Shown here piece after piece: positions 1 through 64,000 of a stretch of DNA of 64,000 bases. Each line of letters opens with the position of its first letter. The stretch's first letter is position 1. The notes beneath the pieces were generated by a model, which had not been told where the DNA came from, searched no databases, and worked only from the letters and a program-made list of their open reading frames with translations. A program made the position numbers and the translations under genes. The stretch is from the NCBI GenBank assembly GCA_964247055.1, contig OZ176051.1, positions 3,286,001-3,350,000 on the forward strand, written 5' to 3'. The DNA comes from Paragordius varius (lineage: Eukaryota > Animalia > Nematomorpha).

Positions 1-224
1 ATCTTTACCACCCCACCCCAACCTTAGCTTTCACCAAAAAATTTATAGAAAAAAATGTGCGCAAATTTTGCAATTGTTTGATACGGAGCACCTACCACAA
101 AAATGTAAATAACTTTTTATACAATTAAGGGCCAAAACCAAAAGCACCATGATAATCCCGAGACATTTTCCAATCAGACTAATATATTTAAGCAGGTTAT
201 TTTTTTGTGGACACCGTGTATAGA
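1..224 (-). mobile_element. Terminal arm of long-TIR foldback/MITE family A (Tc1/mariner-like terminus)
   Basis: Reverse complement of 13996-14200; ends ...TTTTTGTGGACACCGTG-TA, i.e. TA-flanked CACGGTGTCCAC terminus. Confidence 0.75.
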
Positions 225-1638
225 TGAACAGTAAAAGTGGTTCTTTTTCAGTTTTATATTTACCTAAGGCATTGTTGATAAAATCTTTATTCCGGTTTAT
301 CATTAAAATATCAAGTTTTTTTAAAATCTTTTTTATATTTCGGTAATTAATGAGTTTTGGGGAATTTATATACCAAAGGGTCATTTAAAATTATATTTAA
401 ATAAATAATTTTTGCATTGAGCCAAATTTTTAAAATATGCTTTTTTTAGCCTTTTAAATTTAAAATTGTAAAGAAACCTCATATCGCAGCCATTTTTTTA
501 TTTTTTTTATATCGCTAATCAACAGCAAATAAATGTATATGATAGAAAAATACAATTAATTATTGGAAAGCTGTCATATTACAATATACAAACAAATTTT
601 TGATAATTAAATTATTTAATATCACCTGTATGCTCAATCGTATTTTGGAGCCACCATTGGAACTATAGAAGTTAGAAACTGTAATGCTATTTTTAGCTTA
701 TACTTGAGAAGAGAGTTTTACAATTGAATTTTACAAAACAACTTTCAAAACAGTAGTTTGAAACTACCCCAAAATGTCATCGCGTACAAAAAAATAAATG
801 ACATGGGTTATATATAATGCATTGAATGGCCCTTTAGGCGCAAATATTATGACCCCGAATCAATAATTCTAAAAATAAAATAAATCTTAATCAAAATCAA
901 ATAGGTAGGCTAGGATGGAACGGACATAAAATGGATCGCACATTTAGATGATTCTGCATTACGAGGTCGAGACATTGCATAATTGAGGCCTGATAAACTT
1001 GGAGAAGCTGTGTTGCATTGATATTTATGAACCTTTTTGTCAGTAAAATATCTTAGTTGATTTCACCACATTATTATATATTTCCACTATTTGGTCTTTT
1101 CTGTGACCAAAAATATTGAGTTAAAAAAGTTAATAGTTATCCTTTAAATATAACACCTGGATTCGGAAAGGCAAGCGGAGGCAACCTACAGTGGGGTGTC
1201 GTTTGGTGGTGTTAGAACTTCGAGCCAATAAGTTTATCCGAAGCGGTTTCCTCCCTTGTGTTTAGGCTCGTTAGTGCTTGATATGTTTTAAGAGCTTTTG
1301 TACACATAATTTCATACCGTTAAATCCTCAATGTTTCTGTGAATAGCTTAAAAGCATAATATGGCTTTTTATTTTTTTCATTTCATACCTAACTCTTACT
1401 TTGGTTCCGCTTAATTCCAACGTACTGTTAAAAACACTATTTAAACTTATTTATTAACGTTAAATGATATATATTTAATAAAAAGAATAATAATTAGAAT
1501 TGTCCATGAAATGGTTAATTAGAACATTTGTAGTAAATATTAATAATTATCGATATATTTATGAATTCCATTTATTGTGTGTTAAAAGTTCACAATAAGA
1601 TAATTAATATAAAATGGTCATGCATTGTTTGGTAACAA

Positions 1639-1799
1639 CTACCGTCTAAACATTTGTGTTATTGAATATTCAATTTTTTCTGGATATTTTTTCTGCATTC
1701 GAATGCAAGTATTCAAGAGCCGTTGAATAGATTGAGTAACTTCACACTGTTTATCACCCATGTTAATATATGATGAAGCGGTTTGGGATTTTAACCATT
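1639..1799 (-). CDS. Candidate terminal coding exon (EWLKSQT...YSITQMFRR*), possibly the last exon of MED15
   Basis: TACAG acceptor, 53 open codons to TAG, weak resemblance to the MED15 C-terminus; linkage to upstream exons not established. Confidence 0.35.
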
Positions 1800-3410
1800 C
1801 TGTATTTTTTAAAAGCAATAAATACTTATATCATTATTTTCAATTAGACACTCAAACTAGTCATTTATGATAAAATTTCACCTATTTTTTAAAATTGATT
1901 TATATCATTCGGTTGAAAGATGCAGTATAGCAAATACTAAAATAATAAATAATGGTTAAACTAAACATTAATCCAGTTTTTTTTCCTAAAAGCTAAATCA
2001 AAATATTTTTCGCACATATCGAATAAAAATTAATATAGAGTAAAATTTTTTAATTAATTTTCTTTGACACTATGTGTCATATAATTATCTCTACAAAATA
2101 ATGATAGTTTTTATACTTTAGAAATTTTGTAAAATCAACAATATCATTGAAAAATTTCATGGGATTGAACCAAAAAAAATGTTATTATGCGATAAAAGCA
2201 TTTATTATTTTTACTTTTAGCATTAATATCAAAACAGCCACTAACTAGTTAAAATTTAGGAAATGCATAAAACTAACGGCTGTATCCTAAATATTAGGAC
2301 TTATTCAGATGTCAAAAAGTTCATAACCAGCGTAATCAAATTAGCTGTTTATTTAAAAAAAAGCCTATTGTATGGATGTATGATTAGTAATTTATAAAAA
2401 AAGAACAAGAGCCTTTTTGGTCATAAGCATCTTGGTGAAAGCGGTAAATAATTATTCTAAACCATTAACCTAGATATAAATAAAAGCGATTTTTTTCTTA
2501 ATTATGAAATTCGAGTTATATAAAATTAACTACTTCCAAGCCCTGCCTTTATAAAATAAGTTTTTAAAAATAAAAGTTAGTAACGGTGTTTATTTTCAAG
2601 AAACGTGTAGAAACAGGTCCCCAAACGCAAGGGATTAATGAAATTCGGACTAATAAAAAATCATTAAAATATTAATCTTTTTTTTCCTTTTTACCCTAGT
2701 TTATGCAGGAAAACTTTTATCAAATTCATTAATCATAGTTTACCAGAGGTCAGAGCGCCTATGACAGGGCACAGCTCGCATATATCATTAAATATTTTTC
2801 CATTTGATAGAGAAAATTATAGACCTAGTTTTTTCATTAAACCCGAAAACCTGTCCCAGTTTTGGGGCTTTCGATACTCAAAAATTAAACTTATAGTTTT
2901 TTCTCATTGTTGTTTTAAGTAATAAAATATAAAAATTTTGAATTAAAATGCATCTTTGTATAAATGTTATTTTAAAATTGATATACTGAGATATTTTTGT
3001 ATAAATAGTGATGTATGGTAGTTTAAATAAACTTTATAATCTTTTATTACAATTATCGTTCGAGGAGGCTCAAATTAATATACTTGTATTAATATTTTTT
3101 TGTTTAGGATAATTATAAAAAACAAAGGTAGTGATCTCTTTCCCTTAATTTATTTATCGATAACCTAATACCAAAAAATACGATTTCGATATAATGCAGA
3201 AAAATAAATATAGTTTTTTTAATTTTTAAACCGTTTTTACCTTTTCAATTTTCCTTATACTTAGGCTATCAGCCATCAAATAACGTATATTATCTACATA
3301 TTTATCAATTAATTACAATAAATTAATTTTAAAACACTAATGGTCGCTACATATTAATAATAATTAGAAAGTGTAAAATTAACATTTAACAAAATATTTA
3401 AAAAAAACAT

Positions 3411-3548
3411 GCCTTCAGTTTTATCCATATTTGTTAGGGTTATTTCATTTAAAGACGATTCGAGCTTAACTTGCAGCAAATTATTATCTGTTTGTTTACA
3501 AATATAATTTGATTGTCCAATCACTGGTGATTTATATAAGCTTGTCAT
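3411..3548 (-). CDS. Candidate internal exon (MTSLYKSPVIG...NMDKTE)
   Basis: TTTTAG acceptor right before the ORF and a possible GC donor (AAG|GCATGT); no recognisable domain. Confidence 0.25.
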
Positions 3549-3589
3549 CTAAAATATCAAAATAAAAACATTTTATACCATTAACTAAA

Positions 3590-4904
3590 GCGTTGGTTCC
3601 TAACCTTTTTTGTTCACGCCCCAGCAAATTAAAAAAATCGTGCGCCCCCCTCCTACCACAAAGATAAAATGCAAAATTTCTTATAAATATTATACCACTA
3701 GAAATCCAATTTCGACTTTTTAAGTGACATTTTTGTAAATTTAAAATTTATTCAGTAAAGTACACAAATAAAATTTCTCAAAAAAAATTAATCTAACACC
3801 TTAGAATTATTTTTTATTAGGGTTTATCGAAATTTTTTGGCCCCGATTAAACACTAATTTACAAAATTAAAAGTTTTAAATATAGAGCCATGTATTTTAT
3901 ATCATTCGAAGCGAACTGAATCCTTCGAATTGTTAGTCATTTAAATCCATCTGATGTAAATATTTGGGTTCATATGATCAAAATTTTAACCCTTAAATAA
4001 GTCAAAAATTTTCACAAACAAACTAATTTAATAATTATATAAATTATTTTATATCCTTAGGGTTAGTTTAAAATTAAAAAAAATCTATGATAAATCTTTA
4101 AATTTGCGTTTTCTAAAAAATTAATATCATAAATATTTTACTTAATTGATAATGTATAAGTTAAATTATTACATAATGTCTATAATAGATCAAGAATACC
4201 TTAAACTATATTTCTAGTCTTTGAAGTTTAGTTATAAGCCTCCTAAACAAAACATATTGATATGAAAGTAAATTTTTTTAAAAAAACAAAAAATTAAAAA
4301 TTGTTTTGAATGGCATAAAAGCAATAAATAAGTGTTTTCATCAAAAAAATTGTTATCTTTTTTAGATATTTAATGTCATTTACACAAAGGTTGAGCTATT
4401 TTCATTCATTAGTTTAAAAAATATTTTATTAAAAAAACGCTCACGCTTTGCGGGTTTGTCGCTTCCTATGTCCAATATTATCGAGGTATGCATGTTAGTA
4501 TGCATATTATAGAGTTCTTATTACTCTTTCGTATATTTTCAAAGAAAAACAATTTCAAATAAAATTTTGGTAAAGAGGGCGCATAATCAAAAATCAAATT
4601 ATCTTAGGTTTAATTTTTCTTGTTCTGTTAAAATGATAGTAAATATAAGAAAATAAAAAAAACTCGAGTGGCAGAAAAATTTATTGAGTAGTCTAGTGTA
4701 ATCAATGAGATCCTTTTATCTGCAATCGTTGAAATATTTTTCCATATCGGGAGCGAATCTTGATAATTTGGACCAAAGATCTTTATTAGCCTTGAATTTG
4801 CTACTAGTATTATTTTTTTAATTGAATTTTCCAAGTTTTTCGCGCCCCCTCTTGATAATTTTAGCTCCCGCTGGGGGGCGTTGCCCCCTTTTTGGGAACC
4901 ACTG
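3590..4904. mobile_element. Degenerate hAT-type MITE with other repeat fragments inside
   Basis: Left TGGTTCCTAACCTTTTT and right TTTTTGGGAACCACTG resemble hAT-Charlie termini (CAGTGGTTCCCAACC); no clean TSD. Confidence 0.45.
4260..4520. repeat. Dispersed repeat with GCG(C/T)GAAGCG-type hairpin; inverted copy at about 38900-39160
   Basis: AAACGCTCACGCTTTGCGGGTTTGTCGC at 4435-4465 is the reverse complement of GCGACAAACGCGCGAAGCGAGAGCATTT near 38953; flanks also align. Confidence 0.6.
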
Positions 4905-4929
4905 AATTAAAACATGCATTTGGATAAAA

Positions 4930-7900
4930 ATTTTACAAAAAATAACTTGGCAATGTAAATCATCAGGTCGTTGTTTCTCCAGCCAGAGCTAGCTTCCATA
5001 TTCTTGAGCGAAATAACTTGCGATCGAGAGAGTCGTCTTTGGTCAGTTGAGTTTAAGTCATGGCTGATTGTTTTTTTTCCAATCATGATATGGTCTGCCT
5101 CGTCTTAAATTGCCGTTCGTATGAAAGGATCTAATTTTGTTAATCCAACCAAGCGTTCAATATGGCCCCAGTACTTGAGACGATTTGCTCTGAGAAAAGG
5201 AGACATAGGTGTGATATGAAACAGACTATGTATGCTTTTATCATTTTTATTCTGGTAATGATTGGTAAGACATGAGTTGAGAATTTTTCTTTCTATTCAC
5301 ATAATTTACTTTCATTAGTTTGATTTAAAGGCCAACATTCGCTTGTGAGGGCAGGGCAAATGGCGTGTAGATTTTGCCCTTGTTTGGGTTGAAATATGAT
5401 TGTGCTTCATTATATACTTGAGTTGATGGAATTTGGCCCAAGCTTGATGTGTTCGTGTTGTGATCGTTTTTAATATTGATATCAGCCACTGTTGTGTTAC
5501 CCAGGTAATTGTACTTGTTTACTATCTAGATGTATATAGATGGGAGGTAGGTACTTTGTGTGGGACTGTTTGGGTTTATATCTATGTTGCACAAGCTTTG
5601 CATACAAAATTTTCAATGCCTAATAAACTTCGTTCAATTTCTGAGCACTTTTTGTGGACCCACGGTTGGCATTTAGGGCATTTGATGGGATTAAGTTTTA
5701 CTTCAGAGTGACAAATGGAGCAAGGGAATTTATTTATAAATACAGGTGGGCCTGTGATTAAAGCCTTTCTTTCACCTGTGTTAATTTTGAGGCCAAATTT
5801 TTCAAACGTAGATTTCCAGAGGTTATATTTATTGATAATGTCTGTTTCGCTGGTGGCTGTTAGTATTATGTCGTCGGCGTACAGCATTTTGAAAGGTAAA
5901 CCTGTTTTTATATTATGAGTTATTACATCCATAATAATGATAAATAGTAATGGACTGAGGATGGAGCCCTGGTGGCCCGACAGTCACTGGAAATTGATTG
6001 GTATCACCCACGGCAGTTCTCACGCAACTAGTGGTATTCTCATATATTAAGTTTATTTATTTAATATCCAATCCGGAATTTCTTTTTTTCGTAACGTAAA
6101 TGTGATCATGGACCGCGGGATGCAGTCGAATGCACGGCTTAAATCAATGAAGATGTGATATAAGGTTTTATTTTTGCATCTGTAGTTCTCTTGTAGCCTT
6201 CTAAGAATAGATATGGCGTCAGATGTGCTTATACCCTGTTGGAAACCGAATTGAGTTTCATCAATCGAGCAATGACGTATTTTTTTGTATTATAATTTCG
6301 AGTAATTTGGTTGTGTGTTCAGGTAATATTAATGGTCTGTAGAAGGCGCAATTAAGCATGTCGCCTTTGTTTTTATATATTGGAATTATGACACTTTGGT
6401 TTAGGTGGTTTGGGATTTTTTCTCCATTATAATGAGATTAAATAGCTTTGTGAAATAGGTAATTGATTTAGGAATATTTTTTCATATTTCAGTTTTGATT
6501 TTCGTGGGACGCTTTATTAATTTTACATTTTTTGCATGGCTAAGCTCACATCTTTTTGTTTTCGCACGTTTTCTTCCGCAAATTTTGGAAACGTTTGAGA
6601 GAAGAGTGTTTTTTATATGCTCCCAGCCGTTATAAACGTTGTTAGGGGAATGTTTTGTTCAGATGTAATTTGGTTAATGTATTGATGCTTTATCATAGGA
6701 TCACTAAGTTTTGCAACGTTAAGTTGAGGCAATTTTTTAGGGCTGGGTCGGTTCTTACTTATTGTTAAAAAAGCATCTACTAGTTTATGTTGTATATCAA
6801 TAAGTTTTAAAGTTAGTTATAAGTTTTTTAAGTTGTTGATTAACACAAAATCTTTTAAGATGTGTGCTTTTCACTTTTATATGTATGAATTTGACTGGGT
6901 TTTTTTGTGAAGTGTGTGTTGCAAATCAGTAAGCCTACATCACTGCAGAATTCTAAAAGGGTTTCGCCCTCTTTGTTGCGAAAACCAATACCCACTCTAC
7001 CGTGTATACCTTCATAACCATCAGCGTGCATTCTAATGTATCCATCAAAATCTCCGCCGATCAAAAGTATGTCATTTGTGGGAACATTTTGTGCAATCTG
7101 ATAAAGCTGGTTCCAGAATCCAGTTTGATAGTTTCATTTTGACCCTGTTGAGGGGTATATATGGATAGCATGTTAAGGGTTGTATTATTGAAAGCTACTC
7201 GCATTTGAATATTTCTCTCGTTGTGAAGTGTTATGTCAATTATATTTTTTTATCTGATCGTTTATGGCTATGGCTACTCCGGATTTCCCTATTTTTCCTT
7301 CATAATAAAGTGTGAAACCTTCGGGTCGAAAGTTAGCTCCGTTTTTAAAACGTATTTCCAAACAACATATATCAAGTTTTTGTTCTTTAATCGCATTTAT
7401 TATCATCCAAGCTTTTCCAACAAGGGTTTCGACATTCCATGTACCAAATTTTAGGTTATTATTTTTATTAATAAAGGATTTTTCTCCGGTACCAACATTT
7501 CTCTTTTTCGTAAATGTATTATTTATAAATATAATCATTAATATTATGCAGTATAAAAATAAATAAATAAAATGAAGTTTCAAAGGACGCTTTTTAAAAA
7601 GTATTTATTCATTATTATTTCGCTGTTGAACATGGTAATAGTAATGAGGCTTGATTTTTATAGACTATATGCCCTTATAGCCAATCTCTTAACTCGGAGG
7701 ACAGAGTACCTTATTCGCTGTACCAGGCTAGAGAGTGTCTGAAAAGACTTCGAATCTCTCAATCCGTTTGTAGATTTAAGTCTACGGTCGATGGAGGTAC
7801 CTTTCCGGAATTTGGAAGCTCCCGCTCCATCTTTCGTTTTAAGAACTTATATTATCGTTTATCATCTGGCTGCTGGTTATAGCGCCCAGATAAATCCGCT

Positions 7901-8060
7901 TTAAAACCATGTGTGTGAATGCAGACATTGTGGTATTTTGTAAGAAAATGAGACGGCCAATCTCAATTCCGCCAAGCCCCACACACTAGTTTTTCTCCTT
8001 ATGGATTAATGTTCATTGACTGTTCTTTACAAACAGTGCCGCTCTCGTTAACGTTGCGAA
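4930..8060 (-). mobile_element. Near full-length decayed RTE/RTEX-clade non-LTR retrotransposon (APE + RT + Cys-finger)
   Basis: APE motifs GTWNVETL, IGGDFDG, NKEGETLLEFC, ICNTHF; RT motif LYADDI (about 5880); CxxC...CxxCxxWVHxxC...CxxC finger; LKYWGHIER in the 3' region; stops and frameshifts; GC-richer 5' region 7600-8060. Confidence 0.9.
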
Positions 8061-8768
8061 TGCCCCACCTTGGCAAAGTAAAATGAAATTCAAAAGTTTA
8101 CAGGGGTCAACAAAAATAGTATCAAGATCCGTATTTTTAACTCAAAAGCCCAGCGGACTCCATTTTTGAAATAAATGGGCATTAATAAATATCTTGTTAG
8201 ATTTTAAAGGCTGTAAAAAATGCAAAAACCCAATGTAATTATATTATTTGTGTCACCAAATTACTCCAGTTTGTTGCCAATTATATATATTTATATAGGT
8301 AATTTGTTCAATCAATTTGCTTAAGATTATGTTAGCATATTTTTTTCAAGTTATATATTTATTTAGTAAAATCGTAACCGCACATTATGTCTTGGAGGCT
8401 AAAAGCGCGCGTGTCAAATACTCTGATTTAGTATTTAAATTATAAACTGCATGCTATAATTGGCTAAATTTAATCCTGGTACAAGCAAAAAAATACCGAT
8501 AGAGGGTCATTTATAGCTCTAAAAAGAAACATTTGAGTGCTATATTATTTGTGGAAACTAAAAAATTTTGCTCTTTGAATAATCCATATAATTATTTCTC
8601 TTTAAGTTTTCGAACTTAAATTAAATCTGAGTTAATCTTTCCTAATATATATAAGTGATTTATAGGGCTTCAAAACAAAGTAAAAATCTATTTAACCAAA
8701 TATATTTGATAAACAAACGTTCTGTAAATCGAGGCAAAATATAAGTTTTTTTAGAATATAAAATTTAC

Positions 8769-9322
8769 ATTTTGATCCTGATATGCGGGGTTGTCAAATT
8801 GTTTTGCTAGCACCATTTCGCATTTTACTAAGGTATTTAATGGAACTCTGAATTTCATTATATTCATACTTTTTAGTGGTAGAGGAACTTGATAATATTT
8901 CTAACAATGCTTTAAGTTTTACAATTTCTTTTTTTTGATCTAGCATATAATATATTAAAACCATCTTCCTTTTCGATTTTTGTAATTAATTTTCGCAATG
9001 GTTCAACATATCGATTTAATTGTTTCAATTTAACGGCATACTCTAAATCTTCCGTGCATTTCTCCATGGGTGGAGTACTGGAAAAATAAGGGGATGATGA
9101 ATCCATCAAGCATTTGCTTTCATTTGAAGAAACTAATGTAAAAATTAGTCAACCTCGAATCATGGGTGAATTTGGATTCGCTGGCGTCCCTAAAACCATC
9201 ATATTTGGCGATAATCTATGGATAAATAGAAAAAACTACCCAATAGTTGTCATCGGTGATTGCTCGTATGGCCATTTACTAGTTCCAACTTGATTATAAT
9301 TAATTGGACTCTGCTTATAATT
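8769..9322 (-). CDS. MED15: Mediator subunit 15, central conserved region (partial model)
   Basis: Exons 9240-9322, 9154-9215, 8962-9132, 8870-8939, 8769-8847 joined by 24, 21, 22 and 22 nt GT-AG introns give TPANPNSP...EYAVKLKQLNRYVEPLRKLITKIEKEDDQKKEIVKLKALLEILSS...KVPLNTLVKCEMVL, matching MED15 YLDKLKQLSKYIEPLRRMI...CPLKTLQKCEIAL. 5' and 3' ends unresolved. Confidence 0.85.
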
Positions 9323-9394
9323 CTAATATTTTTTATATTTTAACTTGATTCCATATCATAATTTATATCTATTGTTCACAGGAATGAATGCATT

Positions 9395-9477
9395 GGTAGC
9401 GTGGCCGAGTGGTCTAAGGCGCTGGTTTTAGGCACCAGTCTATTTTATAGGCGAGGGTTCGAATCCCTCCGCTGCCA
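9395..9477 (+). tRNA. tRNA-Leu (anticodon TAG)
   Basis: GGTAGCGTGGCCGAGTGGTCTAAGGCG...CTGGT-TTTAGGC-ACCAG, long variable arm CTAT-TTT-ATAG, GGTTCGAATCC, acceptor end GCTGCCA, followed by a T-run terminator. Confidence 0.97.
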
Positions 9478-9552
9478 GTTTTTTATATTATTTTTATTAA
9501 TATGTAGTTTTTATATAAATTATTTTTGTCGTTTAAACAAAACATTCTAGAG

Positions 9553-9750
9553 CAGTGTTACATAACTGCGGTCCACGGACCGCTTACAGTCTTAAAATAC
9601 TTTATTATGGTATTGATTATATAAATTTTTTCTGCACATATTTAGAGTATAAATATTGTGTGTCAAAAAAATTTTTTATCGGTAATATGGCCCATTAGAC
9701 AAAAAAATATTTTTTCGGTTTTAAATTTATTAATGAGTACCACTGTTACA
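9553..9750. mobile_element. hAT-Charlie-like MITE fragment
   Basis: TTCTAGAG|CAGTGTTACATAACTGCGGTCCACGGACCG resembles a MER5-type terminus preceded by an NTCTAGAN target; right end uncertain. Confidence 0.45.
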
Positions 9751-12210
9751 AATTAAGCTTGAAAAATCTATATATACTGATAAAAATGTTTGGCTATGCT
9801 ACTTTTTCCTGAAAACATGTGGGCTCTTTCGAATTCGATCGTGGAAAATTTTGATAAATGCCTCGACGATGGCTAGCCATTTTTTTAAATTAGCTCCCCA
9901 ATTTAGTCCCTCCCCTTGTAAAACGACATTTTTGCGAAAAAGACAAGTCCTCCAAACTTGTCTTTGAGTAGTTTTCCGTAATCGTATAAACTCATTCAAA
10001 ATCAATTTTTATTTTGTTTTACAAGTCGGCCCATTTTCCAATTTAGTACCTGTATACTTAGCAACATATTTTGTAAAACTGAAAATAATATTTTGTTAAT
10101 TAAATTAAATCTCATGTTATAAATTATATCAGATCCATCTGCGATTTCACGTATTTTGACTAAAATAATGAAAGTATTGGTTGAGTGATCTTTTTAACCG
10201 TTGGGTAATATTCCCCTCTTTAAAAGGCCACCATGATAAGGTTTTAGAGTTTTTGTCCAAGACCATAATTTCTTTTGGGTTTTACCTCTTTAAAGCAAAG
10301 ATTTTAGTCAAGTGTTTAATTAGTCGCTGAGGACAAATCTACCTTCTGCAAAATACACCAACATACAGTAATTTAAACAGTTTGCGGACTATGAAAGAAG
10401 ACGATTTATATGTTGTTTGTCTTACCATAAAGATTATAACTCAACGCTTTTTTGATTAGTCTTTGGGTACAGCCCCACCAGAAGTAAAATGTTCTTCCGA
10501 ACCAAAAATCTTAGAAATTTTTGGAAAACATGCCGTTCCATTCAAATTCAATTATAGACTCGCATACAAAAATATATGTTTTATCTATACCAGCGACAGG
10601 TGACAGGGCACACCTAGTAGATAAATAAAAATGTAAAATGATGATTTTGATACTCTTTTTCGGAAAATAGAATCCCATTCCATATAGATTAAATATTTAT
10701 TATCATTTATAATGCCCCAATCATAACTACCCTTTGGTAGCTCCTATGTACACACCTTGAAAAAATAGGGCTATACAAAATGATTCCAAAAAAATATTTT
10801 TTTGAAGCGTTTTGAGTTTAATGGCCTTAGGTGATTCCTAAGGCCAAAGATTGATATTTTAACGTTTTAAAATTAATCTATGGGTACGCTTTATCATGAA
10901 CGCCTCAAAAATAACTCTCAAATGTTTTTCCCGAAAACACTCTTACCGATTTATATCTATTTGGGACCAATTTACATTCTAGATCCCATCATGGTCGTAT
11001 CATTTTTTTAAAATTAGCTTCTGTGTTTGTCCCCATCACCCTTAAAATGGTGGTTCTTTAAAAACACAAGTTTCCAGTGTCTTGGAAACAATAAAAAAAA
11101 GTGTAGACCTATCTAAATTCGATTCAAACCATTTGTCTTCATTCTCCTATAATATAATAAAAAATGTATTTTTAATCTTCCAAGAGCCATAATAAATTAT
11201 AGCTAGGGATTTCAGTATCATCTATGTAATATGATTTTATAAACTTCATAGAATAAAAAAGTTTATCCAATGATTATTTTTATTTCGTTTCTATAATTCA
11301 ACATACACCGTGTGTTTTTTTAATACTTTGTAGGCTAAAACTTTGACTCTATAAAAGCAATTATTATACAAACCATATCGAATTTAAATGACGTACAATC
11401 ATTTAAGGGATATACATTTTGCGCTCTAATGACATTTTATACTTGACCATCTTAATATTTTATATTTTTGAAATTATGGGCTCTCAAGCCTGAACTTCAA
11501 AAAATTTAAATAAAAAAATGCTTAAGATAGGGACCAATTTTTCCATATTTTTTATTTCTGTATTTTAAATTTAGCTAAAAATTTTCAAGAATAGCAGTCA
11601 AATGCTAATATTTGTTCACTAGTTAGCATTTCTTTACTACAAAATTACATCCATAAAATTTGCCATATACAACTTTGAAAGATACAGATATATTTATTAA
11701 TAATTGTTATATGAGAAGTAAAGTTAAAACATCTCTCCACTGTTTGATGCGCTTATCTGCAAACTAATGCTGACCCGGCAGACAAAGAATTTTAAATTGA
11801 ATATAGCGCTTCGAGTTAAATTATATATAATAAACAATAACACACCGGAAAATCTCTTAATTGATAATTTTTACATATTTGAATGAAAGTCTGTAAAAAA
11901 TGCACTAAATATCATTCATTTGTTTTAATTTTTATATTAACATTTTAAATAAACTGATAATCTATTGGATTTGTTTTAAGATTCATATTAATATAAAAAG
12001 CGGAAGTTACTTAAAATGAAGATTAACATTGGTGTTATTGAAAAAATAATTGGATAGGTTTTAGACAAAAAACTATTTTGCTGTATGATTTTGAAAACTA
12101 TCAATGTTATAAATTTAACTTCATATAACATGTAAAATCGAATTGAGTTTATCATTTTTTATAAATTACAAAACGAAAAATACATAAGTGGATTCATACT
12201 TTGCTGTATA

Positions 12211-15200
12211 ATGATAACATACAAAAAATTACATCCAAAAATGCGTAAAACATATTCTAGACGGGATTTTTACTCTCGAAAACGTTCTTCTTTAAATGAC
12301 TTATTGCCACCCTGGCAAAGAAATGTTTCAGAAAAAGATTTATCTTTAGCCAAATGCAATAGTTTTACGACAACGTTACCCTTTTCGGATCTTAGCAGTG
12401 GAGATTTAAAAACTCCGAGTGCTAAAAATGATGTTGATATAGGGAAGAAACTAAACGAAGTTAGGGAAAAGGTTCATAAGCTACCAGAAAAAGGTGCCAA
12501 ATTTTTCCAGAGTGTTGAGTTATTATCACGTAAAGTTTTGCCCCTCAAAAAAATATCTTCCTTTGAAAGTGATTCCAAAAACAAAGACGCCACTCATCAA
12601 GACTTGGCAAAAAATAGCATAGATGATGCAGGTCAAAATCGTTCGCTTGATATTGAGGAAAGTGATGATATAAATCACACACGATCCTTGCTGGGTGAAA
12701 TAAAATTATCAATTTTCTACGATATTTTACATCAACAATTGCATGTAAAAGTTATCCGGGCTGAACATTTACGCAAAACACAAAGCAGATATAAAAAAAT
12801 GATTGAAAACATAAAAGCCTCTTTCAATTACGAATTGTTAGTTTATAATTTTGTAAACAAATCGTCCTTAAATTCGGATGATGAAAATACATCAGATACC
12901 CCTAAAGATTCTTTATATTCACTTTCTGACTCAAAAAACTTAAGTGCGGACGATGATAATGCACCTATAGAAAACTATCCAAACCCCTTCATTAAGATTA
13001 TAATCCAATGGCCGAGTGGCAAATTTAAACAGAAAAGCAAGTGCCCAGAAAAATTTAAACACACTCAAAATCCTGTATTCGGGGAGGAGTTCGTTTTTAA
13101 ACCACTATCCATAAATGAAATTAACGACAGCCAATTAATAATCATGATAATGGACAAAATAACTTCTTGGAAGGACAATGTTATCGGAGAAGTTGTAATT
13201 CCACTTCACGCAAATTCCTTCATGTACGAAAAAAGGTTTTGGAGAGAATTGACTCCTTTAACCATTAAAGAAGTATGTGTGCTTGATGTTGTAAGATATA
13301 GCATAGAATATAAGTTTTTTTAAATTTTTTCACATATTAAATTCTTTATTTTGACTTAAAAACTATAATACTTATTTGATCACCAAATTCATCAAGATCC
13401 AAAGTGAGATAGAGGATTCGTTCTTTCTATGTCGAGATCGCGCCTTTATAAAAAAGGAAAAAGAGAAACTTAACTGTGTGCAAATTAAAACAATTTAACA
13501 ATGCTGTCAGTTTTATGAAAAATGAAAAGTTTATAGTTTTACAAAATATAAAGCGTTAACATTAAAAGTTCAAAAATTATAACATTGTGACACCTTAAAA
13601 GTTTATATTTGACTCGGATGAAATGGGTTATTTAGTTTTGAACATAAAAAGTTAAGAACTTTATGTGATAGCTAAACATTTTCAGACAAAACTGATTATT
13701 TGTTATTTTTTCACATTTTTTTACCCCAATAAAAAAATTTACGAAATTCTCTTAAATGCATTTTCAAAAAATGTGATTTTTGCATATTAGACGCTTCACT
13801 TTATAAACGTCGAATTTGAAACACAAGCTTACAAATTTATGTTTTTTCCATCATTTGATTGCAAAGTTTTTAATTCATAAATCTAAATGAAAATTGGAAA
13901 AACAATATTCCAATGTACAGATCATTTATTAAGTTTTAAATTTTCTAGGTTGTATATGCGTAACAAATATAAAAAATGAATTAGAAATGTTTAAACACAG
14001 TGTCCACAAAAACCTGATAAAATATATATTTTGATGGGAAAATGTATTATAATGGTGCTTTTGGTTGGCTTTTACGAGTGATTTTAGAGAGTTATTTACA
14101 CTTTTGTGGTAAATTGTCCATATCGGAAATAGGCAAAATATGCGCACATTAATTAATTTTTTTGGTGAAAGTTAGAGGTTTCATTCCAAAAAATATCACT
14201 AAAATATATTAACTACATATAAAAAGCTAAATATTTTTTTTAATTTTTTTAATTTTTAGATGTGGGCTCCGAAAGTCCCAAATTTTATTGCTCTTTTAAA
14301 AAAGGCTGGTCCTCTTAAAATAAAGCAAAAATGCCGAGATTGCGCGATAAAAAATTTAAATATCTGCATAAATTTTGACATCAACTATTTAAAAAAATGC
14401 ATACTTTATTTAAAAAAAATTAATTTTAGGCGAAAATATGTTGAAGCATACTTAATATTATTTTAATTTATGATGGAAACATTTTAAAACGCTTTAAATT
14501 AAAAAAAATGTTAATAAATGATATATTCGATAGCCAAAAGTTTCAGGATAATGAATATTAAAATAATATATGCGGTTGAATTACTAGAAAAAAGTTATTT
14601 CAATTACTCTGTTATTAGCCAAAATCAAATCGCATATTTATCGCCTATTAGGTCAAATATAAATACAATAGATAAAAACGCGTCAACTAAATTTTATTTT
14701 TTTAAATATACCAGAAGGATAAATTAAACTCAAAATATTATCAATAAAAATTTTACATTTTTCCGAGAGTCTAAGAAAGACTTACTATACCATTTGCACT
14801 TCAAGAGTGTCCTTGAAAACTTCAAGTTGGTCCTTGAACAGTTCAAGTTGGTCCTTGAACAATTCAAGTTGGTCCTTGAACAATTCAAGGTGGTCGGTCC
14901 CTGAACAGTTCAAGTTGGTCCTTAAACAATTCAAGTTGGTCCTTGAACACTTCAAGTTGGTCCTTAAAATTTATAAATTTTGATTTAACCATAATTTTTG
15001 CATTTATTTTAATTTTATTATTTATTAACCTATTTTCTTTATTTATTATATATTTATTCATTTGAATATAAAATTTTTTATTGAAAAACCACTTTTTTGT
15101 TTCAAACTATTTTTTTTCAATTAAACAAAATTATTGACTTTTAAATGTTATTAATAAAAAATTTTAATTAATAACCCAGAAAACTTATATTATCTTTCAT

Positions 15201-18200
15201 TTCGTTTTAAAATCTTATAAATATCCAATATTTTAATAAATTAATAAAGATATGCGGTTTCTCAAAGATTAAAAGTTGATATCGATTTAAAATTTATGTT
15301 AAATGATAGAAAATAGGTTAAAAACAATAAAATAGATGAATTATTTACGATTTGATCGATAAAAGTTAAAACAAAAAAATCAAACGACCAACTTGAAGTA
15401 AGGACCAACTTGAAATGTTCAAGGACCAACTTGAAATGTTCAAGGACCAACTTGAACTGTTCAAGGACCAACTTGAACTGTTCAAGGACCAACTTGAAAT
15501 GTTCGAGGACCAACTTGAAGTGTTCAAGGACACTCTTGAAGTGCAAATGGTATATAATATAAGCGAAAAAATCCCACTTTGGCGTCAAATTTGAATGATA
15601 AAATCTTGTTAATATGCGGTAAAAGTTTATTTTTATTATAACCATATGTTAACTCAATATATAGAGTTTGCCCAATATATTGCCTTCAAAAAATTAAGCC
15701 TTAAATAAAAATGAAACTTTTTTGATGATTTACGCCAAAGCGGAAGCTGCGTTTAATTTTTACAAAACATTCAATATATATACGTTGTGCAAAAAAGAGG
15801 GTCATTTTGATTTAACGAAATTTTTTTTCATGAGATAGCTTATGGCCAGCGTATTCATTTGCCGCAAAAATTTTTATTTGATGACAACCTAGTTTTTGAA
15901 ATATTGAGAGAAAATCGAAGTCGGACAAAAAGTGAAAATTAAAGATAATTCAAAAAATAATAATAAAATTTTAAATATTATGGTTTATTATCATGAGATA
16001 TTTTCAATATATAAATAGCCTTAAATCATATAGTTTGGGTTTCTATAAAATTTCAGGTCAAAAGATGGCGTTTTTCTTTTATCGCACTTAAAAGACAAAA
16101 TAAATTTAATGAAACTATATTAAAATATTTTTTTTAAATATTTACTACCTAAACTCACTATTAAAATTTTAACATTCATATTTTATTCAGGAAAATAAAG
16201 TTCTATATCAAAATAAAACCAAAAATATTGTTTTTTATTTTTGCATTTTTTGTCATCTGGTTTATGAGGGTATAACAATTTTAGACTGTTTTATTTTGGA
16301 TTCTCACATAATAGGGATTAATACGTAAATAATTTATGCAAAATAGGATTTAAAAGTAGTGGAATATCAACCAAAAAATCCTTAAATTTCCTCTAACAAG
16401 TCTGTTTTATGACAAATTAATAGTTGTATTGGGATTTGTACGGATTGTTGGTTGATAATTCACTAATTTTCAATTCTATTTTGCATAAATTATATACTTA
16501 ATAATTCCTAATCATGTGAGAATCCAAAAAACAGAATAAAATTTTTATACACTCATAAACCAGATGACAAAAAAATGCAAAAATAAAAAACAATATTTTT
16601 GGTTTTATTTTGATATAGAAGTTTATTTTAAGATTTTAATAGTGAATTTAGGTAGTAAATAATTAAAAAAAATTATTTTAATATAGTTTCAAAAAAAATT
16701 GTCTTTTAAGTGTGTGTTAAAAGAAAAACGCCATTTCTTGAGCTGAAATTTTATAGAAACCCTAACTATATGATTTTATGCTATTTATATATTATATATC
16801 CTAAAATGATGATAACCATAGTATCTTAAATTTTATCATTGTTTTTTGAATTATCCCTAATTATCCTTAATTTTCACTTTTTGTCTGATTTCGATTTTCT
16901 CTCAATATTTCAAAAACTAGGTTGTCAACAAATAAAAAATTTTGCGACAAATTAATACACTGGCTATAGGCTATCTCATCAAAAAAAAAATTTTCGTCAA
17001 AAATTTTTTTGCACACAGTGTATATACATATATATATATTATAAGTACCTTTTCCAAATTCGATGCAGAAAGAAGATCATCATCTCAGTATATTTTAGGG
17101 AATTTTTTCCCAAAATCTTGATTATATATTTTTGGCGCCATTTTAGCTTTTAATACCGGCTTTAAGGCATAGAAACTCTCCAAATCAAAAAAACTGAGTC
17201 GATAGATCCTTTTTTCTGCATCGAATTGTTTGAAAAAGGTATTTATCATTTTTAAAGTGGATGTTTTGTAAAAAAATATGCGCAGCTTCTGCATTGGTGC
17301 AAATTAAAAAAAAATATTTTTTAATTAAGGTTAATTTTTTTAAAAGCGAAAATTAAATCTTTTACAGCATATTAACAAGTTTTAATCATTCAAATTTGAC
17401 GCCAAGGTGCTATTTTTTTGTTTTACTTGTACTTTCCAAGACCCTCCTGTATGAAAAATCTTGATAGATATTATTTAGCGTTTAGAATTATCCTTATGAT
17501 ATATAAACAAATGAAATTTAGTTGACGCGTTTTCATTAATTGTATAAATGCGATTTTTTGATGGCTAATAACAGAAAAATTAAATTAACTTTTTTTAGTA
17601 TTTTAACCGCATATATTATTTTGATTTTCATTATCCTGAAACTTTTATCTCTCGAATATATAATTCATTAACTTTTATTTTTAATCCCCATTTTTGCCAC
17701 AGTGTAAAAACACTTCTATATAACTCGATGATGACATTTTATCACTTCAAAATTCAAATTTAAAAGTTTGTTTGCTAAAACATTTTGGCGAATTTTTTTA
17801 TATAAAAAACAATATTTATTACTTAATTTTGAACACGAAGTAGTATTTTATTCCATATTCTGAGGCAATAGAAATGTTCAGCATCGACTATAAGAAAAAG
17901 TGTTTTATGGTATTTTAAAGCGTTTATAAACCTTTTTCATATGACTCAAAAGAAGTACGGTTACACAAAATTTAGCTAAAAATTAAATTTTTGAAAAAAG
18001 GCATTTTTTATTAATATTTTTAGTTGATATCAAAATTAGCATATATTTATTATTAAGGCGCAATCTTGGCATTTTTGTGTAAATTTAAAATAGTAACCCT
18101 TTATTCAAGAACAAAAAAATCAGACTTTCGGAGCCCAAATCTAAAAAATAAAATTTTTTAAAATATATAACTTTTTTATGTAGTTTATGATATATTTTAG

Positions 18201-21200
18201 TGATATTTTTTGGAATGAAGCCTCTAGTTTTCACCAAAAATATTTAATAATGTGCGTAAAATTCGCCATTTTCTGATATAGAACACTTACCACAAAAGTG
18301 TAAATAACTTTCTTAAATCACTCGTCAGACCAAACGCACCATGATAATCCTGATATATATTCCTATCAGATATATATATATATTTCATCAGGTTATTTTT
18401 TGATACCTCCGATTATGGCAGTGGATATTGTCCAAAATATGAGATGTAATATTTTACGTTTGAGATGTTTTTGTAAATTATTAACCTAGATTTAACATCG
18501 GATGTTTTTATTAAGGTCGAACTATAAAAATATTTGTAATAGATCGATTTTTAAAGGAATATAAATCCAAAATTGACAAAAAATATTTATAAAAATAATT
18601 ATAAACCAAAAACTTTGTGACTTTTTTAACTCCGTTATAGTCAATTTATGCTTTTCACATTTTCATGGTATATTATATAAAAGAATGTGATTTTAGTTAA
18701 ATAGCCAAATCAAACTAAGTTTCCGAATAGATTTTAACTTGAAAAAGATGACAATCAATATTGTGCAAATAAAAAAACTTCCAAACAATTATGCCTCCAA
18801 AGTATCTGGTATCACCTTTTAACTAAATAATTTTTAACTACATATTTACCTTTTTAAATTAAACCTATATTCAATTATATTAAAAAGCTTTCATATGTAA
18901 TTAATAAACTATTAAATAGATAACCTTTTAATTTAATTTTAGATTATTACGTTGCAATAACATTTATTGAAAACGGAGTCCCCGTTCAAAACAAACACAC
19001 AAAAAAACGAATGTCATTAAATCCTATTTTTAAGGAGGCCTTTTCTTTTAAGTTCGAATATGATGAAGGTACATATTTTCCATAATGTGTCATTGGATGT
19101 CTGTATTATACGTTTTAAAAGATTAATTTAAAAGAAAAAGTGAATAATGGGCTTTGCGAAGATAGCGGGTCAAACACCGCGCAAGAGAAACGCTACTATC
19201 TTAAAAAAATAATTTAAACTACCTAAATTATTTAGATAAGTTTTAGTTCAAATAAAAAATTATGAAAGTATTTGCCATTTTTATTTAAAAACAGTTAAAA
19301 AAATATGTTTTTTGGATTTTACGGCTAAACTAATTATAAATACATTAGCGTAAATCGCGTGCTACTACGCAGCCCGAGGAAGTCCTTCGGACTTTTGGGG
19401 CTATTTGAAAAAAGGGACAATAAAATGATCCACATATGTGGATTATTTCGAAACATTATATAATAGCTATGATCGCACAGGAATTTTAAAACGGTGCATT
19501 CATACTAATATATTGTTTACTTGGGAGAAAAATAGATTCAAAAAATTATTTTTGTGGACTTTGTTTTTTTGAAAAAAATGGCATATTACGGGGGGAGATG
19601 GTAAAAAGAGGGCCTAAATTAAAAAAGCGACCCGACTATGTTCGGCGCAATCAAAAATAACTAAAAAATTATATTTGAAATTGAATGGTCCAACACGTTC
19701 TCCAGAAAATTGTCTCAAAGACACGATTTTTGTCGACTTCTGTTTGCAAAAAACCCGTTTTTTACACGAGGTGGGCCCGAACTGGGGGCCTAATTCAAAA
19801 AAATGATTGAAGCTATTGTCGGGGCATTTATTAATGATTATATTTTTTCGACATTTGGATTTGAATGGGTCTACCGGTTTTCCGGAAACAGATCACAAAG
19901 CCAGCATTTTCCATTTTTATAAATATATAGATTAATTATGGGATAGGAATTAGCAATATTCATTCATTAATAAATCTAAATTATTGGCTTCATGTAAACC
20001 ATGAAATAAGTAATTACAAATTATTTGGTGATTATTTTAATATTTTAATGAATAAGTGATATAATTTTTGAATTCAGTACATTGAATATTTCATAAAATT
20101 TATGAATTTGGCCTGAGGTCGGCAATGATCTTAATTAGTATTGTGACATGTTAACATAAAATGTATTTAGATGATACAGCGTGTGTCCACGATTTTATAC
20201 GGATTTTTGTAGCTATGAAATTTAATCCCCAAAAACGTGGAAACTGATTGATTCTAAAACTTATATCATTTTAAATACGATTTAAAAATTAATTTGAATG
20301 AAGTAATAAAAACCAGAGTTCGTTAATCTTCAAAGCATACCAAAAATATTTCATATTTAAAATTCAAATTTTAAATAAATTAATACTAGCACATGTATCA
20401 TCGTAGTCATTTGAAAAAAATGCCTTATTTAAAATACATTATATCAATCATTTATTTTACTATGAATATACCAACAAAAATGCAAACAATTTATTTATTA
20501 TCTTAATGGATTGAAACATAGTTTTAAACTTTTGGCGTAAAAAGGCATAAAATTAGGTTTAGTTTTTTAAAAGTCACTGGGTAGATCTGTCCTCTGTAAA
20601 TTTTATATGTTGGGTAAATTTCTACCCTGTTAAAAAAGCCGCTACATAAAAAATCTAGACTTAGAGGTGATTGTGACCCAAGTTATTCAGTGCGTCAAAT
20701 GTTAGCGGTAATTTTCACATTTGGCTGTGTTTAGCCCAACCCGCTGTATGCGATTTTTGCCAAATAACTTATTGTCAATCATAAAAACGTCCCCACATGT
20801 TAGTCAGAAAAAGCAAATAGCCCAGTTAATATATCCCACTAAACGTAATTTTTTTCAAAATGCTTATTTATTTCTTACACACTCATCTCTATATATTAAA
20901 AATGTAAAATGTTGGCTTTGAAGCCATTGGAAAGTCGTGAGACTCATTCAGATGCAATTTATTTTGAATGCGCCAAACGTAGTCGAGCCTTTTTATTGAA
21001 TGTGTAATAATAATAGATTATCACAAATATTGTTGGAGAGCTTTGATTAATAATAATGGCATTAATGTAATTAAAAGAATAAAAAGCTCAAGGGAATGGG
21101 AAGATACATTTTTATTTGTACTCATAATCTTTTCATTTGCACCTTTTTTGCCTCTTCATTTTTCTTTACAAAATAAAATTTGGACTACGTGATGGCGATC

Positions 21201-22124
21201 CGTGACAGCGCATAGCTATTATTATTACTATAAATACATAAATCTTGTATGTCAAGAATTGCGGTTTTTTAACATCCTTTATATAGCGTTCGATTCCAAA
21301 AAATTTTCACACAAAGCCCGTCATTCATTCTGCCTAAAAATTTGCTTCCAAAACATACAAACGGATCCAAAATTTAGACACACTATTCATGTTACGTAAA
21401 ATAAAAATTTTGTTTTTTTAAGTATTTGAAATACAATGATTGGTTTTGTGTCCCATTGTTAATAAATATGGCCTTTCAATAATTTACGCTTAAAAATTCT
21501 TTGTGCGGAATCTAATAACTTTTTTGTTTTTATCAAGTTTTTTTATTTTTTATTATAATTGTCACCCAGAGTTTATATAGTTTTGTGTGCGCTTTTGGTT
21601 CTATAAAATGAGATCAAATTTGAATCATTTTTATTAAAATGAAAAAACTAAATTAATTTTAAATGAGAATTTTGTTTTTTTAACAAAATCGCCATTATAA
21701 AATTTAAGAATATCATAGTTGGCACCTTATTACATTATTTATTTTTTAATTATATTGCTATAAATATTAAAATAATTTAACTTAAAAATGTTGTTGTATA
21801 ATGATAATTTTAGATAAATTTTGTGAGAAAACTATGGAGGAACTTCCTCATATTGCCTCCGATTCTAACAAACTACAAATTAGTTATGCAAAAGCTCTTG
21901 ACCTTTGTATTATTAATCGCATGGACCTCCGCAAAATTATTCTGGCCAAAATGGGACTTTGGTTTACTGTTTATCAAGTTTATTGGATGAATGTACAAAA
22001 AATAATTGGCCAAGTGAAGTTAGGTTGGGGTTCCACTGAAAACTCGGAAATCGAACAATGGATGGAAGCAGTAGAGAATCCGGGATTAGATATTATAATG
22101 TGGCACCATATCATGGAAGCTTAA
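12211..22124 (+). CDS. Synaptotagmin-like tandem C2A-C2B protein, no transmembrane segment seen
   Basis: Exons 12211-13272, 18697-18808, 18943-19068, 21814-22124 with compatible phases (0,1,1). C2A LGEIKLSIFYD...NPVFGEEFVF...IGEVVIPL; C2B LNSQIKLSFR...SDYYVAITF...NPIFKEAFSF...IIGQVKLG...WHHI. Confidence 0.85.
14786..15554. mobile_element. TA-flanked TIR element (family B) with about 8 copies of a 21-bp repeat in each arm
   Basis: TATACCATTTGCACTTCAAGAGTGTCCTTGAA is mirrored exactly at 15523-15554; unit TTCAAGTTGGTCCTTGAA(C/A)A(G/A/C); AT-rich core. Confidence 0.9.
15783..17020. mobile_element. TA-flanked foldback MITE with about 600-bp arms and a spacer of about 50 bp
   Basis: TA-CGTTGTGCAAAAAA...TTTTTTGCACACAGTG-TA; arms align nearly continuously around centre 16381-16431. 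Confidence 0.85.
19140..19910. repeat. GC-richer repeat element with an internal degenerate direct duplication (about 180-bp period)
   Basis: GGGCCTAA(A)TT(C)AAAAAA...TTGAATGG...AGAAAATTG/GGAAACAG occurs twice (about 19611-19735 and 19795-19910); hairpin AAGTCC-TTC-GGACTT at 19380-19394. Confidence 0.5.
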
Positions 22125-22789
22125 ATGTATATCGATTACATAAAATTATTATATTCAAACCTAAAATAAAAATTTATTAAATATTGTATTAACTATCAAA
22201 TAAAAATAATTTATTAATTACTATATGGCGATTCGTCAAATTGGGTATTGATTTTTATATATAGCCAAGCGTAAAAAAATAAGCTAATTATGTTATTAGC
22301 GAAAATCCTATATCCTAGGTGCCTTCCAAGATAGTTTATGATATACACGAAATTATATTTTCTTCGAAACAAAAATTGAGCTGGTTAAAAATCCAAGACT
22401 ATATATACATATGCAAAAAAACATATTTTTATAAAACATTTAACAAATTAAATAACAATTCCTTAACATTTCGACTAATCTCTCCCCAAAATTTTTAATT
22501 AAATATATATCAAAGCTCGGCTTTCAGACAAAAAATATTCCTTTAACGGCACTTTAAATATTTGATATGTACAGCATAACTTTTACAAACTTTTAAAAAA
22601 TTTACTATTTATGATTCGATCATATCCGCAAAATTAGCATCATTAAATGTCTCTTGCCAAAGCTGTGATAACTTTATTAATCTAGATATTAACTCCAAAA
22701 AACGCTTTTTTAAAAAATCCATCGAAGCCATATTGGAAAATTTATTATAAATATACGATATTAACACTTGGATACAACACACTCATTTT

Positions 22790-23350
22790 AGTCCTTCGAT
22801 TCAAATTGGGGTAGTTGGATACCCCAGGCTTGTTTAATATCAAATACTTAAAAAGTATGGAAGGAATGGAAACCATGGCAAAATTTTACATTTATATAAC
22901 ATTGATAAACTGAAATATATAAAAAAATTTATTCAAAAATACTTGATATTACTTATTTTAATCTAAAACCGAAAGGTAAATATTTCGTCAACGTGACACG
23001 TGTCAAATTGTAAAATTAAAAAATATTACTAAATAAACCGCTTTTTCTATTTCTATCAATGTTAGATGTAATTTATATAAAAATGATAGCTTTAGTTTTA
23101 CCCTTAAAATTAAATGAAGACGATATTTTGCAAAAATTTTGTAAAATAAAAATGGCGTCGAAGTAGTTTAAGATGGAAATTTTTTTTCAAAACAAAATTT
23201 TATTTAGGTATTTTGGCATATTTATATAATTTTTATCAGGATAGAAGCATAAATTTAAATTGGGACCGTTTCCTTCAGTAGTTTTTTTAAAAATATTAAT
23301 TTAAATTTAGTCTGGGGTATTTAGATACCCCATGAATCGAAGTGTTAATC
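22790..23350. mobile_element. MITE whose ends each carry a GGGGTA-N-TACCCC palindrome; internal part repeated inverted at about 40000-40200
   Basis: CTTCGATTCAAATTGGGGTAGTTGGATACCCCAG versus CTGGGGTATTTAGATACCCCATGAATCGAAG; ACGATATTTTGCAAAA...AATGGCGTC is mirrored at 40021-40066. Confidence 0.6.
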
Positions 23351-23689
23351 TCTCCTTCATATCTAAAAAAATAACTGGATAAAATTTTAATATATATAAT
23401 ATGCCCTAAATATGCTAGATGAGTGAAACTTACAAAAAAATGGACGGGCCCAATAAAGTATTTTTTGTCTCAAGGGCTGCGCACCATATAGTACCGATAA
23501 TATTGCATATAATTTGACACATGTGGATATATAAATGTTAGTAGTAGATTTTAGTGGATCGCATATGGATCATATAATGTTTTGTAAGAGGAAAATTTAG
23601 ACATATCCTTAATTGTTGATCAGAGAACTGACTTTTTTTCAATTGTCATAACATTAATGTATAAAATTTATCAAATAAAAAGATTTTAT

Positions 23690-24230
23690 GATATCACTCT
23701 TTCGAGCGGATATTTGTAAGCTATTTCGCCATAGAATCCAGTCTATTGCGCCCTCGCCTTTTAGGCTCACTTTTGCCATTTCTTAACATATAAGCATCGC
23801 GTTTTAGGACGTCATCTTCCCTTTTTACCTTTCACAATTTAATCATCAATCTTTCTACCAATTTAATTATTATCTCTTCTTTCTACATGTCCAAACCTAA
23901 GACTCTTTAACATAATTTTTTGAGTTATCGGCTTGAATTCCTATAATTTTTCACCATATCTTTCCTCGTTACACCATATATCAATCTTAACATTATCATG
24001 CAGTAACTTCAAAATGCCTCTCTTCTAATTTCTTTAATCCATGTCTGTGAGTTGCACATCATTGTTGGCTGTACAACAGCACTGTAGATCCTACCCTTGA
24101 CTTTTAGATCAATATATTTAATGCACAAAACATGTGAGATCTTTTTTAATTTACCCAACTTTCCGAATTCTTGAATTTTCTTTGTGGTATGATTGCGTAA
24201 TCCTCTTTGTATTTCATTTCTATCTTAAAA
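23690..24230 (-). mobile_element. 5'-truncated, decayed RTE-clade LINE (3' end)
   Basis: Translates to VLC...LKVKGRIYSAVVQPTM...MLRLIYGVTRKD, the typical RTE C-terminal region; many stops. Confidence 0.8.
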
Positions 24231-24419
24231 GTTTTCAAATTTAATGGATTGTGAAGTGTCGTTCTATTTTATATTTTATAGATTTTTGTTTTAAAACGAG
24301 GTAAAAAACGTTCCCTTATTGAAATAGCGATATTCATCCGATAATTCCCTTTTTATAGCAATAGATGCTTTTTTAATATTGAATAATATTATTAGTGAAA
24401 ATTTTTTAAGAAATCAGGA

Positions 24420-24790
24420 ATATATATGAACCAAGCATTAATTAAAACAGACTTTAAATTTGAAAAATATTATGTATCTAATCAGAAATTATTTATCAGT
24501 ATATGGCAATCCTTCAATAAGTTAAGTAAGTTCAGGGCCTTAAAAAGCACTTTTAGGACCCACGCGGCCCAATATGCTAGATTTAACAAAAAAAAAAGTA
24601 ATAAAAACGCATACTTTACTTTAACACTCAAATTTTGGCAAAATTATGTTGAACCGTATTTTATAGTGTTTGAAGAAAACAACTTTTCATCATGATGCTG
24701 AACATTTCTATCATCTCAGATTTTAAATTATGAATTTCGTTTATTTCTACAAAGTAAACAAATAAATTGTGAATAATTTGGGCTATAAAA
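24420..24790 (+). mobile_element. Family A internal fragment
   Basis: Aligns with 14260-14480 and shares GATGCTGAACATTTCTAT with the reverse complement of 17870-17890. Confidence 0.55.
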
Positions 24791-25645
24791 AGTCTTATGA
24801 AAGGTATTTTTTTTATTTACTTGATAAGCAAAAATGCTCGATATTATAAATGAAAAATATCAAGATATCTTGATTTCTGAAAAAGACACAGTAACTTGTA
24901 AAGCATAGCAATGAGGGAAAAATAACTAACATAAATTAAAAAACCACCATTTATTAGTTGTGTGTGTAAATACAGAGCACTATACGGTTTTTTGACATGG
25001 ATTAAACTTTACATATTTTTTGAAATACTTACAAAATAAATATTATCTTACCTTAAAAAAATGGTTTTTGTAGATCGATGTATATATATATATATATATA
25101 TTGATTATCATGCATAGCATTGTGCTTTTTGCCATTAAAATGATTGAAACTTAGATAAAACACCTTTCTAAACCAAATATCTTCCTATCAATTGGGTAAC
25201 AAAAAGTTTATACCTATATAAACAATGTTTGCATTAAATCAAAAAATGCCTTGGGCATTTATTAATAAAAATAATACACTTTTAAGAAATATAATATCCA
25301 GTTTAACAACCTATGTGCCATCTGTCTCTCTACCATTTTTCATTTTTTTGGACAAAATTTTTTAAAAAAAGCTTGCATAATAATGTTTATTTATATATCT
25401 TTAGTTCCCCTTTCACTTTAAGTCAACGGTTTATTGTCGCCAATTTTGTCAAGCATATATATATCGTTCCCCAGAATATTCAGTGTAAATAATAAAAAGA
25501 TAAATTATATGTATATTTTAATATCCCTTTAGATATATCTGTTTTAGTTTATAACCTCAACGTGATAATTACCCTTTAATCTTAATTTTTAATTTAATAC
25601 CAAAAAAAACTTGTTAAATTTTCGTATATTTTATTTAAACCAGCG

Positions 25646-28600
25646 ATGAATATGATTGAATTTCGGATTATAAATATAATTATAATAATTCTTGCCATTG
25701 CCTGGGTAAAATTATCTAATTTAATTGTAACTTTTTTCTCTACATTGATTAAATATTTATTTTTAGATACCGGTTAAAAATCAACCAATAGGTAATTAAT
25801 AATTTATTTATTTTTTATTGCGATATTGTTTTTTGTTTAATTTAACATATTTACAAAGTAATATAAGTAGAATTTGAAAAATAACTTCTAATAAACACAA
25901 TAAAACTTTATAAACCATATTATATAAAACAAATTCCTTTTGCATTCTCCAAGATAAACGATACCTTGGATGTGACCCCTTGACTCTAGATGTTAATTGT
26001 ACAGTAGATACTTGTGTGGGCGCCATACCTTGCACCAATAATACCTATATCGAATGCCATAATAATCTTTGCACTTGCAGTCCTGTTTGGTGGTTAGGTA
26101 TATTTAGCTTCCTAATTGTAATATCTTAAAATAGAAAATGTATTTGCCATAAAAAAAGGCTTTAAATTATTTTTAATCTATCACAACATTAAATAAAAAG
26201 CTTATAAAGAAGGGAAGGTGTATCATGAACCTATGCCAAAATAAATAAGTAACGAGGAGAAATGTCAAATGTATTCATAACTTCTACTGTTTAACTTAGA
26301 GAAGACGTGTACGCAGACTATTAATTTAATGCAGATCCCATTTTGTTCTTCTAACATTAACATACAAACACACAATTTGAGTTCACCAAAAACTAGTGTT
26401 TTAGTATTCAGTATTTATGTCAAATTTTGTGCGTGAAAAAGTACATGAGACGTATTGCTACCATAAGAAAAGCTGTTGAAAGCTACCGTTTGTTATAAGA
26501 TACCTATGCACGCTCTATCGGATAACTCATGATTTCATGTGAAAGAGTGTCGACGTAGACCATACAACTGTGAAGACTCTAAAGTTCAAGAGTTATTGGA
26601 TGATGACCCAACAGAAACGCTATGGCAATTGGCAGAAGCATCACATGTATCAAAAAAAATAGATGTCTGCCAGCACCGGTATAGACCAATAAACTCGGTA
26701 AATGGGCCACACAATTTGAATGAACGTCAAAACGAAAATTGCAAAGTGACTTCTGAAAACTGCTTCAACGTCACGAAAATAAATCATTTTTGCATCCGAT
26801 TGGGAAGGTGAGGAGTGATTTTATTTTGTAAATCCAAAGCGGAAAAATCGTAACTTTCACCATACCAAGCCTCTCCATCAAAAACAATGGCAAATCGCTT
26901 CGGCAAAAAAACCATGCTCTGTATCTGGTATGACCAAAGCGGTATGAACTTTTGATGTCACGTGAAATTAATACACAACACGATCGCTAACAAATACCAA
27001 ATTAAACCATATATTAATCGAACATGAATAGAAGGCAATTGACCTTATATGACATGCTTCGTCTCACTCAGTAAAAATAGCGGAAAACAGCATATCTCCT
27101 CGGTAAAAAATCTTTCCGTATCCCTTATCTCTCCTGACCTGGCGTCTTGACTAATATAACTTTGCATCAATGGGGCACACCACAGAGCAGCAATTTAATA
27201 ATTTCCAAGATGTTGAAAAATGGTTTGACATATGTTCTGCGGACAATTAATTTTTCTGGCACGGCATTTATATAATACCTTGGTTGGGCAAAATGTTTAG
27301 ATGCCGTTTAATAATATTTTGAATAAAAACCGGTAAAAAACTTGTCAATATACTTGGTATAAATATAATTTACTCGAATATTTCTATAAAAACCATTATA
27401 AATCTATTGACAGCGATTTAAAAATCATTTGTAATCGGGATTTAAGATTGTAATATGTGAAGAATGTTGCTCCAAAATAGAAAATAAAATACCGTAATAT
27501 TTTACATAAAATACCGATTTTGATGACACAGTAGATATAACATTTTTAAAATCAAAGATGGGATTAATTGACAACATTATTCAAAAACAAATATTATCCT
27601 CATAAAATATATATATTTCGGATACCAAAATATATGCTCTATTGATGTTGTTTTGCGGGTATGAGCCAAATTAACATTTACATATTTAGCCAAAATTTCG
27701 AATTTCGCTCATAATATATGCATTAAATTTTAAACTAAACTGTTTAATAGATTCAATGTTCAATAAGATTAACAAAGGGAGATTGAAAATAATCTTGAGG
27801 TGAAATAAATTATTCAAAAACTTTAGGCAAGAGGTATTTTCTTATTGATTTAAGAAACATGTGACAATAATTTGTGGATGATGCGAATTCTAAGCCTTTC
27901 ATTAAAGTATTTAAATCCTAATACACGATATGTCATTCTAACATGTTTAAAATAGCTATCGATATATAAACGAATGTGAAAAAATCCGCTATTGTCACAA
28001 AATAGAAAACAAAATTAAATCCCCCTTCGATCCTGAAACTGTACATATTATCCTGACACCAATAGCATTCAAATGACACATGATTTAAAATGCTATCTTA
28101 TGCGTGCTATATTAATATGCTTTAATTGTTTGTTTTAAGGTCTAGATATGTAATCTGATAAAACACCCAAAAATTATTTTTTGTTTTTGTATGATCGCTC
28201 AAATATTTAGAATAAAAATAGGGCTACGTATTTATATCCTATTTTTGTAAACCGCTAATCAATTAATTTTAAATAACATGAAACAATGCGATTTTACAAA
28301 GCTCAAAACGGGTAATAGGTGTTGCATGATGAATTTTTATATGCAAAATAACAATATTTAAAATTTCACAAGATTTAAATCTGAGGAAGTTAAGGCACTA
28401 CGATCTTGCAATGATAATTTGATTTATCCATATCTAAATTTTGTACATAAAATTTTATTAAGCGTTTCAAAAGAAATGCCGCTGGTTTCAATTTAGGTTA
28501 TTGTATAGTAAACCCGGTTGGGCACAAACTCTGTTTGGGAAATATATTTGACATTGTTTAATATCTGAATATATCATGCCATTAAATTAATGAATGTTAT

Positions 28601-29102
28601 TGTTATCCTTTGTTTCCCCTTAATTCAATTTAGATTTTAGAACCAAAATTTAGTTAATTTTATTTAGTTTATTAACTTTTTAATCTCCTGACAAAGCCTT
28701 TGTCCGAAATTTTGAGAATACATTAAATTTATTTTTTTTATTCATTATTTATTTTTCTCATTCACATTCACTACGAGCATTATATGTTTCAATATATAGT
28801 ATAAATCATGGTAACGTTGATTTAAGTCATCATCTATTAAACAATACAATTAAATATTTTACTCCATGTTCTATGAACTATTATTGATTTTATGTTAAAT
28901 CATATTTGATTCAAGGTTTATGGTCAAGGAAATATTTAATTTTAAATGAAATGAATTCATATATAAATCTACATGAATCCTTGTTTTGGCAGGTGAACAA
29001 GTCGTATGCAACGAGACGCATATTTTTGAAAATGCAGGTTCGGCAAGATCTGGCCCAATACCGAAACTAACTAGCATTCATGGGCTATCGGGTAAAATTT
29101 GA
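25646..29102 (+). CDS. Secreted 8-Cys-module protein, gene A
   Basis: Exons 25646-25705, 25767-25791, 25954-26097, 28993-29102: MNMIEFRIINIIIIILAIAW-IPVKNQPI-DKRYLGCDPLTLDVNCTVDTCVGAIPCTNNTYIECHNNLCTCSPVWWL-GEQVVCNETH...; all phases compatible, and the last exon supplies the eighth Cys. Absent from the ORF track. Confidence 0.75.
26290..27360 (+). mobile_element. Decayed mariner transposon (Mos1/mauritiana-like), in intron 3 of gene A
   Basis: MSNFVREKVH..., CED..VQELLDDDPTET..QLAEA, GPHNLNERQ.EN.KVT, NRFGKKTMLCIWYDQ-like segments; right TIR-like end AAAACCGGTAAAAAACTTGTCAATATACTTGG-TA. Confidence 0.85.
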
Positions 29103-29659
29103 ATGTAAATAGTATAAATAATTCTTTATTAAATCCCTTTTGGCCAATGGGGAATTGATTTTCTCTGTGTCTAGTATTTTTGCCAGTTACCAACCACATT
29201 TTTTAAATCCTATGAATCTCATATGGAATAAATTATAATGATTTTGAATGTGTTTAGCTAAATCACTTCATCAAGCTAGACTATTAGAGACATTATCATT
29301 ACATTGAATATTTAATTAGCAATACAATTGATCGAAGACACGTGCTTTTGTCCTTCCTTTTAATCGTCCAACTATCTAAATCATAAAACTGGCAACATTA
29401 TAAATTTTAATGTTTTTAAATGTCTTTCGCTATAGTAGAGTTAAGCAAACGCTATTTAATTGACATGTTGTGTTCGTCTAAAAACGTCATTTGTTTTAAT
29501 GAATCCAAATAATTGTATTTTTGACAACCTTGAATTTGGTTTTTTAACTTAGGTCTTAGTTATCATTTTATTGGATTTTGTGACATTTATATGGTAAGAA
29601 TCTATACTTTTTAATAATGTTCAGGGAAATTTCCTCACCCAATGAACCATCATATACAC

Positions 29660-30538
29660 AGAAAAATCTGACGCAGAAATGTATCAGGATTATCAAGGTG
29701 TCTTTGGTTTTGGGTTTTACGAGTTTAAGAAAGATATTTCACTTTTATGGTAATTGGTCCATATCGAAAAATCGTGAAATTAGCGCACATTATTTAATAT
29801 TATTTTTTTTGGTGGAAGCTAACACTTCATTCCAAAATATTTATGGAAATACATTAAAAACTTTATATAAGTAAAACAATTAATAGTATATTTTATAAGC
29901 GTCTAAAATCTCATATTTTAAGTAAAATGGGTATAAAAGAATTTTTGTATATATATATATGCTAGGTATGAAAACATTAAACTATTTGCAAAGCATACTT
30001 TGTTTAAAATTTAAAATTTGTTAACGCCTATTTGTGGCATTTGAAGCAAGATGCGGTATAAAAACACTTTTTATAACATTTTTTCTAAATAATTTGATGA
30101 GGCTATGCATTTCTATCACCTCAAAATTATTAAATAAGTTTTCCCATAAATATAAATAGATGTTTTTATATAACTTAAATTGGAAGGCGAACAAATAAGT
30201 TAATCAACAATCTGAGGTGAGGGAAATATTTATCCTTTGTTGAATATTTGCAGAAAACGTATTTTTATACTTATGTTGTTTTTTGACCGATGATTCACAA
30301 TACCACATAATGCACTTTAAATTTCCCAAAATGTAATTTAAAACAAAGTGTTTTTTTTAAAAAATTTTGATATTATATACTCAAGAATTATGTAAAATTC
30401 TTATCACGCAATATCGTCTTTTTTACAGCTCTCTTGCGTGTATTTTAAAAAACTAGCCTATTTTAGCGCGCAAAAATAAGACTTTGGGCGCTTATATGTA
30501 AAAATTAAATTTTACAAATATTTTTTTGCCCTAAACAC

Positions 30539-30579
<41 letters not shown>

Positions 30580-31010
30580 TTACAATTCAAATTCACCCTT
30601 AATTAAATTCAAATTCACCCTTGAACAATTCAAATTCACCCTCAATTAAAATATATGTTTTTTAAGATTATAAACTACCTATATTTTTATATATTTTTAA
30701 AAAATAAAAATTTTGTTTTAAATTAAAATAGTACTAAAAAAATAACAAACTATGCCACAAAGATATTTATATTAGTTTGAAAACACACAATTTATTTTTA
30801 GGGTGAATTTGAATTGTTCAAGGGTTTTGAACTGTAAATGGTATGAGAAATAAAAATATATTTATTTAGCATAATAAGCGCCCATTTTGTGTTCTGCTAT
30901 AAGGCAATTACTTAAGTGAAAATACCTCTCTAAAATGGCTCGTAAGTCCCAAAACCAAAAGCACCATAATTCCTTACGGTTTTGATTAAAATATATGTAA
31001 TCCTTCAAGG
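29660..31010. mobile_element. Second family A foldback copy with a nested family B element
   Basis: 29690-29850 matches the left arm 14050-14210; 30870-31000 matches the right arm 18250-18350. Confidence 0.65.
30579..30846. mobile_element. Short family B-related TIR element with 21-bp unit AATTCAAATTCACCCTTGAAC
   Basis: Three tandem units on the left, AGGGTGAATTTGAATTGTTCAAGGG on the right, end ACTGTAAATGGTA like family B GTGCAAATGGTA; abuts a (TA)n tract at 30541-30578. Confidence 0.7.
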
Positions 31011-31673
31011 TACTGATGAAGTAAACAATTCGTTAACAGAATAATATCATTGTTTGATTAAATTCGTTGGAGATAAGCTCTTTGCGTTTTTTTCGCATGT
31101 AAATATGCTTTGATTTCATCAAAGCTGCTATGATCGCACAGTTTATTTGAATAATCGATTCATTTATAATATCGTGTAGAATTTTAAGCGTGTTGCATGT
31201 TTTCGTCTATTATATAATGTATTTTTTTATAAATGATATATTATGTTGAAAATTCGCCTTTTTTCTGATTAGCGTTAAACATATAGACGGTTTGACTGAT
31301 TATCTTTGCCTTTTCGGATGTTTGTTGAGTTCTTGTGTTAAGGAGTAGATGTGTAAAGGTTAAGGTTTTTCTGGTTGTATGTGTACTTTATAGTTTGTTT
31401 TTAAAATAATTTTTCTGACATCCCGGAATTTATGGGTCAAAGTGGAGTGAATTATCTTATAATTTTTTATAATCAAAGCGTGTTAGAGCATTGCTTAAAG
31501 GAATATATCGTTATTTTTGCCGACGGGCTGGAAGTTGCTTGTGATCATCACAAACTCCAGTAAAATCAAGTTTAACTTTTAATTGGCAAACATATCTCAT
31601 GTTTCTTCACTTAAAAATGATTATAGTCTTTTAGGCGAGCGGAAAAATTTATTTCCGAAAAATTTTAGCAAAA

Positions 31674-32515
31674 ATGGACGATTTTCACTTGTCTCAATTA
31701 CTATTCTTCCAAGTCTGTTGAAAGTTTATTATATTGCCAATTTCAATACCTATGTTCAGTTAATTTTCTTATCTGTCAATACTGCTTGTCTCTTCTGATA
31801 CTCAATTGTAAAAGTTTGTAGTGTTTACCTTGACACTTGACGTTGTAGGTGAGTACACTTGAATAAGAGTATTTATATTGTAGCCATATGATCCATCTGG
31901 TTTTTTAATATAAATTATGAATCAATGAAAGTAAAAATGAGACACAAATGGTACGGAAAGTATTGCTGAAATTAACCGCTTTCGAAATACCTCCACCCAT
32001 TTTAGTTTAATTTAAGTGAAATAACTCTTTTTATTTATACTAATATGGGTCATTACATGTGTGATTGTCAATCTTTTAAACTAACACGTTATAAATCCAT
32101 ACCCGGATATCACAACTCTCATCGTCCCAATAATAACTCACTCTGTATCTCATATCTTTTTAAATATGCATTATATTATTTCATATCGTTTTCAGATCAC
32201 AGATTGTATTATGGTTGTGAAAGTGTAGAGGATACCGTAAATTGTGATTGGAATGTATGTGATATCCCCGCACCAAGTAGATTGCCTGAGCCAAACGGAG
32301 GCTTGCTCGATATTAATGGAGGTAGATGCCCTGGATATCCAGGTGCTGAATGTTATCCAAATGCCTGTTTTAATTGTCGCGCTTTGTGGTGGTTTGATCA
32401 TGTTCCAGTTAATTGTTCACGAACTTATGGACAACTCAAAGACCGCAATCATTTTAGTATGTCACTTGGTTTTCTTTTATTGATAATCGTTGTGGAGAGA
32501 ATTTTTATATTATAG
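31674..32515 (+). CDS. 8-Cys-module protein gene B with hydrophobic C-terminal (GPI/TM-like) tail
   Basis: Exons 31674-31712, 31815-31848 (AG|GTGAGT donor), 32196-32515 (TTTCAG acceptor): MDDFHLSQLLFFQ-FVVFTLTLDVVG-DHRLYYGCES...VNCDWNVC...RCPGYPGAECYPNACFNCRALWWFDHVPVNC...SLGFLLLIIVVERIFIL*. The Cys exon is solid; the two 5' exons are less certain. Confidence 0.65.
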
Positions 32516-33049
32516 ATAAATGTTGGCTACAAGCAATTTTTCGAAAAACGGGAATCCCTTATTAAATAAATAATTATTATTATATGAAAGCGAGCATAGT
32601 CATGCCGCTTTTTTAAATTCATGTTTAGCCCCATCTATCGTAAACACATTTTTTCGTATAATATTATTCTTCGTCAGTCACTAAAATATAACTCCGCCTA
32701 CATGTTGGTCAACAATCCTTGATGATTGCCCTAGCCAAAAATATTTTTTTACTAAATGCTTATTTAGACTCTACACTGATCTATTATAATTTTTAAAATG
32801 TATGTTGGCTCTAAAGCATGGGTTTCGTGTAGAACCATTCAGATACAAAAATGAATATCTTTTATTCATCTATGAATGTGGGTCGAGCGTAGTTTTTTCA
32901 AACAAATTTTACAAAACTTAGCGTATGGTTAATTTTCCTTATTTTACAAAAATTTTTTTTTGAAATTATAAAAAAATCAATTTTCCATCATAAGCTACTG
33001 TAATAATAGCTTGGTAAAAGCACAAAGAAAATTTTAAGATAATCAAATA

Positions 33050-33089
<40 letters not shown>

Positions 33090-33309
33090 TATATCGAAAA
33101 GTGGAGAGATCGCATATCAAATAATTGATTAAACATGAAAAACGAGAAAAAGTTAGCCAGATTTTTAATGAAAATGGATCACCTAAGATTTGAAATATAA
33201 ATAATGCTTCTAATTTTTTCCTGTTTCGCAATTTTAATTATAAAAAATTAATTAATTGTATATATATATATATATATTCCAATTTATTTGATTCAAAAAA
33301 ACTTGCAAG

Positions 33310-33509
33310 ATAAATTGAATGAAACTGGCTGTGACGGGTACACCTGCAAATGCGATCCAAAACTCCCCGAAGTTTCCTGTTTCCACGATCCTTGTGCTAA
33401 TGCCACTTGCTACAATTATAGGGATAGAGATGTCAAATGTCGCTCCCAAAATTGTTTTAATTGCCATCATCGCTTCTACTTGGACAATAAAGAAGTTGCT
33501 TGTGTTTAA
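33310..33509 (+). CDS. Third 8-Cys-module exon, stop directly after the module (no anchor); candidate alternative last exon
   Basis: Phase-1 acceptor GCAAG|AT; DKLNETGCDGYTCKCDPKLPEVSCFHDPCANATCYNYRDRDVKCRSQNCFNCHHRFYLDNKEVACV*. Confidence 0.7.
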
Positions 33510-34847
33510 AGTGTCCCTTTTTTTTACTCATGCACTCTATTTCAAATATTTGCATTTTTTTACAATTTTTTATGCCATTTTTCACACTAGTAAACATGAC
33601 ATCCATTGTATTTAAAAGGCAACAAATCAGTTACTTTCCTCTAAATCAACTTGTTTCATAATGTGAATAATAAATTTTTTACGTTAATAAATATTTTGTT
33701 ATTATATATTAGGTATTTTTGTGGTGTTAGCAAAAAACTAGGGCCGCTTTTAATATTTGAAAATATTACCCATCCGAAACTGGGATTTTAACTTGTTGAT
33801 ATTTCAAAGTTTTAAATTAATTAAAATATCGGGATCTCATATGTGGATACTGTTCCAAAAAATTAAATTTATATATTAGCCTAATTTGTGAATATTTTGC
33901 ACATTATGTTAAATATATTTTTGGGAGAAGCTTAATATTTTGAAACAATGTTTGTTTTAATACTAATATTCCTTATAGACCATGCTAAATTAAAACTAGA
34001 CAAATGGGTTAAAACCTCTTGTCCTTGAAATGAATGCAAGATGCAATAGCTCCTTCTCATTAATATATGCATTTGAGATAAATTAAATAAGTTTATAAAA
34101 AGACCAATTTGGAGTTTTCAGGTATGCATCATTGCGAAAATAAAACATTTTTAGATATTAACGACGAAATTGTAACCAAAAATATGGATAAAACTTACAG
34201 CCATATTTGTAATTATTATATAATTTGCATAATGAAATTTGAATAATATTTTATTAATCAAATTTCTAGAGAATCAAATTTTAATTTTAATCGTGATTAT
34301 AGAGATGTTATTTTTTAAATAACCCGACTTCCTGAATAAAACAGAATGTTTATTAGATTCAATAGGTGTTTGACATACGGCAATACAAATTAGTTTTATA
34401 CAAGGGTGTCAAAAAATAAATACTATTACATTAATAAGTAATAGCAAGTTACTGCGAAATTTGAATAATAATTATTTTAATAATCTAATGAATATTATAA
34501 TTAACCAATAGTAATAATGTATTCACTTGAAACTCGACAAATTACAATAATACATTTGCGAAATATATATTTATTTGCAATTATGAATTTTTTACATCCT
34601 TAAAGAATATGCAAAAATAATTTAAGATCAATTTTATATTTATATATATCTAATTTTCACACTTAAGTTATAATTATACAATATTTTAAAGGCAACATAA
34701 AAATGTAAAAGTAATAAGTATTAGCAACTCTTGTGGCAAAAGGTGTAAATTAATAATTATTTAATTTTTTTTTCAAATAATATTTTTGCCTATATAAATA
34801 TATTCATGTTTTTATAATATGTAAATTAAATAAATATATTTAAAATT

Positions 34848-37739
34848 ATGCAAAATTCAAATTTGTCCAAAAAATTTCTGATTAAAGATCTTTTATCCAC
34901 ATCCGGAAATGGGGAAAGTAAGAATATGGATTTATTAATCAATTTCAGTACGAAACATTCTTACGATCCACACAAATATAATATAAAAAATTTACATAAT
35001 AATTTTGAATATTTCCAATATTATTGCTGCATAAATCCCTATTATTTTTGGATTCTTAATGCATGGTCCGCAAATATATCATTGGAATCGAATTCTCTCC
35101 AAGCTGGTAAACCGGGAGCTCAGATAACTAAAACTCAGAATTATAAAGGACCAAAGTTGAAAAAATATTTAGAAATACCAAAAAGTGAATTCGAAAGTTT
35201 TGAATAATTTTATTAAACTTGTGATATATATATACATGATTAACTCTTCATTAAAATATTATATCTCGTAATGTTACAGTTAATTTAACAACTAAATTTT
35301 GGTCTATTCATAAGCAGTCAGATTCTTCATTAAAACGATGGCCAATAAAAAACATCCCAAATTATGATTCAGGACGCCTAAAATAGGCAAAAATTATTTT
35401 TTAAACTGAATTCTTTACCGATTTCAGAGTTCGATCTGGAGTAAAAAATGATATGGCATATTCTCGCATTTTAAAACAACTAATAAATTACATAAAATCG
35501 TAAATAGGTCTTTGGAACTAAAATAATATAAGAACGTTTATAAATATTAATTATAAAAAATGAAAGACTGGCCAGTCACTAAGAGAGTTTGATTAAACCA
35601 ATACTAATGGTTTAGACATATAAATCCCCACCGAATGATATGTAGTTAATTTCACAATTTAATTTACGTTTCAATTTAAACTATAGGAAAGCGTGAAGTT
35701 CAACAAAAAAAGATTCGACAGTCCTACAATTCAAGACAATTGGAGGTTTTAGAAAGAGAATTCAAAGTAACAAATTTTATTATATTATCGTAGAAAGAAA
35801 AATATTTGACAACATCCAAAAGAAAATTATTATCAATTACACTCAATTTAACCGAATGTCAAATTAAAACTTGGTTCCAAAATAGAAGGTTTGTAAATTT
35901 TAATCACATAAATATTTTCTAAATAAAGGATTATTTTTGATTGACAGATTGGAAAATAAGCATTATAGGAGTATCTAATATTATAATTTTGCCTACAAAA
36001 AACACAAAAATATGAATATATTATAGTTTTTATAATTGAAGCATAATGTAATATAGGGTTATATGATGTTTTGGTAAATATGGGAAATTCTTACAGAAAA
36101 GACCCAACAAACTTATTCCAGATATAGTCATAATTACAGTTTGAGAAGACGTGGTGAATAGGCAGACGATTAATTTGATCATTTTGTGAATTTAACATTA
36201 AGCTACAAACACCCACAATTTGAGTTGACCAAAAATTAGTGTCTTACTTTATCATTCAGTATGTCGAGAAAAAGAACATTTGCGATACCCAATGCCATCA
36301 GAAGAAAAAGGCTGTTGAAAGTCATTGTTAGCTGGTGAATAAATATGGTATACATGCTCTATTGATTAAAATACGTGAAACATGATTTCGAGAGTAAAAA
36401 ATTGTGATTTCATGCGAAAGACAGTGGGTGCTCTGGTGGATCTATTAACTGGGAAGGCGATCAAGTGCAAGTGTTATTAAAGCCCCAGCTCAAACTCAAT
36501 ACCAACTTGCAGAAGTATTGCTTGTATCACAAAAAACAATCAGCAGACGCTAAGTAATGGGAAAGATAAACTCGGTAAATGGGTCTCACACAATTCGATT
36601 CAAAGTCAAATCGACAATTGTAAAGTGACTTGTGAAAATCTTGTTTTAACGTTAAAAAAATCATTTTCGCATCGCGGGCGTTAAGAAGTGGCTTAAAATG
36701 TTTAACCGAAGCGGAAAAATCGTGGCTTTACCTTGCCAAGCCGGTAATCGAAACCAGGGTCAAATCATTTCTGTGTCTGCTGAGACCAAAGCGGCGGTTC
36801 CCATTTGTTCACGCCCCACCAAATTAAACATCACAATGATTTGCAAAAAAGTGATACTTAATTGCCCCTCACGTTTGAGTTTTAATATTGTCCGCATTAT
36901 TGTCTATGCGTCTTCGGATAGTATTATTTATGGAATCCGCTTTTAGGGATGAATTTTATCCTTACCCAAGAATTGAATCCGATTTAAGAATATCGGGTTT
37001 AATAAAAGTCTCTCCGATGATGTAGGGTTTCAGGTTTTTGGCTATCAATATGAAATTTGTTAACCTATTTATTCTGGCAAGATTTATAGAAAAGTTAAAC
37101 GGAATGTAGTTTAGACTCTACACATTATTTGTTTTTTTAATAGGAAAACTTATTTTTAAATATGTTTGTTCTTTAGGTCAGCACATTCATTATTTATTTT
37201 GCTAGTTTTTAATTTAATAAGTTTATATCTTATCATTCAACAAATTGGATTTAAATCGAAATCTTAAGTCGGTTCCTATTTTTTTCTAAAAAATCTAGCA
37301 TACAATTGAATAAAAAGATCAAAACCCAAAAAACCTTATTCATCCTTTGCTTAAGTTCTCATTACTGCGCTAAAGATAGTAAATATAGGTAATGATATGT
37401 TGGAGTGTATAACTATTAAATATTTAATTTGAGGGTTATTACAAGTTTGATCTACTTAATTTAAATAAAATGAATGGGATATATTGAAACTAAATCTGTT
37501 TGGTAGGCTAAAGAAATGGATTTAACGAATAAGCGTTTTCAGTGTATTTACAATGCATTAATTGGCATTTTGTTATATCAATAAAACTGGTCAAATGAAT
37601 AAAATATTAAATATTTTAACCTAGGCCATGAATCAACACTATTATAAAAATTATATTGTATTGCATATGTAGAACAAAATGGAAGAAACAGACCATAGCT
37701 CATTTGAAACGAAAATTCAAAACACAACAAACACCCTAA
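34848..37739 (+). CDS. NKL-subclass homeobox protein, Abox/ceh-19-like
   Basis: Exons 34848-35106, 35687-35766, 35794-35888, 37673-37739; N-terminal eh1 motif FLIKDLL; homeodomain KKIRQSYNSRQLEVLEREFKKEKYLTTSKRKLLSITLNLTECQIKTWFQNRRTKWKKQ. Confidence 0.9.
36140..36830 (+). mobile_element. Second decayed Mos1-like mariner copy, in homeobox intron 3
   Basis: Collinear with 26300-26940 (CACAATTTGAGTT.ACCAAAA, AAACTCGGTAAATGGG, TTGTAAAGTGACT, CCAAAGCGG). Confidence 0.8.
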
Positions 37740-37945
37740 AGAAAAATTTGTATATTCATTTATATCTATATGCCATTTATTATATAATGTTTAATGGAAT
37801 CAAATCGATAATTATGCGCGAATAATAACACGTTGATTGGGCCAAATTTTTTTATTTGAATAAATACGATTAAAAGCTTCCCACTCTTTTTTCGGTTTTC
37901 GACGGTAGTCAGGGTGCAACTCTTCGTATGGTTTTAATAAACCTG

Positions 37946-37980
<35 letters not shown>

Positions 37981-40529
37981 TTTAATTAATAATATCATCT
38001 ATAAACTTTTTAGGCCATGCTAATCCTCATTTCATTTTTCGATATAGCCTTATTTTTAATATTGTTTAAAATTGGATTGTGAGCGATATTCATATTTAGC
38101 CAAAAATAAAACAACAAACAATTATATATATTGTCAAAAAGGTTTAGGTTATTATAGGGTGCGGATGGGGTCAACTGTATTTATTGAATTTCCTTTTAAT
38201 ATTTTAATCCAAGAATTTCTTATATTCATATATGAAAAAGTGATAATTAAATCTAAATATCATGAAAATATTAAACAATGAAAGTAAGATATTTTTTCCA
38301 TTTTACATCTTTAAAAATATTTTTCCTTATTACATTCAATGTGCCAAAGAATGTATCTTTAAATTTAAAGCGTAGTTTTTGTCTCTTTGATCCATAACGC
38401 TTTAAGTATATACCCCAAATTAGAGTGTCAATAATATTTCAATTTAATAAATCAAATGTATCGTTAATGATGTTCACTTCTTATTTACATTTGATAATAC
38501 TTATTCATATTCTTAATTTTTTGATACTTTATGACACATAAATTTTTTAGCTTAAATACCGTTATGTGAACTTATTTTAAAATAAATATATTAACACGTA
38601 GTAATATTCTAAAATCTAAAATTTAGACAGCCTTAAAAGTCCAATTATACAGCTAATTTATATCAATACACTACAACAAATTTTTCTGCCATTCAAGTTT
38701 TTTGCATTTTCTGATATTTAGTATCATTTTAACAGTAAATCTGAAATAAAAATTATAACTCGTTGGAAGAATTTTGTATAATTTGATTTTTTTGATTATG
38801 CGCCCTCTTTATCAAAATTTTACTAAAAAATGTTTTTCTTTGAAAATATACAAGTAATGCCCATTTCTAATATATCATTCGAAAGAGTATTCAAAAATCT
38901 ATAAAATGCATACTAATATGTATTACATCGACAGTTAATATTGGACACAAAGAGCGACAAACGCGCGAAGCGAGAGCATTTTTTTTAATTATTATATTTT
39001 TAAAACTAATGGATGAAAATAGCTCAAACTTTGTTAAGATGGTGAAGAATGTCTAAAAAAGATAACACAAGAAAGCTTTTTTGATTAAAACGTTTTTATT
39101 GCTTTTATGTCACTCAAAACAGCATTTTTAAGTTTTTTGTTTTTTAAATAATTACCATCTCATCAATACTAATTTATTTTCTTTACGAAGCTGATAATTT
39201 CGAAATTTTAAAGATAAAAACAAAGTTTAAGGTATTTTTGATCTTTTATAGCCATTATGTAATAAATTTACAGTTATAACTATGCATTTTAGTATCCACT
39301 AGGTAAAATATTTATGATAATAATAATTTTTATTAAAAAAGCTAACCAAAAGCTTTTTCAAACATTTTTTTTAATTAAATACTAATATAACCCTAATAGT
39401 TATATTAAAATAATTTATATGATTTTCAAATTAGTTTGCCTGTGAAAATTCTTGACTTATTTAAGGATTGAAAATTTCGACCATTTAAATCCAAATAACT
39501 TTTACATCCGATTGATTTAAATGACTTACTACCATTTAAAAGATGCAGTTTTTTGCGCTCTTTCGAATGATATAAAATACATGGCTTCATATCTAAAACT
39601 TTTAATTTTCGAAATTTCGAGTTTAATGTTAAATCGGGGCCAAAAATTATCGATAAACTCTAATATAAAAAAATTCTTGCATGCTAGACTAATTTTCTTT
39701 TCAGATATACTAATTATGTACTTTAATGAAATAATTTTAAATTTACAAGAATGGCAGTTAAAAAAAGTTAAAATTTGTTGTCTAGTGATATTATTCAAAA
39801 TTTACCTGCAAAATATGATTAAAAGCATTTATTACTTAATCTTTATGAAATGTTAATTATTTTACAAAATTCTTGGTGGGATCAAGATTTTTTCAATTTC
39901 AAACTCTCTTTGCCTTAAGATTCAAATTGGAATAAATTGACGCCACACCATATAATAGATATTAAATAAACTCTGATCAAAATTATATAAATAAGATATA
40001 ATATCTAAAATGCTCCATATCAAACTACTTAGACGCCATTTTTACAACATTTTTGCAAAATATCGTGTTTATTGTAACACTAAAATTAAATTTAATTTTT
40101 TATTAAATTACATCTAACAATATATAAACAGAAAAAATGGTTCATTTTTTATAATTTTGATATTTAGTTACACATGTCAGTCGGTTAAATTTTTACCATC
40201 AGGTTTTTTATGCATACAATATAATATAAAGTTTTTTGAAATCTTTTTTAATAGATCGGTATATCAATGTTAGTGCAAATTTGCAATGTTTTCAATTGCA
40301 TATTTTTTAAAGGCGTGTTGAATCTAAGAACTGAAATAAATACGTTATAAAGTGTGGATATATATGCTTAATAAACAATTAAAATTTTTAAATTTAATAT
40401 CCCAAACGATGTATATCAGAATTCTATATATCTCTAGGTCGTCCTTTTAAAAAGATAATGATATGTTAAGCAGAAGTTATTTCATCAATAATATGGTAGG
40501 TTATAAAATTAACTTTAATGAATATATTT

Positions 40530-40973
40530 TTAAAAAAGATTTAAATTAAAAATTCCTAGTGCATAAAATAATAGATCCAGTAAAATATATTACCGGCTTT
40601 GTAAGCGAAATCAGTCAAACGTACTAATAGGCTATGTTTTTTCTTGCATAACCCAGTAATGTCTGGATTGAGTACGCGTCCATTTTTATCAAGAAACTGA
40701 GAAATTATTAAAACATCCTGAAATAATTAAATAATAACTGTGTATTGCAAATTTATATTTAATGCACAAAGGGAGCATGATCTATTAATAATGTCTGACT
40801 TTAATTCATTTTCATTTGATAAAATGCCTTCAATCTAGAATTTATAATATATGCAAACAAGTATAGAGTTATTTGTCTCCGTTTTAACAACTATAAAATA
40901 AAAAACATTAGTCACTTTTTTTTAAAAAATTAGTTGCAGATGAATGAAATTTTCTGATATTTGCTACCCACAT
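40530..40973 (-). CDS. MRPS18A: Mitochondrial ribosomal protein bS18a/mL66
   Basis: Exons 40916-40973, 40859-40890, 40739-40834, 40594-40717, 40530-40555; introns 25, 24, 21, 38 nt. MWVANIRKFHSSATNFLKKIVKTETNNSILIEG...CSLCALNINLQYTDVLIISQFLDKNGRVLNPDITGLCKKKH...AYKAGI matches MRPS18A CPIC...DVLLLSQF...ITGLC...AHRAGL. Last exon uncertain. Absent from the ORF track. Confidence 0.88.
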
Positions 40974-40995
40974 GTTCAAAATATGATACAAATCA

Positions 40996-43900
40996 ATGAA
41001 TGTTATTAAGACCCCGAAAAATTTCAAAAATTTAAATGTTAAAGTCCTTAAAAATGAGACATTTACTCAAAAATTACAAAATTCCCATAATAAAGTTATA
41101 TCTTGCAAGTTAATTTTATTTATAAAGCAGAAATGCAAGATTAAATTATTATTTTAATCAAAATACGAAATATCAAACTTTACTTGCATCTCATGGTTGG
41201 AGAAACAATAAATCCAAAGGTGATAATTTTAAAATTATTCAAAATAAACAAGTTTTAAATATTATAAAACAGTTTTCTTATTTTGATCTTTCGAATATCG
41301 GCTTTAATCCGAACAAATATTGTTTTGAGGATAATGGCCATATTCTACAGGAAAAATTTGGTGAGAACATTTTAATTAAAATTGATCCTCGACTAATTAA
41401 TATTTTAAAGAAAAATGGAATTAAATCACCTACTATGTGCCAGGTCTGTCTTAATATTAATTTTAGACATTAGGAATTTCCAATATTTTAACTAAACAAA
41501 ACACCCTTCTAACCGCAGAAACAGGTTTTACTCAAAATTTACCTCAGGTTCCGGAAAGACTTTTTCATATTTACTCCCTATTTTGCACCAAAATCTGATT
41601 TATAAAAAGACATGGGAACAAGCCTGTCATCGTTATTTAAAAGAAAATCATTTAACATTGCAAAATATTTTAGATAACAATATTATAGTTCCTTATTGTT
41701 TAATATTAGTTCCCACTAAAGAACTCTGCCATCAACTCACGGTAAATTTTAAAGATAATGTATTTTTATAAAATATTGATGTGAGGCAAAGATCTGTATG
41801 ATTTAAATTGTTAAAACCGAGCTATTCCCGTAATAAATCAAAAAATTATTGCCTATTTATTAATATTATTAAATGCAATTTAAAACACGTAAGATAACTA
41901 ATTTGGTGATCTGGATACCTATACCATAATTTATCTTTAATTTTTTGTATATATATATATATATATATCAACTTTTTGTAATAGATATAACTGAATTTAA
42001 ATAATTTTTTTATTCTTAATGTGTGCTATTTTTAAGCTTGGTTTAGTGTTCAGTTTAATATTTTGGAGCCTTTAAGTTAGTTTTTTGTTTTATCATATAA
42101 ATCAACTATGTTGAGCATAGTCCCTAGGTCATAAATTTTAAGTTTCATATTTAAAAACTGAATATTTTATGCACAGAGTATTACCGCTTTAAGCCTAAAA
42201 AACATGTAATTAAAAACAAAATACTCTTTGTACTAGCTATCATTTATATATGTCAATATAATCACATTTAAATTAAAAAAGAGTATATTACATCGTGCAA
42301 ACATTCAGTGTTGTTTCTGGGTAAAATTATAAAAATTAAAAAATTGGAATCCATCTATTTTATTTTTAATTTACAAAAAAATATATTCCCTAAAATCAAT
42401 TTTTTTTCTATATATTTAGCGAACTTTAGAGCTATTTAGGCCAACGCTTCATTTAAATACGATGGAATATGTGTTTGGAAATATCAAGACTCAATATTCA
42501 CCATCAGAGTCTGTGAATGGGCCAGATGTTAAAACTCCGTTTATAGACGTGTGTGTTAGCATTCCCAATCACATTACCCAATCCTTAGTAAATGTCCAAT
42601 CTCTGAAGGCAAGAGATAATATCAATGATACAAATAGAGAATATATCAAAAGTAATTATTACACACAGTGTGATTATCAATATATTGCTAGCTAGCATAT
42701 GCAGCAAAGGTCATTATTAGTGTTTTATAATAATAATTTTGTTCGCTTTTTCTTGCTATCCAATAATAATTGTATATGTTATCTGGCTATATTTAATCAA
42801 TTAGCAATATATGTTTATTCATAATTTAACTTAAGGGCGACAAATGGATTGCTTTTTGTGTAATTTGTGGATTGATATTCTTTGTATAAAATATATGCGA
42901 TTTTTAATGATATAAAAGATGTGGATATATATCAGTCTTGGAAATAAAAGTATGCAAATTGTAAAATTGTTTTTTAAATTTTAATTAGAAACATACTAAA
43001 TCTTAAACCTATATAATATTTATTAGCCTCGAATTGTTTTGAGTCTATCTTAATGTAATTTTGCATATTTTATAACGGAAAATTAGTTCAATAAAAAGAA
43101 ATTTTAAAAATTTTAATTTCTAAAATTGAATCTGTTTCATAAGCAAAAATTAGTTTATCAAATTAAAGGGTTTATAAATGTCATATGCCATTTTTTATAT
43201 ACTATTATTAAAAATTTTATTAGTTTTTGCAATTAATTTACAAATTTTAATTAGGGAATTTTAAAATTTGTTCTAGTTAATTTCTATTTTATTGCATTAT
43301 GCGTTTTTTAGAGAAATTAACTAATTCTAAATGTTGCACTCTGTATGTTTATTACCTATACTTTCTTTTTTCGCACATATTACCTCATAAAAAAGTTTTA
43401 AAAACATCGTTACTATTTAGATTAAATACTTAAAACAACTTTACATTTGAAAATAAAAATATATTTTGTATTCATGTTGAATTGCGTAAATTAATTATAA
43501 ATAAATTAAAAGTAAATTAGTAATGTATTCATCATTGATAAATTTCAATTTTCAAGAAAGCCAAGATCTACAGTCTATCATATATTCATTCAATTTGATT
43601 TGGTATTTATTTTTTTACTTTTTTCAATGTTAGACAACACGAAAAAATTTGACATAAGCCTAACTCAACATATCGTCTTTGATGAAATGGATACCTTATT
43701 TGATGATTCTTTCCGGCCAGCCACACAAACAATATTGGACCAAACTAGTTTATTTTTATATTTATATTTTCAAAATTTCATAATATTAAATTTTTATAAT
43801 TTTAAATTAGAAACCGAAAGCCAATTGATATTAGTGGGAGCTACTAAACCCAAATATTTGAACGAAATTTTGAATTATGAACTAAAAGTAAATTTTTCGA

Positions 43901-46900
43901 CCTTGTTTTGCTATTAAATTATCGCTTGCAATTTATAATAACTATCGACTCATTACAATAATTTAATATATTTTTCATTGTGGTTTAAGATTTAATTGGT
44001 TATCTACCATTAAACATTAACAGTCAAATTTTATTCTTTGTGTGGATAATTTAAGCTATTACTTTTTTAATATTTCGTTTGTGAGGATGTTATGTTAAAA
44101 AGCGTAATTGATAAAATTAAAATATTCTTTGATCTATAATTTTTCCTCAAGAATACCGTATCTTGATATATAGTAAAAATTTGAAATTGTACAGACAAAA
44201 TATAAAACTAAATGACACATATTTTTTTTAAAATAGTAAACTCTTTTTTTCAAACCAATATCTTCCCGACATATACTATTTGAAAACAATTTTAACTTAT
44301 ATGATTGAATGTTTTACATCTTTTTTCCCAAAGTAAAATTCAAATTTATAAAATAATATAGTTGTTTTTAAAAATATATATTTGTCTTTTAATTTTTACC
44401 TTTTGCCCATATATTTTTAATTTTTACTATATAAATATCTGTATAATTCAAGAATGGGAACGATAAAGATTTTGAAACACAATCTTCCCCACATGACTCA
44501 AAAAGTATATATTGCGTCCAAACGAAAAATGTTCACAAGGTGTTACCTCATGTCGTTCAAAAGTTTATCCGATTACTTAAACATGAAAAAATGGCTTATG
44601 TTACAAAGGAATTACAAAAGGGTCTCATACCCCCAAAATCGAAAGAACAACATAAATCCATGTCTATAGGTTTAATATCTATTTTACCATTTATTTTATG
44701 ATTGTTTTTATATTTGTGGAAAAAATTTTATTTGGTGATTCTATTAATATATGATTTCTTTAAGTCTTGTTAAAAAATATTGATTAAATTATTTTCGTGT
44801 TAGCCGACAAGCAAAGCCAAAATAAAATTGAATATCCCAAACTACCCATTACCCTGGTATTTTGTCAATCCTATGAAATCTGTGAAAAGGTTAAAGCTAG
44901 TTTATTAAATAATCACATAATGTTTCAATATTATTATAAAAAAATTGGTATTAAAATTAATATAAATAATAAATTGTAAGAACAAAGTTTTAATAAATCC
45001 TCTCATAATTTGGAATCGATTGTTTAAGGCATATACGATTCTATTGTGGTTTGATCTAATTTAATTCAGATTTTTTTATACTTTTATTGTTTTTTTACCT
45101 AATTTTGAATCATTAACAATGTAAGTTTGGTTTTTTATATGTGGGAATAAAATTTGCCTATAATAAATTAAGATTGCCATGATATTTTCATACACCATGC
45201 TTAAATTTATTTATTTCATTTTTTACAGAATTGTTAATTATAACCGTTCTAAGGTTTTAATACCGGTTGTTTATAATAAAAACTTAGCCATGTTTTTTTA
45301 ACGGAATCTTTTACGATTAGATTTTAATGAATGTCATGTCTACCAATCATATTTAAGAAAACGATTATATTTCAACTGTTTTTATAGATCTACCAATCTT
45401 TGAAAAATGACTTGAAGGGTTGGACTTATTTTGATAATGAAAAACAAAGTTTTACGGATATTGCAGATTGCATTGCTTGCTTTCACGGTAAATTGGATTC
45501 TCATGAAAGGCAAATCATTTATCAGCGCTTTTTCCGATTTTTTCCTCATGGTATGTAAAAAATTAAAGCTGCTGAATAAGAAATATCAATGCTCTTTATG
45601 AAATAATATTTTCCCGCAAAAGTTTTTAAAAAAATTTTTTTTCAAAAATATTTATTACGGCAGATTTTTTTTATTTTTGAGGTTTGTAATTTATCCATTT
45701 TTAAAATTAAGATTAAACATACTTATAAAAATATGTCACCCTTGAAAATAGAATGCGGAAATATCTGCGAAAATAGCATTTAAAAGGTTTTTAAAAATAT
45801 ATTGTGCTATATTTAATATTTTAATCCGTTTATTTTTAATATAAAAAATTATAATGCCTGCTGTTTTTTATAAAAATCATTATGGATTTTTTTCTTTCCT
45901 GTAAAAATATTTTATTTTGGAGTTATTGAAGTTTTAAATCAAAATTGAAACTAAAATTTCGCACTCATTAATATAAATACTAAATTGAGTAGACAAATTA
46001 TGTTAAAAATTATAATTAAAATTTCAGATGAAACAGTTATGATAGGGCACATATAGTATTTATTTATGCGGATAAAATTAAAATTGCGTTATTCAAAAAA
46101 ATTCGTATGCTTTTTGTAAGTTTCAGCATATTAGTCATTTCGTAATATTGTGTGTTTTCGGTAATTTATTAATTTCTCACTTAGATGTAACTAACATTTA
46201 TAGAAATGCAATTAAAATGTAAATATTATATATTTTATAATTTATTAAAATATTTTAAACTTTTTGGAGATAAAGATGGTATCGCCAATAAAAACCATTC
46301 TCCAATCAATATTTTAATCTCAACGGATTTGATGTCACGTGGTCTAGATACAATTCATGTGGATAGAGTCATAAATTACGATTTCCCAAAATATCTTTCG
46401 GATTACATCCATAGGGTTGGTAGAGTTGGACGATGTAAAAGTCCCACTCAATTGGATGATGCAGGTTAAAAATTATTTTATTAAAAAAAATAATCTCATC
46501 TCTTTTTATAAAAATGGTATACTGAAACCCGATTTGAGATTTTTGGATTTCGGGTTATGTTTATGAAAACATTGCGATTGCAAACGAAGGCAAATTAAGT
46601 TATTAATCCAAATCAGACCATATTTAACAATTATATTAGACCTTAGTATTTATTTGTGAATAAGACTTTTCATTGGATTGTAAAATTTTTACCCATAAAT
46701 CTTATTTGATAAATGATATTATAAATCATTTAGATACTATTTCCCGAAATGCCCCTAAAGATGCAAATAACATTGTGATAAACTTAATCAGTACAAAACA
46801 TGAAGCAGAACTCGTACAGCAAATTGAAGTATGCCCTACTAATTTACCTTTTAAATACAATTGACAATAACAAAATATGTTTTGCATATCAAAAACCATT

Positions 46901-47317
46901 AATTTTTAGCATCCAACAAATTTTTGGGGTAAAGTTTCGTTAAGATCATTATATGAAAAATATCTTAATATTTTAAATTATTTTATTTTTGCCTTACTTC
47001 AAAATAACTAGGAAAGATCATATTATATATTTTCAATTGATTTGCCTTAATTTATTAAATAAACATACTCAATAAAAAACTAAATTTAACTGACTGCTTC
47101 AAAATATTTTTTTGATAGATCTTCAATTTTTTCAGATTCCAAGAAATTACATATTACACATTTTTATTCGAAATATTATATACAAACATTAAATACATTT
47201 AAGGAATCGATAAGAAAAAATTTGGCCCTTGACAATGTAAATGCCAACATCAAACGACGCATTGGAAAGTTGATGGCGGAATCAGGAAAAGTCATAAATA
47301 AAACATTTAATAAATAA
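40996..47317 (+). CDS. DDX28: Mitochondrial DEAD-box RNA helicase DDX28-like
   Basis: Exons 40996-41108, 41131-41443, 41467-41524, 41548-41741, 42420-42651, 43634-43747, 43811-43887, 44453-44669, 44804-44889, 45388-45550, 46270-46464, 46734-46828, 47204-47317, all phase-compatible. Motifs [54 protein letters not shown]. Confidence 0.9.
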
Positions 47318-47430
47318 AAATTTATTTTATTAAATAATAAAGGTAAACCATGTATTTGCCATAAAATATAATATTTAATTAATATAAAAAACATTTACTA
47401 TCATCAATATAAAATATATTTTAATAATAT

Positions 47431-49404
47431 TCATTTGGAACAATAACAATTTTGACACAAGTAATATGTTCCATTCAATTTGTTGTGAATAGTCTTAATA
47501 AATTCCATATCGCTAAGTTCGTCATCGGCTTCTAAATAAAATGCATATTCAATTAATATGATATATATTTTTTATAAATAACATTAAAAATTGTTTTTTA
47601 TTTATTTTTAAAGTACTCTTTTGAAGATATTTTATTTCTGTTTAATGTTGTAAAAAATTATATTTAACATGGTGTAAATAAATTGCCTTTTAATTTAGTT
47701 AAACGAATACATTTTGGGGTACTTTTGTACTCCAGAGCTTAAACTTGTAAAACTACTTTTTGAAAAGTTGTTTTGGTCAAATCAATCAAACATTTTCTGC
47801 TGTGTTAGAAAAAAAATTAAAATTCTATACAGTTCTCTAACTAGCATTCAGATTTGGGATAGTTCCAAAATTGAAACAGATAATGATAAAATTAAATATT
47901 AAAGATATGCTGCTAAAATATAATTTAAAAACTTTAACTTAATTATTTACACATTAGTATAAAATACTATTAAGGCTATTAAAAAAAACGAAAGAAAATA
48001 TGGTGGCAAGAACGTTTGAGATAAGGATTTTAAGTTTTACATTTATGAAAACATGCGCCTAAAAGACTAAAGAATGGGCATTTTCAAATTGGGCCCATTT
48101 TACATATTGTACTCCATTTTAAAATTGTTCTGAATTAAAAAATACCTTAATAGATAATGAAATACTTAACATTTTTTGTTCCTTTATCTTAACTATTTTA
48201 ATTATATTAAAAATATACTAAACCATGCAATATTTTATGATCATATAAAATATAAAAAAATATGTTTTCAGGAAAGAGTTTAAAAAATTTTAAGGCATTT
48301 GTTAATAATAATACAAAACCACTTATTCGCAAAACTGAATTGAAACATTCAGTTGTTATAAAGTGTTTTCATGATTAATATTTTAGAATTTAAATAATAA
48401 AAGATATAGAAATAGTAGTTGTACTAGTAAAATACATAATTCAAATTTTTTACCGCTTTACCGGTTTCGGTAAAATTAAAAAAAGGTTTTTCATGTTTTC
48501 GTTATGGTCCTAAAAAAATAATTAGTTTACAGTTTCGTTATTTTTGTGTTAAATGGTTTTGATTTCAACCCATTTTACTTTAAGCAAACTTTATTATTTT
48601 AATAGAATTCAGTAAATAGCCAAATACAGAGCAAAATGGTACTTTCTAAAAATCTATAAAAACACACTTCTATATACCAAAAAAATAAACAAGCTTTCAT
48701 TTTGTAAAAAATATTAAAACAACTTTAAAAATCAAATTTGAAACCCCAATTCGGATTTCAAAACGAGTAGAAACCGTGAATTTTTACAAAACGGTTACCG
48801 GTTTCAAACCCTTAAATATGAAATATTAATTGAGTTATTTTTGAAAATTATAAGTAAGATTTGTAAAAACAATAATAAAAAAATAAATTATTAAAAATAT
48901 GCAATATAAACCTTCGTGCGCTGATCGCGACGTATCATCTTCCAACGAATTATAGGCATCAATATCCATAATATATCTAAAATTATTGACACTAAACTTA
49001 TTTATCGAAAATTTATAAGGAGGGTCTGCTGTTAATTTCGTGGATAATTTATTAGTCCGCCAAGTGTTAATATGCCTATGTTTTTTATTTTTTAGTGCAA
49101 ACACCAATTGTTTACACTTTGTGCAACGATAGCGCAAACTTCGGTCATCAGAAATAGTTGAACTAGATGAGATTTGTTGAGAATTAGAAAATTGTAAAGT
49201 AGAAAATTTTTTCCGTAAATTGTAGCTTGCATCATCTGTATCGGAATAGAGGGTTTCATCATCATCGCCTTTATCACTGCAGGAAAAGTAATTAACTTTT
49301 TGTGCGGATGCCGATCTTTCATTCCAATTATTGCCATTGAGTTTCCGCTTACGGTTCTTTTCTTTTTTATGATTACTATTGGAAAATTTGCAGACATTAT
49401 ACAT
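47431..49404 (-). CDS. Uncharacterised protein with basic and acidic low-complexity tracts and two CxxC pairs
   Basis: Exons 48912-49404 and 47431-47531 (phase 1): MYNVCK...KKEKNRKRK...YRCTKCKQ...SAHE-EADDELSDMEF...YLCQNCYCSK*. Confidence 0.55.
48440..48815. repeat. MITE-like element with ACCG/CGGT-rich ends; related sequence at about 59150-59580
   Basis: TACCGGTTTCGG at the left, CGGTTACCGGTTTCAAACCCTTA at the right; repeated AACCG/CGGTT motifs. Confidence 0.35.
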
Positions 49405-49774
49405 ATGTGAGAGGGTATGATAGAAAATAAGGTATGATAAATAAAAATCAATAATTTTCTCATCAAAAACAATAAATTTAAAATCTATATTCAGCATTTT
49501 TATTATATTTTAAGCATATGTTAAAAAAGATTGTTACTTCTTTTTATTTGATATCCTAAAGACAATAAGAAACTATTGTCCTGGGAACTTAAAAATTTTT
49601 ATTCGCAGTGCCTTTTATTTTTGACTCCGAGTTTTAAATAAATTTAGATTTAAAATTTTCATATATGGCATAATTAGCCTAATAAGCAATTAATTTTGGT
49701 TTAAGTTAGATGATTTTTTCCTCAAAATAACATTAGATTATACACTGCGTCCGAAATCTTAAGGTATATAATGA

Positions 49775-51232
49775 GTGGGATGATAAAAAAGTCGCACTTG
49801 ACTTGTAAGTCAAACAAGGCAAGTTGAGCAAGGATACTTAAGCTAGCAAGTGTCCACTTGAAGATCGGTGATAAAATAAATACCCAAGTCAAGTCTTTTG
49901 CTTATGAATGTATCATTTTTTTGCCACTCAATTCAAATTTTAAGAAATTTTTTTTGATCATTATCAGCCAAAATTTATGAAATAAGGTACTTTAACAGAT
50001 AAACAATCACAATATACATTATTTAAAGTTTTTCAAACTCATGGCACGTATTTTATTTATTATAAATTTGTCTAAATATTGAACCCGGTATTAATTTTTA
50101 ATTGATGAAACCATTCGCCCTTAAAACACTCTCCTACTATTTTACACTACTCATTTTGGGAGTCCATTAAACATAATTTAAAGATGTTTGTACAATATAA
50201 TATTTGAAATAAATTCATAATTAAATAAAGGGTGGGGTGATAAAAAAGATTTTGACTTGACTTGCAAGTTCAAGTCATGGCTTGCTTTCAGATATAAGAA
50301 TCTAACATTAGACGACTTAAGTTAAGCAACCTGATTCGGATGTGATAAAAAATTATATGTCCAAGTAAAACTTATAGATTTTGCAAGTGTGGTGTACGAC
50401 ACACTTGACAGATTTTAAAATATGGATAAAATTATTTTGGAAGCTATTTATGGAAAGAACTTAGGCTTTATATGTAATTAAAACCTTTGTTAATGATGAA
50501 ATTGTTTATTTTATTTATTTTGGCTAAATAAACTATTCAAATTGGGTGATACAAAAGAGGATAAATTTTTAGAAAAACTCTGCTAATATTTAACAATGTA
50601 TAAAAAATATGCTAAATATATTTCCGTGAGCCCGCAAATAATTTGATTTTCGAAAATTTCTTAAAATTATTTATCAAATAATAATCTAATATTTCAAATC
50701 TTCGTTTAATAAACGTTAAAGGTAACTTCACTATTAACTAATGTAAAAAAATTTATTTAATCTTGAATTTATTTCAACTAATTTTGATAATCCATTAAAA
50801 ATTTTATATTGTATAAACATCTTCCTAATATGTTTAATGACCCCTAACAAAATGAGTTGTGTGGTAAAATAAAAGAGAGTGTTTTAAGGGCGAATGGTTT
50901 CATTAACATAAAAATTTTTACTGGGTTCATTATTTCGAAAAATATATAATATTAAATAAGATACGTGCCAGTGAGTTTGAAAAAACTTTAATAAATTCAT
51001 ATTGTATTAATTGTTTCTTTTTAAGTACCTTATTTCATAAAGGCTGAAAATGATCAAAAAAAGTTCTTAAAATTTGAATTGGTTGGCAAAAAAATGTTAC
51101 ATTCATAAGCAAAAGACTTACTTGGGTATTTTTTTATCACCGATCTTCAAGAACACACTTGCTGGCATAAGTATACTTGCTCAACTTACGCTTGACTTAC
51201 AAGTCAAGTGCGACTTTTTTATAACCCCACCC
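49775..51232. mobile_element. Family C element with about 450-bp TIRs and a 550-bp internal segment
   Basis: GTGGGATGATAAAAAAGTCGCACTTGACTTGTAAGTCAA is mirrored by TTGACTTACAAGTCAAGTGCGACTTTTTTATAACCCCACC; GTGATAAAAAA motif recurs internally. Confidence 0.85.
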
Positions 51233-51579
51233 ATAATTTACAAAAAATACACGCTATGTTTAAAAATATAATTTTTAGCAAAATTTTGAAGTGTACTATG
51301 ATTCTTTTTGGAAACATGATTGAAACGAAAATAACTATTTCTTTACAATTCGATGATGAAAAGATTTCTATCACCTCAATATTGTTGAAAAATTCCAAAT
51401 TATTATTAATAATGTAAAAATTTTTTATGTAAAGTTTATTAAAATATAGAAGCACACAATCTTTAAAACAGAGACGTCCGGCGCATTCGTAATATACGTG
51501 AGCTCAACCTGTAACTTTCAACGTAAAACTATAAAAACTACTATTTATTTCAATTTTCGCCGTCCAAATTTTGAAAAGA

Positions 51580-54461
51580 ATTATCCAGAAAATTGGCTTA
51601 AGAACATCATTTTTACTTAGGGTAGGGTGATAAAAAAGTCGCGCTTGACTCGTAAGTTTATCGTTATTTGAGCAAGTATACTTAAGCCAGAAAATGTACA
51701 CTTGAAGATCGTGCTGAAAAACACTTAAGTCATGTCTTTTCGAATGTAATATTTTTTGCCACCCAATTCGAATCATACAAAAAAAGTTTTGATCCTTTTC
51801 AGCCAAAATTTATGAAATTAGGCACAAAAAGATAAACAATCAATACAATATGTTTTTATTAAAGTTTTTCAAACTCACTGGGCACGTTTTTTTTGATATT
51901 ATAGATTTTTTTAAGTATTGAGGGTAACTAAAATTTTTAAGTGGATGAAACCATTCGTCCTAAAACACTCCATAATTTTACCATACAACTTATTTTGTGA
52001 AGTCCAGTTGCAATTAAAATGGGAAGATCTTTATGCAATATAACATATTACTATTTGTTTAAATATTTATTAACATTATATTTGAAATAAATTTATGATG
52101 AAACAAACTCTTTACATTTTGTGGTGAAGTAACCTTTATTTATTATTTTATGTAAAACGAAGATTTGAAAATTTAAATAAGAATAATATTTTATTATTTA
52201 TTTTAAGATGTTTTTGAGAATCAAATTTTTTGCCGGTTCATGAGGAATCGGTAAATGTAGCATATTTTATATGCATTGTTCTTAAATATTGGCAGAGTTT
52301 TCTAAAAATTTATATCCCCTTGTATCCACCCAATTTAAATAGGTTATTAATTAGCCAAACATTATTAAATAAACAGTTTATGGCATTAACAAAGGTTTTA
52401 ATTACATATAAAGCCCAAAATAATTTTATCTATATTTTTAAATCTGTCAAGTATTCCATACACCACACTTGCAAAATCTTCAAGTTTTACTTGATCATAT
52501 GATTTTTTATCACCTCTGAATCGTTGCGGGACTTAAGTCCTCTAATGTAAATTTTTATTATCACATGAAAGATAGGCATAACTTGAAAAACTTGCAAATC
52601 AAGCCAAAAAAATTTTTATCGCGTAAAATTTTGTATTCTAAATATCTAGCTATCTGAGGAGATATTTAGAGGCGCAGGCGGCTCGCGGGAATAGACATGC
52701 TTTATAAAAAATGCTGACGTTGTTATTATTGTTAAACATCCTCCAATTATACATATAATTTATAATTTCTTAAAGTATTATTACTATTTTATGCTTTAAA
52801 AATCGATTCGATTCACTTATCAAAACTTTTTTTGATATAAAAATTAGCATATGTTTTAAAATTTTATCGCACAATCGGCTCTATTATAACTTACCTATAA
52901 GGGTCAAAAAATTTGACATTTTTAGAGCCCACATCTAAATTAAAATTTAAAAATTATTGTTTGCTTTTAAAATGTAATTAAACGATATATTTTTGAATAA
53001 AGATTTAGCAATCACCTAAAAAATGAATTTAAAAATATATGCGCAATTTTTGTCATTTTGTGTTATAGAACAGTCAATAGTGTAAAATCACTCGTAAGAG
53101 ACAAAACCAACCATGTTAATTCAGATACATTTATCTATCAGAAATTTGCAAATTGATTTTTAATTTTGCTTGAAGATTTTTATCACAACAAAATTTTGAA
53201 TGATATTTGTTCCCCAAATTTTATTTTGAAGTGAGAAAAAATTTAGTTAATGACTTTACAAAAACGAATATTTTGACGGTAAAAGAAGGGGTGATAAAAA
53301 AATTTTTTTGACTTGGTTTGCAAGTTTTTCAAGTCATGGCTTGCTTTCATGTGATAAAAAAATTTAAGGTTAGACGACTGTGTGACTCGAGAAGCAGTAA
53401 AACAATAAGCTTTATTGAGATAAATTACAAAAACTAAACTATATAAAATTTGCGATGTTTATATACTTTTTGCGACATGTTAAGCCAAGGTAAAATAACG
53501 TGTCCAGATTAAATACAATAGTGATACAATAGTTTAATTAAAATACTAGATGTCATCAAAAAATGTATTCTAACGTTAGCTAATTGATGTATTCAAATCT
53601 ATCAACGACTTAAGTCAAGCAAGAAAACTTGATTCGGAAGTGATAAAAAATCATATGATCCAGTAAAACTTGAAGATTTTGCAAGTGTGATGTATGAAAC
53701 ACTTGACAGATTTAAAAATATAGATAATTTTGGGCTTTATATGTAATTAAAACCCTTGTAAATGCTATAAACTGTTTATTTAATAATGTTTGGCTAATTA
53801 ATAACCTATTCAAATTGGGTGGATAAAAGGGGATATAAATTTTTAGAAAACTCTGTCAATATTTAAAAACAATGCATATAAAATATGGTAAATTTACCGA
53901 TTCCGTGAACCCGCATAAAAAATTGATTCCCGAAAATATCTTAAACAAATAATTAAATATTAATCGTGTTTAAAATTTTCAAATCTTTGTTTTACATAAA
54001 ATATTAAAAAAGTTTACTTCACCATTACATGTAAAGAGTTTATTTCATCATAAATTTATATCATAAATGTTGATTAATTAAAAATAATAATATGTTATAT
54101 TGTATAAACATATTCCCATCATAATTGCAAATTCTAAAAAAATGAGTTGTGTGGTAAAATAATGGAGAGTGGTTTAAGGACTAATAGTTTCATTCAAAAT
54201 TTTAGTTTTTGGGCTCAATAATTAGGAACATCTATAATAAAATTATATAAGATACATGCCATTGAGTTTGAAAAACTTCAATAAGTGCATATTATATTGA
54301 AGGTTTTCTTTTTATTTTCTAAATTTTGGCTGAAATAAAATTCGAATCGGGTGGCAAAAAAATGTTACATTTAAAAGCAAAAGACTTGACAAGTGTTTTA
54401 CACCGAGATCCAAGTGTCACTTGCTGGGTTGAGTAGACTTGCTCAACTTTTATCCCCACCC
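51580..54461. mobile_element. Family C element, 2.9-kb foldback form with arms of about 1 kb and a family A fragment in the spacer
   Basis: 51580-52625 pairs with 53290-54461; 52850-53140 is a family A right-arm fragment. Confidence 0.8.
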
Positions 54462-55297
54462 ATTTTATTTTTACGTTATTTTGCGACAATTTCTACATTA
54501 TAAATGTTTTTAAATTTGTTAGTTGTAAGCGCATAAAATTACTAAAGATAATATTCTGGATTGCTTTTTATATGTATGCCACGATGTACCCAAACTCAAG
54601 CCATGCAAGACCCGACTCTGACGAAACGACTTGCCAATCATTGTGGGACAATGACATACTGGGAGGCAATGTTGGGGTTGCTGATATTTGAGCAGGGCTG
54701 GTTACAAATCTCTGTCTCATTTGGCCGAAGTTGTCAGCATGGTCAACGACTATTCATCCCGGGTTAGCGTCTCTGTTGAGTACAGCTGAAACATGCTCCG
54801 AAGGGGTAACGTTGACACTGTGATGTCTAATATCTCCAAAATTAGTCTGCCCTAAAAATACCACACTCCTTTAGAAGCACATGAAAACCCCCTTTTGAAG
54901 ATAAGATCTTAAAAAAACTCCACATTTGACTCGACATAGACCTTTGACATTTCTTTAAAGACTAAGGACCATAACGCTGTTTGTACGGTTATATAAAATC
55001 AATTTTGCTTTTAATGGTGAAATTAATATTTTTTAATATATATATATATATATATATATGGCTTGTTAACCAGTAACACAAACACACCTAACATAAAGGC
55101 TTAAATTTATGTATGTAAATAGTAACATCAAACCCAACCTTCAATGACTCTCCGCTCTGAAGCTTCATGCGTTTTGGGTAGGTAGGGTACTTTGACCGCA
55201 GACGCCCGACGATCTCCCGACGCTACACCCTCTACTTGTTCCTGTTTATTTGTCGAAGGTTTGGGACACATGTGTTCTATCATACAGACATTTAATC

Positions 55298-55993
55298 ATG
55301 GATGATTTTTTTATACTTCTGAGGAAAGACGTGCGTTTACTTATGAATGATTTTTTCAAGGAAATGAATATAAGGTTCGTAACTTTCTATCGCATATGGT
55401 GTGATTTAAAATTTTACAAGATTATTGAAAGCCGAACCAATCAAAAAGAAAAAGCTAACATTATTTTGGAATGTTTTACGATTGCTCGTGATTTTTTAAT
55501 TCAAACAAATTTGCAATCGCAAATAGGCGGATTATATTTTGCTTATTGTTGTTATAACACTCAAAACCAAGCTCCCTATCTCAAGCTTAGGATAACCTTG
55601 AATCACATTCAATTGCTTCGACCATTTATTGAAAAATTATTAGCCCAAAAACATTATGACACACTTTATATATTATATCAAATGATTTATCAACATGCTA
55701 TAGATTTTGTCTATCATGATACAGAAATACATTTTAAATGCCACAAAAAATATAAACCTGATAATATTCAAGCTTCTGTAGATTTCGCGAAAATAACCCA
55801 ATCCTTTGTCCCTCTAATAACAGAATTGCAAAATCTTCAAAGTATACATAAATCCCATTACAAAAATACAGTTGAAACTTTCAAACTTTTTCCAGGAACT
55901 TCATATATTCAATTATTTAATGAGAATTTTGTGACACAATGTTTGGATTTTATGCGTACTTCGTTAGTAGCGATTGATGAAGAGAAAGAATAA
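55298..55993 (+). CDS. SNAPC1: snRNA-activating protein complex subunit 1 (SNAP43), single exon
   Basis: DVRLLMNDF...IRFVTFYRIWCDLKF...QIGGLYFAYCCYNTQ...KLRITL...QKHYDTLYIL...AIDF aligns with the SNAP43 domain (VRFEDF..W..MKF...RVGALYLLYGLYNTQ...KIRVAL...QHFDAAYI). Confidence 0.9.
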   Translation: MDDFFILLRKDVRLLMNDFFKEMNIRFVTFYRIWCDLKFYKIIESRTNQKEKANIILECFTIARDFLIQTNLQSQIGGLYFAYCCYNTQNQAPYLKLRITLNHIQLLRPFIEKLLAQKHYDTLYILYQMIYQHAIDFVYHDTEIHFKCHKKYKPDNIQASVDFAKITQSFVPLITELQNLQSIHKSHYKNTVETFKLFPGTSYIQLFNENFVTQCLDFMRTSLVAIDEEKE

Positions 55994-57655
55994 ATTAATC
56001 TATAATTAAAATAAACGTCACATTATTTGCTATAATATTTTATACCAGGTCATTTTTATGTTATTGACTTTTGTTATCATTATTACATTTTTTTCAAGAA
56101 AATTTTTATAAATTTTCACTCTAATTGATGATGGCTGTCCACAGTGCGAAAAGTTGGTAAGTTAGTACTTTCTGTTCAGGCTTACAAGTCATTTAAGAAT
56201 ATTTAATTATCGTAAAACTATCGTACATTAAGCTAAATAAAATTATTTTGGTGATGTTTTATTCCGGAAAAATATCATTGAAATACATCCTAAACTACAT
56301 ATAAAGTCAAATCAATGTTTATATTAAATTTTATATGGATGTGAATTCGAACGTTTTGAATTTTTGACTTCCTTTTAAATAGGTCATTTTGTAAACGCAA
56401 AATCCCGAGATACGATCATAATTAATATATGCTTGCATTATTAATTTAAACATGCTGAAACATTGCAAAATGTTTAACATATTATTGCTGTAAAATTTTA
56501 TCACCCCAGATTTTTTATAAGATTAACCCGTCAAATTTAAATCTTTAAATTTAAAATACAATATTTTGATTAGTATCCTTTAATAGAAATTTTTAACATC
56601 ATATTTATATGGCAAAGTGTTTTTTATTAGGGCACAAGGGAAAAGTTTTTCTTTAATGGTAGTCCAAAACCAAAATCATCACGAGAATCTGATGCATCAG
56701 AATATATATTTGATACGGTTGTGAAATTTGTGTATATTTATGAAGTTTAAGAATCGATTTAATGCACTTTAATAATGGATGTTATTTCTTTATAAATGCG
56801 GCAAGCGAAGAGCCATTTTTTTACTAAACTCATCTACATTTCAAAAATGTTAAATTTTGGCCTTGAAGATAACATTTTTTGTGTGACCTACAAATATTAA
56901 AAAATAATAAAATTATGGTATTATTGTTTTTGGACTCATGATTGCTAAAAATGCCCTCCCCATTGACAGTTTTATCTAAAAAACTGAGATCCTAAACCTA
57001 AACAGTCGGAAAAATTCATGATCAAGTTGATCTAATTAGTATGAAACAGCTGTGTATTTAAATAGGTTCATATAGGATAGTGGAACTACTGTGTTCACGT
57101 TTAATGTCGAATCAACTGAATTCGTTAGATCCCCACAACCATAAAAAACGGAGTTAATTCACAACTTTTTACGTTAAAAAACTGAAGAACTACGGTCATC
57201 CATTGCATAACCAGCAAAAAGCCTAAAAAAGAAACATTCAGCATCAACAGGTCTATAAAAAGATAGATATATAATTATTTATCGCTGAAAATACATTTGT
57301 TTTTAAAAAAGCATGTTAAACATGTTTTCAATATTTACCATTTTACTAAAAATAATATTACTTTATTATAAATATAATATTGATCCAGTTTATTAGCAAA
57401 AAATAGAATTATCTACATAATCATATATTAACACATACAATCTAGTTAAAGAAATATCACGGTGCAAATACAATATTTTTAATTAAGATATAAAAAAAAA
57501 TACAAAATAAGTAAAGTTAGAATGACACATCTTTAAGGAATAAGAATAGAATGTGTTGGTGTTCGTTTATCCAAGTATGGCCCAAAAGTGGTAAAAATAA
57601 TTTGTGAAAATGGGTGCTTTTTAACCGCAACTATAACCGTGTCGATATTACTTAA

Positions 57656-60628
57656 TTAATAACGCGCCGCTGTTCCATAAGTGGAGTCACCTGAGGAGGT
57701 GGCAGCCATCCCTGTAGCAATGTTCCAACCAGCTTGTCTAACTGAAGGATTGCTCATAAATCCAGTTGCAAACTCTTGTTGAGCTTTGGCAAAACTTGCG
57801 CCCGTAGATCGATACATTCTATGGACCTATGTCATATATTGAAATCAAAAAGAGAAAACAATATAAAAAACATTAAGAAAGATATTTTATCAAAAAAATA
57901 ACCTTATACTTTTTCAACCTTGGTTCGATTGGTAAACTTAAAATTAAAATGAAAATTGGTAACAGACCCAATTATTGTAATACAATTGTCATCATTTAGC
58001 TTGCATAAAAAATCAAGGTTTGAAAAAGTATGGCCATCTTTATTACAAAATTTTATTCTTTCAGTTTTGTTTTATCTTTAAAATTTTAATTTTACTATAA
58101 CTAATAAGTATTTTGATCATGGCAGTGCATAAACCCTCAACATTGAAGTTTTACCATGATCTTTTGAAATAAATGGTGCCAATTTAAAGTACCATTTTTT
58201 TATTCACGACATATTTTTAAATCAAACATTTTCATTCGAATGCAATGTTCGTCATTTATTAACAAAATTTTATCGTCTGTAAGTCAAATTTTATCAATAA
58301 AGGAACTGTTGTTTTGTGCTAGAACGATATTTATTGGGCAGACAGGGGTGTTAAAGAATTTTTAGGTATTTTGCCAATCATTGCTTATTATTTTAATAAA
58401 AGCTAAGCTTACTTTGAGCAAAAGAAGAAAGCCCATGGTAGCTAAGGTGGTGAATCCAATTGCAACTATAAACATAAAAAAGGCGGCGGGTTTATTCATT
58501 CTCATGTGACCCAAAGCATTGACCCATCCACTAATATCGATTAATAAATTAATTTTGTTTATTTATCATTCATTCCAGTTTAAAGATTTGTGAAATAGAT
58601 AGTTATTAAAACTAAATTATGGCACATATCAAGGGGAAAAACGTTTTAAAAAGACAATAAATAATACCATGTCCCGAAATTGTCGATTCCAATAGCTTGA
58701 ATAACGTTGATGCAAAATTGACAAAAAAACACAAAGAAAAACAGGAAAAAGTTGAAAGAACTGTCGCTTCTATAAATATATCAAGTAATTAAAATGTTCA
58801 AATTATTTGATTGTTAAAAAGGTTACAGAGATAAATAAATAATTATCTTAAACCTAAAAGCCTTGTAAGCCGGTCTAAACCAACATAAAAAGGAACACGG
58901 CGTAAACATTATGAGCCAAAGGATCGAAAGTCCAAACAGTGTAACACTTCCCCCCGTAATGAAAGCAGTAAAACTGGCCAACATATTAAGGACTATGGTG
59001 AGAACGTATCCTAAAACAAAAGTATAAAATTCATGATAAAATTAAATGGTTTTTATTGGTTTTAATGAAATGTAAAATATTGTATTTAATGACTTTCAAG
59101 CAAAATTAAATACAATGAATGTATCAATTTTATTTCTTTAGCTAAAATAGCAGGAAATAAATCAGGAACGGATTTGTAAAACCAAAATCATTAAGTTTTT
59201 TTTAACAATCTTTTAAAAACCAAAGAAAAGACTAAAGCCGGAACGGCAATTTCTATCGATTTTATTAAATTTAATTTCAATGTTTAAGATATCCTTGTTT
59301 ATTAATATCTTGTCTATTTGTTTTAATCATAAAGCATATTATTAAAAATATACCACGGTTCTGACCGTTTTTGAACCCGAATACGGGCTGCAAAAGATAA
59401 TTGTTTCAATTTAAATTTTTCCAATGTTAAACTTTGTTATTAGTTTTCTATTTGTTAAAACCATAAAAGTATAATTGAAATTGAAAATGTATTAAAACTT
59501 GGGTAAACAAAAAAATAATTTGACCTAAAAACCAAAACTCGAGACAAAATATTCGGTTCCGATCCCAGTTATACTATTTCATAAACTATAGTTTACTAAA
59601 ATATAATGTTTCATAATATAAAAACATATTTGACTAGTATGGTAATTGACGATACTGCGCATCTATTAAAATTTTAGACGACAAAAATTTTTTTTAGTGG
59701 GCAAATTGGTTTATGATGTTGTTAATTATCATATTTTTAAATTATTCATATTTCAGAATAAATTTTCATGAGATAATTTATACCAAAAAACAGTTTATAA
59801 TAAATAAAATTTAACTTTGTATTCCAATAAACACAAAAGAGAAGTTTGATTTAAAAAAAATAAATTTTTAGCATTTTTTCCAAATATAACATGGAGAATT
59901 TTACCTATTCCATACTTATATATGAAAAATATGTATGCATATTTTTTATAATTTAAATTAATGATTAAGATACTACTCAGATATTGTATAAAATCAAAAT
60001 GAAAAGATACAAATCTACCAAAAACATTGGATATTTATATTTAATAAGAAAAAACTTACCAAGCCAAACGTAATATAAAGTTCGCACAATTTTTTGAAAT
60101 TCAAGAGGAATTTCTACTTCTATATCTTGATAAAAACATGGTTGTAATGGCACAAACTTTGGTAAAGGTGGCCAATTGTTTTGACGTCCTACAATAATTA
60201 AAATTATACCAGTAATGCCTTGTTGCCGTAATTCCCTTTCTTTTCTTTCTAGTTCTGCAGCTTTTTTCTCAAGTTCCTATATTTTTTATCACTATAATAT
60301 TATACCTCCTGTCTTTTTTGGAGCTCTTTTTGTGTTTGTATCATTTTTTGTTGTGTTTGATCATTAGATATTACATCATTTTTAATATATCCAGATACTT
60401 GTGGATTAACTATGTAAAATAATTAAAATACTTGGTTGGGTTGGCATATTAATTATCGTATTCTAAATTGATTAATAATATACTTGGCTTTCGAATGGAT
60501 TAACAAAAGATATAGAATCCAATGATTGCGACGGTTGGGCTGTTTCATTTGGCTTGGGATCCTAAAATAATTTATCAATTATAAACTGCAAAAGGATTTA
60601 AATCCGAATCATCGTTTAAGCTAGACAT
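57656..60628 (-). CDS. SCAMP: Secretory carrier-associated membrane protein
   Basis: Exons 60587-60628, 60484-60561, 60432-60462, 60306-60409, 60210-60276, 60060-60188, 58854-59010, 58668-58769, 58413-58530, 57656-57826. NPF repeats, [15 protein letters not shown] coil, [47 protein letters not shown]. Confidence 0.95.
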
Positions 60629-60764
60629 TTTACAGTGGCTTAAATCGATATGACATGAATTTTTGTTCAAAAAGGTTTAGCCCTATGATTAAATAATTTC
60701 TTTTTCAAATATGGAAAAGTATCAAATGAGGTAATTGGATAGTTTAAATATTAACCAATAATTA

Positions 60765-60902
60765 CTGTAGAATAACCAATGCAAAACAAAAATTTAAGAC
60801 AAAATGTTAACCATGTCTTTATAAATCCACCCCTATTTAACTGCTGTAGAATAACCGATGCAAAATAATTTAAGACAAAATGTTAACCATATCTTTATAA
60901 AT
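60765..60902. repeat. Two-copy direct repeat (about 60 bp, period 79) between SCAMP and Argonaute starts
   Basis: CTGTAGAATAACC(A/G)ATGCAAAA...TTTAAGACAAAATGTTAACCAT(G/A)TCTTTATAAAT at 60765-60826 and 60844-60902. Confidence 0.9.
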
Positions 60903-61181
60903 ATTTAATTTATATATCATAATAATAGAAATCCTTTTGATCAAAATTTATTTTTATAGGTCAATAAAGGCAAAAATCATATTTATAATTTATGTTTATA
61001 TATTTTATATATTTAAAACAACTGCTGGTCTTGTTTGTATTGATGTCATTTGTTTTAATGTACAAATTCCCACTCTAGTAGACAATGCAAAAATATTTGC
61101 CCATAGGTTTTTAAATTACTTAATATTAAATGCTATATTCCCTATATATATTTTTTCCTTAAATTATTGTTTTTTTTCTAG

Positions 61182-63745
61182 GGCTTGGAGGTCCCCCTCA
61201 TGGCAATGGCGCTCTTATAGGTCAAATGTTACCAACTTCAATGATGGGATCTGGACCTCCCCAATCATCTCATTTGGCATCCTCTCAACAAAGTTTGGTT
61301 CCAATAACACCTACCTCTCTTCTCTTAGGATCTCAAATTATGGTTATTTTACTATAAATTTCTAAATTAGCTCTATTTAAAATAATATTTGTTATAATGA
61401 CTTTTACTCTCCATATTTCTTTGTTTATAGTATATTTATTTTGATTGATAGACTGAATTTGTTTGCCCATTGCGACCGAATCACGGAATGGAAGGTCGTC
61501 CCATTTTGCTCAGAGCCAATCACTTCCAAGTCCGCATGCCTCGTGGAAACATTCAGCATTACGATGTCAGTATTCTCCCTGATAAATGTCCGAGACGCGT
61601 TAATAGGTTTTTTATCCTTTTTCTAGCTTTTTGTCGTTTAATTGAGTAATAAATCGTTAGACATAACCATACTGGTAAAACCTCTTATAACTATTTTTGA
61701 TGTATATTATTTGTTTTGATTTATATTTTCTTTACCATACATCTGTGAAAATGTAAAGGGAAATTATTCAAACTGCCGTTGGAAAATATTCCAAAATATT
61801 TAATGGACAAAAGCCTGTGTTTGATGGCAAGAAAAATTTATATACAAGAGATCCATTACCCATTGGCAGGGATAAGGTAATTTTAAAGAACAACTTTGGA
61901 TTTATTTTAAATTTTTAGATTAAAAGACATTGATAATTTATTTTTGCATTTAACGACTAGTATCTATTTTGCATTTTTTATAATAGAGTTTTGTTTAGCT
62001 TTTTTCATTATTTCAAAATTCATATTGTTACAGTTATCCTTTAAATATTATAAAAAAAATTTTAAAAATCATTTGTTAATATAAATACCAAACCATTCTT
62101 TTTAGATATACAGTCAAAACTTTTTTCTGTGGACTTTTTTTGTGAGTTGACCATTTTTTCAACTTTTTTGAGCAAATGTCACGTATTTTGATTGGTTATA
62201 TTTGAGATGAATTGCTGTTTTATTCGTACACAAATTATAGATTTAAATATTAATATATAATTTAATCCTATTTTTAGGATTATTTCTGAGTATCAATAAA
62301 TTAAGTTTATAATTTATTTATTGTCCATTCCAAATATATTTGAATCAAAAAAATACATGAAAATCAATTAAAAAATAGAACATTTTTGAAATTGTTAATA
62401 ATGTAGAAAGGGGGTTTGAGTGAAATTTTATATGCTTTATGGGCAATTGAAAATGTGCGATACTCAAATATTACCAATTACCTTAGAAAAAATACACAAT
62501 CAAAAAATTTTCTGTATACGTGAGCATAAATAGCATAATATGTTAATCAGTCGTTTTTTATCATTTGCGGAAGAATGGCTAAAGTATAGTACTCATGCAT
62601 TATTTTCACTGTTTTATTTTATATGGAAAAATTTTTTTGTGCCGATTTTTCTGCATTTCTCCACCGATCAATAAAAATTGACGAAATATATAAAAAATAT
62701 GACTTTTTTGTTAATTTGAGATTTGACTGGATTATTTTGCTGAATAACTTTTGTAGGTCGAACTGGAAGTGATATTACCAGGTGAAGGGAAAGATCGCGT
62801 GTTTAAAGTGGCTCTCAAATGGACAGCTCAGGTCAGTTTGTATGCGTTGGAGGAATGTTTGGAAGGTCGGACCCGTAATATTCCCCATGATGCTGTCCAA
62901 GCTTTAGATGTCGTTATGAGACATTTACCAAGGTCATTTTTTATATATCTCAATTTAACAAACTATCTTTAGTGATGTGAGTAAATATACATTGTTATTT
63001 TTTTATTAATTGTATTGCCAGTAGGCATAAATCAAAAGTCAATCATATTGCTTTTTGCCAAATTAATGAAAAACCAGCAAAATAAAATTACACTCTAAAT
63101 CAAATTTTTCTCTTTACTGTTTGTATTTAATAATTTATTGTGTTGTTTTGTGATTTTTTGCAACCACGAAATATTATTTGGTTACCAATGTTCCCTGATA
63201 TCAATTATTACATTTAACTTTTTTTGGTTCCAATATTGGATTTCATTAACTCTTTTTGTTTAACTTTCCTAATGTTAAGCCTTTTATATAAAAAGCCCCT
63301 TTAAACTAAATAGTTGATGCTAATCATAATGCCGATTTTTATAAGGCTCTAATTTTAAAGTTTTAATCGTTCAAAATTGAGGACAACCCTTATAATGAGC
63401 CATAAATAATATTAAACTTAAACTCAATAATATTGATTTTTATTTCAAATATTTGAAAATATAATGTGGACATATTTGGGGGATGGGTCAAAAACTTTAA
63501 TATTTATACAAATTAATCCTAGTTATAATTAAATTATGTTCACATTCATATATTATTACTTTGTCGATAAATCTTAACTTTTGCCTTTTTGTTTTTATGT
63601 AGTATGACTTACACACCGGTTGGGCGAAGTTTTTTCAGTTCTCCGGCTGATTATTACCATCCTTTGGGGGGAGGCCGTGAGGTTTGGTTTGGTTTCCATC
63701 AAAGTGTCCGTCCCTCACAATGGAAAATGATGCTTAATATTGATG
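61182..63745 (+). CDS. AGO: Argonaute, miRNA-class (AGO1/AGO2-like), 5' part; continues beyond window
   Basis: Exons 61182-61342, 61452-61606, 61759-61876, 62757-62932, 63603-63745: [84 protein letters not shown]. Start codon not located. Confidence 0.95.
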
Positions 63746-64000
63746 GTTTTTTTATTTTATTAGTATTCTCATAACTTCTGATTAAAGATATTCAAATAAT
63801 ATTATTACCTAATGAATAATACTGATATAACATCATAATTTTTCTAAAAAATAACTTTTACAATATGGTCCCGGTATTTTAATTTTCATCTGGTTTATAA
63901 AAATTATAAAATTAAATTATTATTTTAAAACATTAACATTGTAATAATAAAAATTAGAAATTAGGAGAAAACTATTTTTGTCGCAGCTCGGCTTCTATTA

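Follow-up and report, generated by a model that had tools for sequence, protein, structure and literature searches.

Sixteen segments of 21 to 29 nucleotides with GT-AG boundaries, hereafter called micro-introns, interrupt five genes (MED15, MRPS18A, DDX28, a homeobox gene and SCAMP) in the 64,000-nucleotide stretch of horsehair worm DNA analyzed here (the window). Judged from protein homology and comparative gene structure, they are very likely to be real spliceosomal introns of the GT-AG type that lie at this animal's lower length limit, with a mode at 21-22 nt. A first-pass annotation of the window had listed these segments, and an exact string search found all coordinates and sizes to be correct, including those of a further segment in DDX28 that it had called ambiguous. 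Four micro-introns are 21 nt long and four are 22 nt, two each measure 23, 24 and 25 nt, and single examples have 27 and 29 nt; all 16 start with GT and end with YAG. The next larger introns verified, of 63 and 84 nt, both lie inside genes that bear micro-introns.

Tiny introns and long ones do coexist, as the annotation had proposed, and they share genes. Micro-introns make up five of the nine introns of SCAMP, and the other introns of the same genes span 63 to 1049 nt or more. Roughly half of the introns in the window range from 63 nt to more than 1 kb, including three or more of about 100-900 nt seen in an argonaute gene. The description of the long introns as filled with transposable elements found no support in five tested long introns, which hold no sequence repeated elsewhere within the window, and the only sign of such elements is a reverse-transcriptase open reading frame downstream of the MED15 exons.

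After splicing, continuous reading frames extend over 225 codons in DDX28, 154 in MED15, 149 in SCAMP, about 100 in MRPS18A and 58 in the homeobox gene. Nine of the micro-introns have a length that is not a multiple of three, and six of the seven with 3n lengths contain an in-frame stop, the sole exception being the fifth in SCAMP. Retention therefore causes a frameshift or a premature stop in 15 of 16 cases, in agreement with the earlier claim that all but one would be disruptive. Simulation of 64-kb sequences with matching composition also produces frame chains of 150-220 codons if as many as five such skips are permitted, so that frame restoration by itself is weak evidence that lies within chance expectation. 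For this reason the case is carried by homology and comparative gene structure, which appear strong for 12 of the 16 micro-introns. Eight junctions are backed by gap-free alignments or contiguous profile positions, and four more, in SCAMP, by comparison with the Gordionus protein. Reading-frame continuity and intron-like sequence are the only support for the first micro-intron of DDX28, the first two of MED15 and the third of SCAMP, and in part also for the second of SCAMP.

Table. Positions of micro-introns and related features in the window. A slash marks a splice junction in a peptide.
Feature	Position	Strand	Length (nt)	Remarks
MED15 micro-intron 1	9216-9239	-	24	In-frame TAG stop; frame continuity only
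MED15 micro-intron 2	9133-9153	-	21	In-frame TGA stop; frame continuity only; Ser/Pro-rich region of low conservation
MED15 micro-intron 3	8940-8961	-	22	No gap at KIEKED/DQKKE; Med15_M profile coordinates agree
MED15 micro-intron 4	8848-8869	-	22	Alignment spans TTKK/VPLNTL; next exon from Med15_M profile position 53
homeobox micro-intron	35767-35793	+	27	In-frame TAG stop
MRPS18A (mL66) micro-intron 1	40891-40915	-	25	
MRPS18A micro-intron 2	40835-40858	-	24	In-frame TAG stop; follows a 32-nt exon; junction gap-free against mL66
MRPS18A micro-intron 3	40718-40738	-	21	In-frame TAA stop; within the S18 domain
DDX28 micro-intron 1	41109-41130	+	22	Reading-frame support only
DDX28 ambiguous segment	41252-41272	+	21	In exon 2; in frame, without stop
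DDX28 micro-intron 2	41444-41466	+	23	Directly after the Q motif (PTMCQ)
DDX28 micro-intron 3	41525-41547	+	23	Splits motif I (AETG/SGKT); gap-free alignment
SCAMP gene	57659-60628	-		10 exons, 332 aa; 69% identity, full length, to Gordionus XP_065313065.1
SCAMP micro-intron 1	60562-60586	-	25	Phase 0; between DLNPFA and DPKP
SCAMP micro-intron 2	60463-60483	-	21	Phase 0; in-frame TAA stop; frame requires removal
SCAMP micro-intron 3	60410-60431	-	22	Phase 1; follows a 31-nt exon; removal keeps conserved QQKM..KRQE segment in frame
SCAMP micro-intron 4	60277-60305	-	29	Phase 0; between KRQE and ELEKK
SCAMP micro-intron 5	60189-60209	-	21	Phase 1; in frame, without stop
SCAMP later intron	59011-60059	-	1049	
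SCAMP later intron	58770-58853	-	84	
SCAMP later intron	58531-58667	-	137	
SCAMP later intron	57827-58412	-	586	

The expectation that removal restores conserved protein held for alignments to mL66/MRPS18A, DDX28/DDX46 and MED15 and for the spacing of the homeodomain profile. Spliced MRPS18A (LKK/IVKTETNNSIL/IEGIL) aligns without gaps to mammalian mL66, the human protein included, from residue 35 on. The exon downstream of its third micro-intron begins at position 9 of the Ribosomal_S18 profile, where LQYT/DVLIISQF pairs with KYTYEDVLLLSQF of mL66. The spliced MED15 peptide matches residues 531-594 of human MED15 (E 1e-15), and that of DDX28 is gap-free against DDX46 residues 379-432 and human DDX28. 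Removal of the third DDX28 micro-intron restores AETGSGKT, with the downstream exon beginning at DEAD profile position 25. Exon 2 of DDX28 has no in-frame ATG before the Q motif, and the first micro-intron joins this exon to the only upstream start, at position 40996. Likewise, the two homeobox exons fall into exact register, the upstream exon covering homeodomain profile positions 1-20 and the second downstream residue matching position 22 in a run to position 51.

SCAMP was the gene used for comparison of intron position and phase, with Gordionus (a nematomorph), Owenia (an annelid) and Daphnia (a water flea) as references. Its closest relative among 1.84 billion representative proteins is that of Gordionus sp. 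m RMFG-2023 (XP_065313065.1), with 88% identity in the exon and 69% identity across the whole protein; the next-best named relative, from Trichinella, reaches 47%. On the evidence of this one gene, the window's host appears to be a nematomorph, a gordiid related to yet distinct from Gordionus. The GC profile of the window (24-34%, about 27% overall) agrees with the value of 26.93% given for Gordionus.

Four of the five SCAMP micro-introns occupy positions shared with other animals: three match exactly in alignment column and phase, the remaining one is off by a few columns, and the introns found there in the other species measure 45-5452 nt. The first coincides with introns of 45 nt in Gordionus, 896 nt in Owenia and 176 nt in Daphnia, and the Gordionus protein reads unbroken DLNPFADPKP across the site. 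The fourth coincides with a 1221-nt intron in Gordionus and a 1309-nt intron in Owenia, with a 60-nt Daphnia intron lying four columns away, while the fifth matches introns of 5452, 270 and 67 nt in Gordionus, Owenia and Daphnia, respectively. If retained, the fifth would add seven residues that are missing from the Gordionus protein. The second, in an indel-rich region, lies four to eight columns from phase-0 introns of 4011 nt (Gordionus), 823 nt (Owenia) and 60 nt (Daphnia). No counterpart of the third exists in the gene structures of these three animals, suggesting that it is either lineage-specific or was lost in the other lineages. The four later introns are all at positions common to the three reference genes.

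These comparisons suggest that most micro-introns would be ordinary ancient introns that shrank to a length floor in the horsehair worm lineage. The data are explained by a peak of minimal introns at very low length plus a long tail of the usual kind. Animals normally show such a combination, and what stands out here is solely where the peak lies. As parts of this explanation we infer excision from RNA, a branch point, a mode of recognition and the decay of unspliced RNA. A normal U2-type spliceosome would recognize the micro-introns across the intron. Its cues would be a reduced donor site, consisting of GU and then an A or T, a very AT-rich body, a preferred A at -7 as the candidate branch point, and the terminal YAG. 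Because retention of nearly every micro-intron disrupts the frame, nonsense-mediated decay would probably clear unspliced RNA.

A more far-reaching version of this history is offered tentatively, as a possibility with somewhat less than even prospects. The splicing floor may have been roughly halved, from about 45 to about 22 nt, after the split from the Gordionus lineage, with kilobase-sized ancient introns collapsing, preferentially near the 5′ ends of genes, and with the branch point settling at a constant distance of 7 nt before the 3′ splice site. The two sequenced genera would in that case offer a natural experiment on which spliceosome change sets the minimal intron length. Since introns of such small size are ignored by aligners and gene finders, some of the ‘rampant loss of universal genes’ and of the low BUSCO scores reported for nematomorphs would be an annotation artifact.

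The statement in the first-pass annotation that only GT and YAG are invariant is literally true, but the micro-introns hold more signal than it implies. An A at position -7 is present in 13 of 16, compared with 35% of 844 decoys of the same size (P = 2e-4; n = 16 sequences, with about a dozen positions inspected). Interiors consist of 52% T and 35% A, with 12% GC, and leave-one-out log-odds scores have a median of +3.1 bits for micro-introns versus a mean of -6.9 for decoys, a separation of about 10 bits. Positions +3 to +8 exhibit only a preference for A or T, with G at +5 in three of 16. The tetranucleotide TAAT is present in 12 of the 16, while shuffling gives a mean of 7.3 (P = 0.014), a small sample.

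Nevertheless, these signals account only incompletely for the choice of real introns, because exons contain 28 GT...YAG decoys of the same size, one of which, placed in exon 4 of DDX28, is intron-like. This exonic number equals that of the antisense strands, and such decoys occur at 6.6 per kb. The ambiguous segment in DDX28 exon 2 is the only one of the 28 with an intron-like interior (6% GC); it carries an A at -7, ranks 7th of 828 decoys, and on these features leans toward being an intron.

The annotation had further proposed a ‘dual recognition mode’. This would mean that micro-introns follow a distinct pathway, for example one independent of U1 or U2AF or one with sequential binding of U1 and U2. 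The geometry gives this idea some appeal. U1 and U2 snRNPs placed side by side occupy more than the 14-22 nt that separate the candidate branch A from the 5′ splice site, this A lying 7 nt short of the 3′ splice site. Moreover, the length range ends sharply at 21, and the A at -7 so frequent in micro-introns occurs in only two of five longer window introns inspected by eye. However, Paramecium, Dicyema and myxobolids pose the identical size puzzle, and myxozoans are reported to keep the canonical components of U2 and U2AF (PMC13644364). Weak donors, with GT followed by A or T, are also present in long introns of the Gordionus orthologue, so that a weak 5′ splice site does not mark a special intron class. 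The 63- and 84-nt introns in the same genes also suggest that the two classes may be one continuum with a floor. We regard a separate pathway as unlikely.

It is highly improbable that the loci are pseudogenes or that the segments are translated, with the apparent introns being GT...AG pairs that mend frames by accident. Chance frame chains in random sequence and the abundance of decoys lend this reading some force, as do the fifth SCAMP micro-intron and the ambiguous DDX28 segment, both in frame without a stop. Yet under this reading each of five unrelated single-copy genes with housekeeping or developmental roles must be defective, although removal of the segments brings all of them back precisely to conserved residues and profile spacing, and the fifth SCAMP micro-intron coincides with an intron in three other animals. 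Chance pairing may apply only to the ambiguous DDX28 segment and, less probably, to the five introns that depend on frame.

A scarcely credible and largely refuted reading, that the segments are cut from somatic DNA in the manner of ciliates or are assembly or sequencing insertions, recalls the 26-28 bp peak of Paramecium internal eliminated sequences and the programmed DNA elimination known in some nematodes, but contigs from four DNA runs and two samples about 2% apart run colinear through all seven segments of MRPS18A and DDX28, showing neither an indel nor a joined form, all 16 boundaries are GT...YAG rather than TA...TA, and four segments sit at or beside intron positions common across Bilateria. 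Persistence of the seven tested segments in the DNA of two individuals argues against both assembly error, which the annotation had named as a possible refutation, and DNA elimination, and with the GT...YAG ends it led us to reject ciliate-type eliminated sequences as an identity. Introns of the 26-nt IRE1/XBP1 type were rejected as well, since interiors that are 88% A+T, with hardly any C or G, make paired stem-loops with CNG'CNGN loops at both cut sites impossible.

If the preferred reading of spliceosomal introns at a length floor is correct, the horsehair worm would be the third independent animal lineage with introns below 30 nt and the first in Ecdysozoa. Tiny introns next to kilobase introns, together with a sister genus that has introns of 45 nt to 5 kb at the same positions, would make the determinant of minimal length testable by comparison. 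Practical consequences would also follow. By default, STAR treats gaps of less than 21 nt as deletions, and predictors of the AUGUSTUS type impose a minimum intron length of about 40 nt. Standard gene finders are thus likely to be defeated, and MRPS18A, DDX28, MED15 and SCAMP would be mis-modelled or scored as missing. Gene loss in Nematomorpha has been reported as rampant, with BUSCO completeness near 70%, and these claims merit re-examination in this light.

About 30 nt is the lower limit usually quoted for animal introns, and among 51 animal genomes only myxobolid cnidarians and Dicyema were found to have shorter ones (PMC13644364, September 2026). The first-pass list of known cases included Paramecium and dicyemids but omitted the myxobolids, among which Henneguya salminicola, Thelohanellus kitauei and Myxobolus rasmusseni have ultra-short introns (PMC13644364). 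Like the horsehair worm these are parasites, at least one with a repetitive genome; unlike it they are cnidarians rather than ecdysozoans, their short class is reported as the genome-wide median, and their origin is independent. Dicyema japonicum, a bilaterian that is likewise parasitic, has very short introns (mean 38 bp) at conserved positions in a 67.5-Mb genome that is 49% repeats (PMC6736024). In contrast to the window, it is a spiralian with 36.7% GC (about 27% here) and nearly all of its introns are short, whereas the genes with micro-introns here retain kilobase introns as well.

Introns of Paramecium tetraurelia, at 20-34 nt (10.1101/2021.08.05.455221; PMC5014332), resemble the micro-introns in length range and weak signals, and retention mostly creates a premature stop, so that surveillance could police splicing. 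This ciliate differs in that essentially all of its introns are tiny. Introns of 3n length are reported to be depleted in Paramecium but are not in this window sample (7/16). Closer at hand, the Gordionus SCAMP gene (XP_065313065.1, GCA_954871325.2) belongs to the same phylum, has a locus GC of 27.7%, and shares eight intron positions and phases as well as weak donors, while at micro-intron positions it carries 45, 4011, 1221 and 5452 nt; its shortest intron, of 45 nt, is about twice the floor in the window. Finally, nematodes and insects, with minimal-intron peaks at about 45-65 nt, likewise have genes in which a narrow class of short introns is accompanied by a long tail, and the T-rich 3′ end followed by YAG recalls the nematode UUUUCAG, whereas the peak here stands at about 22 nt.

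Exact searches located all 16 micro-introns (GT-AG segments of 21–29 nt in MED15, MRPS18A, DDX28, a homeobox gene and SCAMP) and an ambiguous seventeenth segment in DDX28 exon 2 at the coordinates claimed by the first-pass annotation, with outer limits of 8848 and 60586. Three-frame views reveal that every segment starts with GT and ends with YAG, and that the micro-introns measure 21 nt (four), 22 nt (four), 23 nt (two), 24 nt (two), 25 nt (two), 27 nt and 29 nt. As had been claimed, retention of nearly all would damage the reading frame: nine of the 16 have a length that is not a multiple of three, and in-frame stops are present in six of the seven others, the sole exception being SCAMP micro-intron 5. 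That description of the segments is accurate. Once the flanking pieces are joined, continuous frames extend over 225 codons in DDX28, 154 in MED15, 149 in the SCAMP N-terminus, about 100 in MRPS18A and 58 in the homeobox gene. The micro-introns are introns 1–5 of SCAMP and introns 1–3 of both MRPS18A and DDX28; however, this 5′ bias is not a rule, because the first introns of the argonaute gene are about 100–900 nt long.

A further DDX28 segment of intermediate size, missing from the first-pass list, lies between the DEAD and SAT motifs. This 63-nt GT...TAG sequence is very AT-rich, in frame and free of stops, and its excision brings back the usual 27-residue spacing of the two motifs.

Frame restoration was dropped as statistical evidence because random sequence performs nearly as well. 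The window is AT-rich (24–34% GC in 2-kb bins), and GT...YAG pairs of 21–29 nt occur 844 times on its two strands. We modelled the window as a second-order Markov chain, drew 12 simulated sequences of 64 kb from it and computed by dynamic programming the longest frame attainable with up to five GT...AG skips of 20–30 nt; the maxima were about 130–200 codons with three skips and about 150–220 with five. DDX28 alone lies above all 12 simulations, at 235 codons with three skips. Moreover, decoys, meaning GT...YAG pairs of this size that are not among the 16, are not depleted in confirmed exons (28 sense versus 24 antisense). The case must therefore rest on homology, and for five of the micro-introns frame continuity is the sole support.

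Spliced short peptides were searched against solved structures. The MRPS18A peptide matches only mitoribosomal mL66/MRPS18A (residues 35–100), and its segment LKK|IVKTETNNSIL|IEGIL aligns with mL66 without gaps over the 25-nt and 24-nt junctions. A third junction, LQYT|DVLIISQF, falls within the S18 domain, where the downstream exon begins at position 9 of the Ribosomal_S18 profile. In DDX28, the stretch running from PTMCQ through a 20-residue piece to SGKT is gap-free against both DDX46 residues 379–432 and human DDX28, and a later exon with motifs V–VI has DDX28 as its best match (E 9e-15). The MED15 peptide matches human MED15 residues 531–594 (E 1e-15) across both 22-nt junctions, with which the Med15_M profile coordinates also agree. 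For the homeobox junction, Homeodomain profile position 20 is the last one covered upstream, and the second residue encoded after the junction falls at position 22, so excision of the 27 nt gives the exact spacing back.

SCAMP was the one gene for which orthologue structures were compared. A HMMER scan with one SCAMP exon against 1.84 billion cluster representatives returned XP_065313065.1 of Gordionus sp. m RMFG-2023 as the top match (88% identity, 98.6 bits), ahead of a second-best match at 58% identity and 74.6 bits. The full-length spliced protein is 69% identical to XP_065313065.1, with Trichinella next at 47%. The Gordionus, Owenia and Daphnia proteins were mapped exactly to their genomic loci and all four proteins were aligned.

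SCAMP intron lengths in four animals, in order along the gene
Source	Intron lengths (nt)
Window	25, 21, 22, 29, 21, 1049, 84, 137, 586
Gordionus	45, 4011, none, 1221, 5452, 230, 998, 434, 358
Owenia	896, 823, none, 1309, 270, 4078, 7470, 2192, 272
Daphnia	176, 60, none, 60, 67, 89, 94, 55, (79), 74

Micro-introns 1, 4 and 5 share both alignment column and phase with introns of Gordionus and Owenia, and 1 and 5 do so with Daphnia as well. Micro-intron 2 matches in phase and is offset by a few columns where indels are frequent. Nothing in these three species corresponds to micro-intron 3 or the 31-nt exon upstream of it; this intron could be a lineage-specific gain in a low-complexity region, or it may have been lost in the other lineages. 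Micro-intron 5, which lacks a stop and preserves the frame, sits exactly at the site of the 5.4-kb Gordionus intron, and its retention would add seven residues that are absent from the Gordionus protein. As judged from these alignments, the SCAMP micro-introns at shared positions are introns of ancient bilaterian origin with a minimal size in this species. The SCAMP identity and eight shared intron positions, all from one gene, point to a nematomorph other than Gordionus as the source of the window, and its AT-rich composition fits the GC values for Gordionus (26.93% as reported, 27.7% at the SCAMP locus). No other nematomorph SCAMP was found in the protein collection with the Gordionus protein as query, and in the 10-kb flanks of Gordionus SCAMP no gene is called and nothing resembles the neighbouring genes of the window.

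Logan contigs from four DNA runs (X1, X2, X3 and X5) representing two samples were compared over 40250–46249. Depth is even over exons and introns in all four runs, and single contigs, such as one spanning 40565–41868 without gaps, are colinear through all seven segments of MRPS18A and DDX28. The second sample is about 2% divergent in sequence and has no indel at the seven segments. Colinear contigs of two samples rule out an assembly artefact. The same contigs argue against removal at the DNA level, and no joined form was present at any micro-intron of this interval in the four runs. The small runs X8–X12, possibly RNA, contained none of the sampled words. Among transcript-derived or annotated proteins of the species, no candidate for the spliced MRPS18A peptide was found. 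Within a DDX28 intron, a contig of one run carries a 35-nt deletion, and a 200-nt stretch of this intron with two- to three-fold higher depth in all four runs suggests a dispersed repeat.

The interiors of the micro-introns are 52% T, 35% A and 12% G+C, compared with 29% G+C in decoys. Donor positions +3 to +8 exhibit only a preference for A or T, with G at +5 in three of 16, while position -3 is a pyrimidine in all 16. Weak donors of the GT+W type are likewise seen in the long introns of Gordionus, and this feature is therefore a trait of the lineage rather than of the micro-intron class. The motif statistics are based on 16 sequences: A at -7 is present in 13, compared with 35% of decoys (P = 2e-4) and 46% of AT-rich decoys (P = 0.004), and TAAT is present in 12, where shuffled sequences average 7.3 (P = 0.014). 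Leave-one-out log-odds scores have a median of +3.1 bits for micro-introns versus a decoy mean of -6.9. However, 303 of 828 decoys outscore the weakest real intron, and the signals found are therefore incomplete. The ambiguous DDX28 segment ranks seventh of 828 and is the sole exonic decoy with an intron-like interior; its sequence leans towards an intron. A 22-nt GT...TAG decoy in the conserved DDX28 motif Ia exon has a 17% GC interior and A at -7, and its excision would destroy the DDX28 frame. Since so intron-like a segment must be rejected by the spliceosome, a further discriminating signal would be needed.

On the simplest reading, intron definition by the ordinary U2-type machinery would operate here with a length floor that is exceptionally low. 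The A proposed as branch point would be 7 nt away from the 3′ splice site, with only 14–22 nt between it and the 5′ splice site. If retained, 15 of the 16 are predicted to cause a frameshift or premature stop, and nonsense-mediated decay could then clear unspliced RNA. The “dual recognition mode” proposed by the first-pass annotation is not needed for these data, because intron lengths in animals usually form a short peak with a long tail and because introns of 63 nt (DDX28) and 84 nt (SCAMP) are intermediate in size. The long introns had also been described as filled with transposable elements; self-BLAST of five of them found no second copy within the window, although 64 kb is too small to be informative.

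Features of the window
Feature	Positions	Strand	Remarks
LINE-like retroelement frames	5585-7604	-	RVT_1, PHD-like zinc finger, endonuclease-like N-terminal part
Possible further MED15 micro-intron	9323-9344	-	22-nt GT...TAG
Possible MED15 ATG exon	9345-9359		MIWNQ
tRNA-Leu	9394-9478	+	anticodon TAG; 60 bits versus Rfam
370-aa protein	12211-13320	+	C-terminal C2 domain; intronless
21-nt tandem repeat array	14809-14965
21-nt tandem repeat array	15386-15531
Homeobox micro-intron	35767-35793	+	27 nt
MRPS18A micro-intron 3	40718-40738	-	21 nt
MRPS18A micro-intron 2	40835-40858	-	24 nt
MRPS18A micro-intron 1	40891-40915	-	25 nt
MRPS18A start codon	40973-40971	-
DDX28 start codon	40996-40998	+
DDX28 micro-intron 1	41109-41130	+	22 nt
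Ambiguous DDX28 segment	41252-41272	+	21 nt
DDX28 micro-intron	41444-41466	+	23 nt
DDX28 micro-intron	41525-41547	+	23 nt
DDX28 motif Ia decoy	41688-41709	+
DDX28 63-nt segment	43748-43810	+
Higher-depth stretch	44250-44449		DDX28 intron
35-nt deletion	44992-45026		DDX28 intron
SNAPC1	55298-55990	+	snRNA-activating complex subunit 1; intronless; E 1e-28
SCAMP micro-intron 5	60189-60209	-
SCAMP micro-intron 4	60277-60305	-
SCAMP micro-intron 3	60410-60431	-
SCAMP micro-intron 2	60463-60483	-
SCAMP micro-intron 1	60562-60586	-

A further candidate, among the best-scoring decoys at 5.2 bits, lies directly upstream of the first definable MED15 exon, and its splicing would join a five-codon ATG exon to the MED15 frame. 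If so, the transcript would begin there and lack a KIX-domain region, and all five MED15 micro-introns would be its first five introns. Alternatively, the AG may simply be the 3′ splice site of a long intron that lies upstream. The tRNA-Leu, the only hit of Rfam and tRNA scans of the window, lies about 35 nt upstream of this possible start on the opposite strand, and the LINE-like frames are on the MED15 strand, downstream of its exons. MRPS18A (mL66) and DDX28, a helicase of mitoribosome assembly, form a head-to-head pair with start codons 22 nt apart, so that the two genes must have overlapping 5′ ends or a minimal bidirectional promoter in common. The two repeat arrays, of about seven copies each, are inverted about 420 nt apart and are open in several frames, encoding LEQFKLV-type peptides. 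A word-indexed protein search returned no relative of SNAPC1.

Ciliates and nucleomorphs are known to have introns shorter than 30 nt. For animals, a survey of September 2026 (PMC13644364) lists only two lineages, Dicyema and myxobolid Myxozoa, and predicts more. Introns are unmentioned in the Gordionus genome preprint, which used STAR and BRAKER, and in a comparative Nematomorpha preprint, and no report of ultra-short introns in Nematomorpha was found in the searchable literature. Two of these animals were rejected as the source of the window: Dicyema japonicum for its GC content of 36.7%, compared with 27% in the window, and for the SCAMP match to Gordionus, and Henneguya because it has lost its mitochondrial genome, whereas the mitoribosome genes of the window are intact.
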